Source: a phage
Length of the DNA stretch: 64,000 nucleotides
Assembly (NCBI GenBank): GCA_009015555.1
Contig: GCA_009015555.1_3613.1
Direction: 5' to 3' (one strand)
Shown: positions 1 through 64,000 of the stretch, in pieces
How the letters are laid out: each line of letters opens with the position of its first letter
Numbering within the stretch: the stretch's first letter is position 1
Notes under the pieces: generated by a model
What the model was told of the DNA's origin: nothing
The model's input: the letters and a program-made list of their open reading frames with translations, nothing else
The model's database searches: none
Program-made: the position numbers and the translations under genes

Positions 1-702
1 TCACTGCTTGAACAGTTTGAACTTATCAAGGCCCGTAAGGACTTCGAAGAAGGTTGCCGTGACCTCGGCATCGACTTCGGTGATGATTCAACTGTAGTCA
101 AACCCGCCACTGAAGTCAAGCCTGTTGTGGAAACGCAAAAGTCTGTGACTCCTGTAGCGCCAACTGAAAGCTCCGCTGGAGCGACTATCAAACCCGACGA
201 GGAGATTCCCGTGGAGAAAGAAGTTGATGTAACCAAATCCCAGCAGTTCATTGACCTGATGAAGGCCAACGAAGCTCTGGTGGCGCAGATGAAATCTATG
301 GAAGGCACTCTTACCGCTGCCCAAGAGATCGTCAAGTCCCAAGCTGCTGCTAAACGTGCAATCGCCGTTGAGAAAGCCGCTGGCTTTAGCTTCGTAGCTG
401 CTGACCAGCGCGATGTTGTTGCTGACGTTATCGAAAACCCGGCGCAGGCTGTTCTGGTGGCTGTACTGGAAAAAGCTGCTGCTGATCTGAAAGCGAAAGA
501 CGAAGCTCTGGCTGCTAAAGATCTGGAGATCGAAGAAGTTAAAAAATCCTTCGCAAATGGCAAAGAAGTCGGTGCTGATGGCACTCTGACTGAAGTAGCC
601 AAAGGTTCCGAAGATGCACAGGCCCGCCTGGACCGTGTGATCAAAGAACGCGCTGCGGAACTGGCGAAAGCCGCTAAATCCGCTGAATTTATTAACGCCT
701 AA
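1..702 (+). CDS. head scaffolding protein, 5' partial (reading frame open from window edge)
   Basis: Frame of track ORF 127..702 has no stop back to nt 1; Ala/Lys/Glu-rich helical composition; lies immediately upstream of decoration-like and capsid-like genes. Confidence 0.5.
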   Translation, partial: SLLEQFELIKARKDFEEGCRDLGIDFGDDSTVVKPATEVKPVVETQKSVTPVAPTESSAGATIKPDEEIPVEKEVDVTKSQQFIDLMKANEALVAQMKSMEGTLTAAQEIVKSQAAAKRAIAVEKAAGFSFVAADQRDVVADVIENPAQAVLVAVLEKAAADLKAKDEALAAKDLEIEEVKKSFANGKEVGADGTLTEVAKGSEDAQARLDRVIKERAAELAKAAKSAEFINA

Positions 703-719
703 TCTGGAGAACCTGACAA

Positions 720-1169
720 ATGGCTAAAGCACACGTTGCTACTCTCGAAGGTAACTACTCTGACATCGTTCTGGGCCGTGTTGTCGCTTTCGGCGATACT
801 GGTTGGAACTTCAAAGAAGTGGACATGACCTTCATCGCATCTGATGCGGATGCAGATTCCAAAACTGCTCTGTTCGCTGGTATGCTGGTTGGCGAAGATG
901 GAACCCCTGCTACTGCGGCTGATGGCGTCTTCGGCGTTCTGGTTGACCGTAAGGTTCTGCCGGGCGTTGACCACTACATCGGCGTTTTCGAACCGGGCGA
1001 AAAAGTCCCTATGGTTCTCGCTGTTCGCGGCCTGACCCTGAACCAGTTGAAACTGAAGTATGCTGACGGCTCTGACATTGATGCTGCTGGCATTAAAGCT
1101 CTGGAAGCCCAAGGTAACCAGGTAACTGATAAGATTGTCGGCACCCAGTTCATCGGTTCCGTACTGTAA
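720..1169 (+). CDS. head decoration-like protein (position equivalent to lambda gpD)
   Basis: 149-aa ORF with RBS GGAGAA; located between scaffold and major capsid gene; call by gene order only. Confidence 0.4.
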   Translation: MAKAHVATLEGNYSDIVLGRVVAFGDTGWNFKEVDMTFIASDADADSKTALFAGMLVGEDGTPATAADGVFGVLVDRKVLPGVDHYIGVFEPGEKVPMVLAVRGLTLNQLKLKYADGSDIDAAGIKALEAQGNQVTDKIVGTQFIGSVL

Positions 1170-1188
1170 TTTAACAGGAGATATTTAA

Positions 1189-2187
1189 ATGCAAAACGGC
1201 GATTTCCAGATTCTCGACTACACTGGCCTGATCTCTACCATGCCACGTGTGGACACTCTGCTTCAGAGCATGAACCTGTTCACCGAACATTTCGGTCGTA
1301 CCACTGTTGCCCGTATCGAACGTCTGGATGACGGCGCTGGTGACATCAAGGCTGTTCAGCGTGGCGGTGTGCGTCAGCACCTGGCTAACGATCGTAAAAA
1401 GATCGTCAACCTGAACATCCCGTTCTTCCCTCTGGACCGTTCCATCGACCGTGCAGACATTCAGAACTTCCGTGAGTTCGGAACTGAGAATGCCCCTGCA
1501 ACTGTTGATGCGGAAGTTCAGCGTCACATGGCACGTATTCGTCGTAGCCACGCGATCCTGAAGTCCAAGGCCATGTATGCTGCCCTGAAGGGCACCTCTT
1601 GGTCTCCGGATGACCCGGTTTCTGACTACAACTACTACGAAGTTTGGGGCGCAACTCAGCAGACTGCTGACGTTGACTTCACCAAGCTGGGCGTAGACCC
1701 GATTGAAGTCCTGGAAGCTGAAGCACGTGCTCACATCATCGACTGGGCTGGCGACAACGGTGACAACTACGAGATCGTCGTTCTGGCGTCCCGTCAGTGG
1801 TTCTCCGCGCTGATCGCTCACCCGCAGGTGACTGGTGCGTACTCTCAGTACCCGTCAACTCAGGAAATGCTGCGTCGTCGTCTGGGCGGTAACGCTAACA
1901 ACCGTATCTTCGAGCACAAGAACATCCTGTTCATCGAAGACATTTCCGGGAACATCCCGGCGGGTGAAGCGTACATCTTCCCACGTGGTATCTCTCGTAT
2001 GTTCGAGATCTACTACGCGCCGAGCGACACCCTGCGTGACGCTAACCAGGTGGCTCAAGAACTGTACGTGTTCTTCAAAGAGTCCAACTACCTGCGTGAA
2101 GCGAAGATCGAGTCTGAGACTTCCTTCCTGACTGTGAACAACCGTCCTGAACTGGTTGTTAAGTCCACAGGTAAGTTCACTGCATAA
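1189..2187 (+). CDS. major capsid protein
   Basis: 332-aa ORF with RBS AGGAGA; follows scaffold and decoration-like genes; followed by hairpin plus T-tract. Confidence 0.55.
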   Translation: MQNGDFQILDYTGLISTMPRVDTLLQSMNLFTEHFGRTTVARIERLDDGAGDIKAVQRGGVRQHLANDRKKIVNLNIPFFPLDRSIDRADIQNFREFGTENAPATVDAEVQRHMARIRRSHAILKSKAMYAALKGTSWSPDDPVSDYNYYEVWGATQQTADVDFTKLGVDPIEVLEAEARAHIIDWAGDNGDNYEIVVLASRQWFSALIAHPQVTGAYSQYPSTQEMLRRRLGGNANNRIFEHKNILFIEDISGNIPAGEAYIFPRGISRMFEIYYAPSDTLRDANQVAQELYVFFKESNYLREAKIESETSFLTVNNRPELVVKSTGKFTA

Positions 2188-2193
2188 TTGGAA

Positions 2194-2219
2194 AAGGTCA
2201 CCCTCGGGTGGCCTTTTTT
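2194..2219 (+). terminator. rho-independent terminator after capsid gene
   Basis: GGTCACCC-TCG-GGTGGCC stem-loop followed by TTTTTTATT. Confidence 0.5.
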
Positions 2220-2307
2220 ATTGACTGCGGTATAACTGTACATTTTAAGCAAAATAGTGTACCATTGTAAGATAGGCTTTTGATTATCAACGAAGGAGTA
2301 TCCTATA

Positions 2308-2922
2308 ATGGCACAACCTCATCTGGAAGTGTTCCAGAGCGAATACCACATGCTCAAGTTCTTCGGTCAATACCTGCCGAAACTGGACGTTGACGCATCT
2401 GCCCGCCTGGCACCGTTCCTGTATTCCTATGACAACGAACTGGTGATGGGCCGAAACCTTTATGAGTTCCTGAACCAGATTGAAGCGATGACCGCACTGG
2501 GCATCAATACGATCGCATCTGTTCAGAAAGGTGCTGCATTCCTCGTCTTCTTCGACGAGACCCCTAAGTCTCCAGAGAAGTTCTTGGCTAACATCGGTGA
2601 GATCAAGGCGGCTCGCGCCAACGTGATCCCAGAAGATGTTGAGACCGAGGTGGAATCACCACTGTCCTCTCTGGTACAAACAACTGTAATTGATCCTACG
2701 CCGGAAGTCAAGGAAGAAGTGAAGGAAGAAGAAAAATCTGCTTCTGCCCGCACTGACGAACAAAAGGCAGAGATCCTCGCTCATGCAGAAACCCTGCGTG
2801 ACGACACCAAAAAAGCGGCTGCTAAGGCTGCGCTGGAATCCTACGCTTTGACTATGGAGATCTCTCTGAGCAAGGCTAAGACTTTTGACGCAATGTTGGA
2901 AGACCTGAAAGCTGCACTGTAA
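2308..2922 (+). CDS. hypothetical protein with acidic EVKEEVKEEEK linker
   Basis: 204-aa ORF with RBS GAAGGAG. Confidence 0.55.
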   Translation: MAQPHLEVFQSEYHMLKFFGQYLPKLDVDASARLAPFLYSYDNELVMGRNLYEFLNQIEAMTALGINTIASVQKGAAFLVFFDETPKSPEKFLANIGEIKAARANVIPEDVETEVESPLSSLVQTTVIDPTPEVKEEVKEEEKSASARTDEQKAEILAHAETLRDDTKKAAAKAALESYALTMEISLSKAKTFDAMLEDLKAAL

Positions 2923-2982
2923 TTCCCTCCGGCCCCCGTGCGGGGCCATCCTCCTCCAATCCCGCCTCCGGAGAAGCAAGTA

Positions 2983-5900
2983 ATGGCACAATATGAAGAT
3001 AAGGTCGTGGAAGTTCTGGTGACTCTCCCGGAACCGTCTGCGAGCACCTCTGGTGGTTCTGGTGCGCCTTTCACGGGCATCGAAACCCAAGACACCGTAT
3101 CCACCACACTGATTGGTGATGGTACTCAATCCTCCCCTCTGCAAGCAAACATCAACATCTCCCGTCGTTCAGGAAACCGCCTCCAAGTGGTGAGCACCTC
3201 CAGTGAGCAGGGTCTGTATGTTGCTGGCTCCGACACCAAGGTGTCTGCTAAGGATGGGAACACCGTAACTTACATCTCCGCCCAAGATGCGGCTAACGCT
3301 GGCAACCCGGCCCTGGAAGGTGTATACTCTGATCCGGTGAACGTGTCAACCACGTCACCGAAGAAGACTCTGGAAATTAAGGCTGATCCTACCGGGAAAG
3401 CCAAGACCCAAATCGACGTGATCGTTGATCCAGATTCCATGAACGCCCTGAAGGTAGGCACTGCTGGCCTGAGCGTTCCTGTTTCTGTGGCTCAAGACAA
3501 CACTCTGGAAATCCGCCAGGGTGCTCTGTACGTCCGCCCGCAAGAGACTAAAATCTCCCAAGACCCAAACAACAAGATTCAAGTCAAGTCTGACGGGATT
3601 TACGTTGACACTGTAAAAGGTGATAAAGGTGATACCGGGGCAACTGGCCCGGAAGGCCCTCAAGGCCCACAGGGAGACCCGGGTCCTCAAGGTCCGCAAG
3701 GCCCGCAGGGCGATAAGGGTGATAAAGGTGACACCGGGGACGTAGGACCAGCGGGGGCAACTGGCCCGGCAGGGGCACAGGGTGCTCGTGGCCCAGAAGG
3801 TCCGAAAGGCCCGGCTGGTATTGGTATCAACGTCATCGATCAGCTTGACGAAGTTTCTCAGCTTCCGGCTGTTGCGGAAATGGAACTGGGCGACACTTAC
3901 GTTATTGGACAGAATTTCTGGACCGTTGTCAACGAAAACAACGTGAAGCAGTGGAAGGACATCGGTAACTTCGCGGGGCCTGAAGGTCTGTCTGCTTATG
4001 AAGTTGCAGAAGGCGCGGGCTTCGTTGGTACTGTTGATGAGTGGCTGGAATCCCTGAAAGGGGCTGACGGTATCGGTCTGCAAATTCTTGGTTCCTTCCC
4101 TGACCCGTCCTATCTGCCTGATGAAGGTAACAAGCCGGGTGACTGCTACATCATCCAAGACATGATGTATGTGTGGACAGGTGATGAAGATGGGTGGCAG
4201 ACTGTAGGTCAGATTGGCCCAGAGGGTAAATCTGCGTATCAGGTATGGCTGGCTAACGGTCACACCGGATCTCAGGTTGACTTTCTGAACTCCCTGGTTG
4301 GCCCACAAGGACCGAAAGGTGATAAAGGCGACAAAGGTGATACGGGTGCTGACGGTACTAACGCCAACGCCATCAACCTCTTGGGTAAAGTCGCAGACGA
4401 AGCGAGCCTCCCGGCTGGCGCGGATGCAGGCGATGCCTACCTGATCGGAACTAGCGTTTGGGTCTCCACTGGCAATGACAACTGGGAAAACCTCGGTGCC
4501 TTCCAAGGCCCTAAAGGTGATCAGGGGGATGTCGGCCCTGCTGGCCCGAAAGGCGACAAGGGGGACGCAGGTGACGTAGGCAAAGACAACTACGCATTGG
4601 CGGTAGAGAACGGGTTCCAAGGTTCCCTGAGCGACTACCTGGCATCTCTCAAAGGTGCGAAGGGCGACACTGGCCCGACTGGTCCGCGTGGTCTTACTGG
4701 TCCGCAGGGTGTGAAAGGTGACGCAGGGGAAGGTCTTGCGATCCTCGGATCAAAAGCTGATCCTTCAGAACTACCTTCCAATCCAGTAACTGGTGATGCG
4801 TGGCTGATCGGAGAAGACCTGTACATCTTCAACGGCACTGCTTGGGAGAATGCAGGCCCTGTCCGTGGTCCGAAAGGTGACACCGGAGCCACTGGCCCGG
4901 CTGGAGCTAAGGGTGACAAGGGTGACCAAGGCGAGAAAGGCGACAAGGGTGACCAAGGTGATGTCGGCCCGGCTGGCCCGGAAGGTCCGCAGGGGACTGG
5001 TCTGACGCCGAAAGGTTCTGTTCCTACAGTAGCAGATCTTCCTGACCAAGACAACACCAAAGGCGACTTCTGGGCTGTAGAGGAAGATGGCAATGGTTAC
5101 GCTTGGGATGGGTTGCAGTGGGTTGTTACTGGCCTGACTCGCGGCCCGCAAGGCGAGAAAGGCGACAAGGGCGACAAAGGGGATAAAGGTGATCCGGGGG
5201 ATACTGGTGCCACAGGCGCAGGTGTTATTCCGAAGGGAACTGTAACCTCTGCTGCGACCCTGCCTCCTACCGGGAACACCGTCGGTGATTACTACGTCAC
5301 TGAGGATACTGGGACCGGATACTCTTGGAACGGGACAACCTGGGTTGACTTGGGAGTTGTGCGTGGACCGCAAGGACCGCAGGGCGACAAAGGTGATACC
5401 GGAGACCAAGGTCCGCAAGGTGTGAAAGGTGACACTGGTGCTACAGGCCCTCAAGGCCCGCAAGGTGACATCGGCCCGGGCGTTGAGATCATGGGTAAAC
5501 TCAACAGCACCTCAGAACTGCCTTCAACCGGGCAACTGGGTCAGGGTTACCTGATTGACGGCGACTTCTGGGGATGGACTGGCTCTGCCTACGAAAACCT
5601 TGGACGTATCCAAGGCCCGGTTGGTCCTACTGGTCCTACTGGTGACCCAGGCCCTACGGGTCCGCAGGGTGTCAAGGGTGATAAGGGTGATCAAGGTTCC
5701 TTGTGGATCGTGTTCGACCATGACCCGGGTCCTGCTGATGGTCGTGTAGGTGACTACTTCCTTAACTCCTCAACGTTGCAGTTCTTCCGCAAGACGAACG
5801 CAACCACTTGGGCACCGATGGGTTACATGGGTGGCGGTAACGTTTACGATTCCCCGAAAGACGGCAAGCAGTACGCTCGTATCGACGGGGATTGGGAACT

Positions 5901-6264
5901 GGTCGAAGTTCTGGAAGCGCCTCAAGACAACGGCTACTACGTCCGTGCGAACGGTGCGTGGCAGAAACTGGATCGCTACGACCTGCGTGTCATGTCCGCA
6001 ACTGGCGCACTGGATGCTTCTGTATCCAACGTGTTCACCGTTGACGGAACCACGTCTAAGGCAATCACCATCTCCAACCTGCCAGCGGGTCGTGCGATGA
6101 CTGTGGTTGTTAAGTTCCTCGGTAAAGGTGGGTCCATGACTTGGCCTTCTCCGATGGCATGGTCTAACGGCACCCAGCCAGCACTTGGTACTACCCGTAC
6201 CATCCTGACGTTCTTCTGGGACGGCACGGACCTGACTGGTGTTCAGGCAATGACTGTAGACTAA
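2983..6264 (+). CDS. collagen-like fibre protein (multiple G-X-Y triple-helix blocks alternating with about 45-aa fibre repeats, C-terminal globular domain)
   Basis: Start moved to ATG at 2983 (RBS GGAG; N-terminus [11 protein letters not shown] resembles sheath-like gene at 11084); many [19 protein letters not shown]-type repeats; repeated LP..GD.Y/W..G..W....W.N.G modules. Confidence 0.8.
3604..5700 (+). repeat. tandem collagen G-X-Y coding repeats (ggtgataaaggtgacaccgg-type units)
   Basis: Repeated GGT GAY AAR GGY GAY ACY GG and CCN CAR GGN units visible across the gene. Confidence 0.7.
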
Positions 6265-6270
6265 TACCCC

Positions 6271-6290
6271 AAGGGGGCTTCGGCCCCCTT
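6271..6290 (+). promoter_or_regulatory. GC hairpin with UUCG tetraloop (AAGGGGGC-UUCG-GCCCCCUU), no U-tract
   Basis: Perfect 8-bp stem immediately after collagen gene stop; followed by RBS of next gene rather than a T-run. Confidence 0.4.
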
Positions 6291-6305
6291 CACAAGGAGA
6301 TTCAA

Positions 6306-6956
6306 ATGGCTGTAGATCCTACCAGCAAGGTTTATGCTTGGACACCGATGATTCGTTTGTCCGACATGAAATATCCTGTCTATCTTAGCGACTTCCTCAA
6401 AGAACATACTAACGTAAGTATTGGTTCTTACGTTTGGGAAAAGGACATGCGAGACCTGTGGGGTTATTGCATGGTTCATGATTCTGAAGTTCCTATTGGT
6501 GATGTGGTCACCGAAGGAAAACCGGAACTAAACGAAGAAGATGACCTGTGGTACAAGACTTGGGTTGCTCGTGATTTCTCCCCAGAAGAGATCGCAGAGA
6601 ACTTGGCCCGCGCCAAGGAAGATTATCGTACCCGTGCGTATCAGCAATATACCTCTGACCTTCAGTCGGGTGTGGCTGTTGACGGCGACGTTTTCTCTGT
6701 TGAACCACGAGAACTCCTGAACCTTGAACTGTCCAAAGCGTTTGCGTTTGCAAACTCTGAATCGGATGTTCTGATTCGCAAAGCTGATTACACAGTTTTG
6801 ACTCTACCGTCTGCGGATGCTGTTGTCAAGATTGATGAAATCCTGGCTGCAACTGCCAAGGTCCACCAGAACCTGTTGGCATACGTAAAAACTGTGTATG
6901 ACACCGAAGTCATCACAGACATCCCTGAAGTTCCTCAAACTTTCGTAGGAGAATAA
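6306..6956 (+). CDS. hypothetical protein (possible fibre assembly factor, by position)
   Basis: 216-aa ORF with RBS AAGGAGA; between two collagen-like genes. Confidence 0.55.
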   Translation: MAVDPTSKVYAWTPMIRLSDMKYPVYLSDFLKEHTNVSIGSYVWEKDMRDLWGYCMVHDSEVPIGDVVTEGKPELNEEDDLWYKTWVARDFSPEEIAENLARAKEDYRTRAYQQYTSDLQSGVAVDGDVFSVEPRELLNLELSKAFAFANSESDVLIRKADYTVLTLPSADAVVKIDEILAATAKVHQNLLAYVKTVYDTEVITDIPEVPQTFVGE

Positions 6957-6957
6957 C

Positions 6958-7269
6958 ATGGCAGCAATTGGCGGAGCATCCCTTGGTGTCCTGACTGGTT
7001 ACCAGATCATGGACCAAGCAACAGGAGAGAGCAAGACCATCTCTGAACTTTTTGCAGGTGGTGGCGGTACTCCCGGCCCGAAAGGTGACAAAGGTGATAC
7101 GGGAGACACTGGACCAGCAGGTCCAGCAGGCCCGGCGGGGGCAGCAGGTGCAGACGGTGTTGGAATCGCTGACATCGCAGCGGCTCGCTCAGGCGATACT
7201 GTAACTCTAACCTTCACCATGTCTGACTCTACAACGAAGACTGCATCTTTCGACCTTCCAGCCGCATAA
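6958..7269 (+). CDS. small collagen-like protein
   Basis: 103 aa; [34 protein letters not shown] block; RBS GGAGAA. Confidence 0.65.
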   Translation: MAAIGGASLGVLTGYQIMDQATGESKTISELFAGGGGTPGPKGDKGDTGDTGPAGPAGPAGAAGADGVGIADIAAARSGDTVTLTFTMSDSTTKTASFDLPAA

Positions 7270-7274
7270 TTAAT

Positions 7275-7296
7275 CCGCCCTTAGGGGCGGTTTTTG
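7275..7296 (+). terminator. rho-independent terminator
   Basis: CCGCCC-TTAG-GGGCGG stem followed by TTTTT. Confidence 0.55.
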
Positions 7297-7312
7297 TACA
7301 TAAGGAGACTGT

Positions 7313-8683
7313 ATGGGAACAATGAGGGGTATCACAGGGGAGCAGAACGGTGTATACTTCGGGTATGCACTTTACGATCTCGTTAACGAAAAACTTATCC
7401 CCTTTGACCAAATTGGCGAGGGGGGATCTTCTGTACCCGGCCCACAGGGTCCTCAAGGGGAGAAGGGGGATAAGGGAGACCCCGGTCCTCAAGGACCTCA
7501 AGGTGTCCAAGGAGAGCCGGGCAATCCTGGTGAACCAGGCCCTCAAGGGGAACAAGGCCCTCAGGGCGAGGCAGGGGAAATTGGTCCTCAAGGACCTCAG
7601 GGACCAGTAGGACCAACAGGCCCTCAGGGCGAGAAAGGGGAGAGGGGTGAACCAGGCCCTCAAGGTCCTGAAGGCCCTGCTGGCCCGCAAGGGGAACAGG
7701 GACCCGCCGGGGCAACAGGCCCCGTTGGACCTTCCGGTGCGACAGGTCTTGTATGGAGAGGGAACTATGATGATTCAGTCTCCTACGACGTTAACGATGC
7801 AGTTGGGTATCAGGGTGCCACATATTTCTCTACTCAGCCATCCACAGGTATCCCACCGGAATCTACTGGTACAAGGGTTAACGACCACTGGGCACTAATG
7901 GCCTCAGAAGGTGCGCCGGGACCAGTAGGTCCAGCAGGACCAACAGGCCCGCAGGGTTTGCAAGGACCAGTAGGACCCGCAGGGCCTTCCGGTGCGACAG
8001 GTCCTGCCGGACCCGCCGGACCACAAGGAGAGCAAGGCCCTCAAGGGCTACAAGGACCACAAGGTCAGCGAGGTATTCAAGGTGTTCCGGGTGAAAAAGG
8101 GGAAAAGGGAGATCAAGGACCAGTAGGTCCGGCAGGCCCTGCTGGCCCGCAAGGGGAACAGGGACCTCAGGGGGAGACTGGCCCTAAGGGAGATAAGGGT
8201 GACAATGCCCTCCCGACCATTTCTGGGATTTATGCCTCCCCGATCAACAAAACGAACTCTTGGATTCAACTCCCCGGTAACAACTTGGGGAATGTTCGTC
8301 TTATTCTCTCTGCAAACAACAATGTCTCTCAGACCCGAGTTGGTTTCTCCGCAGGAACTTCGTCAGTGGCGAAGAGGATCGGATTCTCTTATGCACTAAC
8401 AACAACTTACACGGACGTAAATCGTATTAAGACCGGGAGAACCGGCCCCACCTCGATCTCAAATACAGTAGTTTATCCGTCGGACTCTACTATCAACGTG
8501 GGGTTCGGCGACAAGGTAGTCCTTGTTGTTTTTTGCCACGACACCCTTGAAGCATGGGAAGTGACAGTGGCAGGGGTTGCCCAAAAAACTGCTGTGGGCG
8601 ACACAAGTGGGCGTTTGGCTGTACATGCAGTACAGATCTCCGGGGACAGTACGTTACTCACAGGTAATGTCTACAACCCATAA
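7313..8683 (+). CDS. collagen-like protein (two long G-X-Y regions, C-terminal globular domain)
   Basis: 456 aa; RBS AAGGAG; long [19 protein letters not shown] repeats. Confidence 0.75.
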
Positions 8684-8717
8684 TGGCTGGCTTGTGATCA
8701 TTCCCATCCCATAATTA

Positions 8718-8746
8718 AAAGCCGCCTCCGGGCGGCTTTCTTTTTA
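8718..8746 (+). terminator. rho-independent terminator
   Basis: AAAGCCGCC-TCC-GGCGGCTTT stem followed by CTTTTT. Confidence 0.55.
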
Positions 8747-8773
8747 CCTGTCAATGACTTTTTGTGACCAACA

Positions 8774-8782
8774 TGATAAAAT
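8774..8782 (+). promoter_or_regulatory. candidate extended -10 promoter (TGaTAAAAT)
   Basis: TGnTAAAAT motif downstream of a terminator and upstream of next gene; same motif recurs at 9374, 16358, 19961, 42803-42814 (minus) and 59785-59796 (minus). Confidence 0.3.
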
Positions 8783-8812
8783 GGTTGCACTGGCTAAAGC
8801 ATGGAGACTATT

Positions 8813-9340
8813 ATGACCAACGAACAAGTAATTGAGCTTGTCCGTGTCCTCCTTGGTGGGATCACCACTGAGGAAATTTCGGACCAGACGATCATCTTCT
8901 TCTGGACCAAGTGGAAGCTGACGTATGATTTGGATAACCACCCGGAGAAAATTCCGGTGGCCCTGTACAACACCGTTGTTGACTGTGTGCGTTGGTTGAT
9001 CGTACAAGAAGTCTCCAGCGGAAATTCATCAATTCGTGAGAGATTTGAAAAGATCGGTGATGAGACTATCTCCATCAAGGGCGGATCAAGCTGGCAATCC
9101 TGGAAAGACTTCCTTGACTGGCTAGAACTCAACCCGGACTACATTGATCCATCTCTGGCGTTCAATTCCTCACTGGTAATCATCGGCGGTGTGCGTAAAG
9201 ATGAGTTCTTCCGTGTGAAGAATAACCCTAACTCCTACAACGGCTTCATGGAGCAAGGTGTCTACCCTACCCCAGCGATCCCGAAGCAATCCTCGTGGCC
9301 TTGTGACCGTGTTCGGCGCAGTCCGTGGATGGTCCGCTAA
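8813..9340 (+). CDS. hypothetical head-tail joining protein
   Basis: Track ORF 8801..9340; second ATG at 8813 has GGAG spacing; gene order after head and fibre genes. Confidence 0.45.
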   Translation: MTNEQVIELVRVLLGGITTEEISDQTIIFFWTKWKLTYDLDNHPEKIPVALYNTVVDCVRWLIVQEVSSGNSSIRERFEKIGDETISIKGGSSWQSWKDFLDWLELNPDYIDPSLAFNSSLVIIGGVRKDEFFRVKNNPNSYNGFMEQGVYPTPAIPKQSSWPCDRVRRSPWMVR

Positions 9341-9373
9341 AGCGTTGACTTTGTTGCTTTTGCTGACCTATTG

Positions 9374-9382
9374 TGGTAAAAT
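9374..9382 (+). promoter_or_regulatory. candidate extended -10 promoter (within TTGTGGTAAAAT)
   Basis: Exact 12-mer TTGTGGTAAAAT at 9371-9382, also present twice on minus strand. Confidence 0.3.
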
Positions 9383-9402
9383 AACTTTCATGGGGAAATA
9401 CC

Positions 9403-9864
9403 GTGGCAAAGAAGTCATATACTGACATCTCTGAACTGAAGCGGTATTTCAGCCAACTCTCTGATTTAGCTGAGAAAGAAGTGGAGTACGGTTTTTACGA
9501 CGAGAAACACTATTCTGGGCTGAATATGGCGACTCTTGCCGCCATCCATGAAGAAGGCTGGAATAACCTTCCTGAGCGCAACTTCATGTTCTCAACCTCC
9601 ATGCACTTCCAAGAAGGTCTCCGGAAACATATTAAACGTATGCACAACGGGATCATTCAGGGCCGGGGCTTCTCAAGCTACCTGACCAAAATCGGGAAGG
9701 ATGCAGCCGACAGTATTCGCTTCACGATCTCCACGGGTTCATTCAGTAATCCAAAGGTATCAAAAGACTGGGCGAGTTACAAGGGGTTTGATGACGCAAT
9801 GATTCATTACGGTGACTTGTCGAGTGCGGCAACGTACAAAATCGTCAAGTACCAAGGGAAATAA
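9403..9864 (+). CDS. hypothetical virion protein
   Basis: 153-aa ORF, GTG start preceded by GGGGAA. Confidence 0.5.
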   Translation: MAKKSYTDISELKRYFSQLSDLAEKEVEYGFYDEKHYSGLNMATLAAIHEEGWNNLPERNFMFSTSMHFQEGLRKHIKRMHNGIIQGRGFSSYLTKIGKDAADSIRFTISTGSFSNPKVSKDWASYKGFDDAMIHYGDLSSAATYKIVKYQGK

Positions 9865-9874
9865 GGGGTGACCG

Positions 9875-10315
9875 ATGGCACGGGCTTATTCGTTGCTCTC
9901 AAGCAGAAACAGACTAATCCCTCGTGTCGAAGTGCAATGTCGGAAGCGTGAGTGGGTAAAGACAGACCCTGATAGCCCGTTTCTGAACGGCGGGCGGGAA
10001 GTGTTGTACACCCCGTTTACTGCCGTGGAATGCACTATTCAACCGATGCGTGGGAAAGCCATCCGTGACCAGAACAACCAGTTGATGATCGGCGGCGAGG
10101 AGGATTATGACTCCTACACCGTTTACTCTGAAACTCTGCTGTTCCGAGCGCGAGAGGGCACAGAACACCTTTCCGATCAGATGTTGCTGCCGGATTCCGG
10201 CGGCGGTCAGACATGGTTCACAGTGATGAAGGCGGACATGTATCCCTCTTCTGGTGTGCCTCGCTACCGCTACTACCTGATCGCTGTCCCTGTAGGGACT
10301 GAGGGAGGACTCTAA
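9875..10315 (+). CDS. hypothetical virion protein
   Basis: 146-aa ORF with RBS AAGGGGTGA. Confidence 0.5.
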   Translation: MARAYSLLSSRNRLIPRVEVQCRKREWVKTDPDSPFLNGGREVLYTPFTAVECTIQPMRGKAIRDQNNQLMIGGEEDYDSYTVYSETLLFRAREGTEHLSDQMLLPDSGGGQTWFTVMKADMYPSSGVPRYRYYLIAVPVGTEGGL

Positions 10316-11022
10316 TGGCCCTCCCTCTTGATTTTACAAACTCAGATGTCGTGATGGGAGCACTGACCAAGGCTGTCGGTCGTCTCTGTTTGGACGTAAC
10401 GGGTTATGATGTCGTTGAAGCTGATGAGACCATTCCAAAACCGGAAGGGCCATACATCCTCGTAGACCTTACTCTGCTTACCCCTCTCGACTGGGCAACA
10501 AACGAAGTGGTGGATGAAGAAGGTGTCGTTCATACGGCACACAACTATACCGCCAGCTATACCCTCACCGCTTACCGTGGGAAACCTCACTGGGCATTGT
10601 CCCGGGTGCATCAGGCTTTCGGCCTGCCGTTCATTCGTGAGAAATACTTCCCAACGGGGTCCCCTTATGCGTACTCTTCAACCTCGAACATTGCTCGAAT
10701 GCGTGTACCGCTGAACCAGCAAATGTTTGAGAACCGAGCACGAACCATTATCACTTTCAACGCGACATTCGTAGAGAAAGATATTGGGGCGTTCGAGGAT
10801 GTCGAGCACATCATTATCGGGATCGATATTGACAACCCTTCTGGTCCGCCTGTTGGTATTGAAGCAGACTATGACAAGGGTGTCAATCCCGGCGGTGATG
10901 ACCCTGGCCTACCACCAAAGCCTAACCCTCCGATCGTCTACCATGACGCCATCGCTCAGGTTTGTATGGCAACTCCGGTTATTGATAAGCCAGCGCTTAT
11001 CAGTGACAAGACGGGGGAGTAA
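10315..11022 (+). CDS. hypothetical virion protein (neck or tail completion, by position)
   Basis: 235-aa ORF; start overlaps upstream stop (TAATG); RBS GGAGGA. Confidence 0.5.
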   Translation: MALPLDFTNSDVVMGALTKAVGRLCLDVTGYDVVEADETIPKPEGPYILVDLTLLTPLDWATNEVVDEEGVVHTAHNYTASYTLTAYRGKPHWALSRVHQAFGLPFIREKYFPTGSPYAYSSTSNIARMRVPLNQQMFENRARTIITFNATFVEKDIGAFEDVEHIIIGIDIDNPSGPPVGIEADYDKGVNPGGDDPGLPPKPNPPIVYHDAIAQVCMATPVIDKPALISDKTGE

Positions 11023-11083
11023 TCCCCCCACATATTGGCACATTTGTGCTGGTCAATAATCGTTCAGAAGCAGAGGACACAAA

Positions 11084-12505
11084 ATGGCTGAATATCAAGA
11101 CAAGGTTGTTGACGTTGAGGTTAGCCTTGGCACTCAACCAATCGACACCGTTGGCTTTGAAACCCCGATGTTCCTGGCAATGCACGGCAACTTCCCAGAG
11201 CGTATTCGTTTCTACGTGTCCACTGCTGGGATGGTTGCTGATGGATTTGCAGTAGGTTCCCCGGCATATCAGTTTGCCACCAACGCATTCGCAGGGAACT
11301 TCGCCCCGCAGCGTGTGGCAATCGGACGTATGTCTCTGGAATCTACACGTGTGGACTTCACCGGGACCGCAAACACCGAACAGGTTGTCGTTAATATTAC
11401 CTTGAACAAGATGGTCAAGGCTGTTAAAATTAACGTACTGCCTGGAAACACCCCAGCCCAGATTGCTACGGCACTGGCTGATGCAGTTACCGCAGATGCA
11501 GATTTGACTGGCAAAGTCACTGCTGTTGCGAATGGGACTTATGTGACCATTTCAGCGGTATCTCCGAACGTGGTTAGCGTAGGTAAAGGCGCAGGTACTT
11601 ATAAGATCGTAAACGAATCTGGTGAGACTGTTGCAACTGCCCTGCCGTTCGTTCTTGCAGAGAACCACAACTGGTACTTCCTGTCAACGGAAGCCCGTTC
11701 TGATGCAGACATCGTTGCTGCCGCAGAGTTCTCCAAAGCGAACTACAAGCTGCACGTTTACAACTCCACCGATGTGGACGCATACGCCCCCGAGAACTCC
11801 GCTGCCTCCGTGTTCGACACGTTGAAGGCTCTGAGTTATGACTCTCTGGGAACATCCGACGCAGGTGCTGACGTTGACTTCACCGAAGGCTCTGTCATCG
11901 GCGCGATGGCTGCGAACGATCCTTCTTACGGCGACTCCTTGCACCTGAAAACGATGCCGGGTATGGTTCCGTTTGCTGGCTCCGACACTCAGCGTTCCAA
12001 CGCTTGGTCTCGTAACGCAAACATCTACCGTTCCCTGTACGGTGGTGGTAGCTACATCGAAGGTAAAACTTCTTCTGGGCAGTACGTTGACGTGATTCGC
12101 TTCTCCCATTGGGTTAAATTCCGTATGGAAGAATCCGTGTTCGCGTACATGAAGCGCCGTTCTGACATGGGTCTGTCCATGAAGATGAGCGACGAAGACC
12201 TGCCTGTACTGAAGTCTGTTCTGATGAACAACCCGATCAACATCGGTATTCGTAATGGTGGTATTCTGACTGGCTACGACGCTGAAAACAAAGTGTCCTA
12301 CGACCCGACGATCACTATTCCGAAACGCGCCCAGATCCCGACGAATGACCTTGCTGCACGTATCCTGCGTGACGTGAAGGTAGAGCTTGTGTACAACAAC
12401 TCTCTGCACTACGTTAAGATCCGCGCTTCCGTTGTACTGGATCGCCCGGCGGGCCAGAGCACCAACGCTCAGGCCCCGATGTCTTCCTCTGCTGTAGGAG
12501 TGTAA
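11084..12505 (+). CDS. tail sheath-like protein
   Basis: 473 aa; N-terminus MAEYQDKVVDVEV resembles sheath N-termini; followed by 160-aa tube-size gene, frameshifted chaperone pair and tape measure. Confidence 0.5.
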   Translation: MAEYQDKVVDVEVSLGTQPIDTVGFETPMFLAMHGNFPERIRFYVSTAGMVADGFAVGSPAYQFATNAFAGNFAPQRVAIGRMSLESTRVDFTGTANTEQVVVNITLNKMVKAVKINVLPGNTPAQIATALADAVTADADLTGKVTAVANGTYVTISAVSPNVVSVGKGAGTYKIVNESGETVATALPFVLAENHNWYFLSTEARSDADIVAAAEFSKANYKLHVYNSTDVDAYAPENSAASVFDTLKALSYDSLGTSDAGADVDFTEGSVIGAMAANDPSYGDSLHLKTMPGMVPFAGSDTQRSNAWSRNANIYRSLYGGGSYIEGKTSSGQYVDVIRFSHWVKFRMEESVFAYMKRRSDMGLSMKMSDEDLPVLKSVLMNNPINIGIRNGGILTGYDAENKVSYDPTITIPKRAQIPTNDLAARILRDVKVELVYNNSLHYVKIRASVVLDRPAGQSTNAQAPMSSSAVGV

Positions 12506-12508
12506 TAG

Positions 12509-12991
12509 ATGCTGAACCAATCCAAAATCTTGACGATGCAGGCGTATGACCCTGCGAAAGTCCTCGTCTTTATTGGTGGACAGCGTGTCTCTGGATTTGC
12601 AGCGGATACGAAGATCGTTATTACTCGTAACAACGACAACATCACCGTTCATGCGGGTGTTGACGGCGAGATCAGTAACGCACTGTCCCGTGATAACACC
12701 GGGGTCATGACCCTCTCCCTCCAGAACACGGCCCAATGGAACGGCTATCTGGCCCAGTGGCAGCGCCAGGCTAACGTAACTGGCCTGATTTATCTGCCTG
12801 TCCAAGTGGAAGGTTCTCAGGGTCTGTCCCTGAACACCATCGGCTGGATTCAGAAGCAGCCTGACCTGAGCTACGGCTCCGAAGTTGGTCAGATGGACTG
12901 GGAAATCGGTGTACTGGACGCATGGCTGTCTCCTGACCAGATTCAAGGCGTCGCTGCCGGGATCACTGGTCTGGTTGGACTGGACCAATAA
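12509..12991 (+). CDS. tail tube-like protein
   Basis: 160-aa ORF directly after sheath-like gene; RBS GGAG. Confidence 0.45.
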   Translation: MLNQSKILTMQAYDPAKVLVFIGGQRVSGFAADTKIVITRNNDNITVHAGVDGEISNALSRDNTGVMTLSLQNTAQWNGYLAQWQRQANVTGLIYLPVQVEGSQGLSLNTIGWIQKQPDLSYGSEVGQMDWEIGVLDAWLSPDQIQGVAAGITGLVGLDQ

Positions 12992-13062
12992 CAACGTGAG
13001 CCACATGGATGTGGCCTTTTCTCACGGCATGGATTATTCAACAGAAGACACAGGAGTGTATC

Positions 13063-13539
13063 ATGTTTAAGGTTAAGAAGTCCACAGAAGTTGTTCTGTG
13101 CGGCGGAAAGCGTTTCACAATTTATCACTGGTCACCAAGCCAAGTGATTCGTAATATGCCTAAAATTGGTCGCCTGGTGGCGGTCCCGATGGGCACGGTG
13201 GCTGGCTCTGCCCTCTCAAAAGGAGAAGGATTCAGTGACGCCATCCCTACCGCGATCCTTTACATCCTCGACCAGATCGAAGACGGTGGTGAAGAGATCA
13301 TCAACATGCTGCTCGAAGGTGTAGAAGTAGACAGCATGGGTGGCCCAATCGACATTGACGTAGTTTTCGAAGACCACGTTGAAGACCTGATTACTCTGCT
13401 CGGTAAGGTAGTTGAAGTCAACTATGGCTGTTTTTTCGGCAAGAGCGGTTTCGGGACCATCGACACGTTCCTCAAACGTCTGGGGCTGGCGCGAGCGGTG
13501 GAACAACTGGACGAGAATCCGACCCAGACGGAAACCTGA
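13063..13539 (+). CDS. tail assembly chaperone (short product)
   Basis: Track ORF 13009..13539; ATG at 13063 has AGGAG 7 nt upstream; acidic small protein between tube-like gene and tape measure. Confidence 0.55.
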   Translation: MFKVKKSTEVVLCGGKRFTIYHWSPSQVIRNMPKIGRLVAVPMGTVAGSALSKGEGFSDAIPTAILYILDQIEDGGEEIINMLLEGVEVDSMGGPIDIDVVFEDHVEDLITLLGKVVEVNYGCFFGKSGFGTIDTFLKRLGLARAVEQLDENPTQTET

Positions 13540-13808
13540 TCCCGCTAAGTACCGTAGAGAAAGCACTTGAGTATGCACGGAAGAACTCTTCTCTAAAATG
13601 GTATGACTACCTTTACTTCAGGGTAATGGAGCGGTTCAAGGGTGTCAATGAGATCTCTATTGAAGCTGGCGATATGGAAGACCTCCTGAAGAAAAACGAA
13701 TACTTGGACATCCAGGATTTCGTACAGGAAGCCAAGCAGAAGGACATCGATCAGGCACGGAAGAATGCTGAACAAGCTGCCCGCACGAAGAAGTTTAAGG
13801 GAGGATAA
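13063..13808 (+). CDS. tail assembly chaperone, long product via programmed -1 frameshift at T_TTT_TTC (13431-13437)
   Basis: Slippery heptamer TTTTTTC in codons Cys141-Phe-Phe; -1 frame is open from 13416 through 13808 and includes track ORF 13626..13808; canonical G/GT-type arrangement before tape measure. Confidence 0.45.
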
Positions 13809-13810
13809 GG

Positions 13811-13848
13811 GCTGGAGTCGAAAGACTCTGGCCTTTTCTTTTTGAGGC
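13811..13848 (+). terminator. terminator-like hairpin with T-tract (possible attenuator before tape measure gene)
   Basis: GCTGGAGTC-GAAA-GACTCTGGC stem with wobble pairs followed by TTTTCTTTTT. Confidence 0.35.
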
Positions 13849-13872
13849 GTTATAATTGCCGGAGGAGGATCA

Positions 13873-16317
13873 ATGGCAAGTGGAAACGTGATTGTCACCA
13901 AAACAGTCAACCGTACAACGTTTGAGGTGGACAAATCCTCGTATGCCCGGGCGGTCAAACAGATCCGTCAAGTTGGCAAAGAGTGGGAGAAGGCATCTGA
14001 TGCAATCTCTAAACCAAAGAAAGACCCGGCTAAAGCCTACGACAAATCAGCCCAGCAGATGCGCCTGGTGAATAAGCGCTTGGCAGAAACCCGCGCCCGT
14101 GAAGAGAAACGCGCCTCTGAACGCAGCATCGCGCTGGCCCGTCGAGAGGCGAAGGCCAAAGAAGCGATCGCCAAGGTATCCGCTGCTCGTATTAAGCAGC
14201 AGGTACAGCAGATGACCGCCCCTCGTGCCGGAATGAGCGAGATGAAGAAGTTCTACCAGCAGCAAGAGCGTGAGGCCAAGAAGGCTAACCGTAAAGCTAC
14301 GACTGGTATGAATGCAGCATCCCGTCCGATGAACGTTACCCGAATCAACTCTCTCCAACTGCCCCCTCGTGGTGGTCAGGGGACCGGAATGGTGGGTGAT
14401 CCGAATAAAGTTTACAACCCGGAATTGATCGCTGCCCAGAACCGTGCAATGGCAGGTCGAATCCGCAGTCAGTCTCAGGCCCAGGACCGCAGAACCAAGG
14501 CAGAGACACGCCGCAAGGCGGCTGAAGCGGCTCGTGCAGCCCGCATCGAAGATGTTATGGCACAACAGCGTATTCGTTTGTCATCCAAGTATGGCCGCAA
14601 CTATGCGGGCCGTCTTGGTGGAAATGCCGCTGGTCAAGGTATCCAAGATCTGAACCGTCAGTTCCGTACCGGGGCGCTGTCCGCCGGACAGTATCGCCAG
14701 AGTATTCAAGCACTGGAACGCCAGTTCCGTTCGGCACAGGCAAGTGCAGGCGGGTTTGGGGCCGTCATTGGAGACATCCGCTCCCAACTGTTGGGCGCAG
14801 GTGCAGCATACGGTGTATTTGCCGCAGGCGCAAGTGTTCTTCAACAAGGCCAGTTCTTCCAGGGTATGGATGCAACGATGACGATGGTTTCTGATTCATC
14901 CGAAGAAGCTGCAAAAAGAATCCAGTTCTTGAAGGATCAGGCTTATCGACTCGGATTGGATCTTAAAATCGCTTCTCAGGGCTACGTGCAGATGTCCGTC
15001 AACTCCGACGGTATCCTGAATAAGGCTCAGAACGATGAATTGTTCAAAGGCTTCTCTGAGTACGCAACGGCCCTTCAGGTTGACCCGGTTAAGTTCCAGC
15101 GTGGTATCACCGCGATCGGGCAGATGATGGGTAAAGGCCAGATCATGGCTGAAGAATTGAAAGGCCAGTTGGCTGAAGGTATCCCGGGTTCATTGCAGGT
15201 ATTCGTGAAGGCGTCTCAGGAAGCGTTCAACGACACCACCATCGACGTTGAAAAACTCATGGATATGATGCAGAAGGGTGAACTGAAAGCTGCCAAAGTT
15301 CTGCCATTCGTAGCCAAATACTTCGCCGAAGCTGCCCGTAACGGCGGCGCGTTGGATAAGGCATTGCAGAGCAACCGTGTGGCGATGCAACAGATGCAGC
15401 AGACGTGGGTTAACTTCCAGAACGCCATCTTCCAGGGTGGTTTCGGCGAGCAAATGACCCGTGTGTTCCGTGATCTCGCAACAATCCTTGATAGTAACGG
15501 TGAACTGGCAACCAACCTCGGGGCCTTCTTCGGCAATGTGATCGAGGGGTTCTGGGACATGGTTACAGAGATCCACGATGACTTCGTTCTGTTGGACCGT
15601 ATCGTCAGCTACTATGCTGAGAAACTCGGTTACCAAGGTGAACTCCTCAAGGATGTTTTCAACTGGGCAGGGTATGCAGTCGGCATGGCGATCTTCGTCG
15701 GCAGTCTCTACAAAATCTTCGGTATCCTTAGCAAAATCGCTGGACTGCGTGGTGCTCTTAAAGAGATCCGTGGTACAATGGGTGGCGATATGGGCGGAGG
15801 CCGTGGAGGAAGAGGTGGTAGAGGCGGACGTGGGGGCGGAGGCCGTGGAAATGGTTGGGGTGCTCCTCGCGGGGGTGGTGGATTCAAGCTGCCTGTTGTT
15901 CCTGGGCCGTGGCCTATGGTGGCAGGTATCCTTGGATGGAACTGGCTGAACGATGAGGAAGTTAACGCCAAAGCTCAGGCTGTAAATGAGTTCATGGCAC
16001 CTGCCCGTGCAACCCAGTCCCCTATCGAGCAAGCACTCACGGGGGACATGGGTCTCTTCATGAAGACAGCGTTCTACTCTTTGTTTGGTTCCAAGAAGGA
16101 AGCTCCAAGCACAACCATCGATCCTGAACGTTTGGTTACCGCTGGCGCTTCTGGGCCATATCCGGGGCCGTTCCCAATCAATCAGCCTCCTCAAAAGGTT
16201 GAGGGCAACGTGACCATCGAGATCAAGGCTGGCGAATTGAAGAACATGATTCGTGCCGTTGTTGATGAGAACAACCAGTTCAACTTCAACATGCTCATCC
16301 AGGGTGGGCCTAACTAA
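13873..16317 (+). CDS. tail tape measure protein
   Basis: 814 aa; Ala/Gln/Arg-rich coiled-coil composition; internal GGRGGRGGRGGRGGGG tract; RBS GGAGGAGG; position after frameshifted chaperone. Confidence 0.75.
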   Translation: MASGNVIVTKTVNRTTFEVDKSSYARAVKQIRQVGKEWEKASDAISKPKKDPAKAYDKSAQQMRLVNKRLAETRAREEKRASERSIALARREAKAKEAIAKVSAARIKQQVQQMTAPRAGMSEMKKFYQQQEREAKKANRKATTGMNAASRPMNVTRINSLQLPPRGGQGTGMVGDPNKVYNPELIAAQNRAMAGRIRSQSQAQDRRTKAETRRKAAEAARAARIEDVMAQQRIRLSSKYGRNYAGRLGGNAAGQGIQDLNRQFRTGALSAGQYRQSIQALERQFRSAQASAGGFGAVIGDIRSQLLGAGAAYGVFAAGASVLQQGQFFQGMDATMTMVSDSSEEAAKRIQFLKDQAYRLGLDLKIASQGYVQMSVNSDGILNKAQNDELFKGFSEYATALQVDPVKFQRGITAIGQMMGKGQIMAEELKGQLAEGIPGSLQVFVKASQEAFNDTTIDVEKLMDMMQKGELKAAKVLPFVAKYFAEAARNGGALDKALQSNRVAMQQMQQTWVNFQNAIFQGGFGEQMTRVFRDLATILDSNGELATNLGAFFGNVIEGFWDMVTEIHDDFVLLDRIVSYYAEKLGYQGELLKDVFNWAGYAVGMAIFVGSLYKIFGILSKIAGLRGALKEIRGTMGGDMGGGRGGRGGRGGRGGGGRGNGWGAPRGGGGFKLPVVPGPWPMVAGILGWNWLNDEEVNAKAQAVNEFMAPARATQSPIEQALTGDMGLFMKTAFYSLFGSKKEAPSTTIDPERLVTAGASGPYPGPFPINQPPQKVEGNVTIEIKAGELKNMIRAVVDENNQFNFNMLIQGGPN
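15779..15900 (+). repeat. Gly/Arg-rich low-complexity tract inside tape measure gene
   Basis: Encodes GGDMGGGRGGRGGRGGRGGGGRGNGWGAPRGGGGF. Confidence 0.6.
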
Positions 16318-16318
16318 T

Positions 16319-16347
16319 CAAGGGGGCTTCGGCCCCCTTTTTTATTG
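16319..16347 (+). terminator. rho-independent terminator after tape measure gene
   Basis: AAGGGGGC-TTCG-GCCCCCTT stem followed by TTTTATT. Confidence 0.55.
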
Positions 16348-16357
16348 CCTGCATTCA

Positions 16358-16366
16358 TGCTAAAAT
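16358..16366 (+). promoter_or_regulatory. candidate extended -10 promoter (TGcTAAAAT)
   Basis: TGnTAAAAT motif between terminator and next RBS. Confidence 0.3.
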
Positions 16367-16386
16367 ACTAGCACAGGAGGACTTTT

Positions 16387-17250
16387 ATGGCAAGTTACGA
16401 AAACGGTGTTTACGTTCCGTCAACGGAACAAGAGAAGAAAATGAAGGAGGCCGTTGACGACTGGCGGGCTGGAGTCGATCGGAAGGAAAAGGCGGTTTCT
16501 AACGCCAAGGCACGTGAAGACATTCAGTACACCATGTTCGTTTCCGGACTGCGCCGTGGACGGTTGAACGAGTTCGAGAGCAAAAACCAGACAGATGACC
16601 TGGCAATCCTCTTCGACTCAGTTACCAACCATAGTTACACAAAGGACTACAACAAGTCAAGCTATGCGGTGGAGTCAAAGGCAAAAGCCTCTGACCACGT
16701 AACAACGCAGGATGGCAAGTTTACGTTCTCTGGCACAGTTACCGACTCCCCTTACTTGATTGACCCTCGGAACATGATTGATCGGGACACAGATAAGGAA
16801 AACCCGATGCTTGCCCGCCGCCCGGCGAAGGCCATCGAGATTCTCGAACTGATTGCCGACTCACACCAGCTTGTAACTCTCGTCACCGAGGACAATATCC
16901 TCAGTAATTATGTTATCACCAACTTCCAAGTGGATCGTAGTTCAGAGACAGGATCTTCAATCAACGTGCAGGTTACGTTGGAAGAGTTCCGCTTCAAGAT
17001 GGTTAACAAGACCGTAATGGCTCGTACTTCTGACCCCAAGAAGGCTAAAAACGCCAACACCGGGACGAAGCAAACGGCTGAAGGTGGCGCGGTGGATGAC
17101 AGTGCGAAGCAGAAGCGTCAAACACCGTATATCGGGAAGAATGCTGAAACAAAAGAGCGCTGGGAAAACGCAGCTATCGGTACTACTGATTTCGGCGGGA
17201 AGCCGGGGGCGAAGCTACCGTTTGACCCATCTGACCTGATGAGGAAGTAA
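16387..17250 (+). CDS. tail or baseplate protein (post-tape-measure)
   Basis: 287-aa ORF with RBS AGGAGG; gene order. Confidence 0.5.
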   Translation: MASYENGVYVPSTEQEKKMKEAVDDWRAGVDRKEKAVSNAKAREDIQYTMFVSGLRRGRLNEFESKNQTDDLAILFDSVTNHSYTKDYNKSSYAVESKAKASDHVTTQDGKFTFSGTVTDSPYLIDPRNMIDRDTDKENPMLARRPAKAIEILELIADSHQLVTLVTEDNILSNYVITNFQVDRSSETGSSINVQVTLEEFRFKMVNKTVMARTSDPKKAKNANTGTKQTAEGGAVDDSAKQKRQTPYIGKNAETKERWENAAIGTTDFGGKPGAKLPFDPSDLMRK

Positions 17251-17252
17251 TT

Positions 17253-17627
17253 TTGGCTAACACTACAGAACGTACTGTGGTTCGGACCTTTGACTTTGAG
17301 TTGAGTGGCTATCCGGACGAAACATTCCGTGTGGTATTGGACTCCGTGACTTACGAACTCCGATTCATGTGGAATGAACGAGATGACTCATGGTTCATGT
17401 CTTTGGGGGATGTCGGTGCCCAGCGCCCAACCATTACCTCTAAACTGACCTGCTACTCTGACATCTTGGCCCCTTACCGCTATCTTGACAACGTACCTAA
17501 TGGCAACCTTTACCTCTGGCCCCTTGGGGACATCAGAACCCGGGCTGGACGTTTTAACATCGGCCCCCTTAAAGGTATCCAGATGACCTATTCGTCCCTT
17601 ATTGAGGACGTGGAGGATATTGAATAA
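17253..17627 (+). CDS. small baseplate-region protein
   Basis: 124-aa ORF, TTG start with GAGGAAG upstream. Confidence 0.45.
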   Translation: MANTTERTVVRTFDFELSGYPDETFRVVLDSVTYELRFMWNERDDSWFMSLGDVGAQRPTITSKLTCYSDILAPYRYLDNVPNGNLYLWPLGDIRTRAGRFNIGPLKGIQMTYSSLIEDVEDIE

Positions 17628-18619
17628 TGCGAGCTATGGAGAGGACTTATACCCTGGTGATTGGTCGTCCGGTGGTTATCGGCGAGAAGCCCGTTAACAT
17701 CGAGAAGTTTGCCAACACCAGTAAAGGTGATGCCTACGAGATCAAAGACCTCCACATTGAATTTAATGTGAAGAAGGATAACTCGAAGGAACCCAACAAA
17801 GGATACGTCACAGTTTACAACTTGTCAGATGAGGTTGTCAACTATCTCTCTGTAAACCAGCGTGAATCTCTTGCGGTTATGCTTCATGCGGGTTACAACG
17901 GTGACGAAAAGCTGATCTTCTCAGGGACAGTGGAGTATGTAGAGGACGACTTCCCAGAAGAAACGCGAACAACAAAGTTCATTCTCGGCGACGGTACATT
18001 GAACCTGACAACTGCGACCACAGCGCGGTCTTACCGCAAAGGGACTCCTATCAACAGCGTACTCAATGACCTGATTGCTGATTTGAAACTGCCAAAGGGT
18101 CGTGTGATTGACTTTGGTAATCAGACTCTGCAAACCTCTATGGCCTTTACAGGTAACGCTTCCCAGAACCTTGCCAATTTGGCGAAGAATACAGGATCTA
18201 CGTTCTCTGTGCAAGACGGCGCGGTGTATTGGACGAAAGAAGGTTCTCGTTTCAACAACGTGATGTTTGAGATTTCCGAAGAGGGCGGGATGGTTGGCAC
18301 ACCGACACCGAAACAACCATCATCCTCTAAAAAGCTGATTAAGGCTAAAGCTAAGGCCAAGGCGGACGCGGCGGAGGGTAAAAAACCCAAAGCTCCGTCG
18401 AAGAAGAAGAAAGAGCACGACATCAAGGAAGATGTGGGGATGACAGTCTCAACCCTCCTGAATGGTGCGATCCTACCTGAATCGACGGTCTATCTCAACA
18501 CTCGCTACCACAAAGGCTTCTACAAAGTTGCCGAGTTGACGCACAGAGGTGGCTACGAAACCGGGGATTGGATTACCGAACTTGGCCTGGTGGAAACACG
18601 TGGCGAATTGATCAAATAA
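17627..18619 (+). CDS. baseplate hub-like protein
   Basis: 330-aa ORF overlapping upstream stop; lysine-rich internal linker; gene order. Confidence 0.45.
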   Translation: MRAMERTYTLVIGRPVVIGEKPVNIEKFANTSKGDAYEIKDLHIEFNVKKDNSKEPNKGYVTVYNLSDEVVNYLSVNQRESLAVMLHAGYNGDEKLIFSGTVEYVEDDFPEETRTTKFILGDGTLNLTTATTARSYRKGTPINSVLNDLIADLKLPKGRVIDFGNQTLQTSMAFTGNASQNLANLAKNTGSTFSVQDGAVYWTKEGSRFNNVMFEISEEGGMVGTPTPKQPSSSKKLIKAKAKAKADAAEGKKPKAPSKKKKEHDIKEDVGMTVSTLLNGAILPESTVYLNTRYHKGFYKVAELTHRGGYETGDWITELGLVETRGELIK

Positions 18620-18628
18620 GGAGTTGAC

Positions 18629-19372
18629 GTGGCATACGCTGACCGCTATGATGCAGCATTTGGAATTTACATTTCCCGATTCCTGCGTAATAACGTCCAC
18701 ACGAACATTCGTGGGAAGGTGGTTGGGGTGAACTACAGTGGGCCGTCTGTTGATGTTCAACCGATGGCCTACACAGAGTTCCCTTCTGGAACCACAGACC
18801 GATACCCGGTTATTTATGATGTCCCTGTCCTGTTGCCGTCAGGCGCAGGGGGTAAGGCCCGCCTGACCATGCCGATTAAGCCCGGCGACGTGGTAGGTCT
18901 CTCCTTCTCTGAGCGGAACGAGGGGGACAATAACGATCAGAACACTCACCAACTGTTTGCCGGGTGGGCCGTCACCCAGATCTTCACCGATGGCAACTCA
19001 AAGGCGATTCATCCAGACAACGTTGTCTTGGAGAACGATAAAGCCATTATCACCCTGAAGCCTAACGGGGACACTTCCCTTCAGAACCCCAAGGTTACTG
19101 TGGAAGCCCTTGCGGACGGCAACGTCAAGATCAGTAATGGCACCGGGGAGTTCACCATGAGTCCTTCCGGGGAGATCAAGGGCGGAAACAAAGGAGGGTC
19201 ATTCACCCTTCAGTCCTCTGGGCAGTTGATGTGTAACGGAGCACGGATCACCACCTCTGGAAGAATCATTACTGCCAATGGTGTTGACATGGACGACTTC
19301 TATCAGAAGTATATGTCCCACACCCACGGCGGCGTAGAGCGCGGCGGTGATAACACCAATCCGCCGAACTAA
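18629..19372 (+). CDS. baseplate spike-like protein
   Basis: 247 aa; GTG start with AAGGAG; C-terminal HTHGG tip motif resembling metal-binding spike apex. Confidence 0.45.
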   Translation: MAYADRYDAAFGIYISRFLRNNVHTNIRGKVVGVNYSGPSVDVQPMAYTEFPSGTTDRYPVIYDVPVLLPSGAGGKARLTMPIKPGDVVGLSFSERNEGDNNDQNTHQLFAGWAVTQIFTDGNSKAIHPDNVVLENDKAIITLKPNGDTSLQNPKVTVEALADGNVKISNGTGEFTMSPSGEIKGGNKGGSFTLQSSGQLMCNGARITTSGRIITANGVDMDDFYQKYMSHTHGGVERGGDNTNPPN

Positions 19373-19380
19373 GGAGAATC

Positions 19381-19914
19381 ATGGCTACTCAGTTTAAAGA
19401 CCTGCTCCTCGATCCCTTGACCGGGGATCTGGACTTCGGAACCCCGGGAGACCGGGGCATGAGACTGGCTCTTACGAACCAACTGTCCCTGCGCCAGCGC
19501 CTGTATTTGCGTTTCGCAATTTGGGCAGGGGATTGGTACTTTGACGAAACATTCGGATTCCCTTACCGGACCTTCATTGGCAAGAAAACGGTAAAGGCAG
19601 TCCTCGACGGAAGGATCAAGTCGGAGGTTCGGCAAGAGCCGGATGTTCTTCAAATCACCGACTTCCAGTCAACGATGGATGTGGTTGGTCGTTCGTATAA
19701 GTGCTTCTTCACCGTGGTGACTGCCGAAGGTGAAGAGATCAACTTGGCGTTCGTTGGTGAGGACCAGTACCAATATCCTACACCACCGGAGAGCAACGTG
19801 CAACTTTGCGGTGACGAAGGCGTCATCATCAATTTCAAAAACAAACTGTACTACCTTATTAACTTCCAACTGCCGAAATACGGTGACAGTACGTGGGTTA
19901 ATACTTGGAAATGA
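19381..19914 (+). CDS. baseplate protein
   Basis: 177-aa ORF with RBS AAGGAGA; gene order. Confidence 0.45.
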   Translation: MATQFKDLLLDPLTGDLDFGTPGDRGMRLALTNQLSLRQRLYLRFAIWAGDWYFDETFGFPYRTFIGKKTVKAVLDGRIKSEVRQEPDVLQITDFQSTMDVVGRSYKCFFTVVTAEGEEINLAFVGEDQYQYPTPPESNVQLCGDEGVIINFKNKLYYLINFQLPKYGDSTWVNTWK

Positions 19915-19916
19915 CA

Positions 19917-19945
19917 AAGGGAGCCTCTGGCTCCCTTTTCTTTTA
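19917..19945 (+). terminator. rho-independent terminator
   Basis: AAGGGAGCC-TCT-GGCTCCCTT stem followed by TTCTTTT. Confidence 0.55.
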
Positions 19946-19960
19946 ATTCTCAGTGGAATA

Positions 19961-19969
19961 TGATAAAAT
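19961..19969 (+). promoter_or_regulatory. candidate extended -10 promoter (TGaTAAAAT)
   Basis: TGnTAAAAT motif after terminator, upstream of RBS AGGAGG. Confidence 0.3.
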
Positions 19970-20003
19970 ACGCTTATCGCCTAATTTAAGCGCAGGAGGA
20001 GTA

Positions 20004-21488
20004 ATGGCGGAGAATTACGGTTTGACAGGCAGCGGATTTAACCTCCCGCCGATGGACGACCTTGTTCAGGAAACGAAGAAGACTTTCAAGTCCGCCTTTG
20101 GTGAAGATTTCAACACCGAGAGCAACTCCGTTGCCGACAAGCTGATTCAGATTTTTAACGAGCGAGAGTATCAACTCTGGCTCCTGATGGGTTCTGTTTA
20201 CTACGCCCAGACCATGCAGGGTGCCGAAGGCATTTACCTGGATGACCTCTTGGGCAAGCGCGGTATCTACCGCCTCGGCAAGACCCGCAGTACCGGGACA
20301 GTCGTGATGACGATCGACTCCTCAGTCCCGTATAACATGATTTATTCCGCCGCTACTTATACAATCGACACCGATTATGAACTGTCTTCTGACGTTCAGG
20401 TAGCAGGTAATATTGTGGCCCAGCTTATTAAGGGTACTGATTTGTCAGTCGGAACTTACCGCCTGCAAATTCAGAACACAACCGACCAGTCTGTAAAAAC
20501 CCTCTCCCTGAATTTGACCGCGACCTCTGGTCAGCCCTTGATGACATTCTTCGGGCAGATCAAGGACTTTATCGTGAACAACACGATCCTGTCCAACCAA
20601 GATCGTATCTGGATCGATTCCACAGAGGGTGCGCTGTACATCGGTTATGATACTAACAAGAACATGATCGGCTTGTCAAGTCGCGTGGACTTCCGTACTA
20701 ACCCGATGGCTGGCACTCGCAGCATCTCTATGGATGTTCGCTCAATTGAACCGGGCTACATTTCCCGTGATGTCCATTCTGTCCGTAGCATCAACCCGAC
20801 CCCGGGTGGATTTGTTGATATTGATAACCTGTCTGCGTTTATCGACGGCTCTGATGTTGAGTCAGATAACGAATACCGCATCCGTGCAGCGACCTCCATC
20901 AACGAGGGCAAAGCAACCCGCCCGGCGATCCTTGCAGCGTTGCTGAACAAGGTGGAAGGTATCGAGAAGGTTCGTATCTTTAACAACAACACGGACAAGA
21001 CAAACAGTCTTGGAATCCCGCCCTATCGTTTCATGACTGTGTGTTATGGTGGCGGTACTGCTGAGATCAGTCAGGTTCTTTACGACACGATTGCAGCCTC
21101 TAACAACACGTATGGAGACACCTTCTACGATATCACCACAGAAGATGACCAAGTGGAACGTATTTGGCACACCAAGGCCACTGCCCGGCAGTTGGCTATT
21201 CGTGTTCGGTATCGAGGACGACCACTCTCCGTGACAGAGGAAACAACGATTGCCAATGGTTTGGCGACGGCTGTTAATGGAACGATGATTGCGGGCACCC
21301 TGTACAACGTTCGCTTGGTGGGCACTGTGATGAGTTCTACCTCTCCGGACCGTTTCACACAGGTCTATGTGGACATCAAAAACAAGGGCGAGCCGGATTC
21401 AGCATACGTTAACACTGACGTTACCGCAGGGACTACGCAGGTATTCTCCTTGGAGCCGGAAGACGTAATTTTCAGCCAGATTGTGTAA
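20004..21488 (+). CDS. baseplate J-like protein
   Basis: Track ORF 19953..21488; ATG at 20004 has AGGAGG; about 495 aa; position in baseplate block. Confidence 0.45.
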   Translation: MAENYGLTGSGFNLPPMDDLVQETKKTFKSAFGEDFNTESNSVADKLIQIFNEREYQLWLLMGSVYYAQTMQGAEGIYLDDLLGKRGIYRLGKTRSTGTVVMTIDSSVPYNMIYSAATYTIDTDYELSSDVQVAGNIVAQLIKGTDLSVGTYRLQIQNTTDQSVKTLSLNLTATSGQPLMTFFGQIKDFIVNNTILSNQDRIWIDSTEGALYIGYDTNKNMIGLSSRVDFRTNPMAGTRSISMDVRSIEPGYISRDVHSVRSINPTPGGFVDIDNLSAFIDGSDVESDNEYRIRAATSINEGKATRPAILAALLNKVEGIEKVRIFNNNTDKTNSLGIPPYRFMTVCYGGGTAEISQVLYDTIAASNNTYGDTFYDITTEDDQVERIWHTKATARQLAIRVRYRGRPLSVTEETTIANGLATAVNGTMIAGTLYNVRLVGTVMSSTSPDRFTQVYVDIKNKGEPDSAYVNTDVTAGTTQVFSLEPEDVIFSQIV

Positions 21489-21497
21489 GGAGCTAAG

Positions 21498-22142
21498 ATG
21501 GCAGAGGAAATTGTACTGAAGGATGTTAACCACATCCACCCTCTGCCGGATTTCGTGAAGGGAGGTTTTGATTACGTCCCTTCCGATATTTTCACAGGCA
21601 AAGAGAACTTCGAGAAGACCCTCCGGATCTTGTTGGAGCGCCTTGAGTATATCGACCAAAAGATGGTTGAACTTGCTGAACTGCGTACCACATTGAACGC
21701 AGAAGACGCCATCCTTGACGAAATCGGCAGACAGTTGGGCATTTACCGTAACGGCCTGAATGACCCCGAGTACCGTGCTGTTATTATGATCTTGACCGGG
21801 AACAACTCCAAGAGCGGGACCCGCGCCGATATCATTGCCACCCTGAAGCAACTCTTCGGGGAAGACGGAGTTACGACCTACAAGGGGCACAACTACCGTC
21901 TCGATATTAACATTTTCAATACCTGTATGGAAGTCACCGACATCCTGCCGGAGATCATCGACATGCTTCCCTTGGTCACTCACCTCCGTGTGGTTGAGAA
22001 CCAGGGTTACCCATTCGGTTTCAACGGTGACGCACAGGCATTTGGGTTCGCATCGGTTTATGACTCAGAGCGTACCGGGGCAGGTGGCATGTCCACCCTA
22101 ATTTATGTATCGGACGACGAGGAAGACTGGTCGTTCACGTGA
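21498..22142 (+). CDS. baseplate or tail protein (P2 gpI-like position)
   Basis: 214-aa ORF with RBS AAGGAG; precedes tail fibre gene. Confidence 0.4.
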   Translation: MAEEIVLKDVNHIHPLPDFVKGGFDYVPSDIFTGKENFEKTLRILLERLEYIDQKMVELAELRTTLNAEDAILDEIGRQLGIYRNGLNDPEYRAVIMILTGNNSKSGTRADIIATLKQLFGEDGVTTYKGHNYRLDINIFNTCMEVTDILPEIIDMLPLVTHLRVVENQGYPFGFNGDAQAFGFASVYDSERTGAGGMSTLIYVSDDEEDWSFT

Positions 22143-22152
22143 GGAGATTTTC

Positions 22153-23808
22153 ATGGCTAAACCAAAGGACCCTATTTACGTTTGGGCTGCTGCCGACGTA
22201 AACCTTCCAGGCACGGGTCGTCCTAACAAATCAAAACCTATTGACGACTTGCTCGCCAAGGGTTACGATAAAGGACAAAAGCCAGCAGCAGAAGAGTTCA
22301 ACTATATCCTGAATATGTCCTCTGCCTGGGTTAACTGGATCGTCAACGAGAAGTTTCCAGAGCTTGAGGCAGAAATCGCCCGGCTCTTGGCAGAACTTGA
22401 AAACCGCATCAACCAGCAGTTGGCTGTTATCCGTCAGGATATTGCCCAACTGAAGCAAGATGTCGCAGACCTTCGTCGGTATGTCGATCAGAAGGTTCAA
22501 GAACTGAAGCAAGAAATCCAAGGCGTCCGAAACGACCTGAACAAACTGCGTCAAGACTTTGATGCTGCGATTGCTCAAGTCAACGGACGAATTGATGACC
22601 TTGAGCCACGCCTTGTTCCAATCGGTGCCGTTATCCCTTGGCCTGGGGCTACAGTCCCTAACGGCTGGTTGGAGTGTAACGGCCAGGTGTTTAATACCGG
22701 GACAAACCCTAAGCTGTATGGAGTCTTGGGGCGTAACGTTGTTCCTGACTACCGTGGTCTCTTCCTGCGCGGCTGGGCACACGGCTCCGGTGCTAACGAT
22801 CCTGATGCTGGTCGTGCTCTCGGTTCTGTTCAGGGTGACGCCATCCGTAACATCACGGGTTACTTCCCTGCGGATATCGGTCAGTCAGGCTGGATCGGTC
22901 GTTACGTTGGTGGTGTGTTCCGGGACGATGGCGCACTGACCTCTGGTGACCAAGGATCTCGTAGTGGTGAAGTACGTAAGTATAGCCTCGATGCTTCCCG
23001 CCAGGTCCCAACGGCCCCGGAAAACCGTCCGAAGAACGTCGCGGTTATGTACATCATCAAGACTGACCAGGCACAATCCTCCGGAGGCAACTCACCAACG
23101 GCGATCGTCGTCTCTCCAGACACAATCACCAACCGTGTAGGATACACCGTCAAAGCGACTGCGAGTGTACTCCCTGCTTCCATCGCAGGTCAATACCCTG
23201 TAACATGGTCTACTCAAAATGCTGCGGTGGCAACGGTTGATGGTTCTGGCAACATCCGCCTTGTAGGGCCGGGTGAAACCAACATCATCGCTTCCATCTC
23301 TACCGGGATGAACGTAGCGATCCGTGTGACGAGCTATTCTGTTCTGACCAGCATCTCCATTGCTGATCCGGGCCAGATTCCGGTCACAGAATCGAAGATG
23401 CTGGTTGTTACCAAAAACCCGGGGAGCGCGAACGAACCTCTGCAATTCCTGTCAAATAACTCCGGTGTTGCGACTGTGAACGACGCAGGTTACGTAACTG
23501 GTGTTTCCCCGGGAAGTGCCACAATCACGGTTCGTGGTACTCTTTCCGGAGTGTCATCAACTCGTTCAGTGACTATTATCCCTGAGCAAGTGGAGGAGAG
23601 CGTACAGGACAACCGTCTCGGTGCGGTAGGATCTTACATCCCACCCGGCAACGAAATCAGTTGGACTTTCCAAGCCCCTCAAGGTTGTGCTCTGACAGGT
23701 ATCATCGTACAAGACGTCGGGTCCAACTCCGCCGACAACATCGGTGGTGTTTATTACAAACCGATCCAGAAGAAAGTTAACGGCGTCTGGGTCACGATCA
23801 CGGGGTAA
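22153..23808 (+). CDS. tail fibre protein with phage tail-collar domain and Ig-like (Big_2-type) repeats
   Basis: Start at ATG 22153 (RBS GAGGAG); N-terminal KPAAEEFNYILN fibre motif, coiled coil, collar motif PWPGATVPNGWLECNGQ...YGVLG, then repeated VTWSTQNAAVATVDGSGNI-type modules. Confidence 0.65.
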   Translation: MAKPKDPIYVWAAADVNLPGTGRPNKSKPIDDLLAKGYDKGQKPAAEEFNYILNMSSAWVNWIVNEKFPELEAEIARLLAELENRINQQLAVIRQDIAQLKQDVADLRRYVDQKVQELKQEIQGVRNDLNKLRQDFDAAIAQVNGRIDDLEPRLVPIGAVIPWPGATVPNGWLECNGQVFNTGTNPKLYGVLGRNVVPDYRGLFLRGWAHGSGANDPDAGRALGSVQGDAIRNITGYFPADIGQSGWIGRYVGGVFRDDGALTSGDQGSRSGEVRKYSLDASRQVPTAPENRPKNVAVMYIIKTDQAQSSGGNSPTAIVVSPDTITNRVGYTVKATASVLPASIAGQYPVTWSTQNAAVATVDGSGNIRLVGPGETNIIASISTGMNVAIRVTSYSVLTSISIADPGQIPVTESKMLVVTKNPGSANEPLQFLSNNSGVATVNDAGYVTGVSPGSATITVRGTLSGVSSTRSVTIIPEQVEESVQDNRLGAVGSYIPPGNEISWTFQAPQGCALTGIIVQDVGSNSADNIGGVYYKPIQKKVNGVWVTITG

Positions 23809-23813
23809 TTAAC

Positions 23814-24329
23814 ATGCGTATGAATAACTTCAAACACTACAACCCGAAGGCGAAAGCCTTCGGGGACGGTGTTCAATATTTTTCTGATGACAAGGGCCGT
23901 GATTTTTACGAGAGTCTCGGCCTGTTTACCAAGAAATATGCGGTCCTTTTCGATGAGTTCGGAATGGTCCGCTTCTTGGTCAAGTCTGTGGATATTTCTA
24001 TGACTTATCCATTGGGCCTGTCTATTTCTGACCTGAACAGCATCCCAAAGGACTTCGACATCATGAAGGGGCCTTGGATGTTCGATGGGAAGAAAATTAC
24101 CAAGGTGGACTTCGACTTGGCTATCGGAACTGCCAAGCGTAAGAAAGCCATCATGGGGTCTCTGTCCAGCCAGATCACACCATTGGCTGATGCAGTGGGA
24201 CTGGGTGAAGCAACAGAAGAGGAGATTGAGAAATATAATGCTCTTCTGAAACTTCGTGTTAAGCTAAATCGGATCTCTGATGACACTCCCGCGAGTGAAA
24301 TTGATTGGTCTGAGTTCACCGCTGCATAA
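23814..24329 (+). CDS. tail fibre assembly protein
   Basis: 171 aa; C-terminal ITPLADAVGLGEATEEE...LLKLRVKLNRISDDTPASEIDW matches conserved tail-fibre-assembly C-terminal region. Confidence 0.55.
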   Translation: MRMNNFKHYNPKAKAFGDGVQYFSDDKGRDFYESLGLFTKKYAVLFDEFGMVRFLVKSVDISMTYPLGLSISDLNSIPKDFDIMKGPWMFDGKKITKVDFDLAIGTAKRKKAIMGSLSSQITPLADAVGLGEATEEEIEKYNALLKLRVKLNRISDDTPASEIDWSEFTAA

Positions 24330-24337
24330 CCTTTCAG

Positions 24338-24357
24338 GCCGGGTATTTGCCCGGCCC
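24338..24357 (+). promoter_or_regulatory. intergenic hairpin (GGCCGGG-TATTTG-CCCGGCC)
   Basis: Inverted repeat between fibre-assembly gene and membrane-protein gene; no T-tract. Confidence 0.3.
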
Positions 24358-24370
24358 CAGGAGAACACAC

Positions 24371-24709
24371 ATGGCTCTTGATATTATGTTGATTCTGAAG
24401 TCTCTTTGGGGTTTGGTGACTTTCCTTCTGTTGGGGGTACTCAAAATCTTTTATTCCGACTTCAAGAAAATGCAGGAGAAGCAGGACGCTCTTGAAAAAG
24501 ATCTGATTCGGCTTCGTGGTGAGATGGTCAGCAAAGATAGTATTGATGACATCCTGGATCGTAAGATCAAGCATATCACCGACACTATTGGCGACATTCG
24601 TGCCGACATCACTGACATGCGGAAAGAGGCCAAAGAAGAGACTAACGCTCTTCAGAAGGACATCCGCTCCGTACTTAACGTCATGTTGGAGAGTCGTCGC
24701 AACAAATGA
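24371..24709 (+). CDS. membrane-anchored coiled-coil protein
   Basis: Track ORF 24347..24709; ATG 24371 with AGGAGA; N-terminal TM helix then heptad-rich region. Confidence 0.5.
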   Translation: MALDIMLILKSLWGLVTFLLLGVLKIFYSDFKKMQEKQDALEKDLIRLRGEMVSKDSIDDILDRKIKHITDTIGDIRADITDMRKEAKEETNALQKDIRSVLNVMLESRRNK

Positions 24710-25164
24710 TCACGTCCATTATTTTTGGACTCTGCTTCGTCATCCTGGCAACTCGCCCGGATGCCGGGGCCAAGATTATGGCGGGGCTTGGCCTCGCCTA
24801 TCTTGTTCTCGAAAACCTGATGTTTTGGTTTTTCAGCGGGGCCGAGTTCTTCGACATCACGCTGTACTTTACCACAGCTTGGGCATTGGATTCAATACTT
24901 TTATTTGCCGTGGCACTCTTTGTCCGAGGGTATCGTCAGGTCGCTGTTTTGGCGCTGGCCCTGCCTCTGATGCTGGTACAAGTATTCGCAATCCAATATC
25001 CAATCTTATTCCCCGATTGGGTTTATTCCTTCGCCGTACAGGATGCACACAGGTATTTCATCGAGGTGTTTATCTTCGTCTATTCCTGGAAGGACAATAC
25101 AGTCTCCGAGTGGCTCAGAACAGGAACCGTTCTGGCACTTGTTATTGTTGCCCATCTGGTGTGA
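24706..25164 (+). CDS. polytopic membrane protein (about 4 TM)
   Basis: 152-aa hydrophobic ORF; start overlaps upstream stop (ATGA). Confidence 0.5.
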   Translation: MITSIIFGLCFVILATRPDAGAKIMAGLGLAYLVLENLMFWFFSGAEFFDITLYFTTAWALDSILLFAVALFVRGYRQVAVLALALPLMLVQVFAIQYPILFPDWVYSFAVQDAHRYFIEVFIFVYSWKDNTVSEWLRTGTVLALVIVAHLV

Positions 25165-25187
25165 CGCATTGATAATGAAGGTGTTCT

Positions 25188-25451
25188 ATGCTAAAATTCT
25201 TCAAAGACCTCGTAACTTCCCCCATCGAACCTGACAAGGCTTCCCACACGAAGTTCTGGTCAAACGTGGGTATGGCGGCTATGACGGCAGTTTTCCTCTG
25301 GTACGGCTTCAACAACACCCTCCCGGAGTGGTATGTTTGGGTTTATGCACCCACAGTAGTAGCACCTCACCTTCTGAGTGACCTCATCAATCTTCGTTGG
25401 GGTATTGCCAAGAAAGAGTCGGAAGTTTCCAACAACGAAGAATCCAAATAA
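25188..25451 (+). CDS. holin-like small membrane protein
   Basis: 87 aa; one or two TM helices; charged C-terminal tail EVSNNEESK; RBS GAAGGTG. Confidence 0.4.
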   Translation: MLKFFKDLVTSPIEPDKASHTKFWSNVGMAAMTAVFLWYGFNNTLPEWYVWVYAPTVVAPHLLSDLINLRWGIAKKESEVSNNEESK

Positions 25452-25463
25452 GAGGAGATTCGC

Positions 25464-28400
25464 GTGTCATCCAATACTGATATCATTGCCCTGTTGAGCA
25501 GCGATGCTGACAAGGCAGTTGACCAGATCATCGAAGACTCCAAACGTCTTCACATCGTGGTCAACGGGACGGGCACCGAGCAGGCTGTTGCAGAGGATGG
25601 GAGCTTGCTCCCGTCTGTTCGCAAAGCGCTGATCGACAACCTGTATTTCAAAACCCCACCTCTTCCCTGGAGAAACGGTGGGTCTGTCAACGAGTTCAAC
25701 CAGCTTTACTCCTTCACCGACGTAAGCGGGAACACCACTTGGTGGTATGCGCCCGGAGCTACGGTATCAAACCCGGTTGTGATGCGTGACAGCCCGATCA
25801 ATGACGGCAAGTTCAAGGTTTTCTTGGACAAAACCAACATCGCCGATATCTATGCCCCTCTGAACTCTCCGAACTTCGTCGGTAACCCCCGTGTGCCTAC
25901 CCCGGCCCCTGGCGACAACAGCCAAACCGTCCCGACAACCGGGTGGGTTCAGTCAGAGATGCAGGACCTGGAAGACCAGATCATTGCCTCTATGAAGGGT
26001 GATTTCGAAAACATCACCGTCCGTAACGATGCCGTTCTCAAAGACACGTATATCAGCGGTGAGTTCATTGTCACCAGTGATAAGTTGTCCGCTGCCAGCG
26101 CCGAAGCAACCTTCCGTCGTATTCGTGTGGTCGGCACCGCAGACAATACTGAGATCGCTTTTGAGCAGAACACCGCACCTCCAGCGGGGGCGAGCACAAA
26201 GACTAACATCAAGCCGTACACGATGTCAACAGGCATCTTGACGATTGACCAGTTGAAAGGAAAATCTGCCCAGATTGGTGATGTTGCTGTTGCCACGGAC
26301 TCCCTGAATGTCGATGGGTACATGCGTGGGGATTACCTGCATCTGGAAGGTAACAACCGAAACAGCACAACCCGCCCTCAGTTGATCGTTGATGGTATTG
26401 CAGAGATCAATACGCTGCGGGTGACTGGAACCATCGAGGGTGTAAAAGCTGATGTTGATGGCTTGGATATTCATCCTCGTAGTGTTATCATCGACGAAGG
26501 TTTGACGGTTGGCAAAGATACCTCCCTGACAGGAAAGCTGACTGTCGGCGGTACAACCAAGGTGAATAACCTGGAGGTTACTGGAACCCTGTCTGGTGTT
26601 GCTATCAGTGTTGACGGTAAAGACATCAAGCCCCGCTCTGTTAACACCGGGAACTTGGTTGCTACTGGCAACGTGCAGATCAGTGGGACGACCACTGCAA
26701 CCGGGAAGATCACAACTCAAGATCTTGAAGTGCTTGGCACACTGACAGCTAACCTCGACCTGTCCGGGTCGGATCTGAGTGTTGATAATATCAACGTTGC
26801 AGAAACCGCGACAATAAAGGATTTGGTGGTTACCGGAAAAACAACCGGGGTCAAAGGTGACGTTGATGGAACCTTGATCAAGCCTTCTTCTGTTCAGGCA
26901 ACGGGCCTTGTGTCAGCAGGTTCATTGTCTACCAATGCAAATGCCTCTATCGGGGGTAACCTGACGGTGACTGGAGAGTTCCGTCCCGCCAGCATGGAAA
27001 CAGGTGCAGTTGAGGCAGATAGTCTGGTTGTTAATGGTAACATTTCCCAGACGACAGGAACAACCTCTGTAGTCAACCTGGTTGTCACAGGAACGACAAC
27101 TGGCGTAACAGCCGATGTCAATGGTGACGACATTTTGCCTCGCTCCGTGACTACTACTGCGGGGGTTAAAGTCGGAACCACCCTCGACGTAACTGGAAAG
27201 ACTACCCTCGGAGATGTTGATTTCACTGGGGTTGTTACCGGGCTTGAACTTGATCTTTCTCAAAAGAACGTGACAGTTAAGTCAATTGCTGCTGTAGATC
27301 CTTCTGCATTTGGGGATGTGACGACAGATAATCTGACCAACAGCGAGAAGATCATCACTCAAGACATCCAAGTTCTGGGTGATATTCTGGATGCTGCGGG
27401 GAATCCTGTCAACACCTTTGATGTTACAGGCAAAGATATTCTGCCAAACAGTGTTCAATCTGCGACGTTTATTCGCGGAAAAACTCTGGACATCAGTGAC
27501 GGTTCCACCCTCCGTGGCCCTGTCGAGTTCCGTAACGGGCTGACAGTAACTCTTGGAGACATCATGTCGCCCCAAGGGAAGGCAACGTTCAACGATGTAC
27601 AGGTCAATGGTGCATTGACGGACGCTAACGGCAACGTCATCGGCTCCGTTGAAAGCATCAAGGGCAAGGACATTGAACCACGCTCCGTTGTGGCTACCGT
27701 GTCTGTACAGGCCCCTCGTCTCCAATCAACTGGGGATATTTTGGGCCAGAGCGCGACAATCACCAATAACGTCTCTGCGGGGACCTTGGGTGTTTCCGGG
27801 TTGACAAACCTGGCAGAAACTCGTGTGAATGCGAAGCTAACAGGGCAATCCACAGAGTTCGAAACTCTGCTCCTGAAGCGCGTTGCTGGTCAAGATACAC
27901 CTCGCTTGGTTGTGCAGGGGGATTCAGATCTCCAGGGGGACCTGAACGTCTCGGGGACCATTACCGGGATTGTTGACCTGACGGCTCAAGATATCCGTAT
28001 GAACAGCCTTGTGCTCGCCGAGGATCTTTCTGCAAGGAATATTACAGGATCAGGCACGGTTCAGGGCGCTAATGGAATTTTCGGCCAGTCTTCCCAGCCC
28101 ACCACCCAGTACGGTTTGCAGTCTCTTTCCAGCGCTAAGGTAGATAAAAACCTCGATGTTGGAGGAAACTTGCGGGTAACTGGGGCCATTACCGGAAGTA
28201 TGGACTTCACAGGGAAGGATATTACCCCACGGAGTGTCGCGGCGTCAGCCGGAATCGGGGCCGTGGATATCACGGCATCCGGCACGACAACGACGAAGGA
28301 CCTTGTGGTCACCGGGACGACAAGTTTTGCGGGAGACAGCGTTTTCAATGCAGGCCAGGTTAAGTCCAAGTTGTTCACCGTTGACATTGGTACTGATATC

Positions 28401-28688
28401 ACTTCAGGATCGGGGTCTTGGATTCCAGACGGGCTTCAGTCCGTTTATAACGTGACGGTTACCGCCGATACCGTTATCGGTTCCATTGCTCAGTTGCCGG
28501 GCGCGGGGACTTACTTCTTCTATATCGAGCAGGATGCTGTTGGGGGCCACACTGTGACCTTTGACCCAGCTTACCTCAAGATTGGTGATGGAGAAGTGGC
28601 TACAGCGCCAAACGCAATCTCTCTGGTCCAAGTAATCTACCGTGGTAAAGGTTCAATCTTCGACTACGTGATTCTTAACCGAGGTTAA
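25464..28688 (+). CDS. long tail fibre protein with internal about 40-aa tandem repeats
   Basis: 1074 aa; GTG start with AGGAG; conserved fibre motif NSPNFVGNPRVPTPAPGDNSQTVPTTGWV; many repeats of VTG..GV.ADVDG.DI.PRSV. Confidence 0.7.
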   Translation: MSSNTDIIALLSSDADKAVDQIIEDSKRLHIVVNGTGTEQAVAEDGSLLPSVRKALIDNLYFKTPPLPWRNGGSVNEFNQLYSFTDVSGNTTWWYAPGATVSNPVVMRDSPINDGKFKVFLDKTNIADIYAPLNSPNFVGNPRVPTPAPGDNSQTVPTTGWVQSEMQDLEDQIIASMKGDFENITVRNDAVLKDTYISGEFIVTSDKLSAASAEATFRRIRVVGTADNTEIAFEQNTAPPAGASTKTNIKPYTMSTGILTIDQLKGKSAQIGDVAVATDSLNVDGYMRGDYLHLEGNNRNSTTRPQLIVDGIAEINTLRVTGTIEGVKADVDGLDIHPRSVIIDEGLTVGKDTSLTGKLTVGGTTKVNNLEVTGTLSGVAISVDGKDIKPRSVNTGNLVATGNVQISGTTTATGKITTQDLEVLGTLTANLDLSGSDLSVDNINVAETATIKDLVVTGKTTGVKGDVDGTLIKPSSVQATGLVSAGSLSTNANASIGGNLTVTGEFRPASMETGAVEADSLVVNGNISQTTGTTSVVNLVVTGTTTGVTADVNGDDILPRSVTTTAGVKVGTTLDVTGKTTLGDVDFTGVVTGLELDLSQKNVTVKSIAAVDPSAFGDVTTDNLTNSEKIITQDIQVLGDILDAAGNPVNTFDVTGKDILPNSVQSATFIRGKTLDISDGSTLRGPVEFRNGLTVTLGDIMSPQGKATFNDVQVNGALTDANGNVIGSVESIKGKDIEPRSVVATVSVQAPRLQSTGDILGQSATITNNVSAGTLGVSGLTNLAETRVNAKLTGQSTEFETLLLKRVAGQDTPRLVVQGDSDLQGDLNVSGTITGIVDLTAQDIRMNSLVLAEDLSARNITGSGTVQGANGIFGQSSQPTTQYGLQSLSSAKVDKNLDVGGNLRVTGAITGSMDFTGKDITPRSVAASAGIGAVDITASGTTTTKDLVVTGTTSFAGDSVFNAGQVKSKLFTVDIGTDITSGSGSWIPDGLQSVYNVTVTADTVIGSIAQLPGAGTYFFYIEQDAVGGHTVTFDPAYLKIGDGEVATAPNAISLVQVIYRGKGSIFDYVILNRG
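26380..28330 (+). repeat. tandem protein-coding repeats within tail fibre gene
   Basis: Recurring G-K/D-DI-x-PRSV and VTGT motifs at roughly 120-nt periodicity. Confidence 0.5.
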
Positions 28689-28691
28689 TAC

Positions 28692-28716
28692 AGCCGCCTT
28701 CGGGCGGCTTTTATTT
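28692..28716 (+). terminator. rho-independent terminator
   Basis: AGCCGCC-TTCG-GGCGGCT stem followed by TTTATTTT. Confidence 0.5.
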
Positions 28717-28726
28717 TGGAGGTATT

Positions 28727-29923
28727 ATGTTTCCTTTTGCTATTATTCCACCGTTTGTTCTTTCAGGCAAGGAAAAAATCAAGCAGTTTTCGGTTACGTC
28801 TTACGACAGTATGGTCCTGACTGATAAGGGGAACCTGTATGTTACAGGATTCAACCGGGTGGGTGAGCTTGGTGTTGGGGACACAACTAACCGAAATAAC
28901 CAATGGGTTTTGGTAATGCAGGACGTAAACTGGATTGCAAGCAACCGTGAGAAGCTGTGGGCAATTAAGAACGACGGTTCCATTTACACCCCGGATCTTC
29001 GGTCATCCAGTACAACTGCATATACTTGGCAAATCGACACGGTAGCACCTGGAAGTATTGGGGATTTGTCTGGGGATAATATCAAGGAGATTTACAGCGA
29101 CACAGAGAGCGTATATATCCTCAAAAAGGATGGTTCACTGTGGTATCTGGGAAATAACTCTAAAGGCCAAGCTGGAAACGGGGGAACTTCCTTAACCACA
29201 CGCTTTGTGAAGGTTTCAGATGGTGTGGTATCTTGGTCATCCAGTGGACCCACTGTTGTTTTCGTGAAAACAGACGGATACTTCTGGGGCTGCGGATCAA
29301 ATTCCCGAAATATCATTTCCTCTGCTGGCAGCAGTATCACAACCCCTACCCGGATGTTTAGCACCACCCACGCTGACGGAGGTGTTGTAACAGATTACAC
29401 GCTGGCCTCTGACCAAGCGTTTTTGATCAGATATAGTAATGGTAAATATCGTACCAAAGGTCTCAATATCGGACAACTTCCTTCAGGGGATGCAAGTCCA
29501 TACAATACCCTTACGGACGTTCCTGACGGATACACCCCCGGTGATGGAACGGAGCCTCTGGTAAGCAAAACAGGAGGGGTGTCGGCCTCTGGAACTTGGC
29601 CTAACTATAGTGGTCTTTTCTTCTACCATACGGGAGGGAAATTCATAGTCACTGGTCAAGCAAGCGGGAGAATTTCCGGGACCAGCCAAACCAGCGGTAC
29701 ACTCTCAAACTGGACCAATGTCGATGCGGCAAGTGACGAGATCCCATCTATCAAGGGAATGACCTTCGGACTGGGTTGGGTTGCTGCCTACAACGATACG
29801 CAGATTCTGTACTGGGGGTATACGGGAAACTCCTCTGCATATCCGGTTGTGGGATACCTAATGCCCGGACCTTCAAGGCTTGAATATGTGGCACGTTTTG
29901 CAACCCCGCCGATCGAGGCATAA
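28727..29923 (+). CDS. RCC1-like beta-propeller repeat protein (fibre-associated by position)
   Basis: 398 aa; repeated G.N..G.LG.G-type blades (GFNRVGELGVGD, GNNSKGQAGNG, WGCGSNS); RBS GGAGG. Confidence 0.5.
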   Translation: MFPFAIIPPFVLSGKEKIKQFSVTSYDSMVLTDKGNLYVTGFNRVGELGVGDTTNRNNQWVLVMQDVNWIASNREKLWAIKNDGSIYTPDLRSSSTTAYTWQIDTVAPGSIGDLSGDNIKEIYSDTESVYILKKDGSLWYLGNNSKGQAGNGGTSLTTRFVKVSDGVVSWSSSGPTVVFVKTDGYFWGCGSNSRNIISSAGSSITTPTRMFSTTHADGGVVTDYTLASDQAFLIRYSNGKYRTKGLNIGQLPSGDASPYNTLTDVPDGYTPGDGTEPLVSKTGGVSASGTWPNYSGLFFYHTGGKFIVTGQASGRISGTSQTSGTLSNWTNVDAASDEIPSIKGMTFGLGWVAAYNDTQILYWGYTGNSSAYPVVGYLMPGPSRLEYVARFATPPIEA

Positions 29924-29925
29924 TA

Positions 29926-29954
29926 AAAAGGCACCCTAACGGGTGCCTTTCTTT
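29926..29954. terminator. bidirectional rho-independent terminator at the convergence of plus and minus gene blocks
   Basis: AAGGCACCC-TAAC-GGGTGCCTT stem flanked by A-run upstream and T-run downstream. Confidence 0.6.
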
Positions 29955-29967
29955 TTATCATGACAAC

Positions 29968-31200
29968 TTAGAAGGGGATGTCATCGTCGAAATCAACTTC
30001 CGGCGGAGTCATGTCGATATGACCGTTGCTGCTTGTCGCAGGAGTCGATTGTAGAGTCTCCGGTTTAGGGTCCACCTTAGGGTCAGGCTGGGACTGTGCA
30101 GTTTGTGCCACAGAGCCACCAGAACTTTGCTCACCCTTGACGTATGCAGATACGCCCGGGACAACCTCGCTCATGAGACCACGAGCATAAGCCAACAGCT
30201 TACCAGTGATCTCTTCTGGATTGTCGTTCTCACCAACCTGGATATCACGGGTGGCGTTCAGAACAGCATGGCCCACCATCGCACCCAGATCGTAATCAGA
30301 CATACCCTTGTTAGCCGGATCATTTGCAGCGTCCAGCTTCAGATGTTTGGTGACATCATGAACAACCTTGGCTACTTCCACCACCGGAGGGATAGTCAGA
30401 CCGCTACGACGCAGGTTCAGGGCACCGTTCAGTGCATGGCCCGTTTCCATACCGGAGTTGTCCTTCTTGAAACCACCTTTGGAACCGCCCGCACCTGCAC
30501 CAGCAGAACCTTTTGGACCGTAGGCTTTGAAACCTGACAATGTACCATCCTCAGCACGTTGCCCTGCCAGGCGACCACCCACCTGAACTTGGGCGATCTG
30601 CTCTTTGTTCAGAACCACAGAGACTTCATTACCGTTCTCATCCTTCACCACAGCGCCTGTATCGCTCAGGGAGAGGATTTCTCCGTAAACCTTAGTGGTT
30701 TTGCCACCTGGGGCGTTGGACGACGCAGAGGACGTCTGAGAGCCTCCTGCATTGCCTGCCGGGGCGGCATCACGGGCACCGGATTTGTCGGTAATAACGA
30801 TCTTGGATTTCTTACCCTCCGGGGCAGAGCGTTCGTTGCCGTCACTATCAGTCCACTTACGGATCTGGACAGGAACACGAATTGCCATACCCGGCTTCAG
30901 GTCAACCCATACTTCGCCTTCTTTTACCTGATACTGGCTTTCGTATTTCATGTTCTTCACTTCGTGAGTTCCGAAGCTGATCCACACCTGATCTTCACCG
31001 TTTTTAACCAGCAGAGATGCACGGTGAGTGGCAACGATAGTCTTACCCTTGTTCGGACCCTTGTTAATGGGGGTAATTTTCGGACTGCCGTCCTCGTTGA
31101 TGCGTTTAATGTTGATACGTTCGATAGTACCAACAGCCAGGCTTACCGTAGAGTTGTCGATCGGGTTAACTACTTCGGTAATTACTTTAACATCAGACAT
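29968..31200 (-). CDS. single-stranded DNA-binding-like protein with host-SSB-type acidic C-terminal tip (…VDFDDDIPF)
   Basis: 410 aa; RBS AAGGAGAAG; C-terminal nonapeptide matches the E. coli SSB C-terminal tip DFDDDIPF; Gly/Ser-rich linkers; N-terminal region compatible with OB fold. Confidence 0.5.
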   Translation of the reverse strand: MSDVKVITEVVNPIDNSTVSLAVGTIERINIKRINEDGSPKITPINKGPNKGKTIVATHRASLLVKNGEDQVWISFGTHEVKNMKYESQYQVKEGEVWVDLKPGMAIRVPVQIRKWTDSDGNERSAPEGKKSKIVITDKSGARDAAPAGNAGGSQTSSASSNAPGGKTTKVYGEILSLSDTGAVVKDENGNEVSVVLNKEQIAQVQVGGRLAGQRAEDGTLSGFKAYGPKGSAGAGAGGSKGGFKKDNSGMETGHALNGALNLRRSGLTIPPVVEVAKVVHDVTKHLKLDAANDPANKGMSDYDLGAMVGHAVLNATRDIQVGENDNPEEITGKLLAYARGLMSEVVPGVSAYVKGEQSSGGSVAQTAQSQPDPKVDPKPETLQSTPATSSNGHIDMTPPEVDFDDDIPF

Positions 31201-31285
31201 TCACTTCTCCTTCGAGGATAAACAAGGCCCCAGAATTGAGGCCAGGACAACAGGTTACCACATTTACTCAGAATTGCAAGGTGCC

Positions 31286-31471
31286 TTACCAGACACCGAA
31301 CCAAACGCCGACCCCGTGGATAACACCGACCGGGGCGAAGATAGCACCCGCAATCAGGAACAGCCACGACGCAGTTTTGATACACACCACAACGTGGGTG
31401 ATCCATGCGACGATGGATGCGATTACGATTGCCAGCCAACCCAGACCTAAACCTGCCAGTAACTTGTTCAT
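31286..31471 (-). CDS. small membrane protein (2 TM)
   Basis: 61-aa hydrophobic ORF with RBS AAAGGAGAGG. Confidence 0.5.
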   Translation of the reverse strand: MNKLLAGLGLGWLAIVIASIVAWITHVVVCIKTASWLFLIAGAIFAPVGVIHGVGVWFGVW

Positions 31472-31483
31472 TTCCTCTCCTTT

Positions 31484-31861
31484 TTACAAATAGACGCGCT
31501 GCACCTCTTTGTCTGCTTGATCAAACATCAAGTTTGCAGCATTAATGTCCTTAATCATCTCCTCCGTCATCTGATCCGGGCGCAATGCCCGCAGTGAACG
31601 TTTGAAGAGGACTTTCGGATCTTCAGTTACATCTCCCGACACATCGAACATCTTGATGATCATCTTCACCGGAACCTCACGAGAAATCTGTCCGCCGACG
31701 TTGATGGCGTATGTAGCCCCTACTTCAACTTGACGGTGGTCCAGTTCGTACATCAGATTCAGGTTAACGTATTTGTATTCGTCGCAGCGAGTAATGTTCT
31801 TCTGTGCCTGAACACAAACCCAGCCCGGCTCAACAAAAGTGTTATCGAAAATGCTCATCAT
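31484..31861 (-). CDS. hypothetical protein
   Basis: 125-aa ORF with RBS GAGGAAG. Confidence 0.55.
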   Translation of the reverse strand: MMSIFDNTFVEPGWVCVQAQKNITRCDEYKYVNLNLMYELDHRQVEVGATYAINVGGQISREVPVKMIIKMFDVSGDVTEDPKVLFKRSLRALRPDQMTEEMIKDINAANLMFDQADKEVQRVYL

Positions 31862-31889
31862 GTCTTCCTCATCAGTTAATGTTGTGACC

Positions 31890-31917
31890 AGTATACCTAC
31901 ATTCCCGTAGAAGTCAA
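31890..31917 (-). promoter_or_regulatory. sigma70-like promoter (TTGACT, 16-nt spacer, TATACT)
   Basis: -35 at 31917..31912 and -10 at 31895..31890 read on minus strand; overlaps stop of upstream gene. Confidence 0.4.
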
Positions 31918-32564
31918 CTTACTTTTGAAATTACCAGTTTTTGAACGTAGCCCTGCAACAGGGCGTAAGTTACACCACCCACATAACTACCGCCGACAGA
32001 GAGTCTCTCTCCGGCACCGAACCAGTTGGGAACAGAAAAGTTCTGAACTTCCCCGCTCACCATATTTCTCACACGGATCTGCCGAGAGTCCGGGTAAGTT
32101 TCGATCCGCAGATTAAAAACTTGGCCCTGATTACCATTGATCGAGCAACGAACATAATTTCCGCTGTTGTCTGTTGGGAACAATTGGTGCCCTCCAACCC
32201 CAACCATGCCATAATGCGCCAGTCCGGCGACGATCCTTGTGACGTAATCGCCAGAACACCACACCATCTGGGTTGCAGAAGGACTAAGGCTTTGGAAAAC
32301 AACCTCAATCACCATAGGATCTGTGGATAGATCCACTGAATACTGAGTTTGGAAATACCCTTGGCCTTGGGCAGGTATGAACTGCATGACCCTTCCAATC
32401 CCTGCAACATCGACTATCCTTGGGCCTGTGCCGACCAAAGAGAAGGTGTGGTTTTCAGACCAGTCCTTCAAAACAGTCTCGCCGAGAGATTGCCGTGTGG
32501 CATCCACGTAGAGAATGGCATCCTCTTTGCGAGATGACTTCCCTATAATCATTATCTCGTTCAT
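31914..32564 (-). CDS. N-tag family paralog E: ConA/LamG-like jelly-roll protein (N-terminus MNEIMIIGKSS)
   Basis: Track ORF 31914..32567 trimmed to ATG; LamG-like pattern; N-terminal motif shared with four other genes. Confidence 0.55.
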   Translation of the reverse strand: MNEIMIIGKSSRKEDAILYVDATRQSLGETVLKDWSENHTFSLVGTGPRIVDVAGIGRVMQFIPAQGQGYFQTQYSVDLSTDPMVIEVVFQSLSPSATQMVWCSGDYVTRIVAGLAHYGMVGVGGHQLFPTDNSGNYVRCSINGNQGQVFNLRIETYPDSRQIRVRNMVSGEVQNFSVPNWFGAGERLSVGGSYVGGVTYALLQGYVQKLVISKVS

Positions 32565-32935
32565 CAATTTCTCCGAGGTTTTAAAACACCTGATTTTGAA
32601 AGAGGGATCTCATCGGCATCTCTGCCTTTCTCTCCATCTTTCCCGTCCTTCCCGGCCTTTCCTGGTTTGCCCTCCGGGCCTGCCGGACCCGCTGGACCTG
32701 GCACATAAACATACTGCGGTTCAGTAAACGCTGCAATAAACAGCAGTATTGCCCAAGCAACACCATTCACCCACAGTGCAGGCCACATTGAAAAGAATAC
32801 CGACAGCGCCAGAATCAACATCGTATTCCGATGTTCTCTCTTGCGGGCCACGAAGTAAGGGACCAGCCAGAACAGTACAAATACCCAGGCCGAGCCTGAG
32901 AACAACGACCACATCACATCGACAAACTCTGTCAT
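32564..32935 (-). CDS. membrane protein with short collagen-like segment
   Basis: 123 aa; three hydrophobic helices then [27 protein letters not shown]. Confidence 0.5.
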   Translation of the reverse strand: MTEFVDVMWSLFSGSAWVFVLFWLVPYFVARKREHRNTMLILALSVFFSMWPALWVNGVAWAILLFIAAFTEPQYVYVPGPAGPAGPEGKPGKAGKDGKDGEKGRDADEIPLSKSGVLKPRRN

Positions 32936-33228
32936 TTGATCAGCCCCTCTTGGATTTTAATTTGGAGGATCTCCGCATCGATCGAGTAGGTATTGCTGGT
33001 TCGGGTGTAATCTGCATCCCGGTATCGACACATCACACCTTTGGCCTCGCCGTCTCGCTGGACCACCCAGCTTGTGTCATAATTGGGTTGGCTCTTACAC
33101 ACCTTGTGTAATGCCACTACCTCGGTCGGCATCAGCGATTTCTTCGACTCATAATGATCTGGTTTCCCGTCATCGAAAGGATTGCATCCCGAAAGCAGGA
33201 GCGCCGTTAATAAAATCAGTTTCTTCAC
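32932..33228 (-). CDS. lipoprotein (signal peptide with lipobox LLSGC)
   Basis: Track ORF 32932..33306; likely GTG start giving MKKLILLTALLLSGC-NPF; preceded by GGGGGTGG. Confidence 0.45.
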   Translation of the reverse strand: MKKLILLTALLLSGCNPFDDGKPDHYESKKSLMPTEVVALHKVCKSQPNYDTSWVVQRDGEAKGVMCRYRDADYTRTSNTYSIDAEILQIKIQEGLIK

Positions 33229-33377
33229 ATCCACCCCCAGTATTTCGAAAGTTCTGTGGAGATCATGATCCCCACGACATAAGTCATTGAGAAAACCACG
33301 GTCCAATACATGAACCGGGTCCCAGCCATCGCTACCATAATGAACAATATAACAAAAGTTTCAGGCGCGATCAACAT
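33225..33377 (-). CDS. small membrane protein (50 aa, 2 TM), not in ORF track
   Basis: ATG 1 nt after upstream stop; hydrophobic MLIAPETFVILFIMVAMAG...; stop overlaps lipoprotein start. Confidence 0.35.
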   Translation of the reverse strand: MLIAPETFVILFIMVAMAGTRFMYWTVVFSMTYVVGIMISTELSKYWGWM

Positions 33378-33790
33378 TTTGTTGCTCCCTTGCGACGTTT
33401 ATCTTCATCTTCAATAGCCTCGTCTTCTGCCCGGGCCAAGATCTGATAGATTGTCTCTGGATTGTCGAGGAACTCTGTATACTTCTTGATCCTCACTGCC
33501 AACTTGCCACGGATCTTACGCTCCTGCATCTGCTGGTTCTGCATGAAACCACGCTGGTACAGGATGAAATAGTATACCTGCTTTGCTCGATTACGATCGC
33601 AACCCAGTGCATGGGCGAAGTCATTGAAGCAGTCGCTGTCGTGTTTGACCATGAAAATGTCCCAGAACACCTCACGCGCTTTTGCAAGCTCCTCGGGAGT
33701 CACTTTTGGGAACTCCGGGTCGCCATAGCGTGGATGCTTTTTGCCAGCCCACTCGGGTTTTGCCGGATAAACTTTTCTTGTATTGCTCAT
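33371..33790 (-). CDS. hypothetical protein
   Basis: Track ORF 33371..33805 starts at TTG; ATG at 33790 has GAGGAG upstream. Confidence 0.5.
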   Translation of the reverse strand: MSNTRKVYPAKPEWAGKKHPRYGDPEFPKVTPEELAKAREVFWDIFMVKHDSDCFNDFAHALGCDRNRAKQVYYFILYQRGFMQNQQMQERKIRGKLAVRIKKYTEFLDNPETIYQILARAEDEAIEDEDKRRKGATKC

Positions 33791-33828
33791 TTCATCACTC
33801 CTCAAGGTAAAACGTTATTCCACAGGAT

Positions 33829-33844
33829 GGGGGCCGAAGCCCCC
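33829..33844 (-). promoter_or_regulatory. GC hairpin with UUCG loop (GGGGGCUUCGGCCCCC), no U-tract
   Basis: Perfect stem in intergenic region after gene 33857..34549. Confidence 0.4.
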
Positions 33845-33856
33845 GATATTACTTAC

Positions 33857-34549
33857 TTAATCACAGGACGAGGAACTTGAACCGCTGTCATACGAACTGG
33901 AGTCGTAAGAACTGCTGGAAGAAGAACCATAGCTCGAACTGCTGTAGCTGTCGTCAGAAGACGAGTAGCTTGAACTGTACGTTGAGGTCGCAGAGGAACT
34001 GCGGCACTCTTCCACCGGGGCAGGCTGCGCCGCCGGGGTGTCGTCACTCAGGATCGCTCCGGCTGCATAGCCGTACATCGCCGCGTTTACGGGATCAATA
34101 CCGTGAGAAACGACATGACCACCTGTGCTGTGCGGGGTATCGTCAAGACGTCGGCTTGGGGCCGGAGAACCGGACATCTTAGCCTGCTTGATGAACTGAC
34201 GCTTCGCCTTCGGCGGTAGAGTCTTACCCTTCGCATACGCTGGCAGTTCCACACCTTTAAGCTGCTCGTTCAGAGGCTTTGGTGGGGTCTTTTCCACCGG
34301 GGCCTCACGAACAGTCTGGCGAGTTTCTACTGTCACCACGCGCTTGGTGTTTTCTGCTACATTTGCACTTACCAAGACTTGGTTCTTTTCCAGAGGCTCG
34401 TCCAGCGGACGGGTTTCAGCCTTGGTAAAGCGTACCTGACTTACGGTCTGGGCCTGAGATTGTTTGGCGATATACTCGTCAACCTTTGCGTCTTCGATCT
34501 TCGCCGGGGCGAACAGGGCTTTGATCCACGCCACAAATTTCTTGATCAT
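33857..34549 (-). CDS. hypothetical protein with Ser/Tyr-rich low-complexity C-terminal tail
   Basis: 230 aa; RBS AGGAGA; C-terminus SSSATSTYSSSYSSSDDSYSSSSYGSSSSSSYDSSSYDSGSSSSSCD. Confidence 0.55.
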   Translation of the reverse strand: MIKKFVAWIKALFAPAKIEDAKVDEYIAKQSQAQTVSQVRFTKAETRPLDEPLEKNQVLVSANVAENTKRVVTVETRQTVREAPVEKTPPKPLNEQLKGVELPAYAKGKTLPPKAKRQFIKQAKMSGSPAPSRRLDDTPHSTGGHVVSHGIDPVNAAMYGYAAGAILSDDTPAAQPAPVEECRSSSATSTYSSSYSSSDDSYSSSSYGSSSSSSYDSSSYDSGSSSSSCD

Positions 34550-34761
34550 ACTTTCTCTCCTTTCTCGTTGAGAACAGTTAGGTAATTGGTGCCCAGCAAG
34601 CCAGCGGAGATCAGATCATCAATACCCGCCTGCCCGGTAAGGCCGTCTTCGAAACAATCCTTCAGATTGTCGTTGTTGAGCATCCAGTTATTGGCGGCTT
34701 CCTCTGAAGTAAACAGAACGCCCTCCTGACCAACATCCCATTCGCAGAAAATCTCAAACAT
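34546..34761 (-). CDS. hypothetical acidic protein
   Basis: 71-aa ORF with RBS GAGGAGGAAG; stop overlaps next start. Confidence 0.5.
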   Translation of the reverse strand: MFEIFCEWDVGQEGVLFTSEEAANNWMLNNDNLKDCFEDGLTGQAGIDDLISAGLLGTNYLTVLNEKGEKV

Positions 34762-34762
34762 C

Positions 34763-35092
34763 TCACTTCCTCCTCTTATTGTAAACTTCCCTCGCCCATT
34801 TCACAGCCGCTTCAAGTACGTCTCCGTGACATGGGTGGGGATGACAAAAGCATACCAGATCTTTACCTTCCAAATCAAGAAGATCTTCAATGGTAATTTT
34901 CCCGGTACGAATCTGTTCCCACAACCAAACACGGTAGCGTTCGATAGTGGCCCCTCTCGGCTCGTCTTTCGACAGCTTGAAGGGGTTTGCAAACTTAGAC
35001 TGCTGTAGCCCGAAGTGGGGCATCCTGCGTCCTATGTATACAGCATTATCCGGGATTACTTTACTCAGGTGGTAAAAGTTAAGGACCGCCAT
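34763..35092 (-). CDS. DUF4326-like protein
   Basis: 109 aa; N-terminal YIGRRMP...SKFANPF and C-terminal CFCHPHPCHGD Cys/His cluster resemble DUF4326 family as I recall it. Confidence 0.4.
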   Translation of the reverse strand: MAVLNFYHLSKVIPDNAVYIGRRMPHFGLQQSKFANPFKLSKDEPRGATIERYRVWLWEQIRTGKITIEDLLDLEGKDLVCFCHPHPCHGDVLEAAVKWAREVYNKRRK

Positions 35093-35382
35093 TATCGGTC
35101 GGCCTTTAACTTCTTGTCAACCTCCGCCACCATACGGTTCAGTTCAGCCATTTCTTCGTCCAGCTTCTTGTTGATAGGTTTCCCAAACAACCAGAATTTA
35201 TCCTTCGCAAAGTCCACCTTGTCGGCTGTCCACTGGCAAAGGTCTTCCAACTTTCCCGCCAGGAAACTGCCAAAGGCAGCGAGCAGGCTGAACGGAATCA
35301 GTACCGCACGATGTGGGTTAAGCACAATGAGCGCCGTCAGCAGAAGAATGACTTTAGCAAACTTCGACAATACCTTCAACAT
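35092..35382 (-). CDS. membrane protein
   Basis: Track ORF 35092..35403; ATG 35382 with GGAG; hydrophobic N-terminal half. Confidence 0.45.
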   Translation of the reverse strand: MLKVLSKFAKVILLLTALIVLNPHRAVLIPFSLLAAFGSFLAGKLEDLCQWTADKVDFAKDKFWLFGKPINKKLDEEMAELNRMVAEVDKKLKADR

Positions 35383-35383
35383 T

Positions 35384-35617
35384 TTATCGCTCCAAAAGTT
35401 CAACAGCTTGATTCACCAACGCTTGCAGTTTGAGAAGGCCCGCTTTGTCGAGGAGTATGATATCGCAGCCTTCATCATCCCCTCCTTGGTTCAACCCGAA
35501 AGATGAGGATGTTTTGCACACCCACACTTCGGTTTCCCCACCAAGATCCCCGCCATCAATTTTGGCATGGTAGGTCTCAAACTCCGGACGGATACTTGGG
35601 TCAAGTACCAGCTTCAT
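35384..35617 (-). CDS. hypothetical protein
   Basis: 77-aa ORF; start overlaps upstream stop. Confidence 0.5.
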   Translation of the reverse strand: MKLVLDPSIRPEFETYHAKIDGGDLGGETEVWVCKTSSSFGLNQGGDDEGCDIILLDKAGLLKLQALVNQAVELLER

Positions 35618-36018
35618 CAGTTCCCCTCCAAACGAACATGTGGGTCAGCAAGATCATCCAACCCGTAATCCCAGAGGTCCATCCCGAAGTGACGAACGCC
35701 ATCCTCTGGCTCGTAGCCCGGTCGGGTGCATGGAGACACCCAAATACCTTCGACATTTGCTTCGATAAGCCCCTCGACACCAATACGGCTGTATGTCAGA
35801 TAAGGGACCAACACCGGGTCTTTTTCGCCGCAGCCGCAGTCACAGACCCATGCTTTTCCTTCCCCGATATACGGAAGTTTCTCTGCCGGGATGAAATTTA
35901 ACTGTGCCAGAGGGAATCTTTGGATCATCGCCGCCTGGTAGTCCGGGCCTACCAACCCGGATACGAAAGCATTGACTTCTTCAGATTGCTTCTCAACGAG
36001 TTCGCCGTTATTTAGCAT
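35617..36018 (-). CDS. hypothetical protein with CDCGCG motif
   Basis: 133-aa ORF with RBS AAGGAG. Confidence 0.5.
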   Translation of the reverse strand: MLNNGELVEKQSEEVNAFVSGLVGPDYQAAMIQRFPLAQLNFIPAEKLPYIGEGKAWVCDCGCGEKDPVLVPYLTYSRIGVEGLIEANVEGIWVSPCTRPGYEPEDGVRHFGMDLWDYGLDDLADPHVRLEGN

Positions 36019-36355
36019 CCAAAAGCTCCTTCTTGGTTTTGATTTCCTGATTAACTTTCACGTAAACATCCTTGGCGATCGGCTTGTAACAGCGGTTGTC
36101 AGAGAAGATGTACCCGGCCTGTTTGGCTTCGTACTTCTCACACGTTGCATAGTGACGCTTGTAATCACCGTAGTCCATACGAATGACCAGGGGAGACAAG
36201 ATGAACCCCCAAAAAATAACCCCAACCCCCACACCTGCCAGTTTATATTTCCATGACTCACCGAGGCCCTGTACAAATCCAAAAAGTGCGCCTGCAATCA
36301 CGAACACCAGGATAACTTCAGCGTTTTGCATCAAAAACTCAAAGAAACCAATCAT
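36008..36355 (-). CDS. membrane protein
   Basis: 115 aa; two or three hydrophobic helices; RBS AAGGAGAAG. Confidence 0.5.
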   Translation of the reverse strand: MIGFFEFLMQNAEVILVFVIAGALFGFVQGLGESWKYKLAGVGVGVIFWGFILSPLVIRMDYGDYKRHYATCEKYEAKQAGYIFSDNRCYKPIAKDVYVKVNQEIKTKKELLDAK

Positions 36356-36365
36356 CTACTTCTCC

Positions 36366-36587
36366 TTAAAAATCAAACTGTTTAGTTAACTTTTTCATCG
36401 TGCCCTGATAAGACGGGTGTAGTTTGTAATTACACCCCTTCTCAACACACCAATCCGAAGCGGGGTTACGAAGCGCCACCAAACCACACCAGGCGCAGAC
36501 TTGCTTGCCTGCGTGTTTGTCCAGATAGAAGTGGTGACGCTCATAATGGTACTCTTCTTTCTGGCCCTTGTCTACCTTTTTCACCAT
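36366..36587 (-). CDS. small zinc-ribbon-like protein
   Basis: 73 aa; CAWCG...C..KGC cysteine pattern; RBS GGAGA. Confidence 0.5.
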   Translation of the reverse strand: MVKKVDKGQKEEYHYERHHFYLDKHAGKQVCAWCGLVALRNPASDWCVEKGCNYKLHPSYQGTMKKLTKQFDF

Positions 36588-37255
36588 CCGAATTTCTCCG
36601 TTGGGAGGTAAACTTGCTGCTGATTACGCAGAACCAGCCGCAGATCTTTTTGTGGCTCAAGATAGTCAGTCTCGGTCACACGAATAAGGTATCGCCAGCC
36701 CGGCGCACGGGCCTGCTGTGCGGTGTGAAGTTCCCACCAGTCCCATTCCACCACCTGCCCATCCGGTGCGTCGTAGGTGTCGAGAAGGCCCTTATTGTCC
36801 ATCTCACAAACCTGACTGGAGATTCCGGCGTACAGGTTCGGGAGGTTCTCCGTCACGAGGTTGATGTTTCGTGAGGCAATGAACTTCGTCGGGCAATCTC
36901 CGCCGACAACCAGCAGGTGGTAACGAGGTGAGTCGGAACCGATCTGCATGTGGATGTGCGGAGCGCCGGAGGCCGGAGACAGAGACTTCCCGCCACGAGG
37001 AACGCCGTCCGTGTGCCAACCAGGGATCGCAGGGATCATACCCGGCATTAGCATGTGGGTCTTCACGTCAACCACGATATGCTTTTTGTCGCCACGGATG
37101 TTCATCGCTTGCAGGGCGGCGCGGGTCACGTCCCCACCGAAGCGGAAAGCATCATCGAACGATGCGTTCCACAGGCCCTGTGTGTTCTTGATGTCGTCCT
37201 GAGACGGCTTCTCGATCTTATTGCCAAACTGTACTTCGCCACGGTTAAATTTCAT
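36581..37255 (-). CDS. Fe(II)/2-oxoglutarate dioxygenase-like protein
   Basis: 224 aa; PGWHTDG motif resembling the HxD iron-binding dyad of TauD-type dioxygenases, with downstream histidines; call from motif only. Confidence 0.35.
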   Translation of the reverse strand: MKFNRGEVQFGNKIEKPSQDDIKNTQGLWNASFDDAFRFGGDVTRAALQAMNIRGDKKHIVVDVKTHMLMPGMIPAIPGWHTDGVPRGGKSLSPASGAPHIHMQIGSDSPRYHLLVVGGDCPTKFIASRNINLVTENLPNLYAGISSQVCEMDNKGLLDTYDAPDGQVVEWDWWELHTAQQARAPGWRYLIRVTETDYLEPQKDLRLVLRNQQQVYLPTEKFGW

Positions 37256-37264
37256 TTCGTCACC

Positions 37265-37513
37265 TCATTGATATTGGGCTTTCCAGGTAATTCGTCCGGT
37301 CTTGCATACAAACTTGTCTTCAACAACCAAGCCGCTGAAGGCACCGTCCGGGGCGTTGACCACGGAGTTGACCATCCGCTGCTCCCCAGTCTTTACACAT
37401 CCGTCCTTGAAGTCTTGGTATTCCTGCATCAGGTAACCAACGAGACCAAGTATAATCAAACCGCCGATGAAAGTAAACCACAATTTGAACCAAAAGTTAC
37501 TATTTTTACGCAT
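37265..37513 (-). CDS. small membrane protein
   Basis: Track ORF 37265..37567 trimmed to ATG 37513; one TM helix (FWFKLWFTFIGGLIILGLVGYL). Confidence 0.45.
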   Translation of the reverse strand: MRKNSNFWFKLWFTFIGGLIILGLVGYLMQEYQDFKDGCVKTGEQRMVNSVVNAPDGAFSGLVVEDKFVCKTGRITWKAQYQ

Positions 37514-37742
37514 CCGAACCCCCGAAGATCTTGTACGCCTTGCTGTAATCAATGTGCCCTTCCACAACGTGAGTCTCTTTCTTCAGGCACTTGCAGCAGA
37601 TCCGGTACACATTCGTCTGCTTCGACTCCGGGACAACGTATGCCGGAGTGTCGTGGTGCCGAGTGACGTGCAGGTTCTGGGTTATTTCCCAAGTGTGGTC
37701 GCAGGTACGCTCTTTCTTTCTCTTTTTGCTGAACCAACCCAT
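37506..37742 (-). CDS. small zinc-finger protein
   Basis: 78 aa; CDH...CCKC pattern; RBS GGGGGTG. Confidence 0.5.
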   Translation of the reverse strand: MGWFSKKRKKERTCDHTWEITQNLHVTRHHDTPAYVVPESKQTNVYRICCKCLKKETHVVEGHIDYSKAYKIFGGSDA

Positions 37743-37743
37743 C

Positions 37744-37962
37744 TTACACCCCCGGTGGTAAAGTTACGCCGCCGACGCTACGGCAGGCTGACAGGTACTG
37801 GGCTTGCGCCCGTCCGGCGTGAGCACGAAGCTCCTCATTCTCAATGTTCTGGCACTCAATGAACTGGAGCATTTCCCACAGTTTGTCGATAAGGACATCT
37901 TTCTTCAGGGATTTCCAGTGTTTGCGGAAGGCAACCTCATCTTCACTCATCAGTCTTTTCAT
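37744..37962 (-). CDS. hypothetical protein
   Basis: Track ORF 37744..38085 trimmed to ATG 37962 overlapping upstream stop (TAATG). Confidence 0.45.
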   Translation of the reverse strand: MKRLMSEDEVAFRKHWKSLKKDVLIDKLWEMLQFIECQNIENEELRAHAGRAQAQYLSACRSVGGVTLPPGV

Positions 37963-38330
37963 TACATCTTCCTCATTTTCTTGATGTTTTTTGGGGACAC
38001 GTAAGAGATATTGTTGAAAATCTTCATCTCTTCGGTGGAAACGCACACATTGTCTGTTTCTGCACAGAACGTACTGCCGAGCCACACGTACATGCAGCGC
38101 TCATCGCCGATGCCGAAGCATGGCTTGTCCCGGAGGTCACCGAAGATAAAGTTTTCATCCTTGTCCATCGGTTTCCCGTCAATAAAGATAATATACCCCT
38201 CGTCCTTTAGTTGCTGAATCTCAAAGGCCCGGTCAAAACCCTTCATGAAGCGACGGTATGAAGACTTATTCATGAAATCACTTTCGTGGATGATTGCAGA
38301 ACTTACCTGCGTGATTTTGGTGTTGGTCAT
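37962..38330 (-). CDS. hypothetical protein
   Basis: 122-aa ORF with RBS AGGAAAAG; first gene after promoter at 38360-38388. Confidence 0.55.
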   Translation of the reverse strand: MTNTKITQVSSAIIHESDFMNKSSYRRFMKGFDRAFEIQQLKDEGYIIFIDGKPMDKDENFIFGDLRDKPCFGIGDERCMYVWLGSTFCAETDNVCVSTEEMKIFNNISYVSPKNIKKMRKM

Positions 38331-38359
38331 GTCTTTTCCTCTTTGTTGTCGATGAGAGG

Positions 38360-38388
38360 ATTATGCGGGAAATCAGGAAGGAAGTCAA
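38360..38388 (-). promoter_or_regulatory. sigma70-like promoter (TTGACT, 17-nt spacer, CATAAT)
   Basis: Consensus-like hexamers on minus strand between terminator and gene 37962..38330. Confidence 0.5.
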
Positions 38389-38400
38389 CAATTTTGTGCA

Positions 38401-38427
38401 AATAAAAAGGCCACCCGAAGGTGGCCT
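38401..38427 (-). terminator. rho-independent terminator
   Basis: GGCCACC-TTCG-GGTGGCC stem followed by TTTTTATT on minus strand. Confidence 0.55.
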
Positions 38428-38432
38428 TAATC

Positions 38433-38831
38433 TTATTCAGCGTCCAGCGCCGCCAGTTCCGCACGAAGCTCTTCTGGGGTCTTGGACTGAACTTCACGCT
38501 GCTCGGCTTCCGCCAGGGCGTTGATCAGTTTCTGACGCTGCGCCGCCTTGTTCTGCGCTGCAACGCGCTCTGCCGCTTCGGTCTCTTTCACGCCGATCAC
38601 GTGCTTAACGATCTCCAGCTTCAGTTCCAGATCTTTACGCACGGCGTTTTTGTTCTGGGACAGGAAGGACTCTTCCTTCTCTGCATTGATCTGGCGGTTG
38701 ATACCCTTCGCCACTTCATCCAGTTGGGTCAGAGACAGATCGAACAGGTCTTCAGTCGCCAGTGACGCGAAGCGTGGGGAAGCGAAACGGATTTTTGCAC
38801 GTGCTGCGATTTCAAAGATGTTGGTAGACAT
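38433..38831 (-). CDS. hypothetical coiled-coil protein
   Basis: 132-aa ORF with RBS GAGGAGAAA; heptad-rich C-terminal half. Confidence 0.55.
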   Translation of the reverse strand: MSTNIFEIAARAKIRFASPRFASLATEDLFDLSLTQLDEVAKGINRQINAEKEESFLSQNKNAVRKDLELKLEIVKHVIGVKETEAAERVAAQNKAAQRQKLINALAEAEQREVQSKTPEELRAELAALDAE

Positions 38832-38863
38832 TGTATTTCTCCTCAGTAATTAAGTTCGGGTTC

Positions 38864-38892
38864 ATTATGGGGCCTTTCGGCCCCGCTGTCAA
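38864..38892 (-). promoter_or_regulatory. sigma70-like promoter (TTGACA, 17-nt spacer containing GC hairpin, CATAAT)
   Basis: -35 abuts stop of upstream gene; spacer is GCGGGGCCGAAAGGCCC. Confidence 0.5.
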
Positions 38893-40902
38893 TTAAAAAA
38901 TCACTTTCAGTGTGCGGGTGAATGCACCAGTCACTTTCACCGTCAGTTCGTTGCGCTGGGTATCAGAGAAGCCCAGGCCAGACAGTTGTTCGTCAGAGGC
39001 CGGAACCTTCATCTTACCTGCCAGATGCTCGAACACTTTACGGTGCTCGTTCAGTTCGTTACGCAGATACTCGTTGTAGAAACCGCGAGTAGTGCCCGGC
39101 TGTTTTGCGCCTTCCAGCATGAAGAAGTAATGCTTGTTACCAATCGCCTGACCGTCCCAGTGGTTCGGAGAGTTCATGATTACAGACACCTTCTGGAACT
39201 GCTCGGTAGCCATTCCCCACACATCTTTAGACTGCTTGCTGTGTGGCAGTGATTCAATGACCTCCACGCCACCTTTACGGGTGTAACGGAAGGTGATTAC
39301 ATCAACATCGCTACCGCGAGACATCGCCTGTGGACGACTAAACTCCAGCGTTGTATTGCCATGCTCCAGTTCAAGAGTGAAGCCAACACGGTCACGAGAA
39401 CGAACATTGTACTGGTTCACCCACACCTTATAAATACCTTCTTCGATCTGACTCTCGCGTTCGAAGATGATGTTCTCAACAGGGTTCAGATCATCATGCT
39501 TATCCATGCCGTTCATATCCAGGTCCAGATACGCACCGCCACCACGACGATTACCGTAATACAGGTGCTCACCGCGAGGGGTACGCATATGCAGGTCAAG
39601 GTCATCGCCATTGTTCCACGCCAGAGAGATACGCAGGGCACCCTCCACTTTACCACCCGCTGCTTTCACACGCTCTTTAATAGAGTCAGTAACTTCACCA
39701 TTGTAAGACCAGGAGAAGTTGTTGTCCCACTTCAGCATGTTCGGAGCGTCCGGATATACCGGGGCCACCAGAGACACCAGGTTGCCAGTGTGGCGGTTCT
39801 CAACCAGCGCTTCGATGCTTGTTGCCGTCGGCAGAACTTCACGGATGAATTTCTCGATGGAGATCTCTTCCACGTTAGCCGGGCCTTTAACAGGCTTCTT
39901 CGCCCCTTTCAGCAGGTCACCGAACACATCTGTGGCCTTCTGGGTGTTGCGGTCAGCAAACAGCACGTTGTTAACGGTCAGGTCTTCCAGTACAGCGTAG
40001 CGGCGAGGCAGAGAGTCCATCAGACCCAGTTGCTGAACCTTCTCCTGTGCTTTCTTGATCATCGCTTCGGTAACCAGCGCAGTCGGGCGCTTGTAGTTTG
40101 CCGGGGCCATAACCTTTTCCCAGCGCTTAACCGCAGATTCGATATCCATACCGCCGGACAGATCTTCCAGCAGGTTGCCGATCGCAGTATTACGGAACTT
40201 ACCGCGCTCACCCAGCTTCAGGCCGTTTGTCCACACGAACGCTTCTTTACCTGCGGTATCCAGAGCATCGTATTTGTTCTTCAGGTCGAGGAACAGGTTG
40301 ACGCTGGCGATCTGCTCGTTACCACGGTACAGGGAACCCTGTGCGTTCAGTTCGATGATCGTTTCTGCTGCGTCGGCAGTCAGTTCAATCAGGCTACGCT
40401 CCAGAACCTGCACGTTGCTACGAGAGCGGCTCAGGGCAGTTGCGATATCTGAGTTTGGCTTCACGAAGTTCTGCGGCAGAACGGCGTGGAAGTGGTTATA
40501 CGTCACGACCTGATCGTTTTCCAGAACGTTGCTTTGTGCCGTACCCACCTTAGTGGTGAAGTGCAGGAACTCGTCAGCGATCGGTGCTGCATGGATCAGC
40601 TTGGACAGCGAGTCAACCACCGCCTGGTAGTAACCCGGCACCTTGATGTCCCAGATGGAGACACGCTTACCGTCAACGAAGGTCACCACACGACCAACAT
40701 CACGGATGAATTGCTTACAGCAGTTGCAGTCGTACTCACGGCGCTCACGGAACATCAGGTTGGTGCCCGCCGGGAATGAATCGAGATAATGGTTCCACAC
40801 GACGTCTTTGTCAGCAGCCACTTCAAACAGGCCAGTTTTAGCCATCTTGGTCAGTTGTTTCTGGATAGCCAGTACGAAGTTATGATAGTTGTTAGTGCTC
40901 AT
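38893..40902 (-). CDS. large conserved hypothetical protein (669 aa)
   Basis: Long ORF with RBS GAGGAG; bounded by a promoter-terminator unit downstream; no catalytic motif recognised. Confidence 0.6.
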   Translation of the reverse strand: MSTNNYHNFVLAIQKQLTKMAKTGLFEVAADKDVVWNHYLDSFPAGTNLMFRERREYDCNCCKQFIRDVGRVVTFVDGKRVSIWDIKVPGYYQAVVDSLSKLIHAAPIADEFLHFTTKVGTAQSNVLENDQVVTYNHFHAVLPQNFVKPNSDIATALSRSRSNVQVLERSLIELTADAAETIIELNAQGSLYRGNEQIASVNLFLDLKNKYDALDTAGKEAFVWTNGLKLGERGKFRNTAIGNLLEDLSGGMDIESAVKRWEKVMAPANYKRPTALVTEAMIKKAQEKVQQLGLMDSLPRRYAVLEDLTVNNVLFADRNTQKATDVFGDLLKGAKKPVKGPANVEEISIEKFIREVLPTATSIEALVENRHTGNLVSLVAPVYPDAPNMLKWDNNFSWSYNGEVTDSIKERVKAAGGKVEGALRISLAWNNGDDLDLHMRTPRGEHLYYGNRRGGGAYLDLDMNGMDKHDDLNPVENIIFERESQIEEGIYKVWVNQYNVRSRDRVGFTLELEHGNTTLEFSRPQAMSRGSDVDVITFRYTRKGGVEVIESLPHSKQSKDVWGMATEQFQKVSVIMNSPNHWDGQAIGNKHYFFMLEGAKQPGTTRGFYNEYLRNELNEHRKVFEHLAGKMKVPASDEQLSGLGFSDTQRNELTVKVTGAFTRTLKVIF

Positions 40903-40935
40903 ATTTGAATCTCCTCAGTGAATGAAATGGGTTGC

Positions 40936-41220
40936 TTACTTAACTGTTACGAAGTTTACACCAGCTTGCTCAAGGATGTCAATACGCAATTGACGTTCTT
41001 TTCCACGGTAAATGTTTTTCAGGGCTTGACGCTGCTTTTCGAGGCTCTCGTACTCTCCTTCTGGGAAGATACGGATTACCGAATCAGCAGAGTAAATTCC
41101 AACACCCACGGCGTTGATCCCGCCCGTTTTTGTTAGCTTACCCTTTGTCACCAGGTAATAAGGATACAGGTCATACCCCACAATCGCCGTGACTGTCGGC
41201 AGCAGATCATCAGGATTCAT
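40936..41220 (-). CDS. hypothetical protein
   Basis: Track ORF 40936..41244 trimmed to ATG 41220. Confidence 0.45.
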   Translation of the reverse strand: MNPDDLLPTVTAIVGYDLYPYYLVTKGKLTKTGGINAVGVGIYSADSVIRIFPEGEYESLEKQRQALKNIYRGKERQLRIDILEQAGVNFVTVK

Positions 41221-41401
41221 CAGCCTTACCCTCCACTTTTCCAATATATGTCATATCCAGCTTGCTGCTGAATGTTTCGAGTCCGAGTTCATAAACCCCG
41301 TTCTCAACCAGACCAACACCCGGGATTTCGTGATTAATAACTTTTCCAGTGATGGTCCCGTCAGGGTGAACAGTCACCTGAGCCAGTGCTTTAAATGACA
41401 T
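41210..41401 (-). CDS. hypothetical protein
   Basis: 63-aa ORF with RBS AAGGAGA. Confidence 0.5.
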   Translation of the reverse strand: MSFKALAQVTVHPDGTITGKVINHEIPGVGLVENGVYELGLETFSSKLDMTYIGKVEGKADES

Positions 41402-41558
41402 AATCCGTCTCCTTTATCTTCGTCAGATCTTTTATCAGTTGTGCCAGAGAATAATTCTTTGCCACCCACGTGTTGTCTTTGCCAACTCGTTCCGGGTCAC
41501 CAAGATATTGCACTATTTCTTCCAGCGTGTCAAACGATTTGTTGTCACGGGTTTTCAT
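41391..41558 (-). CDS. hypothetical small protein
   Basis: Track ORF 41391..41621 trimmed to ATG 41558 (RBS GGAGTGG). Confidence 0.4.
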   Translation of the reverse strand: MKTRDNKSFDTLEEIVQYLGDPERVGKDNTWVAKNYSLAQLIKDLTKIKETDYVI

Positions 41559-41841
41559 TTTTCCACTCCTGAAACTCTTCCCACTCATCGAACCAACGCT
41601 TGTACTTGGCGAAAGCGGCATTCGCCCGGTCCTCAGTCTTGAACTTTCCTTTCACCGGGTAAATGTCCAGTGCCATCACCAAGGTCGGGTCGATGCTGCT
41701 CGGCCCGGCGACCCAGATCTTCCAGTTGATGTCGAAAGGATCGTTAGAGTAATTCAGGCGGAGACCGTGTGGCTTCCAGTTTCGCCGGGCGAAGTATTCA
41801 ACCGACTTGTCCAGAACGTCGAAGAAATCGTCTTTAGTCAT
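41545..41841 (-). CDS. hypothetical Trp-rich protein
   Basis: 98-aa ORF with RBS GGAGGA. Confidence 0.5.
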   Translation of the reverse strand: MTKDDFFDVLDKSVEYFARRNWKPHGLRLNYSNDPFDINWKIWVAGPSSIDPTLVMALDIYPVKGKFKTEDRANAAFAKYKRWFDEWEEFQEWKNENP

Positions 41842-42035
41842 TAGTCCTCCGCCGGGGCAGTTAACCCCGCCATGTATCGCCGGGCAACTTGGAGTCCCAA
41901 CCTCTCCTGTGGGGTGGCCTCATTGAAACCCTCCCCCATCATCTGTCTCAGTTGGTACTGTGTCACGGCAGACTTGATAGTCTCCTCGTAGCACTCAATC
42001 TCAACTGTGAACTTCACAATTTTCTTCTCGGTCAT
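41841..42035 (-). CDS. hypothetical protein
   Basis: 64-aa ORF with RBS AAGGAGG; first gene after promoter at 42063-42090. Confidence 0.5.
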   Translation of the reverse strand: MTEKKIVKFTVEIECYEETIKSAVTQYQLRQMMGEGFNEATPQERLGLQVARRYMAGLTAPAED

Positions 42036-42062
42036 GATGACCTCCTTTGTTTCGATGGGGCC

Positions 42063-42090
42063 ATATTACCAGAATGAATCTGGACGTCAA
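42063..42090 (-). promoter_or_regulatory. sigma70-like promoter (TTGACG, 16-nt spacer, TAATAT)
   Basis: Hexamers on minus strand between terminator and gene 41841..42035. Confidence 0.45.
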
Positions 42091-42104
42091 CACTTTTCTT
42101 CAGG

Positions 42105-42131
42105 TAATAAAAAACCGCCCCGAAGGGCGGT
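42105..42131 (-). terminator. rho-independent terminator
   Basis: ACCGCCC-TTCG-GGGCGGT stem followed by TTTTTATTA on minus strand. Confidence 0.55.
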
Positions 42132-42757
42132 TATCTTTTCTTGGTTTCAATCTTGATTGAGCGCATCAAGCACCGGGAATGATACAGAGCTTGGTCTTGA
42201 GAACCGCCGATCATGAGATTAAAACTTGTCCCGTCTGCAAGATCTGGGATGGCTTTGTTGTTTATCGTTGGCGATCCATCAACAGTTACAGTGAGGCTCT
42301 TGTTAATAGACTCGAAGATTATCTCGTGATAAACACCTTTTGTCACGGCGGGGCCTGCATTGACCCTGCTGGAATTATACCACCAGTCAAGGTATCCGTT
42401 ACTCAGCATGTTGGCGATCCAAGTGCCAGACCCGTTTCCTTGAATAGATCTCCCCACAAATATCATTGGGTTTGTTGCCGCTGCCTTAACCTTCAGATTC
42501 ATGGTGATCTTCCAGTCATTGTTTAGCAGCTTGTCTGGGGTGGTCCCTCCGCTCAATGCCCCATCTCCAACAAAATCCATCGCTGGCAGGCCCTCGTCGA
42601 GAACCGTCGCGGATGTTCCGGCGGTCCTGTTGAACGTTATCCCGCGATCAGTGAATCCTGAGAATGTGCCCAAGGGATACTTGGTGAAGTCCAACTCGAA
42701 CCAAGTGCTGTACTTTTTCGGATCTCCGCCCCCCGGCAGTACCAACATCTCTTGCAT
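42131..42757 (-). CDS. N-tag family paralog B: ConA/LamG-like jelly-roll protein (N-terminus MQEMLVLPGGG)
   Basis: 208-aa ORF with RBS GGGGG; LamG-like pattern; shared N-terminal motif. Confidence 0.55.
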   Translation of the reverse strand: MQEMLVLPGGGDPKKYSTWFELDFTKYPLGTFSGFTDRGITFNRTAGTSATVLDEGLPAMDFVGDGALSGGTTPDKLLNNDWKITMNLKVKAAATNPMIFVGRSIQGNGSGTWIANMLSNGYLDWWYNSSRVNAGPAVTKGVYHEIIFESINKSLTVTVDGSPTINNKAIPDLADGTSFNLMIGGSQDQALYHSRCLMRSIKIETKKR

Positions 42758-42766
42758 ATTGCCCCC

Positions 42767-42791
42767 TAAAAGAAAAGGGGCCGAAGCCCCC
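42767..42791 (-). terminator. hairpin plus U-tract (GGGGGCUUCGGCCCC then UUUUCUUUU) between polymerase gene and paralog B
   Basis: Perfect stem with UUCG loop followed by T-run on minus strand; lies 5 nt downstream of predicted start site of the motif at 42803-42814. Confidence 0.45.
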
Positions 42792-42802
42792 GGAATACAA
42801 GC

Positions 42803-42814
42803 ATTTTACCACAA
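42803..42814 (-). promoter_or_regulatory. TTGTGGTAAAAT motif (candidate extended -10 promoter)
   Basis: Exact 12-mer also at 9371-9382 (plus) and 59785-59796 (minus). Confidence 0.3.
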
Positions 42815-42831
42815 ATGTGTAAAAATAGCCA

Positions 42832-45468
42832 TTAGTGACAATCTCCCCAGCTTGTGCCCGTCAGGTATTCACCTGTGATGTGGACTGGAGATTTCATCAT
42901 CTTAGCCGCCTGCTCCACGCACTTAACGACCATCTGCCCGACCGGGCAATGAATAATCGTGTACACGCCGTTCTCGTCCGGATCACACTTGAACTTACCT
43001 TCTTTCACACAGTGACCATCCAGAACCAGACCTTTCGCCAGGCACTGCTCAACAAAGGCTTTTGCGGTTGCCTCGTCGTTGAACTTCCATTCTTTCTTGA
43101 ACTTGTGCGGCACTTCAAGCTGGTATTCATCGTGGTAGTAGATGATACGGCGGACGCCTTCATCATACCAGCCACGCTTAACCAACTGCCAGTGCAGCAG
43201 GATACCGACCAGATCGAACAGTGCAGCACCGCCGTTCTGCTGGTATGCGTTCAGCAAGGAGTGTTTGGAGCGGGTGTAGATCTTACGACCATCGAGGCCG
43301 TAGATAAAGCGTTTCCCGGTCAACTCCCAGAACTTCTCAAGTGCTTCTTTACGACCTTTCAGACCGATGTTGCTATCCCAGAATGCGTCGATTACCGCCT
43401 GAGCCTTGTCGAGGGAAATACCCAACATGGAGGCGATCTTCGCGGCCTGGGCACCGTACATGATGCCGTATGTCACACCCTTACCTTCACCACGGGAAAC
43501 CTTCTTACCCGCCGCTTTGGTATACGCTTCAGCGTTTCGGCTGTGGGCGTCACCTGATTCCATGATCCGGAGATATGCCCCGCCGTCGAACTCGTAGGCA
43601 CCCCATGCTGCGATCATACCTTCGAGGTTTGAGCCGTCGATACCAACCTGATATTTCCCTTCAGATGCCCGGAATAAGCCACGCATCTCTTTACCCAGTA
43701 AAACCTTCTCGTCTGGTTTAGGGACGTTAGCCACGATTGTGTGCTTACGTCGCCCGGTGTTGGTGATCCCAGAATAACGCGCCGGGAGTTTACCGTCAAT
43801 ACGCAGTCGTGGGTGGTTCAGCCATCCTGTGTCAACCTTGTCTTCCTTGAGCGGGTCAAGTACAGAACGACGGTTACGCAGAGACAGCCACTTCACGATC
43901 TGCTTTGCCATATGACCGTCAACCTTCTCCAAGTTCGGACACAGGCCGCTCATATCTTTCAACTGCGGAGACGTAGGCAGGCCACGGGCCTTACGTCGCA
44001 ACAGCTTGTACATCTTCTCTTTGTCCTGCCACGCCTTCGGGGTGATGCCGAGGTATTCCAGAATAAGATCCCGGTATTCAACTTGGTCCAACTGCTCAAT
44101 GTACTCACGGACAAGCCCATCGACCTCGTTATCGGGGCGTTGTTTCTTAAACTGGTCCTTCGTCACATCCTTACTGCGCCACAGGGTTGGCTTCCAGCCT
44201 GCATCACGGATAAGGAACTTCTTCACGTCATCTTGGTTACCGATACGCATCGGAATCATAATGTCCGGCATGGTTTGGTTCTTCAGATCCAACATTGCCC
44301 GTGCCATGTCCTCTGGTGAGAGAGGGATCAGGGTCGTTTGCTTGTTGTTCTGGTCCCGGATAAACTGCGGCATCGCTGCCTCATCCTCGACACCATGCTC
44401 ATTGCAATACTTGATTGCTGCCGCCGTCAGGCTACCATCGGCCTTGAAAGACTTCGCCGGGGGACCCTTAAAGTCGAGTGCCTCCCAGTTGACATTATAC
44501 CCCAACTTCTCCAGCCACTTCCACCCAGTCCCGGACAAAGATCCATCGCCCTTGAACGGCTTAGAAGGGAAGGTCGGTTGTGCTGACTTCGCCATCTCTT
44601 TCTTCGGGAGATGGGGTTCAACATCTCCCTCGATCTCTCGCATCATTTGATCGATACGGTCACGAAGTTTAAGTGCCGCCTCTTCGTCGAAAGATACGCC
44701 CTGAATCTCCTGCTCAATCATCAGGTAGTCTGTCAGCATACCACGACGCATGGCATTCTTCCAGTTGATCAGCTTGTACTTCTTGGCGTCCTTATCCTTA
44801 TCTTCATCCTTGTACATGAAGCGTTTGTCATCTACCAGCTTGCCGTCGCAGGCGATCTCCTCCATGAGGGCCGTCCACACCATTTCGTTGATGATAACGT
44901 CTTCGATGATACGATCACAATACTTCCACAGCGGCAGGCCACGCCAGTCTTCGATTGCCACTTTCTGGTTGGCAACACGCATACCCCACGCCTCTAAGCC
45001 GTGAGGGCCGACAGGTTTCATCTTCCCGGTGACCGGGTTCTTTACCATCTCCGGACACCCACGAGGAAGCGGTCGGTCTGGATAAAGAGTTCGAGACATT
45101 GACAGAGTGTCGAACAGGTTAACCTGCTTGCCGTTCAGGGTGCCCATGCACTTAGGGTCGCCGAACATATCATACTGTGTTCCCAACATCTTTTTAAACA
45201 GACGAAGGTCGTAGCCGAACAGGTTGTGGATCGCGATGGATTTAGGCTCCGTCTTGAACCAATCGTTCAACTCCTCAAAGGTACGAATTTTGAAATTCTT
45301 GCCCTTCGATTGGATAAATTTCAACGCCTGATCGTACCCTTCCCGGTTGGGGTCGAGGAAGATATTCCAGTTATCGACCTTATACTCCTTGAACAGGATC
45401 ACGTGAAGCTGGTCTACTTCTTCGAGCAGACCATTGGCTTCAGCATCCCCTACAAACAACCCTTTCAT
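42832..45468 (-). CDS. DNA polymerase, family A, with 3'-5' exonuclease domain
   Basis: Track ORF 42832..45495 starts at GTG; ATG at 45468 has AAGGAG; N-terminal exonuclease motif VGDAEANGL; C-terminal KxxxYG..YG region and HDE motif typical of family A polymerases. Confidence 0.85.
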   Translation of the reverse strand: MKGLFVGDAEANGLLEEVDQLHVILFKEYKVDNWNIFLDPNREGYDQALKFIQSKGKNFKIRTFEELNDWFKTEPKSIAIHNLFGYDLRLFKKMLGTQYDMFGDPKCMGTLNGKQVNLFDTLSMSRTLYPDRPLPRGCPEMVKNPVTGKMKPVGPHGLEAWGMRVANQKVAIEDWRGLPLWKYCDRIIEDVIINEMVWTALMEEIACDGKLVDDKRFMYKDEDKDKDAKKYKLINWKNAMRRGMLTDYLMIEQEIQGVSFDEEAALKLRDRIDQMMREIEGDVEPHLPKKEMAKSAQPTFPSKPFKGDGSLSGTGWKWLEKLGYNVNWEALDFKGPPAKSFKADGSLTAAAIKYCNEHGVEDEAAMPQFIRDQNNKQTTLIPLSPEDMARAMLDLKNQTMPDIMIPMRIGNQDDVKKFLIRDAGWKPTLWRSKDVTKDQFKKQRPDNEVDGLVREYIEQLDQVEYRDLILEYLGITPKAWQDKEKMYKLLRRKARGLPTSPQLKDMSGLCPNLEKVDGHMAKQIVKWLSLRNRRSVLDPLKEDKVDTGWLNHPRLRIDGKLPARYSGITNTGRRKHTIVANVPKPDEKVLLGKEMRGLFRASEGKYQVGIDGSNLEGMIAAWGAYEFDGGAYLRIMESGDAHSRNAEAYTKAAGKKVSRGEGKGVTYGIMYGAQAAKIASMLGISLDKAQAVIDAFWDSNIGLKGRKEALEKFWELTGKRFIYGLDGRKIYTRSKHSLLNAYQQNGGAALFDLVGILLHWQLVKRGWYDEGVRRIIYYHDEYQLEVPHKFKKEWKFNDEATAKAFVEQCLAKGLVLDGHCVKEGKFKCDPDENGVYTIIHCPVGQMVVKCVEQAAKMMKSPVHITGEYLTGTSWGDCH

Positions 45469-45557
45469 ACTCTCTCCTTTTTGGCATACCTCCACTCAGG
45501 ATAGCCCAATGCCTCGTAAAGATCAACCTATCAATACCCGTCCTTGGGTGAATAATC

Positions 45558-46274
45558 CTAAAGTTTTTCGAACACGGGCCACCAGATCCCGTTGTTTACC
45601 GTCGTCTGCAAGTAGGTGTTGTCGAACTGCACATACTTAAAGGGGTACGTTGCCGAGTCCGGGTAGTTAGTGTCAAACCTACCACGAATGAATGCCTTGG
45701 TGGTCAGGTTTCCTTTCACCATTGCCCCGCTTCTCGTAGACCCGGTGTAGTTAGGCTTCGTGACCTTCACCGACTCCGGGACAAAAAGATCATGAAAGTT
45801 GATGACCGCCTTTACCTGATCTGACAATGCCCACATATTGGGCACAAAAAGATCGTATTCCTGAACCGGAGTGAAGTCAGGAACATTTATGGTGGCAGAG
45901 GCTCCATAAACATCGTTGGGCACACCTGACATCAAGCGGACCCGGTAGGTATCCTGCCCAATGGTGATCTTTCTGTCCTGTGCTGTTGCTGCCACCCCTG
46001 GTGGGGTTATTCCAACACCGTCACTACCGAATACCGCCCCTTTGAGATAAACAGCCTGGTAATTGTCCCGTCCGATGGGATGGGAGGGGACAATAATGGT
46101 CTTGCCTCCCTTTGTGTAAATGAAATATTTAAAGGAAGCCGCCTTGGCAAGTATATTCGCCGGGGCAAGATCTGCAACAAGGTCAGCGTGTGATATGAAG
46201 GAACCTTCTGAGAGAATCCCTACATACGTAGCCTCCGCGCCGGGCTTAGAGGCAACAATCAACATTTCCTGCAT
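45558..46274 (-). CDS. N-tag family paralog C (N-terminus MQEMLIVASKPG), beta-rich hypothetical
   Basis: 238-aa ORF with RBS GGAGGG; shared N-terminal motif. Confidence 0.55.
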   Translation of the reverse strand: MQEMLIVASKPGAEATYVGILSEGSFISHADLVADLAPANILAKAASFKYFIYTKGGKTIIVPSHPIGRDNYQAVYLKGAVFGSDGVGITPPGVAATAQDRKITIGQDTYRVRLMSGVPNDVYGASATINVPDFTPVQEYDLFVPNMWALSDQVKAVINFHDLFVPESVKVTKPNYTGSTRSGAMVKGNLTTKAFIRGRFDTNYPDSATYPFKYVQFDNTYLQTTVNNGIWWPVFEKL

Positions 46275-46453
46275 CAGCCCTCCAGTTTAACCATGCACGA
46301 ACCGCTTTTCCATTTGCTTACGGTGCCCAGAACTTCGACCTTGGCCTTGTTCCCTTTGATCTGGCGGATGATCCCACCCTGAAGCTCATTGTAGCCCCAA
46401 TAAATAGCCACCTTGTCGCCCTCTTTAAGAGGGGTCCCACGATAATCAGTCAT
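46274..46453 (-). CDS. small hypothetical protein (59 aa), not in ORF track
   Basis: ATG overlapping preceding mini-ORF stop; stop overlaps start of paralog C and supplies its RBS. Confidence 0.3.
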   Translation of the reverse strand: MTDYRGTPLKEGDKVAIYWGYNELQGGIIRQIKGNKAKVEVLGTVSKWKSGSCMVKLEG

Positions 46454-46538
46454 TATGGTTCCTTATGTCCATGATGTACATGACAACACAAAGGAGGCCC
46501 ACGGCCCCCAAGAAAACTAAACCAAACCAATCCGGCAT
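46446..46538 (-). CDS. mini membrane peptide (30 aa), not in ORF track
   Basis: MPDWFGLVFLGAVGLLCVVMYIMD...; start overlaps stop of gene 46538..47005. Confidence 0.2.
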   Translation of the reverse strand: MPDWFGLVFLGAVGLLCVVMYIMDIRNHND

Positions 46539-47005
46539 CAGTCCACCTCAACAGGCTCGATGAAGTAGTTCTGGCCCTTCTTGACTTGCATGAAGGTCCC
46601 CTCTACCCAAGTACCTGAACCTTGAATACGTGTTTCCGAGATGTCATACTTCGTGTTTGGATCACGTTTTCTGTGAAGCAGTTGGAGAATCAACTCCAGA
46701 CTACTGAAGGAGATCTTGTATTCAAATCCCTCTTTGTCTTCAAAGACCGCCACCGCAGAACTCCTTCCTTTCTCTGTGTGAGAAAACTGGAGAGACATCT
46801 TGCGGGTTTCGTGCTCTATCTCTTCTACACGTTTGTTTTCCGAACCGGGCCGGAACATATGAACAAAGTCACAGAGTGGGAATCGGGCAGCATACACCTC
46901 TTCTGCTTTTGGTGTAAAAGCAAATCCCTCCCATCCTGTGAACCACTTCCCGCCTGACCCGGCTTCCGCCAAGGCAGGGTATGAACGTTTACGAAGTTTT
47001 CCCAT
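46538..47005 (-). CDS. hypothetical protein
   Basis: Track ORF 46538..47008 (GTG) trimmed to ATG 47005; RBS GGGAGG. Confidence 0.5.
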   Translation of the reverse strand: MGKLRKRSYPALAEAGSGGKWFTGWEGFAFTPKAEEVYAARFPLCDFVHMFRPGSENKRVEEIEHETRKMSLQFSHTEKGRSSAVAVFEDKEGFEYKISFSSLELILQLLHRKRDPNTKYDISETRIQGSGTWVEGTFMQVKKGQNYFIEPVEVD

Positions 47006-47958
47006 CACAAACCTCCCGGTAATTTGTATTGATAGATCGTCTTCGAACTATAACCAGATAGCCAGAAGAACAAGTCGCCCACCCTTAAACATGGGCAGTG
47101 GAACTGGTTTGTTGGGACAGAAGCTGTTGTTTTACTACCTGTCAAGATATCGAACTGGTTAAGTACCGTACTGCTTTGTTGGACTGTATATATAACCCCT
47201 TTCCATACGCAAGACGGCATATCATAAGGGGTAAATCCCGGGCTTGTAACTTGTACTGTTGAGATCTGAAGGTTTGTCAAATCCACACGGAGGACATCCA
47301 GATATGGAGAGCCGTCACCCTCGCTTGTGTTCTTTATTGAACCCCCTCCGGTTATATAAACAAACCCGCCCATCAAAGTGGCGTCCCCACCAGACACCCC
47401 GTGAGAAAAAGCACCGGAAAGAACTACGTCTTCCCAAGCCAAGCCATCTATCCGGCACCTGCGGATTGCATTGGATGAAAACCCGGTGGACTTGTAGACA
47501 TTGGCAATAGAGTACACGTAATCGTCATCTACGTAAATAGCTCCATAATCATAAGGCAAGGCGGGATAAGTTTTGTACACACCCGTCTCCAAGTTCAGGG
47601 ATTCGATTACCCCTGTCTTTGTCCTGCCTTGTCCGAAGTAAAGAACTCCCTTATGGAGATAACTGGCGGTATTCAACGGTATGGTTCTTCCAGCCACACC
47701 AGGGACCATACCTGAGTATGCCATGTCGCTCACATTGAAGGTGTGCAAACCATCTGCTTTCAGGACATAGATTTTTCCATTCCAATACCCGATCGCGACG
47801 GCTGCTGTGCTGGTAGGAGAAGAGCCTCCCAAAGTTCCACCACGGGATTGGCCCGGCATCATGGCGGCTGATGCCGACACTAATGCCTCGTCAGCATTAA
47901 CGTCATCCATGTCCACAGGCACCCCTTTCTTCCCTCCTGCCATTAATAACTCGATCAT
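47005..47958 (-). CDS. N-tag family paralog D: Kelch-like beta-propeller protein (N-terminus MIELLMAGGKKG)
   Basis: 317 aa; RBS GGAGGA; repeated G.IY..GG-type blades; shared N-terminal motif. Confidence 0.55.
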   Translation of the reverse strand: MIELLMAGGKKGVPVDMDDVNADEALVSASAAMMPGQSRGGTLGGSSPTSTAAVAIGYWNGKIYVLKADGLHTFNVSDMAYSGMVPGVAGRTIPLNTASYLHKGVLYFGQGRTKTGVIESLNLETGVYKTYPALPYDYGAIYVDDDYVYSIANVYKSTGFSSNAIRRCRIDGLAWEDVVLSGAFSHGVSGGDATLMGGFVYITGGGSIKNTSEGDGSPYLDVLRVDLTNLQISTVQVTSPGFTPYDMPSCVWKGVIYTVQQSSTVLNQFDILTGSKTTASVPTNQFHCPCLRVGDLFFWLSGYSSKTIYQYKLPGGL

Positions 47959-48149
47959 TATTCCTCCACCAACTCGCCCGCGCCGTTGTACCGAGTGTTC
48001 CAGTCCCTCAGCACGGAATCGTACCCGTACTCAGATCTCTTTTCTGCCCCGCACCAGCCGCAGGTTATTACGTGCCTGTCTTGATAATGGGTATCTTCCC
48101 AGTAATCAGGTTGCTTACCACAGAAAGGGCATGGTTTAATATCAGTCAT
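47958..48149 (-). CDS. Lar-family-like restriction-alleviation zinc-ribbon protein
   Basis: Track ORF 47958..48182 trimmed to ATG 48149 (RBS GGAG); MTDIKPCPFCG...CGWCG resembles the Lar-family CPFCG signature. Confidence 0.4.
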   Translation of the reverse strand: MTDIKPCPFCGKQPDYWEDTHYQDRHVITCGWCGAEKRSEYGYDSVLRDWNTRYNGAGELVEE

Positions 48150-48516
48150 CGGACCACTCCTTGTCGTACCCGGCATCTTCACGGGTCATAGCGATATGCG
48201 GGGCATCGCACCCGTCATACCAGTTATCGACAAACATTTTCTCGGACCCTTCTACGATGAACAGGCCCGCCTGCCGTAATTCCTCTTGCAGGTTGCCAAA
48301 CATATTATCGTTCTGGTCGAAGATCACCAGGCCTGCATCATACGACGGTCCGTCTTCATGACGGTAAACGACCATATCACCACTGTAAGTGATCTTCAGC
48401 TTGGAATCGATCTCGTCAAGCCTGTCGGAAACCTCTTGCCAAGAATCCGTGTGCAGATTGCCCAGCGGAGGGTCTAACAGTGCAATGACGCCCACGGTTA
48501 CACGTTGCTCGCTCAT
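48142..48516 (-). CDS. hypothetical acidic protein
   Basis: 124-aa ORF with RBS GAGAGGAG. Confidence 0.5.
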   Translation of the reverse strand: MSEQRVTVGVIALLDPPLGNLHTDSWQEVSDRLDEIDSKLKITYSGDMVVYRHEDGPSYDAGLVIFDQNDNMFGNLQEELRQAGLFIVEGSEKMFVDNWYDGCDAPHIAMTREDAGYDKEWSDD

Positions 48517-48531
48517 GAATACTCCTCTCTA

Positions 48532-49185
48532 TTAATCAAGAACAAATGGTGCCGTCGGCACTGAGAAATTACCGTCGTAACGGGCCACCTTGCTGATACG
48601 GAATTGGTCAAGCCCACCAAACATAGTTTGTTCGCCGAAGCCGATTCTTGCAAAACGGCTTACGTCACTCCACCCTCCGGAAGCAAAGGACGTGGTGGTT
48701 GGTGCCACTTTACCGTTCAGATATAACTTCGTGACTCCCCCTTTGCTCACAATAGCCACATGTGTCCAGTTGGAAAGAGGCCAGTAGTTGGTACTAAAGC
48801 TCAAATAATTCTTCTGGTCCTGAAGATAAACCACACTTTGGTAAACCTTGAGGCAACTCTGAGTACCTGTCCCAAAATACATCCACCAGGAAGAGGCAAC
48901 TGAAGAGTTTCTTGACCAAAATTCGATAGTGAACTCGTCCTCTGGTTTGAAGACGAGATCTGTTTTCTCTGTCGCCATCATCTCAAAATAGCTGGCAGTG
49001 TTAGTACAGTCAAAGTATTTGTTGTTGAATTTTCCGTAACTTCCGGTGCCTACTGTTGCTACTTTTGAAAATTGCCGGGTAGGCTTGGCAACATCAATAC
49101 CTCCCTTGTCTGCTTGCAGGAGAAGGAGAGTTTTATCTCCCTTCATGCCGCCGCCTGCACCAGCCGCCAATAGGATTTCCTGCAC
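48532..49185 (-). CDS. N-tag family paralog A: ConA/LamG-like jelly-roll protein (N-terminus MQEILLAAGAGGG)
   Basis: 217 aa; GTG start with AAGGAG; LamG-type pattern (W.HVAIV...LYLNGK...DQFRISKVARY). Confidence 0.6.
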   Translation of the reverse strand: MQEILLAAGAGGGMKGDKTLLLLQADKGGIDVAKPTRQFSKVATVGTGSYGKFNNKYFDCTNTASYFEMMATEKTDLVFKPEDEFTIEFWSRNSSVASSWWMYFGTGTQSCLKVYQSVVYLQDQKNYLSFSTNYWPLSNWTHVAIVSKGGVTKLYLNGKVAPTTTSFASGGWSDVSRFARIGFGEQTMFGGLDQFRISKVARYDGNFSVPTAPFVLD

Positions 49186-49195
49186 TTTTTACTCC

Positions 49196-49867
49196 TTAAT
49201 GATTGAAGTGGTAAACAGCCCGGGCAAACCCCTCTGGGGTCAGCGATCGTAGCTGTTTGGTCCTCTCCGACTTACCACCTAAAAACTTCCAGCCCCAGAA
49301 GCAGCCTATATGAGGCACAGGCTTCTTGTCAGGCATCACAAAGCCATTCCCTACCCAGAGGCAAGTTTTCTTTGTGTAGGCGTTCCTGTACGGCATTTTT
49401 GGGTGGTACGAGCCTTCAATCTGACTCAAGTACCCTCCATACTCGTAAGGGTCGAAATAATGATCCGGCTTGCGCCACAGCGTACTCATCTTACCCACCG
49501 GGTTCTCGACCATCCAAGGACAGCCAAAAACGTTAGCAACACGCTCTACCATTTTAGCATTATCTATCGACTCCATCAACTCCGATTTCGTCCGGGTATG
49601 CTTGGCCCCGGCTACAGACAGGTTGGTGCAGCTTGGAAATGCAAAGATAATGTCCGGCTTCGGAATACCCGCTTTGGCAACGAAGGCTTCGAAGTCTTCA
49701 TCGATCCAACAATTCACATACTGGATGTTGGGGTGCTCCCGGCGCAGTTCATACTGACCATGATCAGCGGTGTCTGCATTAAAGCAGAACACCTTCCAAC
49801 CATTCAGGGCGTACTCATACCCCATGAAACCAGACCCATCAAACAGGCTCCAGACGACTTTAGACAT
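49196..49867 (-). CDS. DNA cytosine-C5 methyltransferase-like protein (short, divergent)
   Basis: Track ORF 49196..49966 trimmed to ATG 49867; motifs LFDGSGFMG (motif I-like), FPSC (Pro-Cys-type), MVENPVG (ENV-like). Confidence 0.35.
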   Translation of the reverse strand: MSKVVWSLFDGSGFMGYEYALNGWKVFCFNADTADHGQYELRREHPNIQYVNCWIDEDFEAFVAKAGIPKPDIIFAFPSCTNLSVAGAKHTRTKSELMESIDNAKMVERVANVFGCPWMVENPVGKMSTLWRKPDHYFDPYEYGGYLSQIEGSYHPKMPYRNAYTKKTCLWVGNGFVMPDKKPVPHIGCFWGWKFLGGKSERTKQLRSLTPEGFARAVYHFNH

Positions 49868-50114
49868 TACCAACCTCGCCGTGAATTGTGCAAGGGACAA
49901 ATACATCACGTCCGAAACCATCGCGCATCTTAACTTTTTGGTAAGGGAACAGGATGTCGTCTTCATCTGCCGCGATCATGTTTTCGCCGTGTTCGATGTA
50001 AAAACGAAGCTGCCGGATCAGATAGATGGAATCTATACCGGAAGAGTCCAGCAGGTCCTCTTCGTCGTAATCTGCCATGATGCGCTGCTTATCCAGACGG
50101 ACCCAATATTTCAT
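49860..50114 (-). CDS. hypothetical acidic protein
   Basis: 84-aa ORF with RBS GGAGAGAA. Confidence 0.5.
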   Translation of the reverse strand: MKYWVRLDKQRIMADYDEEDLLDSSGIDSIYLIRQLRFYIEHGENMIAADEDDILFPYQKVKMRDGFGRDVFVPCTIHGEVGNV

Positions 50115-50290
50115 TGCATTCTCTCCAAAATGATCCCTGCCTCTTTGGCCTCTTTCACAGGCACATATCCACCATGCCAGTCAAGGATGAACTCCTTGCC
50201 CTGGCGCACGAAGATTTGGTAGCGTCCGTTAACCGTCAACGCCGGAACCTTGCGAGTTGTGCTGACCACTCTTACTGTACCACCCATCAT
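50111..50290 (-). CDS. small hypothetical protein
   Basis: C-terminal 59 codons of track ORF 50111..50461, starting at ATG overlapping stop of upstream membrane ORF. Confidence 0.35.
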   Translation of the reverse strand: MMGGTVRVVSTTRKVPALTVNGRYQIFVRQGKEFILDWHGGYVPVKEAKEAGIILERMQ

Positions 50291-50466
50291 AGCGTACCCC
50301 TCGCAATAAGTCCACCAAAAGACATCAGAACGGCGATAAAGTTGGTGGTAAACACCACCCGGCTCCAGATGCCGTCGCCATAAATCTTGGGCCAGTACAC
50401 CGCAGTTAACATGAAAAACCCATTGGTAATCAGGAAGATCAGGTCTAAAATATCGCGGCAACTCAT
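50287..50466 (-). CDS. small membrane protein (59 aa), not in ORF track
   Basis: Hydrophobic MSCRDILDLIFLITNGFFMLTAVYW...; ATGA overlap with upstream gene; preferred over the W/R-rich overlapping frame. Confidence 0.3.
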   Translation of the reverse strand: MSCRDILDLIFLITNGFFMLTAVYWPKIYGDGIWSRVVFTTNFIAVLMSFGGLIARGTL

Positions 50467-50804
50467 CGTTTAGCTCCTTTCACAGACACAACAACCAAGA
50501 ACTGGAATACCGCCAAGACGCCCATCAAGAATAACCCTGCGATAGTGGCAAAAAATATGAACGGTAAACCGTATACCGATGCCAAAACGCAACCACCGAT
50601 AAACCCAGCCACAATCACCTCAATGCCCTCCAAGATGAACATGGCTTCACATTTCTTGTACTGATCTCGTAAGATAAAGAACAGCGCCACTGCCGAGAAG
50701 GCTATGAGGTAAATAATTAGGGTTGTCGGTGAAGTGATGGGTTTCAGGATTTCCCACCACCAATCCTGTGCCGCCGTCATCAGCCCAATAATCCTGTCAA
50801 TCAT
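50463..50804 (-). CDS. membrane protein (3-4 TM)
   Basis: 113-aa hydrophobic ORF with RBS GAGG. Confidence 0.5.
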   Translation of the reverse strand: MIDRIIGLMTAAQDWWWEILKPITSPTTLIIYLIAFSAVALFFILRDQYKKCEAMFILEGIEVIVAGFIGGCVLASVYGLPFIFFATIAGLFLMGVLAVFQFLVVVSVKGAKR

Positions 50805-51073
50805 GATCCATACCTCGCTTCATAAAGGAAAGTGTCCAAATCTGTTTTGTTGTCCCAGCCCGGCTCGGAGACAGGCATCAGCCAATCTACGTTGAGGATC
50901 AGCATATCCCCTTTGCGGTCGAAGGACTCCCACCAACCGAACTCGTCGGCCTTGCTCAGGAAGACCATCTTCCCGTGGAACTCTTTTGGCCCGGCGTAGA
51001 CCAAGGCATACCCGCCGGAGAACAACGTCCCCTCGTGCAGGTTGCAAGGGTCTTTGCGTGAATCGTCAATCAT
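50801..51073 (-). CDS. hypothetical protein
   Basis: 90-aa ORF; ATGA overlap with upstream gene. Confidence 0.5.
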   Translation of the reverse strand: MIDDSRKDPCNLHEGTLFSGGYALVYAGPKEFHGKMVFLSKADEFGWWESFDRKGDMLILNVDWLMPVSEPGWDNKTDLDTFLYEARYGS

Positions 51074-51234
51074 TTACGTGGTTTCCTCTTTGAGGGTTGT
51101 GGTTCACAGACCCGCGCCCGGTAGCAACTGTACTCAACGTAGCGCCAGGTTTTCTTTAAGTGCTCGATCAGTTCTTTGAGATGTTCCTCGGTCCGGGCAT
51201 AGCCGCACACATGATAACAGTCCCCGACTGACAT
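51070..51234 (-). CDS. small Cys-rich protein
   Basis: C-terminal 54 codons of track ORF 51070..51351 from ATG 51234; CYHVCG...CYRARVC pattern. Confidence 0.35.
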   Translation of the reverse strand: MSVGDCYHVCGYARTEEHLKELIEHLKKTWRYVEYSCYRARVCEPQPSKRKPRK

Positions 51235-51275
51235 CCGGCACTTCACACTGTAGTGTGTTTCGAAGTTCTTGTCAA

Positions 51276-51416
51276 TCACTTCAACAACTCCCCTATCGCC
51301 AGCCCGGCGATCAGAAGCTCCAGCATACCAACCATCATTGCAATCACCCAAATCACCTCATCCACAGGTCGGCGACCAAAACAGTGTGCCAGCAGCGTCA
51401 TGAAAAATGTGATCAT
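51276..51416 (-). CDS. small membrane protein (46 aa), not in ORF track
   Basis: MITFFMTLLAHCF...VIWVIAMMVGMLELLIAGLAIG; ATGA overlap with upstream gene. Confidence 0.3.
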   Translation of the reverse strand: MITFFMTLLAHCFGRRPVDEVIWVIAMMVGMLELLIAGLAIGELLK

Positions 51417-51709
51417 AATCCAAGTTCCTCCGCAGAATAAATGTCGTTGCCCTCATAACCACGGAACAGTACCATCACTGGGTCACAGCGGCCCTTGGTA
51501 GACATGAAACGCGACTTCTCGGCATTCACCAAGTAAACATCTTTGTTCACCGGAAATGTCTTTGGCTGACCCATACCGGGCGTTGCCACCGTGATACGGC
51601 TGTGCTTAGGGATCTTCTTGACGACTTCGACCTGCTTGCCGACCAGCGACTCGATCCCTTCACGTTCTGCGACCATATCCCGCACTACCGGGACCAGTAA
51701 CTTAATCAT
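51413..51709 (-). CDS. hypothetical protein
   Basis: Track ORF 51413..51754 trimmed to ATG 51709 (RBS GGAGG). Confidence 0.45.
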   Translation of the reverse strand: MIKLLVPVVRDMVAEREGIESLVGKQVEVVKKIPKHSRITVATPGMGQPKTFPVNKDVYLVNAEKSRFMSTKGRCDPVMVLFRGYEGNDIYSAEELGL

Positions 51710-51917
51710 CCACAACCTCCACTTCATCTTCAAACAGGCAAACCGACAATCCATCGGTGTTCTTCACCACATAGTACACCGGGGTTCCATCGTAGCCACC
51801 ATAGGGTACACCTTGAACTTCCAGAATATCCCCGACCTTAGTCCGAGTGAACAGGGCCGGGTGCGACCAGCAACGGTTCATGCTGGCTACCTTGACCTTG
51901 ACTTTAGTCACAATCAT
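51702..51917 (-). CDS. hypothetical protein
   Basis: 71-aa ORF with RBS GTAGGAGG. Confidence 0.5.
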   Translation of the reverse strand: MIVTKVKVKVASMNRCWSHPALFTRTKVGDILEVQGVPYGGYDGTPVYYVVKNTDGLSVCLFEDEVEVVDD

Positions 51918-51943
51918 ATAACCTCCTACTGGTTGATAAGGGG

Positions 51944-51972
51944 AGTTTACAGGGGTTTTATCGGGGAGTCAA
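51944..51972 (-). promoter_or_regulatory. sigma70-like promoter (TTGACT, 17-nt spacer, TAAACT)
   Basis: Hexamers on minus strand directly downstream of terminator. Confidence 0.4.
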
Positions 51973-51974
51973 AC

Positions 51975-51998
51975 GAAAAAAGGCCCCCGAAGGGACCT
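51975..51998 (-). terminator. rho-independent terminator
   Basis: GGUCCC-UUCG-GGGGCC stem (one G-U pair) followed by UUUUUU on minus strand. Confidence 0.5.
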
Positions 51999-52003
51999 TT
52001 TTA

Positions 52004-52522
52004 TTATTCTGCCGCTGCTTCAGGCATTGCCTCAGCAACTTCCGGCTCCGGAGTGAATACACGGAAAGAGGTTTCTGTCTCGATAGAGAAACGGTCATTG
52101 TGCCGACGCAGAAATGCGTATACCGAACGGGCCTGCGTGTTTGCGTACATGATCATATCTGCCGGGTGGAACTCCAAACAGGAGTGGCCTGACGCCTGCA
52201 CACGCTGAATAACATTATTCGCCTGCACGGTGATCACTTGGGCGATAAAGTTACGCAGTTCGGTAGATGCCGTTCCAGTACGAACAAACTCCGACAGGTG
52301 CGGATAAAGATATTGCGGCACATTCCGATCCAGCGGATAGAACTGAGAGTCGTTCGGCACAGACGTCGAGAAGGTCACCTTCACAGAGTTACCAAGATTC
52401 TGCAAGATCGCATTCTCAAAAGCGGTTGTCACAATATCGGTGATGTCCACAACCGCACCATTTTTCATCGGCGGGATGTCAAAATCGTTACGTTCGCCAC
52501 CACGTTGACGTTCAATAATCAT
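52004..52522 (-). CDS. hypothetical protein
   Basis: Track ORF 52004..52528 (GTG) trimmed to ATG 52522 with GAGGTG. Confidence 0.5.
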   Translation of the reverse strand: MIIERQRGGERNDFDIPPMKNGAVVDITDIVTTAFENAILQNLGNSVKVTFSTSVPNDSQFYPLDRNVPQYLYPHLSEFVRTGTASTELRNFIAQVITVQANNVIQRVQASGHSCLEFHPADMIMYANTQARSVYAFLRRHNDRFSIETETSFRVFTPEPEVAEAMPEAAAE

Positions 52523-52540
52523 AATCACCTCGAAGTAAAT

Positions 52541-52555
52541 GGGGCCGAAGCCCCG
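52541..52555 (-). promoter_or_regulatory. GC hairpin with UUCG loop (GGGGCUUCGGCCCC), no U-tract
   Basis: Perfect stem immediately after primase-helicase stop. Confidence 0.4.
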
Positions 52556-52559
52556 TTAA

Positions 52560-54632
52560 TTAAAATGGGCAGTCATCATCCATTTCATCAGGCATGTCCG
52601 GGACTTCCGGGATGTCTGGGATAACGACAGGTTTTGTTTGAACAGGCTCCGGAGTTTCCTCCTTCGTCTGTTCCTCTTCCGGAACTTCCAGGCCCAGATC
52701 CTGCTGTTCAACCTGCTGTTCCTTGGCCTCTTCCTGTGCTGCCAGGAACTGCTCGTCCGCCGGAGGGATGTCATCATCCGTCAGGTCAGATCCGGTCTTA
52801 TCTTGGTTCTCCGGAGACAGAGGTTGTGCTGCACTTCCCGTCGGCTCCTGATAAGAATCGTTGCTCGGATCATGTTCCGGGTGGACCGCATACCACTCAC
52901 GGAGAGTTTCGTATGGACTGTCCAAGAACCCCTCTGGCGGTTCCAGATAATCACCTGTGTCGATGTCGTAGAACACCGGGAACTTACCAGCACGACCGTG
53001 CTTACGGTCATCCAACAGCACAAACCAAGAGGTGTTGCGCTGCTTCATTGGAAGCTCCGGGTCCTTATTACGCTCAATACCTACCATGTAGTAGGTGTTA
53101 CGCATCATTGCACGGGAACCAGCAAACTGTGCCGACTGAACCTGACCACCGAACTCGTGAGGCTTACCAGTCTCCGGCTTGTTCAGGTGACAGAAGCAAC
53201 AATACCAGAAGCCCAGTTCCTTCGCAAGTTTGGAGATTTCATCAGAGAAACGCTCCAACTCCACGTTCGCTTCGGATGCAGACATACCCTGCACCAGACG
53301 AGTGATCGGGTCAATGAAGATGTCCTCACAACCCTCTACGATAACCGCATGGCGGATAGCGCCCTTAACCTCGTCCCATACTGCACGACCGTAGTTGTTG
53401 TAGTAGATGATGTTGTCACCTACCTTGTCGGTAGCCTCAATCAGTTCTTCCTGTTTGAAGTAACCACGCTGACCCTCGAAGACTTCCTCACCCCAGATGT
53501 CCCGGTAAGTTCCGTCCTCTTGTGGGATCATCACCTTCTCTGCGTTCACGAAATCCTTGTGGTACAGCTTACCAGCGACCTTCTTACACGTGATCTCGTT
53601 CTCTTCCTCGAACTTGAACACTGCGGCCTTACGGCCCTCTGTACCGATGATGTGCTCCACAAGCTGGTTAAGCCACTCGGACTTACCCATCTTAACCCCG
53701 GCACCGACGAACATACCTTCCCCGAGACGACGGCCCAACGTCAGGCGCGTCATTGTAGGCCAAGGCCATTTCTTCCCGAGTTTAGGGATCTCGTGTGCCT
53801 TCTCACGGAACTGAGAGTAGGTCGCAAAGCCGTCCGGCACGTACTCTTTAGGCTTCATCGCTGCCCAGAAAAGCTGCTGCGCCAAGCCCTTATTGTACAT
53901 GTCACAAGGGTCCATGTCTTCAGGGATATCGACGACTTTCATCTGTGGGATGACAGAATACACTGCCGCCACGGCATCTTTACCCTTCATGATACCCTTG
54001 GCTTTCTCAGTTTCGTTCGCCCGGTCGGCGTCGAAAGCCACAATGATCTCTTCGAACTTACTCAGGAGCTTATAGTTGTTCTTCTGAGACAGGTTCTGTA
54101 CTGCGTTGGATGTGCCGTTGGAGATTGACACAACCGTGAAGTTAGGCTTACGGGCATTGCCGTCCTTCGATTTGTAGTTCTCGCGGAGAACCTGCCACAA
54201 AATCGCTGCATCGTACTCACCTTCGGTGATGAAGATCATACGCTTGGACGACTTGTTGGCACCTTCCAGGCCAAACAGATCACAGGCTACTGACTGGAAG
54301 CCGATGGTGCTGAAGTGGCCCTTCTGCTGCTTAGGGATGGTCAGGTCGCGCTTCTTAAAACCAACGATCTTTCCTTCCAAAGTATATGGAAAATAATGCG
54401 CTTCCGGCGTCATACCGTCCTTAGCAGACAGTTTTGTGCGAATACCGAAGCGTTCAGCCGTCTTCTCATCAATCCCGCGCTCTGGGATCGCCTTGAAGGG
54501 ATACGTCTTTACATCTTCAACTGTCTCTTCAACTCGCTGCACTCCGCCTCCAAAACCACGGGTGGTTGACGCCTTCGGGTTGGTGTACCCCGTCTTATAT
54601 CCACCGAACAACCCTTCACCAAATGTGCTCAC
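52560..54632 (-). CDS. DNA primase-helicase (TOPRIM primase domain fused to DnaB-like helicase)
   Basis: 690 aa; GTG start preceded by GGGAGG; FITEGEYDA TOPRIM-type motif; P-loop GAGVKMGKSE in C-terminal half. Confidence 0.75.
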   Translation of the reverse strand: MSTFGEGLFGGYKTGYTNPKASTTRGFGGGVQRVEETVEDVKTYPFKAIPERGIDEKTAERFGIRTKLSAKDGMTPEAHYFPYTLEGKIVGFKKRDLTIPKQQKGHFSTIGFQSVACDLFGLEGANKSSKRMIFITEGEYDAAILWQVLRENYKSKDGNARKPNFTVVSISNGTSNAVQNLSQKNNYKLLSKFEEIIVAFDADRANETEKAKGIMKGKDAVAAVYSVIPQMKVVDIPEDMDPCDMYNKGLAQQLFWAAMKPKEYVPDGFATYSQFREKAHEIPKLGKKWPWPTMTRLTLGRRLGEGMFVGAGVKMGKSEWLNQLVEHIIGTEGRKAAVFKFEEENEITCKKVAGKLYHKDFVNAEKVMIPQEDGTYRDIWGEEVFEGQRGYFKQEELIEATDKVGDNIIYYNNYGRAVWDEVKGAIRHAVIVEGCEDIFIDPITRLVQGMSASEANVELERFSDEISKLAKELGFWYCCFCHLNKPETGKPHEFGGQVQSAQFAGSRAMMRNTYYMVGIERNKDPELPMKQRNTSWFVLLDDRKHGRAGKFPVFYDIDTGDYLEPPEGFLDSPYETLREWYAVHPEHDPSNDSYQEPTGSAAQPLSPENQDKTGSDLTDDDIPPADEQFLAAQEEAKEQQVEQQDLGLEVPEEEQTKEETPEPVQTKPVVIPDIPEVPDMPDEMDDDCPF

Positions 54633-54808
54633 TTCTTACCTCCCTCTTTCGGAGATTCAACCATTGTGGCAACATAAATCGTACTGCCATTGGGGTTAGT
54701 TCCCACAGAAACAGACCCTTGCAAGGTGTAACCGTAATCCCTGATCCATTTTCGGATCTGGCGCTCTAACTCCACCGGGTGAGTATACACCAACAGTTTA
54801 ACTTCCAT
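54629..54808 (-). CDS. small hypothetical protein (59 aa), not in ORF track
   Basis: ATG overlapping upstream stop (TAATG); stop overlaps primase GTG start and contains its RBS. Confidence 0.3.
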   Translation of the reverse strand: MEVKLLVYTHPVELERQIRKWIRDYGYTLQGSVSVGTNPNGSTIYVATMVESPKEGGKK

Positions 54809-55083
54809 TAAAAACCCCCGTCTTCTTCCAAAAACGCACGTGACATTTCGGCATCACGAATTTGAGCCGAGATCTCAGCATAAATCACTTGACGGGGAAT
54901 GTCAATGTCCAGCACATCACCTTCGAAGTAGACGGAAACCGAAATGATGTCGAGGTAATCCTCTGCATCCCAGTCGCTTGCGGCGTTGGGAATGCCCTTA
55001 TACAGCATCACTTCGGCTTCGACTACAACTTCCTGTCCGAAATCCTTGTGAAAATATGGGAACTCTACAGTTGTGCTACGCAT
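54808..55083 (-). CDS. hypothetical acidic protein
   Basis: 91-aa ORF with RBS AAGGAG. Confidence 0.5.
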   Translation of the reverse strand: MRSTTVEFPYFHKDFGQEVVVEAEVMLYKGIPNAASDWDAEDYLDIISVSVYFEGDVLDIDIPRQVIYAEISAQIRDAEMSRAFLEEDGGF

Positions 55084-55118
55084 GATAACTCCTTATTGAT
55101 GATTTCTTAACTGATCTG

Positions 55119-55310
55119 TTACTTCTTACCGGAAATTTGGTCTTCTCTGACCTGTGTCTTGACTCCATCCGGCATTTCGACCAGATAAGCATTGCAGGTC
55201 AGGTATTCCTGTTGAAGCAGGACCTTACCTTCCCCGCGATAATCCCAGCGCTGATTGCCCTGGTCAAAGAGAACAACGTCGTTGATCTCATAAGCAAAAA
55301 CAGGTTTCAT
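55119..55310 (-). CDS. hypothetical protein
   Basis: 63-aa ORF with RBS GGAG; ATGA overlap with upstream gene. Confidence 0.5.
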   Translation of the reverse strand: MKPVFAYEINDVVLFDQGNQRWDYRGEGKVLLQQEYLTCNAYLVEMPDGVKTQVREDQISGKK

Positions 55311-55522
55311 CGGAACTCCACCGCAGATACCTTTTCGAAACCATCCTCTGCGAGGTGCTTTTCGAACAGCTTTAGTAAACGTTCAGGGGTCGTACAGGCG
55401 CTCCCCGGGTAAATCAACCACATATAACCCTCAGCGCAGTTCAGGTTGATGGCGTATCCCAGCCCTGCGGCCCGATCAAAATCCCCTTCACCCTTCTTCA
55501 CCAAACAACGGACATCTTTCAT
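55307..55522 (-). CDS. hypothetical protein
   Basis: Track ORF 55307..55591 trimmed to ATG 55522 overlapping upstream stop. Confidence 0.45.
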   Translation of the reverse strand: MKDVRCLVKKGEGDFDRAAGLGYAINLNCAEGYMWLIYPGSACTTPERLLKLFEKHLAEDGFEKVSAVEFR

Positions 55523-55788
55523 CTTGGCCTCGTATGTGAATGGTCCGGCACAACGTACTTGGAGATAACTCCGACCAGCTTGGTCCGGCACTGCTGGGTC
55601 GCACCATAGGTCTTAACGGTATCCATGATGTCGATCACCAGCTTGTTGAACAAATCCGGGCGGATTCGAGGAGTTTCACGCTCACGCTGTAAAAGCTCCT
55701 CAATCGCGCTCTCAGCGATTTCTGCCATTTGCTGGGCGTTTCCATGACATGCCTCGTCAAAACGCTCCCAGTGGCGTTCTGCGGTCAT
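55519..55788 (-). CDS. hypothetical protein
   Basis: Track ORF 55519..55911 trimmed to ATG 55788. Confidence 0.45.
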   Translation of the reverse strand: MTAERHWERFDEACHGNAQQMAEIAESAIEELLQRERETPRIRPDLFNKLVIDIMDTVKTYGATQQCRTKLVGVISKYVVPDHSHTRPR

Positions 55789-55795
55789 TCTGACC

Positions 55796-55960
55796 CTATT
55801 CTGCTGCTCGGTTTCCACGGACTTCGATCTCCAGCTTAATTGCCGCCAACATTTCTTCCAGTTCTGCTTTGTTCTTCTCCACACGGCGAAGATCATCACG
55901 GCCCAGATCACGCAGGGCCAGAAGGTGACTCATGGACAGATTGCTCAGGTCTTTAGTCAT
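55796..55960 (-). CDS. small hypothetical protein
   Basis: Track ORF 55796..56167 trimmed to ATG 55960 with GAGGAG. Confidence 0.4.
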   Translation of the reverse strand: MTKDLSNLSMSHLLALRDLGRDDLRRVEKNKAELEEMLAAIKLEIEVRGNRAAE

Positions 55961-56381
55961 TGAGAGACTCCTCATATTTTTCCACCAGAGCATCAACAAA
56001 GTACGCATGGTGAACCCACGCAGATGCACATCCGTCTTTGTGAAGCTCTTCGGAGATTTCTCTACGAAGTTCTGCCGCAGGACCAACAATATTGCGGACG
56101 TGTTTGTCAAACGACTCCCAAGCGTTGGCCCGGCCCTCTTTGCCGGGGTCTCGTTTCGTCGTGTCAATTACGAAACAACCCTCTCCCCGGCGAAGCTCGT
56201 CGGAAGCAGAACGGTACATGGACCCGGTTTTACCGGAGAAGAAAACGGATTTCTCCGTCATCTTCGTGATCACTGCCATCTCGAATGGCTTGGCCCCGGC
56301 ATTTCCCCGGGAAAAGGCGATGTGGTCACCCACACGCGCCTCGATTCCGAAACAGTCCTTAATCACCACACACCTCAACAT
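55953..56381 (-). CDS. hypothetical protein
   Basis: Track ORF 55953..56465 trimmed to internal ATG 56381. Confidence 0.4.
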   Translation of the reverse strand: MLRCVVIKDCFGIEARVGDHIAFSRGNAGAKPFEMAVITKMTEKSVFFSGKTGSMYRSASDELRRGEGCFVIDTTKRDPGKEGRANAWESFDKHVRNIVGPAAELRREISEELHKDGCASAWVHHAYFVDALVEKYEESLND

Positions 56382-56577
56382 CAGTTTCGAAACAGTAGAA
56401 GCCCTCGCATACCGTGCCGTCTTGGCGGGTAAAGTTGACGATGACCTCATCGTCATCGGCGTCAACAGAGACTACGACGCCCTTATCCCCCGGACTAACC
56501 CCGTCGAGGCTATAATCTTCCAGATTTTCCGGATTGAAGATAACCTTTTCGCCTACCGCTACCAGTTTGTTGCTCAT
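56359..56577 (-). CDS. hypothetical acidic protein
   Basis: 72-aa ORF with RBS GGAGGTGAGG; ATGA overlap with helicase stop. Confidence 0.5.
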   Translation of the reverse strand: MSNKLVAVGEKVIFNPENLEDYSLDGVSPGDKGVVVSVDADDDEVIVNFTRQDGTVCEGFYCFETDVEVCGD

Positions 56578-57935
56578 ACCTCACCTCCAAAAATTTCAGG
56601 GAATGTCTCATGATAGAACTTACGGACACCTTGGTCAACAATAATGTCCTTCACACGTAGGCGCTTCATCAGGCGAAGACCTTCGGTGCTCGTCGCTCGG
56701 GACAGCATAACATAGGCTTGGCCCGGCGTGAAGGTGCCGAAACCTAAATCAATGTTCACTTTACCCAGCGTCAGGCCCTGTGCTTTGTGTCCGGTGATAG
56801 CATAGCCCAATTTGAACGGGAACTGCAAGTATTTCCCGATCTCTTTGTCAACCAGTACGGTCTGCTTCTCCATCACCTTGACAGTCTGCTTGGTGCCGTC
56901 TTCCAGTTCGATCTCCTTTTCAACCTGGACCATCTTTTCTTCCGGGACCTGTGTCACGTTGGTCCACTCGTACTTGCCGATGTGGATCGGCTTTCCGTCA
57001 ATGTCCACGATGACAAAAGTCTTGGCGATTTTCTTGATGATCCCCACCGTACCGTTGACGTAATCTGGCTCCTTTTTCTTCTGGTCGTTGTCGTTAACAA
57101 CAATCATGACCTTCAGACCTTCTTTCAGGTTCAGAACTTCGTTGACCGGACGCTCCGGGAACTCGCCCGAGATCTTGGCTTCGAACACATGAGGCTGGGC
57201 CTTGATCTTCTCAAACTCCCGCTGGTTGATTTCCTCTGCGAGTTTGTTGGTGGTCGTTAAAGTCACCGCCCCTGGCAGGGCCGGGCCGAAACAGTGTTGG
57301 TTGAAGTAATCAACCGCCGCCCCGACGTTATTACCCACACGGATGTTGTTCAGGTGTTGAGCGAACACAGGATCAGACTGGCGGTGTACCTTCGGAAGAT
57401 ACGCATTGGTAAAATCCAGTTGGTTCCAAATATCCGAACCGAACGGGATTTCATTGCCGTGCAGTTCACGGAACATCGCCGTCTCTTCGCGCTTCAGAAC
57501 AGGCTTGATCTGGAAACCGTCGCCAAACATGATGACCTGAAGGCCACCGAAAGGCTTGTTTACCTTGCGGTGATAACGCAGCTTCATGTCGATCTCCCGC
57601 AGCTTGTCGCTACGAATCATGGAGATTTCGTCGAACACGATAGCGTCCAGCGCATTAGATGCCATCAGCATCGCAGGCTTCTTGGACTTCGCTTTGTAAT
57701 CTTCCTTGGTGGTAACACCAAACGTCAGACCAAAAGCCTTGTGAGCGGTGATCCCTGAAATGTTCAGCGCCGCAATCCCTGTCGGTGCAACGAACAGGAA
57801 ACTGTCAGCGAAGAACTCACGCAGAGTGGCAATCATCAAGCTCTTGCCAGATCCACCTGGCCCGGTGATGAACACGTTATCACCCGCCATGATGGCTCGC
57901 ATTGCTTCTTCGTTACCAATTACTGTTTTACCCAT
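56574..57935 (-). CDS. SF1B DNA helicase (PIF1/RecD/Dda-like)
   Basis: 453 aa; Walker A GPGGSGKS, Walker B VFDEISM. Confidence 0.8.
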   Translation of the reverse strand: MGKTVIGNEEAMRAIMAGDNVFITGPGGSGKSLMIATLREFFADSFLFVAPTGIAALNISGITAHKAFGLTFGVTTKEDYKAKSKKPAMLMASNALDAIVFDEISMIRSDKLREIDMKLRYHRKVNKPFGGLQVIMFGDGFQIKPVLKREETAMFRELHGNEIPFGSDIWNQLDFTNAYLPKVHRQSDPVFAQHLNNIRVGNNVGAAVDYFNQHCFGPALPGAVTLTTTNKLAEEINQREFEKIKAQPHVFEAKISGEFPERPVNEVLNLKEGLKVMIVVNDNDQKKKEPDYVNGTVGIIKKIAKTFVIVDIDGKPIHIGKYEWTNVTQVPEEKMVQVEKEIELEDGTKQTVKVMEKQTVLVDKEIGKYLQFPFKLGYAITGHKAQGLTLGKVNIDLGFGTFTPGQAYVMLSRATSTEGLRLMKRLRVKDIIVDQGVRKFYHETFPEIFGGEV

Positions 57936-58120
57936 TACGCCTCTGCCTCAAATTTGGTGGTGCCAATGATTTTGGCCTCACTGATTTCAATATTCGTGTG
58001 GCCTTTCTTTGCCAAACGGCTGGCCTTCAGTGTTGCCGCCTGCGGATCGTCAACTTTGGCGCGAACGCTTTGACCATAACCCGCATCGGATGATACCAGA
58101 AAAACAGACTTCTCTTCCAT
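57935..58120 (-). CDS. hypothetical protein
   Basis: 61-aa ORF with RBS AAGGGGAG. Confidence 0.5.
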   Translation of the reverse strand: MEEKSVFLVSSDAGYGQSVRAKVDDPQAATLKASRLAKKGHTNIEISEAKIIGTTKFEAEA

Positions 58121-58129
58121 ACACTCCCC

Positions 58130-58318
58130 TTAATCGTGAGCCAAACAAGCAGTGATTACAGTTGCCAAGAGGAACATCAAGGCTCCCCACCCCATCAAAT
58201 ACGGGACCTGGGATGAGAACTGTGCCATCATCTCAGGGAAAAAGAACTGTGCGCCCCAGCGGGCCGGGAATATCCAAACCAGCATGAATGTAATGAACAG
58301 AATGATAAGATTTCTCAT
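58130..58318 (-). CDS. small membrane protein (2 TM), holin-like by size and position
   Basis: 62 aa, hydrophobic; RBS AGAGGAAAAGG; start overlaps stop of hydrolase gene. Confidence 0.45.
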   Translation of the reverse strand: MRNLIILFITFMLVWIFPARWGAQFFFPEMMAQFSSQVPYLMGWGALMFLLATVITACLAHD

Positions 58319-58848
58319 GTCGCCTTTTCCTCTTTTGGTTTATAAAACACATGGTAGCCGATAGTGGCTGTTTTCGTAAAGAACTTTCTCCAGTATGGCT
58401 TGACCTTCTTCGTGTGGAAGTGAGTCGCACCATGTGTTGGGTCCAGCTTGTTGTACAATACCTCATTATTCCGGATCTTGTAAAGGAATCTCGCAATATC
58501 TTGTGCGACCATCCAAGACTCCCGATCCCTGACTGCATAGCCGTTTCTTGCCATTGTCCAGGAAAATTGTGCAGATTGATACACAACCTTCCTGACTGAC
58601 CCGGGATACCCGTCGTGCTTTAGCCTGTTCAGAGTAACAAATCCAACCGCCATCTGTCCACTGATATTTTCCCCACGCGACTCGAAATAAATATTGCAGG
58701 CCAGTGCGTTGACCGACGAGTCATTGTTTTTGCACACATGAACAACCGGGGCGAGCTTTTTCTTCGGTGCGTTATCTTTTGCCAAAGCAGATACTGGGGC
58801 GAAAGATAAAGCGCTGGCTGCGAATAGTGCAGCGATGCTCTTTTTCAT
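58315..58848 (-). CDS. secreted cell-wall hydrolase, SleB-type
   Basis: 177 aa; N-terminal signal peptide MKKSIAALFAASALSFAPVSALA; NIYFESRGE...GQMAVGFVTLNRL motif of SleB-type hydrolases. Confidence 0.6.
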   Translation of the reverse strand: MKKSIAALFAASALSFAPVSALAKDNAPKKKLAPVVHVCKNNDSSVNALACNIYFESRGENISGQMAVGFVTLNRLKHDGYPGSVRKVVYQSAQFSWTMARNGYAVRDRESWMVAQDIARFLYKIRNNEVLYNKLDPTHGATHFHTKKVKPYWRKFFTKTATIGYHVFYKPKEEKAT

Positions 58849-58897
58849 CCAAACTCCTAAATGAGAAAGGCCCAGTTTATCACTGAGCCTTTAGAAG

Positions 58898-59299
58898 TCA
58901 AGCCTTTTTGGAGGCTTGAGCGAGAACTCCCTTCTTAACATCTTCCCAAAGAGAATTGAGGAAAGGGTCGTTGGTGATCACGTCGGCATACCAAGGGCCG
59001 TAGATACGGTACACGGAATCGACGGTGATCGCGTACAAATGCCCAGAATGGACGGCAAGGCCAGTCACGTAGCCAGTACGCACTTGGGTCCCATCCTTAC
59101 CTGTCTTCCGGCGCTTCGCCTCATTGAACTCGATATAACCTGTCAATGTGACAATCTTCTCCGGGACCTGAAGATCCGGGAGTTTTTCGTGGCTAAGGAC
59201 CTGATTCCCAGATTTACATCCCTCCAGGCACAGATTTCCGCCGTACTTCTTCCCGTACTTACGGGCAAACTCAGCCATTTTGATCGTGGACAATTTCAC
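58898..59299 (-). CDS. hypothetical protein
   Basis: 133-aa track ORF (GTG start; alternative ATG at 59278 would give 8-nt overlap with macro gene). Confidence 0.45.
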   Translation of the reverse strand: MKLSTIKMAEFARKYGKKYGGNLCLEGCKSGNQVLSHEKLPDLQVPEKIVTLTGYIEFNEAKRRKTGKDGTQVRTGYVTGLAVHSGHLYAITVDSVYRIYGPWYADVITNDPFLNSLWEDVKKGVLAQASKKA

Positions 59300-59801
59300 T
59301 CTCCTTCAGAACATAAATGGTCACATCGAAGTCTCTCAGGCGACCTTCAATCATCCGAGATATGATACCCCAATCGCCACCTGCGAGTCCAGCCCCTATT
59401 TTTGGTAGCCCGATACGAAGGTCTTGGGTACTCATATCCAGAGTACGACACTTGGCATGGAGAGATACCGCCATTGCAGACAGGGCCGAACGCAATGCCC
59501 AGTAATCGAGGTCCATCTTACCCTCTCTGCGCCCGGTGAAGGTGTATTGACCGTACAGATTGTAAACCAGTAAACCATTTTTGCAGAAGGCCGACGACAA
59601 AGTTCCCAGTTTAGCCCGATCACCACGGGTGGTCATTTGGTCTGCCGTCCACGCTTCCGGAAAAGCTGACGCAATCTTTGGGGCAATACCAGACTTCATG
59701 GTATTCATGCAGTTACAGCAGTGGGCTATCACGTTTACCTCTCCAGCCTGCGCCGCAGAGATCAGATCGCCCACACGGTATGTCATTTTACCACAAGGCA
59801 T
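59271..59801 (-). CDS. macro-domain-like (ADP-ribose binding or processing) protein
   Basis: Track ORF 59271..59882 trimmed to ATG 59801; VNVIAHCCNCMNTMKSGIAPKIASAFPE near N-terminus and GLAGGDWGII near C-terminus resemble macro-domain motifs. Confidence 0.45.
   Translation of the reverse strand: MPCGKMTYRVGDLISAAQAGEVNVIAHCCNCMNTMKSGIAPKIASAFPEAWTADQMTTRGDRAKLGTLSSAFCKNGLLVYNLYGQYTFTGRREGKMDLDYWALRSALSAMAVSLHAKCRTLDMSTQDLRIGLPKIGAGLAGGDWGIISRMIEGRLRDFDVTIYVLKESEIVHDQNG
59785..59796 (-). promoter_or_regulatory. TTGTGGTAAAAT motif inside 5' end of macro gene (candidate internal promoter)
   Basis: Third exact copy of the 12-mer. Confidence 0.25.
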
Positions 59802-59802
59802 A

Positions 59803-60015
59803 TTAAAGTTCACCCCGCTTCGCCTTCTGGCACATCTGGAGAACGTCATAGCAAGACTGCTTGACGATCCACGGCTCGCCACGGTACAGGGTAATCAGGG
59901 TTCCCTTGCGGTCTTTCCCTTCTACTTCGGTCACCTGCGGGTGAAACTCCCGGATATTTGCAACATCGAGGCAGATTGGTTCTTCAGACGCTAGTTGGTT
60001 CAGGTATACGAACAT
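59803..60015 (-). CDS. hypothetical protein
   Basis: 70-aa ORF with RBS AGGAGGG. Confidence 0.5.
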   Translation of the reverse strand: MFVYLNQLASEEPICLDVANIREFHPQVTEVEGKDRKGTLITLYRGEPWIVKQSCYDVLQMCQKAKRGEL

Positions 60016-60023
60016 AAACCCTC

Positions 60024-60284
60024 CTACAGGTATTGATTTTCAAGCCACTGCGCCGCCTCATCAGGGGACTTGCAGTCTCGCTTTTCGTTGATGGTGAACC
60101 AGCCGTCAACACAATGACACGCCCAGTCCTCTTCATCCTCTTCCTCAGCACGTTCTTGAACCTCAACGTGCCAAGTGCCGTCCCAGTTCTGGTCGATAAT
60201 TACCTGAACCTCATTGTGGAGTTCTTTTTCCACACGGTCAGCAACTTCATTGAACTGATCCATAATATCAATTTCATTTTCCAC
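60024..60284 (-). CDS. hypothetical acidic protein
   Basis: Track ORF 60024..60290 (TTG); GTG at 60284 has AAGGAGA upstream. Confidence 0.45.
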   Translation of the reverse strand: MENEIDIMDQFNEVADRVEKELHNEVQVIIDQNWDGTWHVEVQERAEEEDEEDWACHCVDGWFTINEKRDCKSPDEAAQWLENQYL

Positions 60285-60651
60285 TTTCAATCTCCTTCAG
60301 TTTGAGAGACAGAGCTTCAACTTCCCTCTTGAGGTCCTCAGCCAACAGCGTTGTCCGGGACCACTCTCGGGCTTTCTCCATGAGTTGGCGACCAATAGCG
60401 AGCGCCTCAGTGGCGCACACAATTTCACCTTTGCTGTAACGAACTTTCACAGTGCTGTTGTATGGAACATCACACCAACCGACCGCCCCAAGGTTAGTGT
60501 AGTGGCTGAATTTGTACGGCCCCCACACCTTCCCCGTCTTTTGGTTAAAGACCCAGAAGTCATCACCCCGTTTCAGTTGCGGGTTCCAACTTTTGTCGAT
60601 CTCTTCCTGATAGCGATAATCGGTCGGTTTGTATTCAGGACGTCTTGACAT
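60274..60651 (-). CDS. hypothetical protein
   Basis: 125-aa ORF with RBS GAGAAGG. Confidence 0.5.
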   Translation of the reverse strand: MSRRPEYKPTDYRYQEEIDKSWNPQLKRGDDFWVFNQKTGKVWGPYKFSHYTNLGAVGWCDVPYNSTVKVRYSKGEIVCATEALAIGRQLMEKAREWSRTTLLAEDLKREVEALSLKLKEIESGK

Positions 60652-61096
60652 GTTTGCCTTCTCCGGTCCCCATGCAATTCAGTTCTCGGCCTGTACGCAT
60701 CTCTAAAAATGCCTTCAGGTCCCCAAACTTCCCTGTTGCCACCGCTCCTGCTGGCGCTCGGTTGTAGTCCCAAGTGTCCTTCGCCTCCTCGATATCACCA
60801 ACCCGAGTTTCGACCTGCTTACGGAATTTGTATGCAGAGAACTTCGACTTGATTTTTCTGGGCGGTACATAACGCATCGTATCACAGAACCCACCGTGCA
60901 GACGGACCTTGTTCTGGTGCAACTTAATGCAGCGTTTTGTGTACTCTTCGAACTCCACTTTGAACGCCGGGTGAATCAATTCTTCAGGGGCCGTAATCGT
61001 CACTTCACGGTAATTGCCGTTACCGTCATTGTGGTAAACGATCTCGGGCTTACCCGCCAGAACTGTCACCTCAAAATCTTCAATCGTAAATTTCAT
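60635..61096 (-). CDS. hypothetical protein
   Basis: 153-aa ORF; 17-nt overlap with downstream gene. Confidence 0.5.
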   Translation of the reverse strand: MKFTIEDFEVTVLAGKPEIVYHNDGNGNYREVTITAPEELIHPAFKVEFEEYTKRCIKLHQNKVRLHGGFCDTMRYVPPRKIKSKFSAYKFRKQVETRVGDIEEAKDTWDYNRAPAGAVATGKFGDLKAFLEMRTGRELNCMGTGEGKHVKTS

Positions 61097-61139
61097 CTAA
61101 AAAGCCCTCTCTGTTTCCAATGAGGGCAGATTACATGAC

Positions 61140-61328
61140 TTACTGGTCGGTGTCAACCTTTTCGATAAACACAATGTCGCCATACTTCAATTTACGACGT
61201 TTGTCTTCGTCCTGCTCTTGGTTCAGGTTGAATGAACCCTTACCATTAGAACGACGCCAGCCAGATGCTCCCGTGAACTGCTTCAACAGGGCCGCAAAGT
61301 CTTCTTTCGTCACTTCAACCTTGTGCAT
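61140..61328 (-). CDS. hypothetical protein
   Basis: 62-aa ORF overlapping upstream stop. Confidence 0.45.
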   Translation of the reverse strand: MHKVEVTKEDFAALLKQFTGASGWRRSNGKGSFNLNQEQDEDKRRKLKYGDIVFIEKVDTDQ

Positions 61329-61651
61329 TACAGGCTCCCCGGCAGTACCAGTTTAGGACCCTCGCCCTTCTTAGATTCACGGATACGCTCACGAACGTAT
61401 ACCTCGATGTCCGTCGGACGCCACAGTTCAACAGCGACAACCTGGAATCGACCAATGTGGGCACCCGGTTGTTTGTCCATGTGGTTAGCCATCAGTTTGG
61501 CGCTGTCTTCGTCAGCAAACACAGCTTTCACCACAATCGGATGACCGTCATCGGTCTGCCCGAGGCTCATGGAAGGCACATTGTGCCCGGCGGCGGTGTC
61601 GTCGATTGCATACATCAGGGTGGTGCCGCCAACGTTATTAGTCAGTTCCAT
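61328..61651 (-). CDS. hypothetical protein
   Basis: Track ORF 61328..61708 trimmed to ATG 61651 with GGAGA. Confidence 0.45.
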   Translation of the reverse strand: MELTNNVGGTTLMYAIDDTAAGHNVPSMSLGQTDDGHPIVVKAVFADEDSAKLMANHMDKQPGAHIGRFQVVAVELWRPTDIEVYVRERIRESKKGEGPKLVLPGSL

Positions 61652-61856
61652 CAATTTTCTCCACTTTGCTACCAAAAGAGGCCATAAAACAACGGCCCTC
61701 GTCTCCACCGAACGGGATCATCACGGTCCCGCCGATGATAATTGCATCATCACTTGCCAGGATCGGCTGGCTCATGATCGGCTTGCCGAACAGGTCGCAA
61801 TCACACACGTATTTGAACGTGTCGCCAACCTTGATGTCTTGTGCCAACACTTGCAT
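61638..61856 (-). CDS. hypothetical protein
   Basis: Track ORF 61638..61949 (GTG, no RBS) trimmed to internal ATG about 61856. Confidence 0.3.
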   Translation of the reverse strand: MQVLAQDIKVGDTFKYVCDCDLFGKPIMSQPILASDDAIIIGGTVMIPFGGDEGRCFMASFGSKVEKIDGTD

Positions 61857-61860
61857 CCGA

Positions 61861-61980
61861 TTACCCCACGCAGACTTCGTACCAGCCGCATTTTGTGCAT
61901 TCACGAACAAAAGCGTGTACGCTGCCCTTGGTAATGAACTTATGCTCACAATTTTGCTGCTTCACAGATTTTACTGTCAT
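61861..61980 (-). CDS. small zinc-ribbon-like protein (39 aa)
   Basis: Internal ATG of track ORF 61861..62052 giving MTVKSVKQQNCEHKF...CTKCGWYEVC; ATGA overlap with upstream gene. Confidence 0.3.
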   Translation of the reverse strand: MTVKSVKQQNCEHKFITKGSVHAFVRECTKCGWYEVCVG

Positions 61981-62321
61981 ACAACACCCCTCGGTTTTAC
62001 CAGTTCCAGATCTGATTGCGGGATGAAGTAGAACCCGCTGCGATAGAACCATTCGTACCCGTCGCTACCTTCCTGTACCTCGGCATCGCTCACATAAAAC
62101 GACTTGCCGTTGAACTTGTCACGAACAAAGTCGCCACGGGTAAAGCCCGGGATGCCACACTTACGAACGTGATAAAGCTCATGACGAACTCCCTCGAACG
62201 CCCCACGCAGATCCATAACCTCACGAAGCTCGAACTCTACGTCCTCTTCGTCGTTACCGATCCCGTGGATTTTGGCATCAATCCGGGTCAGCAGGTCCTC
62301 TACTGTAGCCCAATCTGTCAT
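61977..62321 (-). CDS. hypothetical protein
   Basis: 114-aa ORF with RBS GGAGGACAAAGG. Confidence 0.5.
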   Translation of the reverse strand: MTDWATVEDLLTRIDAKIHGIGNDEEDVEFELREVMDLRGAFEGVRHELYHVRKCGIPGFTRGDFVRDKFNGKSFYVSDAEVQEGSDGYEWFYRSGFYFIPQSDLELVKPRGVV

Positions 62322-63049
62322 CCTTTGTCCTCCAACTCCAGAGGCTTCATGCCCAGCGCCTTGATCCCGGTGCGGGTGATCAGGCTGTTGAGGGACGCTT
62401 CAATCTCTGCATTGGCACGGGCCATGACCGTCTCCGAGTGCTCAGTGAAGGTATGGAGTGCATATGCCGTTACTTCTGGCAGCTTGGCATGAATGGTCTG
62501 GAACTTCTCCATCGCCGCCTGCAACTCTCCCTTGTTGGCCTTGCCTTTGGCAATCAATGCCGACAGCGCTTCCAGACCCTCTGCATGGCGTTTCATCATG
62601 ATCTTGAGGGATGCCTCAATCTCACGGTTGGCCTGCTCGGTACTGGTGTTCTGCCCATCAATCAGAGGAAGGTTACCCTGCCCATGAGGGGTAATGTAAC
62701 GCAAGGTACACGGTACACCATTCCCGCTGTGGGATGCAACCAAACCTGCCCACTGGTAAGCTGTCAGTTCCAGTTCCAGCACACGCCCTCCACGGCTCTG
62801 TGGCTGGCTGCGGTAATTAGGAATACCGTAGGCCGTCTCTTCATACGCCAGGTCGATACGCAGCGCTATGCGCTCATTGTGGATGATGTCCGAACCAAAC
62901 ATCTCCGTATTGCCACCGGACGGGTGGGTCAGGGTGATGCGACCATACGCCGGGTGCTCTTGGATAATACGATCACAACCTGAACCCGTCATTTCAGAAC
63001 GGATCGTTGGTCGTTCCTTCGGGTAAGGTTTGAACTCCTCTTTACTCAT
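62318..63049 (-). CDS. hypothetical protein
   Basis: 243-aa ORF with RBS AAGGTGG; ATGA overlap with upstream gene. Confidence 0.55.
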   Translation of the reverse strand: MSKEEFKPYPKERPTIRSEMTGSGCDRIIQEHPAYGRITLTHPSGGNTEMFGSDIIHNERIALRIDLAYEETAYGIPNYRSQPQSRGGRVLELELTAYQWAGLVASHSGNGVPCTLRYITPHGQGNLPLIDGQNTSTEQANREIEASLKIMMKRHAEGLEALSALIAKGKANKGELQAAMEKFQTIHAKLPEVTAYALHTFTEHSETVMARANAEIEASLNSLITRTGIKALGMKPLELEDKG

Positions 63050-63249
63050 TTCGCCACCTTAATTACATAGTCGGAAGTTTTCTTGGTGGTTTTCGTCTCA
63101 CCGTAATGGGAATACTCTACGATGACCATCCCCATACCTTTAGAAAACCCTTTCACGGTGCCACGGGTCAAGGCGTGGCGGTTATATTCGGTGAAGGCGA
63201 CATCATCACCCTCTTTCAGTTCATTGCCCACAAAATCACGCATTTGCAT
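63046..63249 (-). CDS. small hypothetical protein
   Basis: Track ORF 63046..63366 trimmed to ATG 63249 with GAGGAG 10 nt upstream. Confidence 0.4.
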   Translation of the reverse strand: MQMRDFVGNELKEGDDVAFTEYNRHALTRGTVKGFSKGMGMVIVEYSHYGETKTTKKTSDYVIKVAK

Positions 63250-63481
63250 TGGCTCGTTGCTCCTCAAAGAACAGTTGGTCTGCCAGTGCATTAAGGTGAT
63301 CCGCCATCTGGCGGGCCTGCTCACGGGTAAGTCGGATACCTGCACTATCACGGTCCCCGTTTTCAATGTCTTTCATCCAGAGTTGGATGAGAATCATACC
63401 AGGGTTCGCTTTTGATTCCATCACCTCGATGTCACCACGATAGAAACGAGTATCTTCTTTCAAATTCAGGTACTTTTCCAT
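63236..63481 (-). CDS. hypothetical protein
   Basis: 81-aa ORF with RBS AAGGGGAAG. Confidence 0.5.
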   Translation of the reverse strand: MEKYLNLKEDTRFYRGDIEVMESKANPGMILIQLWMKDIENGDRDSAGIRLTREQARQMADHLNALADQLFFEEQRANANA

Positions 63482-64000
63482 TATTTCTTCCCCTTACGTT
63501 TAAATTTATTGTGGCCCTTACCACGGCGGAGTCGCCCCTGCTCCCAGTCACGTGCTGGCTTGTCCAGCTTCGCAATGTTGGCGAAGTCTTTGAAGTTCCA
63601 CGTGTCGAAAGAGTCAACACATACAGACAGGCCATGCTGATCTGCGATAATCCGCTTCACCATCCCGCTGATTCCGCCGCCACCGACAATTGCGACCCTG
63701 CGGAGCTTGCTTTCGTACATCTCGATGGCTTTCTCCACAGAGATCTCGTCAAGCTGCGACATGTCGAGGTCTTCCTTCTTGGCACCGTACATCAAAGAGT
63801 ACAAAGCAGTCTTCAATGCAGGCTTGGTGCCGAAGTAGATCTGCACTTTATACTTTCTTGCGAGCGCTGTCAACTGAGACATTACGTCTGCCGCCGCACG
63901 GGCCACAATGTTGGCATCGGGGATTGCTTCGATGAACATAGGTGGCGCAGGCCAGCCGATCATCTCTTCAATTTCTTTGTTGCGCTCCAGAGTCTCTTGC
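63481..64000 (-). CDS. hypothetical protein, 5' partial (N-terminus beyond window), Gly-rich loop VAIVGGGGISG
   Basis: Frame of track ORF 63481..63963 remains open to the window edge; Gly-rich loop could be a nucleotide-binding motif; basic C-terminal tail. Confidence 0.45.
   Translation of the reverse strand, partial: QETLERNKEIEEMIGWPAPPMFIEAIPDANIVARAAADVMSQLTALARKYKVQIYFGTKPALKTALYSLMYGAKKEDLDMSQLDEISVEKAIEMYESKLRRVAIVGGGGISGMVKRIIADQHGLSVCVDSFDTWNFKDFANIAKLDKPARDWEQGRLRRGKGHNKFKRKGKK

Follow-up and report, generated by a model that had tools for sequence, protein, structure and literature searches.

Based on sequence comparison with related phages, we found that the 74-nt intergenic region downstream of the DNA polymerase gene joins two standard signals of rV5-like phages, a putative promoter and a terminator-like hairpin, in the less common order, with the promoter first. 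We consider the region to be ordinary punctuation at the head of a variable gene slot and not a new control device. In the reading that we prefer, to which we give about an even chance, the hairpin would be a weak terminator that closes the polymerase unit, and the motif upstream of it an extended -10 promoter of the late type.

By its sequence, the window (the whole stretch of 64,000 nt of phage DNA analysed here) belongs to a Certrevirus, subfamily Vequintavirinae (rV5-like myoviruses); a 2-kb query around the 74-nt region was about 98% identical to Pectobacterium phage PcCB7V and to Cronobacter phages CR3 and CR8. The gene order on the minus strand is family A DNA polymerase, the 74-nt gap, a 208-aa gene and a 64-aa gene, with the following features.

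42832..45495, minus strand: family A DNA polymerase (pol) gene, from the ORF list, with the annotation DNA polymerase in PcCB7V, CR3 and other genomes
42834-42832, minus strand: pol stop codon TAA, opening the 74-nt intergenic region (sequence)
42826..42831, minus strand: -35-like TGGCTA, matching TTGACA at 3 of 6 positions, with a 17-nt spacer to the -10 (sequence and alignment)
42803..42814, minus strand: 12-mer TTGTGGTAAAAT, candidate extended -10 element (sequence; match to rV5 P056)
42811-42803, minus strand: TGG-TAAAAT, with TG at 42811-42810 and TAAAAT at 42808-42803 (sequence)
42802-42792, minus strand: 11-nt spacer between the -10 and the stem (sequence)
42796, minus strand: predicted start of transcription at an A, 7 nt 3' of the -10 (spacing rule)
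42776..42791, minus strand: hairpin GGGGGC-UUCG-GCCCCU (folding; terminator scan)
42790-42777, minus strand: hairpin core of five G-C/C-G pairs, to which a closing G-U pair is added, with a C(UUCG)G tetraloop at 42785-42782
42768..42776, minus strand: U-run TTTTCTTTT, 8 of 9 positions T, abutting the stem (sequence)
42762..42767, minus strand: Shine-Dalgarno (SD) sequence AGGGGG, 4 nt 5' of the ATG (sequence)
42757, minus strand: ATG of the 208-aa gene (sequence)
42131..42757, minus strand: 208-aa gene ('paralog B' of the preliminary description), the sole gene of the slot here (ORF)
42113..42132, minus strand: canonical strong terminator AACCGCCC-UUCG-GGGCGGUU followed by U6, closing the slot (terminator scan; -15.1 kcal/mol)
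42063..42090, minus strand: canonical sigma-70 promoter TTGACG-16-TG-TAATAT of the 64-aa gene at 42035-41841 (sequence and scan)

Direct reading of the minus strand confirmed the arrangement given in the preliminary description, namely the motif, 11 nt, the hairpin with its U-run, the ribosome binding site (RBS) and the start of the gene. The description had also stated that a transcript started at the motif would open with the hairpin almost immediately, and this agrees with the predicted start: by the rule for the spacing between the -10 and the start site of sigma-70 promoters, transcription would begin at A42796, so that 5 nt of the transcript would precede the hairpin. At its other end the slot is closed in the usual order, with the terminator at 42132 followed by the promoter at 42090, and this TTGACG promoter is kept in KaOmega, F1M1E, P7_Pc, POP15 and PBES02. 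The 208-aa protein has a ConA-like/laminin-G domain (Pfam Laminin_G_3, 1.7e-6; PHROG 13196, 2.5e-39), and its gene is restricted to CR3, CR8, PcCB7V, POP15-18 and, at 52% identity and a few genes downstream of pol, Seunavirus KE22.

The exact 12-mer occurs three times in the 64 kb (9371 on the plus strand, 42814 and 59796 on the minus strand), each time intergenic and directed at the next gene. The shorter form TGNTAAAAT was found ten times in the window compared to 1.46 ± 1.11 expected, and none of 100 shuffled sequences reached ten; in the structural module, motifs of this type lie 20-35 nt 5' of start codons. The copy at 42803-42814 is identical to the putative late promoter P056 of rV5 (TTGTGGTAAAATA; rV5 Table S4), and it has both a TGn directly 5' of a TAnnnT hexamer and a match, in TGG-TAAAAT, to TggTAaAAtA, the MEME motif found upstream of late genes of rV5 and proposed as a late promoter (Kropinski et al. 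2013, PMC3606486). The label 'late' comes from this single MEME analysis in rV5, and about 4 of the 15 TGNTAAAAT sites of PcCB7V lie outside the structural module. Our promoter scan did not report the motif at 42814 because its -35 matches at only three of six positions. For promoters of the extended -10 class, neither a good -35 nor contact with it is required. Given the match to the rV5 late promoter, the enrichment, the intergenic position and the conservation described below, the motif at 42814-42803 is very probably a real promoter element of the extended -10, putative rV5 late type.

The phage relies on the host polymerase. Early promoters of Certrevirus have been described as -35-dependent, with the form AAAA-N3-TGTTGAC-N19-TATAAT. 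From general knowledge, an extended -10 type would fit a switch away from such promoters. To our knowledge, rV5-like phages have no late sigma factor and no T4-like activators, and a literature search for transcriptomes or transcript maps of Vequintavirinae gave nothing relevant. The third copy of the 12-mer (59785-59796, minus strand) follows the stop codon of a 70-aa ORF and lies about 50 nt 5' of a GTG start with the RBS GGAGAGG. The ORF located 3' of it (59271-59732, minus strand; VIAHCCNCMNTMKSGIA...) looked macro-domain-like by eye, and on that reading the late-type motif would serve genes other than structural ones as well.

The hairpin at 42791-42776 has six pairs and folds at -11.5 to -11.8 kcal/mol, with 80% of the ensemble in this structure, and it was also reported by the terminator scan of the window. 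Its anatomy is that of an intrinsic terminator, with a G/C-rich stem of six pairs (five of them G-C/C-G), a UUCG loop and, abutting the stem, the U-run UUUUCUUUU, which reaches 42768 on the minus strand. The four canonical terminators of the phage (42132, 38428, 52000 and 19918) fold at -15.1 to -16.9 kcal/mol and have stems lengthened by A/U pairs, whereas the post-pol hairpin has five to six pairs and no A-tract. From this difference in energy, stem length and A-tract it is reasonable to infer that the hairpin is a weak or partial intrinsic terminator.

The 14-mer GGGGCTTCGGCCCC at the core of the hairpin occurs five times in the window, compared to 0.02 copies expected, and all copies are intergenic, in the sense orientation and just 3' of a stop codon. 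Neither the promoter motif nor the hairpin is a chance match. A U-run follows two of the five copies (16323 and 42790-42777), whereas the other three lead directly into the next RBS. The hairpins at 16323 and 6274 fold at -16.0 kcal/mol. The copies that have no U-run lie between stop codon and RBS at 6274-6287 (plus strand), 33830-33843 (minus strand) and 52541-52554 (minus strand), and look like intercistronic hairpins and not like canonical terminators. As three of five identical copies are of this kind, the hairpin may do something else than terminate transcription; candidate roles of the copies with no U-run are in RNA stability, in processing or as a recombination linker. The direct-repeat output for the window was dominated by long 9-nt-periodic GGN-CCN-NNN repeats (collagen-like Gly-X-Y) in the tail-fibre genes at 3600-8200 on the plus strand.

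The complete genome of PcCB7V contains 15 TGNTAAAAT sites, three of which have a terminator 20-22 nt upstream, in the usual order. Only one, the site downstream of pol, has a hairpin and U-run downstream, and the whole module of promoter and hairpin is unique in that genome. The same order was found in rV5 at 57924-58034 on the minus strand (locus L070, 925-1035), where the stop codon of the large terminase gene is followed by TGTGGTACAAT (P064), 20 nt, the hairpin GCCCUC-UGAC-GAGGGC with UAUUUUGUUAU (t064ABC), an RBS and the GTG of ORF64, a gene that several related genomes list as portal. The rV5 paper lists P064 and t064ABC separately and does not discuss their order (PMC3606486). This terminase-portal region is kept in 119 Vequintavirus genomes (rV5 and 118 related ones). 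Because presumably essential late genes follow it, the promoter-then-terminator order is compatible with downstream expression.

A scan of IMG/VR for the exact module (TTGTGGTAAAAT-N6-16-GGGGCTTCGGCCCC) gave no matches. A looser scan (TAAAAT-N8-20-GGGGCTTCGGCCCCTT) gave 51 matches, none with a genuine TGnTAAAAT, so that they were not taken as relatives; mostly or all, they are ordinary terminators a few bases past A/T-rich gene ends, the stop codon often being TAA. We also rejected a terminator-like sequence at 46509-46493, upstream of 'paralog A' of the preliminary description, as it lies inside a possible 30-codon ORF and forms no comparable module. This possible ORF (46445-46537, minus strand; MPDWFGLVFLGAVGLLCVVMYIMDIRNHND) is hydrophobic and overlaps the stop codon of the upstream gene and the start of a 59-aa gene.

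The module is present in PcCB7V, CR3 and CR8 (97%), in POP15, POP17 and POP18 (80%), in PBES02, and in a far more divergent form in CR9. The 14-mer of the hairpin was identical at 14 of 14 positions in all five orthologues aligned, and hence there is no covariation for the stem. The promoter core was retained at nine of nine positions in the orthologues, with CR9 at eight of nine (TGTTAAAAT), and the 12-mer is identical in PcCB7V, POP15 and PBES02. Every orthologous module has a -35-like TGGnnA at the 17-nt spacing. The U-run is retained in four of five orthologues (TTTTATTTT in POP15, TTTTCTTTT in PBES02) and degraded in CR9 (TTATTTTCG; 5 of 9 positions identical). In CR9 the spacer between the -10 and the hairpin is identical at only 2 of 15 positions and is 4 nt longer, and the SD region is identical at 3 of 10, so that the predicted distance from start to stem is about 8-9 nt there, compared to 5 nt in the window. 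Both elements and their order are thus retained in three diverged lineages while the flanks diverge, and this conservation next to changing bases in the CR9 alignment indicates that they are under constraint.

The preliminary description had assigned the module to the control of one gene, 'N-tag paralog B', and this assignment did not hold. In the window, CR3, CR8 and PcCB7V the module is followed by the 208-aa laminin-G-domain gene, and in POP15 by the 208-aa gene, a 65-aa gene and a 363-aa gene; in PBES02 and CR9 a gene of 65-67 aa comes first and the 208-aa gene is absent. As a different gene follows the same module in these two phages, the module is the head of a variable slot and not specific to the paralog. 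The slot is old and differentially lost, since the KE22 homologue lies downstream of pol in another genus. A recent insertion of the laminin-G gene with its own leader was rejected, as the leader precedes another gene in PBES02 and CR9 and the homologue is present in KE22.

A number of otherwise unlike proteins of the slot and its vicinity have similar N-termini of the form M-[QLK]-E-[MIL]-[LM]. Examples are the 208-aa protein (MQEMLVLPGGGDP; 42757, minus strand), a 238-aa protein (MQEMLIVASKPG; 46274, minus strand), the KE22 homologue (MKELLLVNNPKDP) and the 65-67-aa proteins of PBES02, POP15 and CR9 (MLEIMMGGSKP, MLEILMGGSKP and MLELLTIG, respectively); in relatives the form was found at L004 2579, L005 2581 and 3209, L009 3617 and L007 3501. 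In POP15 the first ~20 nt are alike between two adjacent slot genes, and the precise removal of the 208-aa gene in PBES02 could have come about through such similarity at the 5' ends.

A stem-loop lies directly 3' of the pol stop codon across the subfamily, also where the promoter motif is absent. In GAP31 the pol TAA is followed after 6 nt by the identical 14-mer GGGGCTTCGGCCCC and an RBS, with neither U-run nor promoter motif; in KE22 by GGGGGCTTTGCCCCC and then an RBS, again with no promoter motif; and in Hena1 by GCCCTTCGGGGC and then a T-run. The post-pol hairpin of Vequintavirus 'nom' is CAACAC...GTGTTG. In ChuuTotoro and the slot-less Certreviruses KaOmega and F1M1E, 4-6 nt separate the pol stop from a strong terminator, and slot-bearing Certreviruses have about 40 nt, with the promoter motif, between pol stop and hairpin. 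KaOmega and F1M1E show the pol stop, 6 nt, a CCGCCC-UUCG-GGGCGG-U6 terminator and the TTGACG promoter, a pair that corresponds to the one 3' of the 208-aa gene in the window. By these comparisons, the primary association of the hairpin is with the end of the polymerase unit.

In P7_Pc, A7_1 and CB7 a gene directly follows pol, with no promoter or hairpin. The post-pol genes of P7_Pc and CB7 are HNH endonucleases, and the unannotated gene of A7_1 has a near-identical N-terminus (MVYGKGI...). Inserts after pol were located at L002 3998-4507, L008 2496-2999 and L066 1958-2443, and the position is a hotspot for differing inserts. HNH genes also interrupt pol itself in several Certreviruses (PBES02, CR9, phiTE and CB7).

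In our preferred reading, the hairpin with its U-run would terminate most of the transcription that comes through pol, as the local form of the post-pol stem-loop of the subfamily. Between the pol stop and the hairpin, TGGTAAAAT would act as an extended -10 promoter and add transcription of the slot, probably late. As the hairpin lies 3' of this promoter, RNA begun there would itself run into the terminator, and only the fraction that reads through would continue. The read-through RNA would bear the hairpin about 5 nt from its 5' end, where it may slow decay. It counts against this reading that a promoter placed ahead of a terminator loses part of what it transcribes, unlike a purely functional design.

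It is unlikely, in our view, that the motif is inactive at this site, with the slot read only from pol and the hairpin serving as the 3' terminator or stabiliser of pol. The poor -35, the absence of the site from the promoter scan, the succession of pol, hairpin, RBS and gene with no motif in GAP31 and KE22, and the promoterless post-pol genes of P7_Pc, A7_1 and CB7 are all consistent with such a silent motif. However, TGnTAAAAT is kept at a fixed spacing from TGGnnA in three diverged lineages in which neighbouring bases have changed, all three exact 12-mers are intergenic and correctly oriented, and extended -10 promoters manage without a good -35. We rate somewhat lower the idea that the hairpin chiefly stabilises the slot mRNA at its 5' end or directs its processing and does not terminate transcription, the U-run then aiding translation, for example by binding ribosomal protein S1. 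The retention of the U-run in four of five orthologues speaks against such a role, as does a position equal to that of the post-pol terminators of relatives; moreover, late promoters in the usual order yield transcripts that have no 5' hairpin, so that late mRNAs generally seem to need none. A stabiliser would nevertheless suit the short predicted distance from start to stem in both the window and CR9, and the three identical hairpins that lie between stop codon and RBS with no U-run suggest a role at the RNA level; stem-loops of the ompA 5' UTR type are known to stabilise E. coli mRNAs.

The preliminary description had suggested attenuation. In such a scheme, transcription begun at the motif would stop at the hairpin except when a phage factor, or a late polymerase that has been modified, allowed it to pass. 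The succession of promoter, terminator and genes would agree with this, also ahead of ORF64 of rV5 (portal), which must be expressed, and given that order late complexes could ignore such hairpins. However, the anatomy offers no support for regulated attenuation or antitermination, as an alternative structure cannot fit into the 5 nt before the stem and there is no leader peptide. A permissive Rfam search (E<=10) gave no match in 42758-42831, its weak matches all falling on the canonical terminator at 42105-42140. The other motif sites of PcCB7V have no downstream terminator, and the hairpin is weak, so that unregulated leakiness would suffice for expression; we thus regard this explanation as improbable. 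A related proposal, to which we give slightly less credit again, is that the hairpin is a temporal gate, which would stop early and middle transcripts from pol and pass complexes from the late promoter, these being termination-resistant or aided by a phage factor. If this were true, one hairpin would separate two expression classes, and likewise between terminase and portal in rV5-like phages. It is scarcely credible that the short terminated RNA itself (~25-29 nt, hairpin and U-tail) is the product, as a decoy for a hairpin-binding factor or Hfq. Promoter, 5 nt, hairpin and U-run would make a complete minimal transcription unit, and the hairpin sequence is repeated in phage mRNAs, but the idea is pure speculation with no precedent in the group, an RBS and gene follow directly, and the rV5 analogue has another hairpin sequence. 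We also tried a translational switch, in which the 3' arm and the U's pair with the SD sequence (GCCCCUU/AGGGGGC, -12.3 kcal/mol), as they can when the 5' arm is absent. When the folded sequence began directly 3' of the -10 and so included nucleotides ahead of the predicted start, this pairing was even the minimum-energy structure, whereas from the predicted start the terminator hairpin outcompetes it, and no process that would remove the 5' arm is evident. The switch was dropped because any C-rich arm complements an SD.

Of known systems, the P064/t064ABC pair of rV5 and the PeSL cassettes of T4-like phages come nearest. In the rV5 pair, too, a single intergenic region carries a late motif, a hairpin with U-run and an RBS, and the gene follows. 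The pair differs in its locus (terminase-portal and not pol-slot), in its unlike hairpin sequence and in the 20 nt between -10 and stem, compared to 11 nt in the window. Intrinsic terminators with C(UUCG)G tetraloops are frequent between phage genes. The hairpin resembles them in its G/C stem, its C-G-closed UUCG loop and the U-run directly 3', but unlike the other terminators of this phage it is shorter and weaker, has no upstream A-tract and lies about 5 nt from a predicted start.

PeSLs of T4-like phages (Arbiol et al. 2010, PMC2839356; Comeau et al. 2014, PMC4122927) are composite promoter/stem-loop cassettes in which a strong early -35/-10 promoter has AT-rich sequence upstream and the stem-loop as a rule overlaps the two promoter boxes or falls between them. 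The module shares with them a host-type promoter, a G-run/C-run stem-loop, an SD sequence and a start codon, as well as a slot whose genes are gained and lost among closely related phages. Unlike in a PeSL, the promoter is of the extended -10 type with a -35 matching at three of six positions, and the stem-loop lies past the predicted start, its first base 12 nt from the -10. The slot is variable and the hairpin is repeated five times; the deletion junctions of the slot share only CTTCGG. The module resembles a PeSL to some degree in how it would work, but it does not belong to that class.

With the PR'-tR' arrangement of phage lambda the module has only the order in common, in that a terminator stands between a late promoter, here a putative one, and the genes that it serves. 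In lambda the terminator lies ~190 nt downstream of PR', and the Q-binding and pause sites are within the promoter region; nothing like them is visible in the window, and the arrangement occurs at only one of the 15 motif sites of PcCB7V. The stable hairpin a few nucleotides from the predicted 5' end also resembles an ompA-type 5' stabiliser. Known 5' stabilisers have no following U-run and are not terminators, and with 5 unpaired nucleotides ahead of the stem (8-9 in CR9) the module reaches or exceeds the limit that is generally given for 5' protection. Finally, the slot is like a lambdoid moron in that an accessory gene, provided with a promoter of its own and closed by a terminator, stands between core genes, but unlike a moron it is old and differentially lost and has an extra hairpin between promoter and gene.

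If late complexes ignored promoter-proximal hairpins, this would give new insight into the late switch of rV5-like phages, although nothing in the present data requires it. The value of the finding is mainly for annotation, in that a probable late-type promoter and a weak terminator can be placed inside the replication gene cluster of CR3/PcCB7V-like phages. The region after pol is a variable slot, of which the promoter and hairpin at the head are conserved while the genes behind them come and go.

Follow-up and report, generated by a model that had tools for sequence, protein, structure and literature searches.

Recurring extended -10 motif TGnTAAAAT at candidate late promoters of a Certrevirus phage

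In the extended -10 sigma-70 promoters of E. coli and its phages, of which galP1 is an example, a TGn element placed one base before the -10 hexamer makes contact with region 3.0 of sigma-70 and renders the -35 element dispensable; promoters of this kind work with sigma-70 alone. The TRTGn sequence known from E. coli and Bacillus promoters is an extended form of the same element. The MotA box of T4-type middle promoters, (a/t)3TGCTT(t/c)A, is centred at -30 and lies 12 ± 1 bp from the -10 hexamer.

The closest described promoter set is that of Escherichia phage rV5, the type phage of the Vequintavirinae, for which a MEME search of the sequences upstream of late genes returned eight copies of 'TggTAaAAtA', put forward as putative late promoters and described for the genus Vequintavirus (Kropinski et al. 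2013, Virol J 10:76, PMC3606486). The same study listed sigma-70-type promoters, 11 of them with extended -10 regions and some of the form TTGACx-N17-TGGTAAAAT; it likened the late motif to the T4 late promoter TATAAATA, reported that homologues of gp33, gp45 and gp55 are absent from rV5, and proposed an Srd-like anti-sigma for this phage (PMC3606486). Its Table S4C gives the sequence of P056, TGATGTATCTTTGTGGTAAAATACATTAGTGAGGGAT, which stands upstream of the Neck1 gene and contains the exact 12-mer that we describe below (PMC3606486). For Certrevirus the promoters reported are of an early/middle class only, AAAA-N3-4-TGTTGAC-N17-19-TATAAT (Buttimer et al. 2020, PMC7344957). Our literature search returned no transcript mapping, transcription start site or reporter data for Vequintavirinae, its sole RNA-seq match concerning a T5-like phage, and a text search for the motif itself gave unrelated papers only.

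The DNA analysed here is a stretch of 64,000 nucleotides from a phage (the window). It shares ~97.7% identity with the Cronobacter phages CR8 and CR3 and 93% with Pectobacterium phage PcCB7V, all of them members of Certrevirus (subfamily Vequintavirinae), to which the window also belongs. Position 1 of the window is CR8 position 4080. Positions 1-29,950 hold virion genes on the plus strand, and the remainder of the window holds replication and accessory genes on the minus strand.

Abundance and placement of the motif

The 12-mer TTGTGGTAAAAT is present in three exact copies in the 64-kb window, at 9371-9382 on the plus strand and at 42803-42814 and 59785-59796 on the minus strand. The original prediction held this to be improbable by chance, and motif enumeration with shuffled controls agrees with it, since not one of 100 dinucleotide-preserving shuffles of the window contained any copy. 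The wider pattern TGnTAAAAT (TGNTAAAAT) matches ten times in the window against 1.46 ± 1.11 expected, a number that no shuffle reached. Half of these ten matches are in non-coding DNA, which makes up 5.2% of the window (binomial P = 8e-5), the coding share of 94.8% being taken from a simple gene map. Inside genes there are five copies against 2.0 ± 1.3 expected when synonymous codons are shuffled within each gene (P = 0.04); because these shuffles predict about two coding copies, some of the copies within genes are expected by chance.

The complete CR8 genome gives the same picture, with 19 copies of TGnTAAAAT against 4.7 expected, 17 of them co-oriented with transcription, and with three copies of the 12-mer (the same three) against 0.06 expected. 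The intergenic copies in CR8 precede gp003 (the gene at the start of the head-gene cluster), gp012, Neck1 (gp013), gp021, the baseplate wedge gene (gp026), the LamG-like gene (gp060), a membrane protein gene (gp193) and the Rz spanins, and no copy lies in the intergenic regions of the CR8 early genes. No gene of CR8 is annotated in RefSeq as a sigma factor.

Among the sites in the window, those at 8774, 9371, 16358, 19961 and 42803 are intergenic, point in the same direction as the genes and lie 18-45 nt upstream of start codons; the site at 59785 is the exception and lies inside an open reading frame. Enrichment, placement, direction and conservation at orthologous sites are matters of direct observation. 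The predicted leaders are very short at several copies (~13 nt), which we counted against a promoter reading.

In its form, the motif resembles the -10 region of an extended -10 promoter. TG stands exactly one base upstream of the hexamer in 10 of 10 TGNTAAAAT matches, as it must by construction of the pattern, and the hexamer TAAAAT agrees with TATAAT at five of six positions, including the A at -11 and the T at -7; it is invariant across relatives, with variants in rV5 reading TACAAT. Within the window, A, C and G all occur as n, and TAAAAT is followed by either A or G. In register the 12-mer reads T(-18) T(-17) G(-16) T(-15) G(-14) G(-13) TAAAAT, so that its TGTGn has the TRTGn form. The pattern TGTGNTANAAT matches only the three 12-mer sites in the window, and we found no longer element shared around the three copies, whose flanks have no likeness beyond the 12-mer. 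On these comparisons, a putative -10 region of the family TGnTAAAAT(A/G) is found repeatedly in this Certrevirus and across the Vequintavirinae, and the 12-mer is its form closest to consensus. The triple identity is best explained by three candidate promoters standing at the family optimum, largely through the known preference for TRTGn upstream of -10 elements, rather than by a separate element.

Sites in the virion module and their counterparts in rV5

The plus-strand copy of the 12-mer lies directly before the Neck1 gene, together with the following features:

9351..9362, plus strand: conserved block TTGTTGCTTTTG, with a -35 element TTGCTT (9354-9359) that is 17 bp from TAAAAT
9371..9382, plus strand: 12-mer TTGTGGTAAAAT, a TRTGn extended -10 with the hexamer TAAAAT (9377-9382); predicted Neck1 / tail-completion promoter
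9403..9864, plus strand: Neck1 / tail-completion gene downstream of the 9371 promoter (PHROG 222, E = 8.5e-44)

This copy sits in a 62-nt gap between genes 8801..9340 and 9403..9864, 20 nt from the start codon, and a TTGACT at 9345-9350 is found just upstream of the TTGTTGCTTTTG block. The Neck1 protein is 43% identical to its rV5 orthologue, gp056. Across seven IMG/VR relatives with protein identities down to 74%, the sequence from TTGACTTTGTTGCTTTTG to the start codon is near-invariant and the upstream coding sequence has diverged. The 12-mer itself varies among these relatives at its first T and at its third base (ATGTGG, TTATGG), and the conserved core at the Neck1 site is therefore TGGTAAAATAACTTTCATGGGG. 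The arrangement is TTGTTGCTTTTG-atgtatct-TTGTGGTAAAATA in rV5 and TTGTTGCTTTTG-ctgaccta-TTGTGGTAAAATA in the window; the distance from block to 12-mer is 8 nt in both, so that in each genus 17 bp separate TTGCTT from TAAAAT. The pattern TTGTTGCTTTTG-N10-GTGGTAAAATA was found in eight IMG/VR contigs, including four newly examined ones, and only upstream of Neck1 homologues. Taken by its sequence elements, the 9371 site is a complete and conserved predicted promoter of the sigma-70 type with a TRTGn extended -10.

The predicted Neck1 leader, AACTTTCATGGGGAAATACC (9383-9402, plus strand), is conserved as strongly as the promoter in contigs L011-L017, and it may be constrained beyond the ribosome-binding site. 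The Neck1 start codon is GTG, and TTG in contig L015.

Three further intergenic sites on the plus strand carry the wider pattern:

8718-8739, 16320-16339 and 19916-19938, plus strand: terminator-like hairpins, 35, 19 and 23 nt before the sites at 8774, 16358 and 19961
8774..8782, plus strand: extended -10 TGATAAAAT, with a -35 element ATGACT at 17 bp; upstream of gene 8801/8813..9340
16358..16366, plus strand: extended -10 TGCTAAAAT; upstream of 16387..17250, the first gene after the tape-measure gene
19961..19969, plus strand: extended -10 TGATAAAAT; upstream of the baseplate wedge gene 20004..21488

It had been claimed that TGnTAAAAT follows terminators at these three places, and the hairpins listed above, each lying upstream of its site, confirm this. 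At 16358 and 19961 the -35 position is taken up by the T-run of the terminator. The 8774 site is kept in CR8 and CB7. The gene at 16387 is orthologous to rV5 gp048, and in rV5, too, the tape-measure gene is followed by a terminator and then by TGATACAAT. The wedge gene after 19961 is orthologous to rV5 gp036, whose promoter P036 reads TTGACT-17-TGGTAAAAT. When the wedge-gene site was aligned for six relatives and rV5, TG and TAAAATAC were invariant, n was A or G and the upstream spacer varied; an invariant TG/TAAAATAC around a variable n is the pattern that would be expected of sigma-70 contacts with an extended -10.

By tblastn orthology, the rV5 positions at P056, gp036 and gp048 thus correspond to 9371, 19961 and 16358 in the window, and the motif lies upstream of each. 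The rV5 motif 'TggTAaAAtA' resembles that of the window in its core, TGGTAAAAT(A), and in its position upstream of morphogenesis genes, often just after terminators; two of the rV5 late promoters, P056 and P064, both carry TGTGG. The two phages differ at 42803 and 59785, where the genes concerned have no corresponding copy in rV5.

Two side observations concern the same regions. Before rV5 gp048, TGATACAAT (record position 45059; contig L018, which is rV5, 32020-32110, minus strand) fits an extended -10 better than does GTTGTAAAAA, the published core of P048, whose site may be mis-registered by ~20 nt. In the window (13809-13872, plus strand), a plain TATAAT lacking TG (GCGTTATAAT) stands between a terminator at 13807-13836 and the tape-measure gene, and gives the virion module a second type of -10-only unit.

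The two minus-strand copies of the 12-mer

The copy at 42803 lies within the replication module, between the DNA polymerase gene and a LamG-like gene, in the following setting:

42803..42814, minus strand: 12-mer TTGTGGTAAAAT, with a weak -35 element TGGCTA at 17 bp
42767..42791, minus strand: hairpin GGGGGC-UUCG-GCCCC(U) followed by TTTTCTTTT; intrinsic-terminator-like (terminator scan)
42131..42757, minus strand: LamG / concanavalin-A-like gene, 208 aa (PHROG 13196 'major tail protein', Pfam PF13385)

The original prediction had called this placement odd, with a motif just upstream of a terminator-like hairpin, and the order of elements bears out the description: the 12-mer begins 17 nt past the stop codon (42832-42834) of the DNA polymerase gene 42832..45495 and is followed by an 11-nt spacer, the hairpin GGGGGCTTCGGCCCC with TTTTCTTTT, a ribosome-binding site AGGGGG and the ATG at 42757, 45 nt separating the 12-mer from this start codon. 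The hairpin, placed after the predicted start site of the 42803 promoter and before the ribosome-binding site, has a six-pair stem, a UUCG loop and the T-run TTTTCTTTT, agrees with the definition of an intrinsic terminator, and folds at -11.8 kcal/mol as the dominant structure. A promoter here would fire straight into a terminator-like hairpin, which is odd for a productive promoter and which we counted against that reading.

The 12-mer at this locus is exact in CR8 and POP15. In POP15 (protein 82% identical) the 12-mer, hairpin and T-run are unchanged and the sequence on both sides has diverged, and both the 12-mer and the hairpin appear, on this comparison, to be under constraint. A ~700-bp block comprising the 12-mer, the hairpin and the LamG-like gene (42131-42831, minus strand) is present in the window, CR3, CR8, PcCB7V and POP15-18 and absent in KaOmega and CB7. 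In KaOmega the polymerase stop codon abuts a terminator, AACCGCCCTTCGGGGCGGTT, and a promoter TGTTGAC-N16-TGGTAATAT, the same elements that the window has at 42132-42063, after the LamG-like gene; since that gene is missing and the polymerase stop abuts this terminator and promoter in KaOmega, the 12-mer, hairpin and gene are present or absent as a unit. The Seunavirus homologue of the LamG-like gene lies two genes after its polymerase gene. Searches for relatives of the LamG-like gene gave only CR3 in IMG/VR and nine records in the phage collection.

The same order is found independently in rV5, where P064 and t064ABC likewise comprise an upstream stop codon, TGTGG with a -10 hexamer, a hairpin with a T-run, a ribosome-binding site and the next gene; in sequence, the terminase stop codon is followed by TGTGGTACAAT, the hairpin GCCCTC-tgac-GAGGGC with its T-run, and gp064. 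The rV5 locus differs in its genes (terminase and gp064), in its -10 hexamer (TACAAT) and in the position of the hairpin, ~13 nt after the predicted start as against ~5 nt in the window. The promoter-before-terminator order is thus seen at 42803 in the window and POP15, and at P064 in rV5.

Under a promoter reading, the 42803 copy would serve the LamG-like, tail-associated gene that is embedded in the replication module. We infer that the hairpin would halt transcription reading through from the polymerase gene. RNAs made from the 42803 promoter would begin ~5 nt before the stem, so they would be attenuated or, if the polymerase reads through, would carry a (possibly stabilising) 5' stem-loop. 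We also considered an RNA element in the 42803 leader and rejected it: the minimum free energy structure pairs the 5' end with the start-codon region, but its z-score is -0.73 and the pairing is lost in POP15.

The UUCG hairpin recurs elsewhere in the window:

6274-6287 (plus strand), 16323-16336 (plus strand), 33830-33843 (minus strand), 42777-42790 (minus strand) and 52541-52554 (minus strand): copies of the hairpin core GGGGCTTCGGCCCC

There are five copies of this core with its UUCG tetraloop against 0 expected, and UUCG is always in the mRNA sense. A clear T-run follows only the copies at 16323 and 42777, the others lying between cistrons without one, and this distribution suggests a role for the UUCG hairpin in RNA stability or processing as well as in termination. 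Separately, the region 38832-38892 (minus strand) holds a promoter-like TTGACA-N17-CATAAT in which a G+C hairpin, GGGGCCGAAAGGCCCC, takes up the spacer, a position where a stable hairpin is unusual.

The third copy lies in the 5' end of a gene:

59785..59796, minus strand: 12-mer TTGTGGTAAAAT over codons 2-6 (P-C-G-K-M) of a macrodomain-like gene (59271..59801)

That the 12-mer falls inside this macro gene had also been noted as odd, and this was upheld. The small gene upstream ends in a TAA one base before the ATG at 59801, and CR8, KaOmega and CB7 share this TAAnATG junction; given the conserved ATG, the 12-mer covers codons 2-6. The gene matches PHROG 335 and macrodomain proteins in the PDB from residue 6 on. 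Candidate start codons lie within 59786-59813 on the minus strand, namely the GTG at 59813 (RefSeq CR8), the ATG at 59801 and the ATG at 59786; the TAAnATG junction and the relatives favour the ATG at 59801, and distant homologues begin at the 59786 position.

This copy brings in the first alternative to three promoters at a family optimum, namely that the triple identity is in part coincidence, with only the Neck1 copy and perhaps the one at 42803 being functional and the macrodomain copy arising from codon choice for Pro-Cys-Gly-Lys-Met. We give this account a substantial chance of being right while thinking it somewhat improbable. About two coding copies of TGnTAAAAT are expected from protein sequence and codon usage, half of the motif at 59785 is GGT AAA (Gly-Lys), which is conserved as protein, and the SleB endolysin gene downstream already has a separate and well-formed promoter of its own, TTGACT-16-TGATAAACT. 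The motif is also degraded in the phiTE/CB7 lineage, which has TGGTAAACT at this site, phiTE and CB7 reading CGTGGTAAACT. However, the 12-mer would arise from the peptide and the codon usage of the window with a probability of only ~0.023, and the peptide itself is not conserved, being MPCGK, MNRGK or absent. TGnTAAAAT is present at this spot in four of five lineages: KaOmega and contig L022 keep TGTGGTAAAAT, and in contig L021, where the N-terminus is shorter, ATGATAAAATAC gives TGATAAAAT in a different codon register. From these alignments, the 59785 copy may be a weak internal promoter; it is the weakest and least certain of the three putative promoters and may in part, or even largely, reflect coding, notably that of Gly-Lys.

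Readings of the motif and what it means

Taking these data together, we think it likely that at least the intergenic copies are host sigma-70 extended -10 promoters for which a -35 element is optional. The host sigma-70 RNA polymerase would recognise the TG and the -10 hexamer, and with recognition running mainly through these two elements a good -35 would be dispensable; transcription would start ~7 nt downstream of the hexamer. Each motif unit stands directly before virion or lysis genes, and in most cases the terminator of the unit before it lies just upstream; each module would therefore be re-initiated. Promoter activity and the use of sigma-70 are what we infer here, and late timing is assigned only from the functions of the downstream genes.

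Like E. coli extended -10 promoters, the window motif has TG one base from the -10 hexamer, A at position 2 and T at position 6 of the hexamer, a weak or absent -35 at most copies, and TGTGn in the three exact copies. Unlike extended -10 promoters in general, it would form a phage-wide, class-specific set tied to late genes. The idea of a family of extended -10 promoters, with which the analysis began, therefore holds at the sequence level, given the invariant TG/TAAAAT(A), the n and flanks that vary out to Vequintavirus, the intergenic and co-directional placement and the published rV5 motif. The accompanying remark that no -35 is evident applies to most other copies, where it is weak or absent, but is wrong for 9371 (TTGCTT at 17 bp, kept in rV5), and 8774 has ATGACT at 17 bp. 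A phage activator, further suggested as possibly needed, is not required to explain -35 independence, for which TGn with sigma-70 suffices; no activator was identified, and no homologue of the Srd-like protein of rV5 was detected in these genomes.

A second alternative holds that the motif marks late promoters specific to the phage, which only a polymerase altered by a phage factor would read, be it a T4 gp55-like sigma, an activator or an anti-sigma that disables -35 recognition. The distribution of the motif is compatible with it, as copies stand before late (virion and lysis) genes and are absent from early intergenic regions, a good -35 is missing at most copies (with T-runs in its place at 16358 and 19961), and a distinct early class, AAAA-N-TGTTGAC-N17-TATAAT, exists in Certrevirus. 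The resemblance to the T4 late promoter TATAAATA and the Srd-like anti-sigma proposed for rV5 by Kropinski et al. (PMC3606486) point the same way. We nevertheless regard this account as unlikely. The window motif shares with the T4 late promoter (which uses gp55, gp33 and gp45) an A/T-rich, -10-only element before late genes, but the two differ in sequence, GTAAAATA as against TATAAATA, and the core TAAAAT(A/G) with its invariant TG does not correspond to a T4-type, gp55-dependent late promoter; an invariant TG is the signature of sigma-70 region 3.0 and not of gp55-type recognition. Homologues of gp33, gp45 and gp55 are, moreover, those that rV5 lacks (PMC3606486). The Srd-like rV5 gp11 was rejected as the switch because tblastn (E <= 1e-3) found no counterpart to it in the window, CR8, CB7 or KaOmega. 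Finally, the good -35 elements at the Neck1 site and at rV5 P036 and P051 (TTGACT/TTGACA, 17 bp) fit an ordinary sigma-70 promoter. A T4-type MotA middle promoter was likewise set aside: TGCTTTT occurs only at the Neck1 site, 15 bp from TAAAAT, and the other copies have no box.

A more speculative proposal, which we rate as quite improbable, is that the promoter-before-terminator order at 42803 is a deliberate switch, in which the hairpin would stop early/middle read-through and a polymerase changed late in infection, starting from the TGTGGTAAAAT promoter, would pass the hairpin and give the transcript a protective 5' stem-loop; more broadly, Vequintavirinae would time their late genes through -35-independent promoters and a factor, without a T4-like late sigma.

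The least probable reading is that the 12-mer acts at the RNA level, as the site of a translational repressor or an RNase controlling translation or mRNA decay: its three copies are all on the sense strand near gene starts, two of them read TAAAATG, the one at 59785 falls across the 5' end of an open reading frame and the entire leader downstream of 9371 is conserved too, but such a role is very unlikely because the distance from motif to start codon varies (20 nt, 45 nt, inside the open reading frame), related TGnTAAAAT copies stand downstream of terminators and so would seldom be transcribed from upstream, the motif goes with no significant or conserved RNA structure (z = -0.73, pairing absent in POP15) and Rfam gave no matches in the window. 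The variable n between an invariant TG and TAAAAT is, besides, the pattern of sigma-70-DNA contacts.

On the preferred reading, that of host sigma-70 extended -10 promoters, the motif is largely an ordinary feature, already predicted for rV5 in 2013 and not included in the one Certrevirus promoter analysis found (Buttimer 2020). Its conservation at orthologous positions across genera strengthens the 2013 prediction, and it leaves two named oddities: a putative promoter that would fire into a terminator (42803) and a possible promoter inside a gene (59785). For the Certrevirus phages, which are studied as biocontrol agents against Cronobacter and Pectobacterium, the finding amounts to a map of candidate late transcription units.

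Follow-up and report, generated by a model that had tools for sequence, protein, structure and literature searches.

Six short open reading frames (O1–O6) and a seventh (O7) in the window, by which we mean the whole 64,000-nucleotide stretch of DNA analysed, are in all probability (about 0.92) bona fide small genes of a CR3-like Certrevirus, carried on long minus-strand polycistronic early/middle transcripts of the replication region and most likely translationally coupled. The window is 97% identical to Cronobacter phage CR3; its phage is a Certrevirus (Vequintavirinae) myophage, and the gene order of the locus is syntenic with that of 10 Certrevirus genomes. The paper on the CB7 genus assigns this region to the early/middle class and reports sigma70-like promoters and numerous short hypothetical ORFs there; its MS/MS of CB7 covered virion proteins only (PMC7344957). 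A preliminary description had proposed O1–O6 as real genes hidden by a 60-aa cutoff and fitted between their neighbours by overlapping stop and start codons. We confirmed all six on the minus strand at the coordinates given below, each beginning with ATG and ending with TGA, or with TAA in O6. The overlaps held at 11 of the 12 ends (1, 4 or 8 nt) and failed at the 3' end of O6, where there is a 4-nt spacer. Across the 43 junctions of the whole gene train, overlaps of 4 nt occur at 14, of 1 nt at 7 and of 8 nt at 6, and the junction types of O1–O6 are the normal spectrum of this train.

Comparison with relatives supported the proposal that the cutoff had concealed real genes. In each relative with the segment (7–10 genomes per ORF) the O1–O6 frames are uninterrupted, as frame conservation would demand, and they remain intact down to 38–57% amino acid identity; length differences are in-frame codon indels only, and start codons, stop codons and overlaps are kept. 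Each variable column was counted once, to lessen the phylogenetic non-independence of pairwise comparisons. The third-position fraction of substitutions was 0.50–0.83 in O1–O6 versus 0.49–0.79 in 38 accepted neighbouring genes, and the third-position excess was significant in each ORF (p = 9e-4 to 1e-14; on codon alignments, p = 8e-4 to 2e-16). Where dS was unsaturated, dN/dS was 0.01–0.37, with the single exception of one O2 comparison at 0.72, the relatives not being phylogenetically independent. Shine–Dalgarno (SD) duplex energies were −6.2 to −9.5 kcal/mol versus a background mean of −3.6. Coding-potential scoring, suggested earlier as a check, was favourable in part: by codon-usage log-odds the claimed frame ranked first of the six frames in O1 and O3–O6 but not in O2.

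Short ORFs are plentiful here (275 of at least 25 aa in 20 kb) and the codon-usage scores of O2 and O6 are slightly negative, which would suit a view of the small ORFs as chance open frames in the non-coding spacers of a densely packed genome. That view is already contradicted by the comparative sequence data and we consider it extremely improbable: chance openings do not fit frames that stay open in all relatives with the segment, to about 55% amino acid identity, with in-frame indels only, nor the strong third-position periodicity and low dN/dS. Mononucleotide shuffles, moreover, yielded an ATG ORF covering at least 90% of the gap with P = 0.004–0.018 per gap, and the genuine intergenic gaps of the same train differ, containing a hairpin with a T-run and promoter-like hexamers and no ORFs.

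At three places (O3, O4 and O6) the small ORF replaces the N-terminal part of a longer TTG or GTG ORF, as the preliminary description had noted. The longer frames, all on the minus strand, encode 116 aa from TTG at O3 (50111..50461), 93 aa from TTG at O4 (51070..51351) and 103 aa from GTG at O6 (61638..61949). The longest-ORF rule would make these the true genes and the three small ORFs overlapping artefacts, and an extended gp096 of 86–88 aa overlapping O6 is indeed annotated (phiTE_045, KaOmega gp104 and ExiM UNA02706). However, substitutions in the overlaps peak at position 3 of the small frame and at position 1 or 2 of the long one. Counted at first/second/third codon positions, they are 27/12/39 in O3 versus 39/27/12 in the 116-aa frame, 20/11/33 in O4 versus 33/20/11 in the 93-aa frame, and 3/1/26 in O6 versus 1/26/3 in the 103-aa frame. 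The translated N-terminal extensions are rich in Arg, Trp and Cys and apparently out of frame, in agreement with the earlier impression. The downstream genes also have short starts of their own: at O3 a conserved ATG in an ATGA overlap with the O3 stop; at O4 a variable codon, GTG in the window and POP15 and ATG in CR8, CR9, KaOmega, ExiM and DU_PP_IV; and at O6 a start 1–4 nt past the O6 stop. CB7 has no O6, and there gp095 and gp096 abut at the short start. We therefore give the long ORFs next to no probability as the true genes. These substitution patterns show that purifying selection acts on the amino acid sequence of the small frames, which are conserved, and that the longer alternatives are not the selected frames.

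O1 (46274..46453, minus strand) encodes a 59-aa soluble protein homologous to CR3 gp061, with junctions of −8 nt upstream and −1 nt downstream. It matches Pfam DUF7205 (E = 1.9e-13, 50.7 bits against a cutoff of 27, model positions 7–72 of 128) and phrog_2112 (PHROG E = 3.6e-27). Its substitutions by codon position are 13/14/69, with dN/dS of 0.02–0.16; phiTE, CR9 and POP15 carry a 13-codon in-frame insertion, and the gene is annotated in 9 of 10 relatives. Beyond DUF7205 there was no match in Pfam, NCBIfam or PDB, and the fold searches gave no significant match.

Upstream of O1 lies O2 (46446..46538, minus strand), which encodes a 30-aa single-pass hydrophobic miniprotein, MPDWFGLVFLGAVGLLCVVMYIMDIRNHND, and overlaps gp062 by 1 nt and O1 by 8 nt. 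It has only 30 codons, and its single-sequence coding potential is weak. In 8 relatives the frame is open with ATG and TGA present, the substitutions are distributed 12/3/26 (p = 5e-5), and dN/dS is 0.05–0.33 apart from the comparison mentioned above. O2 is a CDS in the ExiM_F1M1E, PcCB7V and POP15 records and is gene-called on Logan contigs. The ORF contains a conserved GC-rich hairpin (46493..46509; 7-bp stem, 6 GC pairs), which could contribute to nucleotide conservation and raises the possibility that O2 is conserved mainly as a terminator- or attenuator-like RNA element (GGGGGCC-GTN-GGCCUCC plus a U-rich tract) and not as a protein. The minus strand gives a terminator-like match at 46509..46493, all 8 distinct sequences retain the stem, and the third position in the loop varies (G/C/T) while those in the stem are nearly invariant. 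The tract that follows, TTTGTGTTGT, is a poor U-tract, interrupted, and weaker in phiTE, CR9 and POP15; the stem has no covariation or compensatory change, and in CR3 and CR8 a G-to-A weakens it. Synonymous changes are present outside the stem with the peptide MPDWFGL..FLGAVGLLC invariant, replacements in the C-terminal tail are always polar or charged, and conservation extends to the ATG, the TGA and both overlaps. An RNA element in place of a protein is thus improbable, and RNA and protein constraints on O2 could coexist.

O2, O3 and O4 account for the hydrophobic members that had been predicted, with GRAVY values of 0.88–1.34 and one or two hydrophobic stretches of 15–25 residues each. O3 (50287..50466, minus strand) encodes a 59-aa membrane protein with two hydrophobic segments, homologous to CR3 gp070 and matching PHROG 14732 'membrane protein' over its full length (E = 3e-39, 1–59 of 59). 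Both its junctions are −4 nt; the substitutions are 27/12/39 and dN/dS is 0.11–0.21. O4 (51276..51416, minus strand) encodes a hydrophobic miniprotein of 46 aa in which the motif AHCFGRRPV is invariant, also has −4 nt junctions, with an ATGA overlap at each end, and is preceded by the SD motif GGAGGA (dG −9.5). Its substitutions over the whole ORF are 27/14/75. Homologues include KaOmega gp79 and CB7_70, 'putative membrane protein'; O4 is a CDS in ExiM, KaOmega, POP15 and CB7, is missing from the CR3, CR8, CR9 and DU_PP_IV annotations, and is gene-called on 13 public contigs.

O5 (54629..54808, minus strand) encodes a 59-aa soluble protein that matches PHROG 17825 (E = 4e-21, 2–51 of 55) and has a confident beta-alpha-beta-beta AF2 model (pLDDT 89.9); the substitutions are 22/15/60. 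Its junctions are −1 nt upstream and −4 nt downstream, where its TGA stop overlaps, as GTGA, the GTG start of the 690-aa primase/helicase gene (52560..54632, minus strand; substitutions 113/72/628). This GTGA is identical in 11 genomes, and the order gp078–O5–primase/helicase recurs in SSBI34 and E. coli phage W70. The O5 allele has been swapped: its nucleotide identity to CR3 is 59%, with flanks at 98–99%, and in O4, as in O5, both ends of the swap coincide with the ORF borders. The window alleles are of KaOmega type for O5 and O1 and of CR3 type for O2, O3, O4 and O6. The best PDB match of O5 was dodecin, a family of beta-alpha-beta-beta flavin/Ca-binding dodecamers with the same order of secondary structure; we rejected this assignment (Foldseek E = 0.1, TM 0.46, rmsd about 7 Å, 9% identity, no Pfam hit).

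O6 (61861..61980, minus strand) encodes a 39-aa miniprotein, the zinc-ribbon-like member anticipated by the preliminary description, with a conserved C11-x-H13 ... C28-x2-C31 motif. Extended to its limit, the ORF would encode 63 aa (61861..62052), but the conserved start is the internal ATG at 61980: a stop closes the extension 10 codons before it in phiTE and 5 codons before it in POP15. The junctions are −4 nt upstream and +4 nt downstream. Substitutions of 4/3/35 give the highest third-position fraction in the region (0.83), and dN/dS is 0.01–0.05. Homologues are PcCB7V QQG33401, POP15_115 and P7_105, and, outside Certrevirus, Salmonella phage SSBI34 and about 11 T7/T3-like phage records; the ORF is gene-called on at least 24 public contigs. 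The Cys and His residues of the motif are invariant in the Certrevirus, SSBI34 and T7-like homologues, and the family (37–40 aa, CxH...RECxxCG) is very small, with three 50%-identity clusters in 1.8 billion representatives, and is under very strong purifying selection. The predicted model (pLDDT 66) is a three-stranded antiparallel sheet (strands 11–18, 21–28 and 34–38). Like zinc-ribbon mini-domains such as Rpp21 and the NrdR N-terminus, O6 combines knuckle-like CxH and CxxC motifs with a predicted sheet; its metal binding is putative. The top Foldseek matches were zinc-ribbon proteins but not significant (best E = 0.44, Rpp21), the query model was of moderate confidence, and Pfam hits were below cutoff.

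The O6 family is found in Certrevirus myophages, in Salmonella phage SSBI34 and in T7/T3-like podophages, where it sits beside the H-NS-binding gene 5.5. The T7-like gene 5.5–5.9 cluster encodes small host-takeover proteins: the H-NS binder gp5.5, gp5.7 and the RecBCD inhibitor gp5.9. There gene 5.5 and the small gene that follows it flank a 38-aa ORF of the O6 family, with overlaps of 1 nt. This family member resembles the proteins of the cluster in being small, early-expressed and sporadically distributed; it has no sequence similarity to gp5.5, gp5.7 or gp5.9, and adjacency is the sole link.

Expression, coupling and function of the small genes we infer from sequence features. Translation is most likely coupled to that of the neighbouring genes: each start lies 1–8 nt inside, or 4 nt past, the preceding stop, with an SD-like motif in the 3' end of the upstream gene, and terminating ribosomes could therefore re-initiate on the next cistron. 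Translational coupling is exemplified by the E. coli trpE/trpD and trpB/trpA junctions and by late genes of lambda and T4. The window shares with coupled phage and bacterial operon genes (ATGA, TGATG, 8-nt overlaps) the 1-, 4- or 8-nt stop-start overlaps and the SD in the upstream cistron, and differs in that its coupling is deduced from sequence alone. The products would likely be small inner-membrane proteins for O2, O3 and O4, a DUF7205 domain protein for O1, a putative Zn-binding miniprotein for O6 and a compact beta-alpha-beta-beta protein for O5. Translation of O5 may also supply ribosomes to the essential primase/helicase gene at its weak GTG start. Small proteins of such kinds typically serve phages in host takeover and accessory roles. 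Overlapping junctions throughout, and an O5 stop that in all genomes overlaps the non-ATG start of an essential gene, would also be expected if the ORFs were relay cistrons that pass ribosomes downstream and make functionless peptides. A pure relay would leave the amino acid sequence unconstrained, yet dN/dS is well below 1; together with the motifs conserved in O4 (AHCFGRRPV) and, across phage families, in O6 (CxH..RECxxCG), and with the confident O5 fold, this makes a mere relay very improbable.

The novelty implied by the preliminary description did not survive: every one of O1–O6 carries a CDS annotation in one or more GenBank relatives. The direct orthologues among Certrevirus small hypothetical CDSs are CR3 gp061 and gp070, ExiM UNA02663, KaOmega gp79 and gp83, CR8_079, PcCB7V QQG33401, and POP15_070, _084, _088 and _115, alike in position, length and overlap and with no essential difference. 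The small genes are thus already known in related genomes; they are ordinary phage biology and leave current understanding unchallenged. Their value lies in annotation. O2, O4, O5 and O6, which automated calls on public contigs include, and O7 are missing from the CR3 reference and several other Certrevirus records, and gp096 is over-extended through O6 in three records. The comparison shows that in early regions of phages neither a 60-codon ORF filter nor the longest-ORF rule is a safe guide, and that substitution-phase analysis with a few relatives settles such cases cleanly.

The small genes enlarge the pool of uncharacterised phage miniproteins. Two of them would be sensible choices for functional study: O6 for its cross-family spread and strongest constraint, and O5 for its probable coupling to the replicative primase/helicase. 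A tentative, and on balance unlikely, joint proposal is that O6 is a mobile family across unrelated phages, fitting a portable Zn-dependent inhibitor, and that O5 is a conserved partner of the Vequintavirinae primase/helicase or its translational gatekeeper. If so, the target of O6 would be a conserved enterobacterial host factor or defence component, and the O5 coding sequence would be exchanged as a precise cassette with the GTGA junction retained.

O7 (55796..55960, minus strand), overlooked in the preliminary description, encodes a 54-aa charged, helix-rich homologue of CR8_084. It sits within a 123-aa TTG ORF (55796..56167) and overlaps gp082 by 8 nt, and its substitutions are 12/6/39 at a depth of 10. 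O7 is absent from the CR3 annotation and annotated in CR8, ExiM, KaOmega, POP15, DU_PP_IV, CB7 and PcCB7V, and on a source-like contig it is gene-called as a 54-aa product.

The preliminary description, made from the sequence alone with a 60-aa ORF cutoff, had proposed six tiny coupled genes, and all six ORFs are indeed present on the minus strand exactly as claimed: O1 (46274..46453), O2 (46446..46538), O3 (50287..50466), O4 (51276..51416), O5 (54629..54808) and O6 (61861..61980). All of them start with ATG and end with TGA, except O6, which ends with TAA. Their codons had been described as overlapping stop to start with those of their neighbors, which holds at 11 of the 12 ends (overlaps of 1, 4 or 8 nt) and fails only after O6, where a 4-nt spacer follows. 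These junctions fall within the usual spectrum of the surrounding gene train, in which, among 43 junctions, -4 occurs 14 times, -1 seven times and -8 six times. From about 30 kb to its end the window carries minus-strand genes with a negative GC skew, and 45.5–64 kb forms an unbroken train encoding DNA polymerase, primase/helicase, a helicase, a methyltransferase, endolysin and many short hypothetical proteins. The Certrevirus counterpart of this train is the early/middle region, which has abundant short hypothetical ORFs and sigma70-like promoters (CB7 genus paper, PMC7344957). A train without the six ORFs would have five unexplained gaps of 120–263 nt, and in shuffled gap sequences the chance that an ATG ORF occupied 90% or more of the gap was 0.004–0.018 per gap. 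Genuine spacers also exist at 51918..52003, 52523..52559, 58849..58897 and 61097..61139 (all minus strand). They have no ORFs and instead hold GC hairpins accompanied by T-runs, as well as promoter-like hexamers, as in AAAAAGGTCCCTTCGGGGGCCTTTTTT with TTGACT-17-TAAACT after it; all four probably mark operon boundaries (a terminator and a promoter) inside the train. The reported Certrevirus promoter consensus TGTTGAC-N-TATAAT (PMC7344957) has no exact match in the window, and a generic promoter scan of the window gave no information on operon boundaries.

The 16-kb region is 97% identical over 97% of its length to Cronobacter phage CR3 (Certrevirus, Vequintavirinae), and approximately 30 related records from phages of Cronobacter, Enterobacter, Klebsiella, Pantoea and Pectobacterium show 80–96% identity. 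The window is a mosaic, CR3-like genome, and its gene order recurs on the 63,960-nt Logan contig SRR10058857_50. We compared the homologous region of ten distinct relatives, searching frames by local tblastn with the complexity filter off. Each of O1–O6 was found in 7–10 genomes, down to 38–57% amino-acid identity, with all frames open and start and stop codons at equivalent positions. Lengths differed among relatives by whole codons only: O1 carries 13 inserted codons in phiTE, CR9 and POP15, indels of one codon occur in O3, O4, O5 and O6, and the O5 tail differs by five codons. On codon alignments the pairwise differences were overwhelmingly at third positions, and pairwise Nei–Gojobori dN/dS was 0.01–0.37 where dS was unsaturated, apart from one O2 comparison at 0.72; the third-position excess survived when each variable column was counted once (p from 8e-4 to 2e-16). 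An annotation-free substitution map of all ten relatives anchored on the window gave counts at codon positions 1/2/3 of 13/14/69 for O1, 12/3/26 for O2, 27/12/39 for O3, 27/14/75 for O4, 22/15/60 for O5 and 4/3/35 for O6. The corresponding third-position fractions, 0.50–0.83, are in the same range as those of 38 accepted neighboring genes (mostly 0.49–0.79).

The substitution map also bears on three longer ORFs with TTG or GTG starts, of 116, 93 and 103 aa, whose 5′ parts overlap O3, O4 and O6, respectively, and which had been suspected of being out of frame at their N-termini. In all three overlaps substitutions peak at third codon positions when read in the small frame and at first or second positions when read in the long one; the substitution phase thus favors the small frame and agrees with that suspicion, and the long ORFs are therefore N-terminally over-extended. 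Single-sequence evidence agrees with the comparative evidence but is weaker. For the SD-like motifs, duplex energies lie between -6.2 and -9.5 kcal/mol, and the background averages -3.6; the codon-usage score ranked the claimed frame best of six for five ORFs, but not for O2. The results confirm the six ORFs as described and support their interpretation as small genes of the ordinary phage kind, arranged in tightly coupled operons.

These genes are not new: related genomes already carry annotations for them, and standard gene finders call them. The filter on ORF length at the first stage was the only reason they had been missed. O1 and O3 are annotated in CR3 (gp061 and gp070) and nearly everywhere else; O2 in ExiM_F1M1E, PcCB7V and POP15; O4 in ExiM, KaOmega (as "putative membrane protein"), POP15 and CB7; O5 in CR8, KaOmega, ExiM, phiTE, PcCB7V, POP15 and DU_PP_IV; and O6 in PcCB7V, POP15 and P7_Pc. 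The CR3 reference annotation lacks O2, O4, O5 and O6, and an extended gp096 reaching into O6 is annotated in ExiM, KaOmega and phiTE. Automated calls on public contigs include the exact products of O2 (2 contigs), O4 (13), O5 (2) and O6 (at least 24). A seventh tiny gene, 55796..55960 (minus strand), encodes a charged, helix-rich protein of 54 aa homologous to CR8_084; it shows a phase of 12/6/39, overlaps gp082 by 8 nt, is unannotated in CR3, and had been missed because it lies in frame within a 123-aa TTG ORF. Another candidate, 55076..55192 (38 aa), was rejected, since gp079 overlaps it in another frame that carries the phase signal (6/3/18). The 69-aa gp073 homolog at 51070..51279 (minus strand) has a clear coding signature (27/22/74) and is uncalled, leaving a 202-nt gap, on four public contigs (L019–L022), although the smaller adjoining O4 is called there.

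O2 raises the possibility of a constraint other than coding. Its codons 10–16 contain a conserved, GC-rich hairpin (46493..46509, minus strand; GGGGGCC-GTN-GGCCUCC) followed by a U-rich tract, and at third positions the loop varies (G/C/T) while the stem is almost invariant. The hairpin may impose a second, RNA-level constraint, as an attenuator, terminator or processing site. Such a constraint does not replace the coding reading of O2: upstream of the stem, codons change synonymously while the peptide does not vary; tail changes are conservative; relatives keep both overlaps as well as the ATG and TGA codons; and the stem shows no covariation and is weakened by a change in CR3 and CR8. The product consists of one hydrophobic segment and a short acidic/polar tail. 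Several of the ORFs had been called hydrophobic, and O2, O3 and O4 are strongly so.

Allelic mosaicism follows ORF edges, with recombination boundaries at tiny-gene borders. At the nucleotide level O5 has 59% identity to CR3 and only 59–61% across CR3, CR8, phiTE and others, against 97% to Klebsiella phage KaOmega, whose O5 allele is the one in the window. Its flanks of approximately 300 nt each (primase 54333..54628 and gp078 54809..55083) are 97–99% identical to CR3, the pattern of a cassette-like allele swap. O4 behaves similarly, at 98% identity to CR3 and 74% to CR8. CB7 lacks O6, its gp095/gp096 homologs directly abutting the gp097 homolog (L011 19106), and O2 is missing from CB7 and DU_PP_IV. 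The tiny genes behave as dispensable modules that are singly gained or lost.

In all 11 genomes, and in both O5 allele classes, the TGA of O5 shares nucleotides with the GTG at which the primase/helicase begins (GTGA), and the order gp078–O5–primase/helicase is also kept in Salmonella phage SSBI34 and E. coli phage W70. In the simplest reading, ribosomes ending O5 would re-initiate at the replicative enzyme's GTG start, which is weak. O5 belongs to phrog_17825, and a homolog cluster search returned only three clusters. Its AF2 model is confident (pLDDT 89.9) with a beta-alpha-beta-beta order, and the best match in a fold search of the PDB, dodecin, was not significant (E = 0.1). O5 retains some interest as a cassette-swapped gene that may serve the primase/helicase as a partner or leader.

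O1 matched Pfam DUF7205 at 50.7 bits (cutoff 27) and also phrog_2112. Precomputed Pfam labels on public contigs L023, L024 and L026 assign DUF7205 to products of 137, 67 and 145 aa; the first was equated with gp082 (55953..56366), and the other two lie toward the region's 3′ end. Direct hmmscan matched DUF7205 only in O1, and neither in gp082 nor in the 67-aa ORF 63046..63249. O1 and this 67-aa protein do have in common an N-terminal motif, [DF]xGxxLKEGDxVA, and a short BLASTP match (E = 2e-5). O3 belongs to phrog_14732 ("membrane protein") and has two hydrophobic segments, and in O4 a hydrophobic segment comes after the motif AHCFGRRPV, which is invariant. O2 and O4 had no family match, and NCBIfam and PDB sequence searches found nothing above cutoffs.

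O6 is the most constrained gene of the region (dN/dS 0.01–0.05, third-position fraction 0.83). Outside the genus it has homologs in Salmonella phage SSBI34 (40 aa; L014:1501-1620, unannotated) and, as 38-aa ORFs, in approximately 11 T7/T3-like phage records, among the homologs being those of Shigella phage ESh3 (L013:1501-1617) and Citrobacter phage SH2 (L012:1501-1617), the latter exemplifying the records in which it is unannotated. In the T7/T3-like podophage records it lies immediately after gene 5.5, whose product is an H-NS binder, and before the next small gene, with 1-nt overlaps. The family has in common the motif C-[DE]-H-x-F-[IV]-x-K-G-x6-RECxxCG[WY], and its distribution indicates that the miniprotein gene has spread horizontally between unrelated phage families. 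A cluster search with the 40-aa POP15 homolog gave only two clusters, and an exhaustive HMMER search of 1.8 billion representatives added two miniprotein clusters and a membrane-anchored 353-aa repeat protein (P0007); a fourth match was dismissed as spurious and low-complexity. The 353-aa protein contains repeats (CEHEYVTKYD.TNHW.ECSKCG) resembling the O6 core, five of which were matched by the search. A repeated Zn-knuckle module may be the origin of the O6 motif, or the two may have converged. O6 had been called zinc-ribbon-like, and its CxH and CxxC motifs and the three-stranded sheet of its AF2 model (moderate confidence, pLDDT 66) fit that description. A Foldseek search of the PDB gave no significant match, the top ones being the zinc-ribbon proteins Rpp21 and NrdR, so the label is supported by motif and modeled topology but not proven. 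What remains of interest in O6 is a portable, highly constrained Zn-motif miniprotein.

Between the DNA polymerase gene and O1 lies a 238-aa gene (45558..46274, minus strand) that is absent from CR3, CR8 and ExiM and present in KaOmega (gp63), PcCB7V and CB7. The CB7 homolog, CB7_55, is annotated as "structural protein, MS/MS confirmed", an odd place for a virion protein, and in other relatives the slot is held by an HNH endonuclease.

Follow-up and report, generated by a model that had tools for sequence, protein, structure and literature searches.

A Lar-family zinc-ribbon protein and its variable gene slot in a CR3-like phage

Introduction

Does a 63-residue protein with a Lar-like signature help a lytic myovirus to escape restriction by its host, and do the genes around it take part? 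The protein is encoded in a 64,000-nucleotide stretch of phage DNA, the whole of which is referred to here as the window. An earlier note had read the gene as a Lar-like restriction-alleviation zinc ribbon that could form an anti-restriction island together with a C5-methyltransferase-like gene and two paralogs sharing an N-terminal tag (N-tag).

The family takes its name from Lar of the Rac prophage, which acts on restriction by the type I enzyme EcoKI (King & Murray 1995, cited in PMC11482910 and PMC6158711). This activity is the sole known experimental basis for "restriction alleviation" in the family, and the 2018 paper (PMC6158711) still places Lar among the anti-restriction proteins that "could be investigated". 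Rac Lar, or RalR, has also been reported to be a DNase toxin that cuts methylated and unmethylated DNA alike, without specificity, and that has the small RNA RalA as its partner (PMC4041452). The biochemistry of Rac Lar is thus itself disputed, between restriction alleviation and a DNase toxin.

Results and discussion

The gene and its reading frame

An open reading frame is present at 47958-48149, as the earlier note had it, and its product, MTDIKPCPFCGKQPDYWEDTHYQDRHVITCGWCGAEKRSEYGYDSVLRDWNTRYNGAGELVEE (63 aa), matches the residues quoted there. The gene lies on the minus strand, which the note had not given, and comprises 63 codons and a TAA stop, with the ATG at 48149-48147 and the TAA at 47960-47958. 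A Shine-Dalgarno sequence, AAGGAG (48157-48162, minus strand), is found 7 nt 5' of the ATG, within the 3' end of the upstream gene for a 124-aa protein (48142-48516, minus strand). At the start, the ATG overlaps the stop of this gene by 8 nt (ATGACTGA); at the other end a single nucleotide is common to the TAA and the ATG of a downstream 317-aa gene (TAATG). Given this ribosome-binding site and the overlaps on both sides, the Lar gene sits in a tightly packed leftward block, located between the primase/helicase and the DNA polymerase, and is probably translationally coupled to both neighbours. A GTG at 48182 would give a 74-aa form of the protein; the ATG is favoured because every homologue, and the RefSeq annotation of Cronobacter phage CR3, begins there. 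The Certrevirus early-promoter consensus TGTTGAC-N19-TATAAT (PMC7344957) has no site near the Lar gene and neither has the looser pattern TTGAC…TAWAAT, while a generic sigma-70 scan of the same region gave weak sites only. An open reading frame of 110 aa on the opposite strand (47807-48139) was rejected as a gene, as both the profile matches described below and the pattern of synonymous and non-synonymous differences fit the minus-strand frame.

Relatives and selection

Over 7.1 kb around the gene (45500-52600) the window is 96.7% identical to CR3 across 89% of the length, and on this comparison it is a CR3-like Certrevirus (Vequintavirinae). The 63-aa protein is 100% identical to CR3_gp064 (YP_006383079.1) and to its counterparts in CR8 and PBES 02. 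CR3 also has the same neighbours, with the 124-aa gene upstream, the 317-aa gene downstream and the methylase and LamG genes further upstream, and metagenome contigs carry the protein in matching gene order. RefSeq names CR3_gp064 a "Lar-like restriction alleviation protein". The gene is therefore already annotated as a Lar-family member, so that its identification is not new and adds little to the annotation; what goes beyond it are two side observations only, the modular nature of the Lar slot and a set of N-tagged virion lectins, both described below.

The copies in CR3, CR8 and PBES 02 differ from the window gene at 4-5 nucleotides, all of them synonymous. The short-form copies of the CR3 clade as a whole show 11 distinct differences, every one of them synonymous, a pattern that by our own estimate would arise with a probability of about 1e-8 without selection, synonymous sites being about one fifth of the total. 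In comparison with Pectobacterium phage PcCB7V, over the first 54 codons, dN/dS is 0.11, while saturation of synonymous sites (pS 0.77-0.85) is seen against CB7, POP15 and P7_Pc, with pN at only 0.16-0.20. The Lar gene is real and under strong purifying selection, and the pattern within the CR3 clade argues that the short form has been kept as a working protein.

Family membership and predicted fold

Both Lar models match the protein with scores that exceed their curated cut-offs. Pfam PF14354 (Lar_restr_allev) matches residues 3-53 to model positions 2-57 of 58 with 41.7 bits (E=1.4e-10; gathering threshold 28.6 bits), and the NCBIfam subfamily model TIGR03655 (anti_R_Lar) matches residues 4-53 to positions 1-54 of 55 with 49.4 bits (E=4e-13; cut-off 39.6 bits). 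The Lar assignment of the earlier note is thereby borne out; the lack of a profile hit, which the note had named as the finding that would speak against it, was not what was seen. Three PHROGs labelled Lar-like also match, the best being phrog_38103 (E=8e-27). In a word-indexed protein search the 63-aa query returned a single near-identical protein, and the family became visible by a full HMMER scan.

The features that mark a Lar protein, two zinc knuckles (CPxCG…CxxC) in a protein or domain of about 55-65 residues and a C-terminal helix ending in W-N-x-R, are all present. The first zinc knuckle, C7-P-F-C10 (48120-48131, minus strand), is conserved in alignments of relatives that include E. 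coli Lar, and the second is C30-G-W-C33 (48051-48062, minus strand). The W50-N51-T-R53 motif (47991-48002, minus strand) is placed at the end of the single helix. In an alignment of the 23 closest relatives with E. coli Lar, residues C7, P8, F9, C30, C33, W50, N51 and R53 are invariant and C10 and G11 nearly so. An AlphaFold2 model built from 22 sequences (mean pLDDT 90.7) has three short strands and one helix, formed by residues 43-51. The protein is thus confidently predicted to be a stand-alone Cys4 zinc ribbon with one helix ending in W-N-x-R, and it would be expected to bind zinc. Sequence searches of the PDB gave chance matches to RING fingers (MDM2/MDM4) and no solved close relative, and with the model as the query Foldseek returned generic zinc ribbons only (such as ELOF1 and Rpb9; E>=0.2); neither search hints at a function. 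No second Lar domain was found in the 64-kb window by domain profile search.

Candidate function

As Rac Lar is the only characterised member of the family, the role suggested for the window protein is that of Rac Lar. Type I restriction alleviation is the best available hypothesis, which we hold tentatively, as having a real chance of being right while falling somewhat short of probable; both the host target and the alleviation itself we infer for this protein from family membership only. The protein would blunt the restriction of unmodified phage DNA by a host type I (type IA-like) system soon after infection, and would bind the host enzyme in a manner that favours methylation over cleavage.

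Several observations are in line with this: the profile scores, the motifs in common with Rac Lar, the ribbon fold, the selection on the gene and the RefSeq name, together with the type I activity of Rac Lar and the host dependence of a Lar-like gene in phage Bas63. E. coli K-12 Rac Lar (b1348, 64 aa), the founding member of PF14354 and TIGR03655, is 32% identical to the window protein over 56 residues, and the two have in common their size, the CPFCG motif, the second CxxC and the C-terminal helix with W-N-x-R. They differ in a subfamily insert, YWED..YQDRHVI.C and KRSEYG, that the window protein has, and in their origin, Rac Lar coming from a lambdoid prophage and the window protein from a lytic myovirus. 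In a knockout screen of Bas63 the Lar-like gene was conditionally essential, being needed less in DH10B than in three further strains; of the latter, however, two do not have intact type I systems, and the authors propose type IV instead (PMC11482910). Besides this failure of host dependence to track intact type I systems, the type I hypothesis has against it the low identity to Rac Lar, at 32%, and a score far below the cut-off of the RalR equivalog model NF007260 (9.6 bits versus 113). The DNase-toxin report on Rac Lar and the generic ribbons returned by Foldseek also count against it, as do two findings taken up below, namely that about two thirds of the closest relatives have variable extensions or tandem copies, and that phage KaOmega has a different zinc ribbon, and no Lar domain, in the same slot.

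The report of DNase activity raises the alternative that the 63-aa protein, like RalR, would cause damage to the DNA of the host, as a small DNase or toxin. While the two proteins belong to the same Pfam family, this would seem highly unlikely in view of the low NF007260 score. No nuclease motif is recognisable in the 63-aa Cys4 ribbon, whose Foldseek matches are non-catalytic, and the gene is located in a lytic-phage operon with no toxin-antitoxin arrangement. An Rfam scan found no family at gathering score anywhere in the window, which bears on RalA only if Rfam models this RNA.

Lambda Ral offers a further comparison. It is described as alleviating type IA restriction and enhancing modification through HsdM's N-terminal domain (review PMC12707154), and its phenotype as reported is that of Rac Lar. 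BLASTP gave no alignment of lambda Ral with the window protein at E<=100, and Ral would be at most a functional analogue. If type I restriction is indeed alleviated by the 63-aa ribbon, phages under development against Cronobacter, Enterobacter and Pectobacterium would have in it a minimal anti-restriction factor that is easy to test. Caution is needed with the name, however, which stems from 32% identity to one tested protein, and because the Lar family is modular, as set out in the next section, "restriction alleviation" is best treated as a hypothesis in the Certreviruses.

Variation of the Lar slot

The full HMMER scan gave 247 cluster representatives at E<=0.001. Among the best 150 of these, 50 are no longer than 70 aa and 100 are longer, with C-terminal extensions that are unrelated to each other. 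The CPxC…CxxC…WNxR pattern occurs in 132 of the same 150, the ribbon being N-terminal in 118 of the 132, and in 20 of the 150 the ribbon occurs more than once, in tandem. Such variable extensions and tandem copies among the closest relatives suggest that the ribbon may be a generic module rather than one with a fixed function.

Similar variation is seen at a single genomic position. Comparison of gene neighbourhoods, confined to Vequintavirinae loci, places the 124-aa gene near the Lar slot in all seven loci examined, with the slot directly downstream of it in CR3, KaOmega, CB7 and PcCB7V. Five arrangements of the slot were observed, which make the position beside the 124-aa gene a domain-swapping hotspot in these Vequintavirinae. 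The Lar domain is joined to one extension, of 70-75 residues, in CB7 (CB7_59, 133 aa), PcCB7V (133 aa) and P7_Pc (128 aa), to a different extension in POP15 (118 aa) and to a second zinc ribbon in Salmonella phage SSBI34 (122 aa). In KaOmega gp66 the second ribbon is found alone, with no Lar domain, and in the window (47961-48000 and 47005-47958) and the rest of the CR3 clade Lar stands alone and is followed by an inserted Kelch-like gene. A single-sequence search of viral contigs for related loci gave CR3 and two 11-residue matches only.

The N-terminal 55-58 residues of the long forms (CB7, PcCB7V, P7_Pc, POP15 and SSBI34) are 49-83% identical to the window protein, which differs from them in having no counterpart to their C-terminal extension of about 55-75 residues. 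The 118-133-aa extended form of the other Certreviruses is a new detail, as is the absence of the extension in the CR3 clade, with the Kelch-like gene at that place. No match to the CB7-type extension was found anywhere in the window. At the DNA level the resemblance to PcCB7V breaks off near codon 51 of Lar and is picked up again within a 156-aa gene; the Kelch-like gene lies between, in the place taken by the Lar extension in the other Certreviruses. Our reading of these comparisons is that in the CR3 clade the Kelch-like gene displaced the extension. The 317-aa Kelch-like gene itself is context and not part of any Lar mechanism.

This modularity allows a different view of the protein, in which the ribbon would be a general docking or nucleic-acid-binding module whose function is set by a fused or cooperating partner, and the CR3-clade protein a domain-only derivative with some role in takeover or evasion other than type I alleviation. 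The unrelated extensions and tandem copies, the five arrangements in one slot, the importance of the Bas63 gene in strains with no intact type I systems and the continued purifying selection on the short form would all fit. Domain-only members are common, however (50 of the best 150 representatives), Rac Lar being one of them, no function other than restriction alleviation is known from experiments on the family, and no result here points to an alternative target. We regard a docking module as possible though rather doubtful.

The partner could also be a neighbouring gene. The 124-aa protein has a pI of 4.14 and a net charge of -18, with 27 Asp and Glu residues as against 9 Lys and Arg; in a comparison of 18 neighbouring genes no other product was as acidic. 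It belongs to phrog_10749, of unknown function, and no match was found in Pfam or, with profile searches included, in the PDB. Its charge is reminiscent of DNA-mimic anti-restriction proteins, which may be taken as a lead only. A more specific, and unlikely, proposal is that the ribbon is a portable targeting module with interchangeable partners, either fused domains or neighbouring genes, that insertion of a virion-lectin gene removed the fused partner in the CR3 clade, and that the ribbon and the acidic 124-aa protein could form a two-gene counter-defence pair. Type I restriction alleviation is still the reading that we prefer for the 63-aa protein.

The methyltransferase-like neighbour

Three genes upstream of Lar and on the same strand is an orphan gene (49196-49867, minus strand; 223 aa from the annotated ATG) that the earlier note had called C5-methyltransferase-like, a label that is supported at the level of the fold and by invariant motifs. 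For the Lar gene it, too, is context only. By sequence the protein gave no match in Pfam, in NCBIfam or in sequence and profile searches of the PDB, so that its C5-like identity rests on the fold search. The best PDB matches of its AlphaFold2 model (pLDDT 88.3) in Foldseek are all C5 DNA methyltransferases (DNMT3A/B, M.HaeIII and MET1), with probability 1.0, E-values down to 3e-7 and TM-scores that are modest, at 0.43-0.54. The features expected of the class, a Rossmann-type fold, FxGxG, the catalytic Pro-Cys and ENV motifs, are all found, and in 35 relatives FDGSG, P78-x-C80 and E121-N-P-V124 do not vary. No separate target-recognition domain is obvious in the 223 residues. Consistent with the assignment, HHpred on the CB7 homologue CB7_63 also points to a C5 methylase (PMC7344957). 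The protein matches phrog_757 (E=1.7e-85), and its family has 4588 matches, the named members of which are DNA cytosine methyltransferases according to NCBI. Most of these more than 4500 proteins are on phage or prophage-sized contigs.

PcCB7V (locus L008, positions 2045-2137) retains 31 residues of the methylase, with 84% identity to residues 193-223, inside a gene annotated as "N-type ATP pyrophosphatase", and this remnant suggests that the methylase was lost recently in this phage.

The N-tag proteins and the proposed island

Five minus-strand genes of the window have products that start with M-x-E-[ILM]-[LM]-[ILMV], in most cases ahead of a few residues rich in Gly or Pro; apart from this tag the five proteins are dissimilar. 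They are a 216-aa protein (31914-32564; MNEIMIIGK) that belongs to phrog_6011, a virion structural protein, a 208-aa LamG protein (42131-42757; MQEMLVLPGGG), a 238-aa protein (45558-46274; MQEMLIVAS) of phrog_1062, of unknown function, the 317-aa Kelch-like protein directly downstream of Lar (47005-47958; MIELLMAGG) and a 217-aa LamG protein (48532-49185; VQEILLAAG) that has a GTG start and a strong Shine-Dalgarno sequence.

CB7_55, a protein that MS/MS detected in purified virions of CB7, has 82% identity to the 238-aa protein; its gene was noted as the one structural gene of that phage to lie away from the morphogenesis region. PHROG and GenBank annotations of relatives of the N-tag proteins refer to the virion or the tail, and jumbo phages have distant homologues that carry the annotation of virion structural protein; those in Psa21 and Bosolaphorus retain the tag. 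We read the N-tag proteins as probable lectin-like virion proteins with a lineage-specific docking tag, and not as anti-restriction genes. We found no description of such an N-tag virion-lectin set. The N-tag paralogs of the earlier note are therefore real genes, but with LamG- or Kelch-like character and virion-type relatives they do not have the role assigned to them there.

An anti-restriction island made up of Lar, the methylase-like gene and the N-tag paralogs consequently finds little room, and we consider it very unlikely. In its favour the methylase is C5-like by fold and close to Lar, the two genes are near each other in CR3, POP15, CB7 and SSBI34, and the acidic 124-aa neighbour has a composition as in DNA-mimic anti-restriction proteins. 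Besides the virion-like nature of the N-tag proteins, however, methylase and Lar are distributed independently: in KaOmega the methylase is present and Lar is missing, in PcCB7V Lar is accompanied only by the methylase remnant, P7_Pc has Lar and no methylase match within an 8-kb locus, and a methylase homologue in a Salmonella prophage has no PF14354 neighbour. Phage φTE carries a Lar-like gene and, according to the CB7 paper (PMC7344957), no cytosine methylase. Moreover, the whole interval from helicase to polymerase is a variable region of small genes. The adjacency of the C5-like orphan methylase weakly favours an island, and the support ends there.

Some further features of the N-tag genes were seen. 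The 238-aa gene, located between a 59-aa DUF7205 gene and the DNA polymerase, is extra in the window relative to CR3; it is present in CB7, PcCB7V, KaOmega and one metagenome contig and absent in CR3 and CR8. In Xanthomonas phage XbC2 a Kelch-like, a 238-type and a LamG-like gene are adjacent, and two of them share another tag, MLPFPxx[IL]xYGN. For the 217-aa LamG gene the GTG at 49185 is the most likely start, since AAGGAG lies 6 nt upstream and this start yields the N-tag. The same GTG is used by KaOmega gp68 and by the gene calls on most of the related contigs listed, while RefSeq CR3_gp066 starts 13 codons later and so misses the tag. In Bosolaphorus the annotation of gp51 begins 16 codons too early; a start at the internal M17 yields MLELLMLGH.
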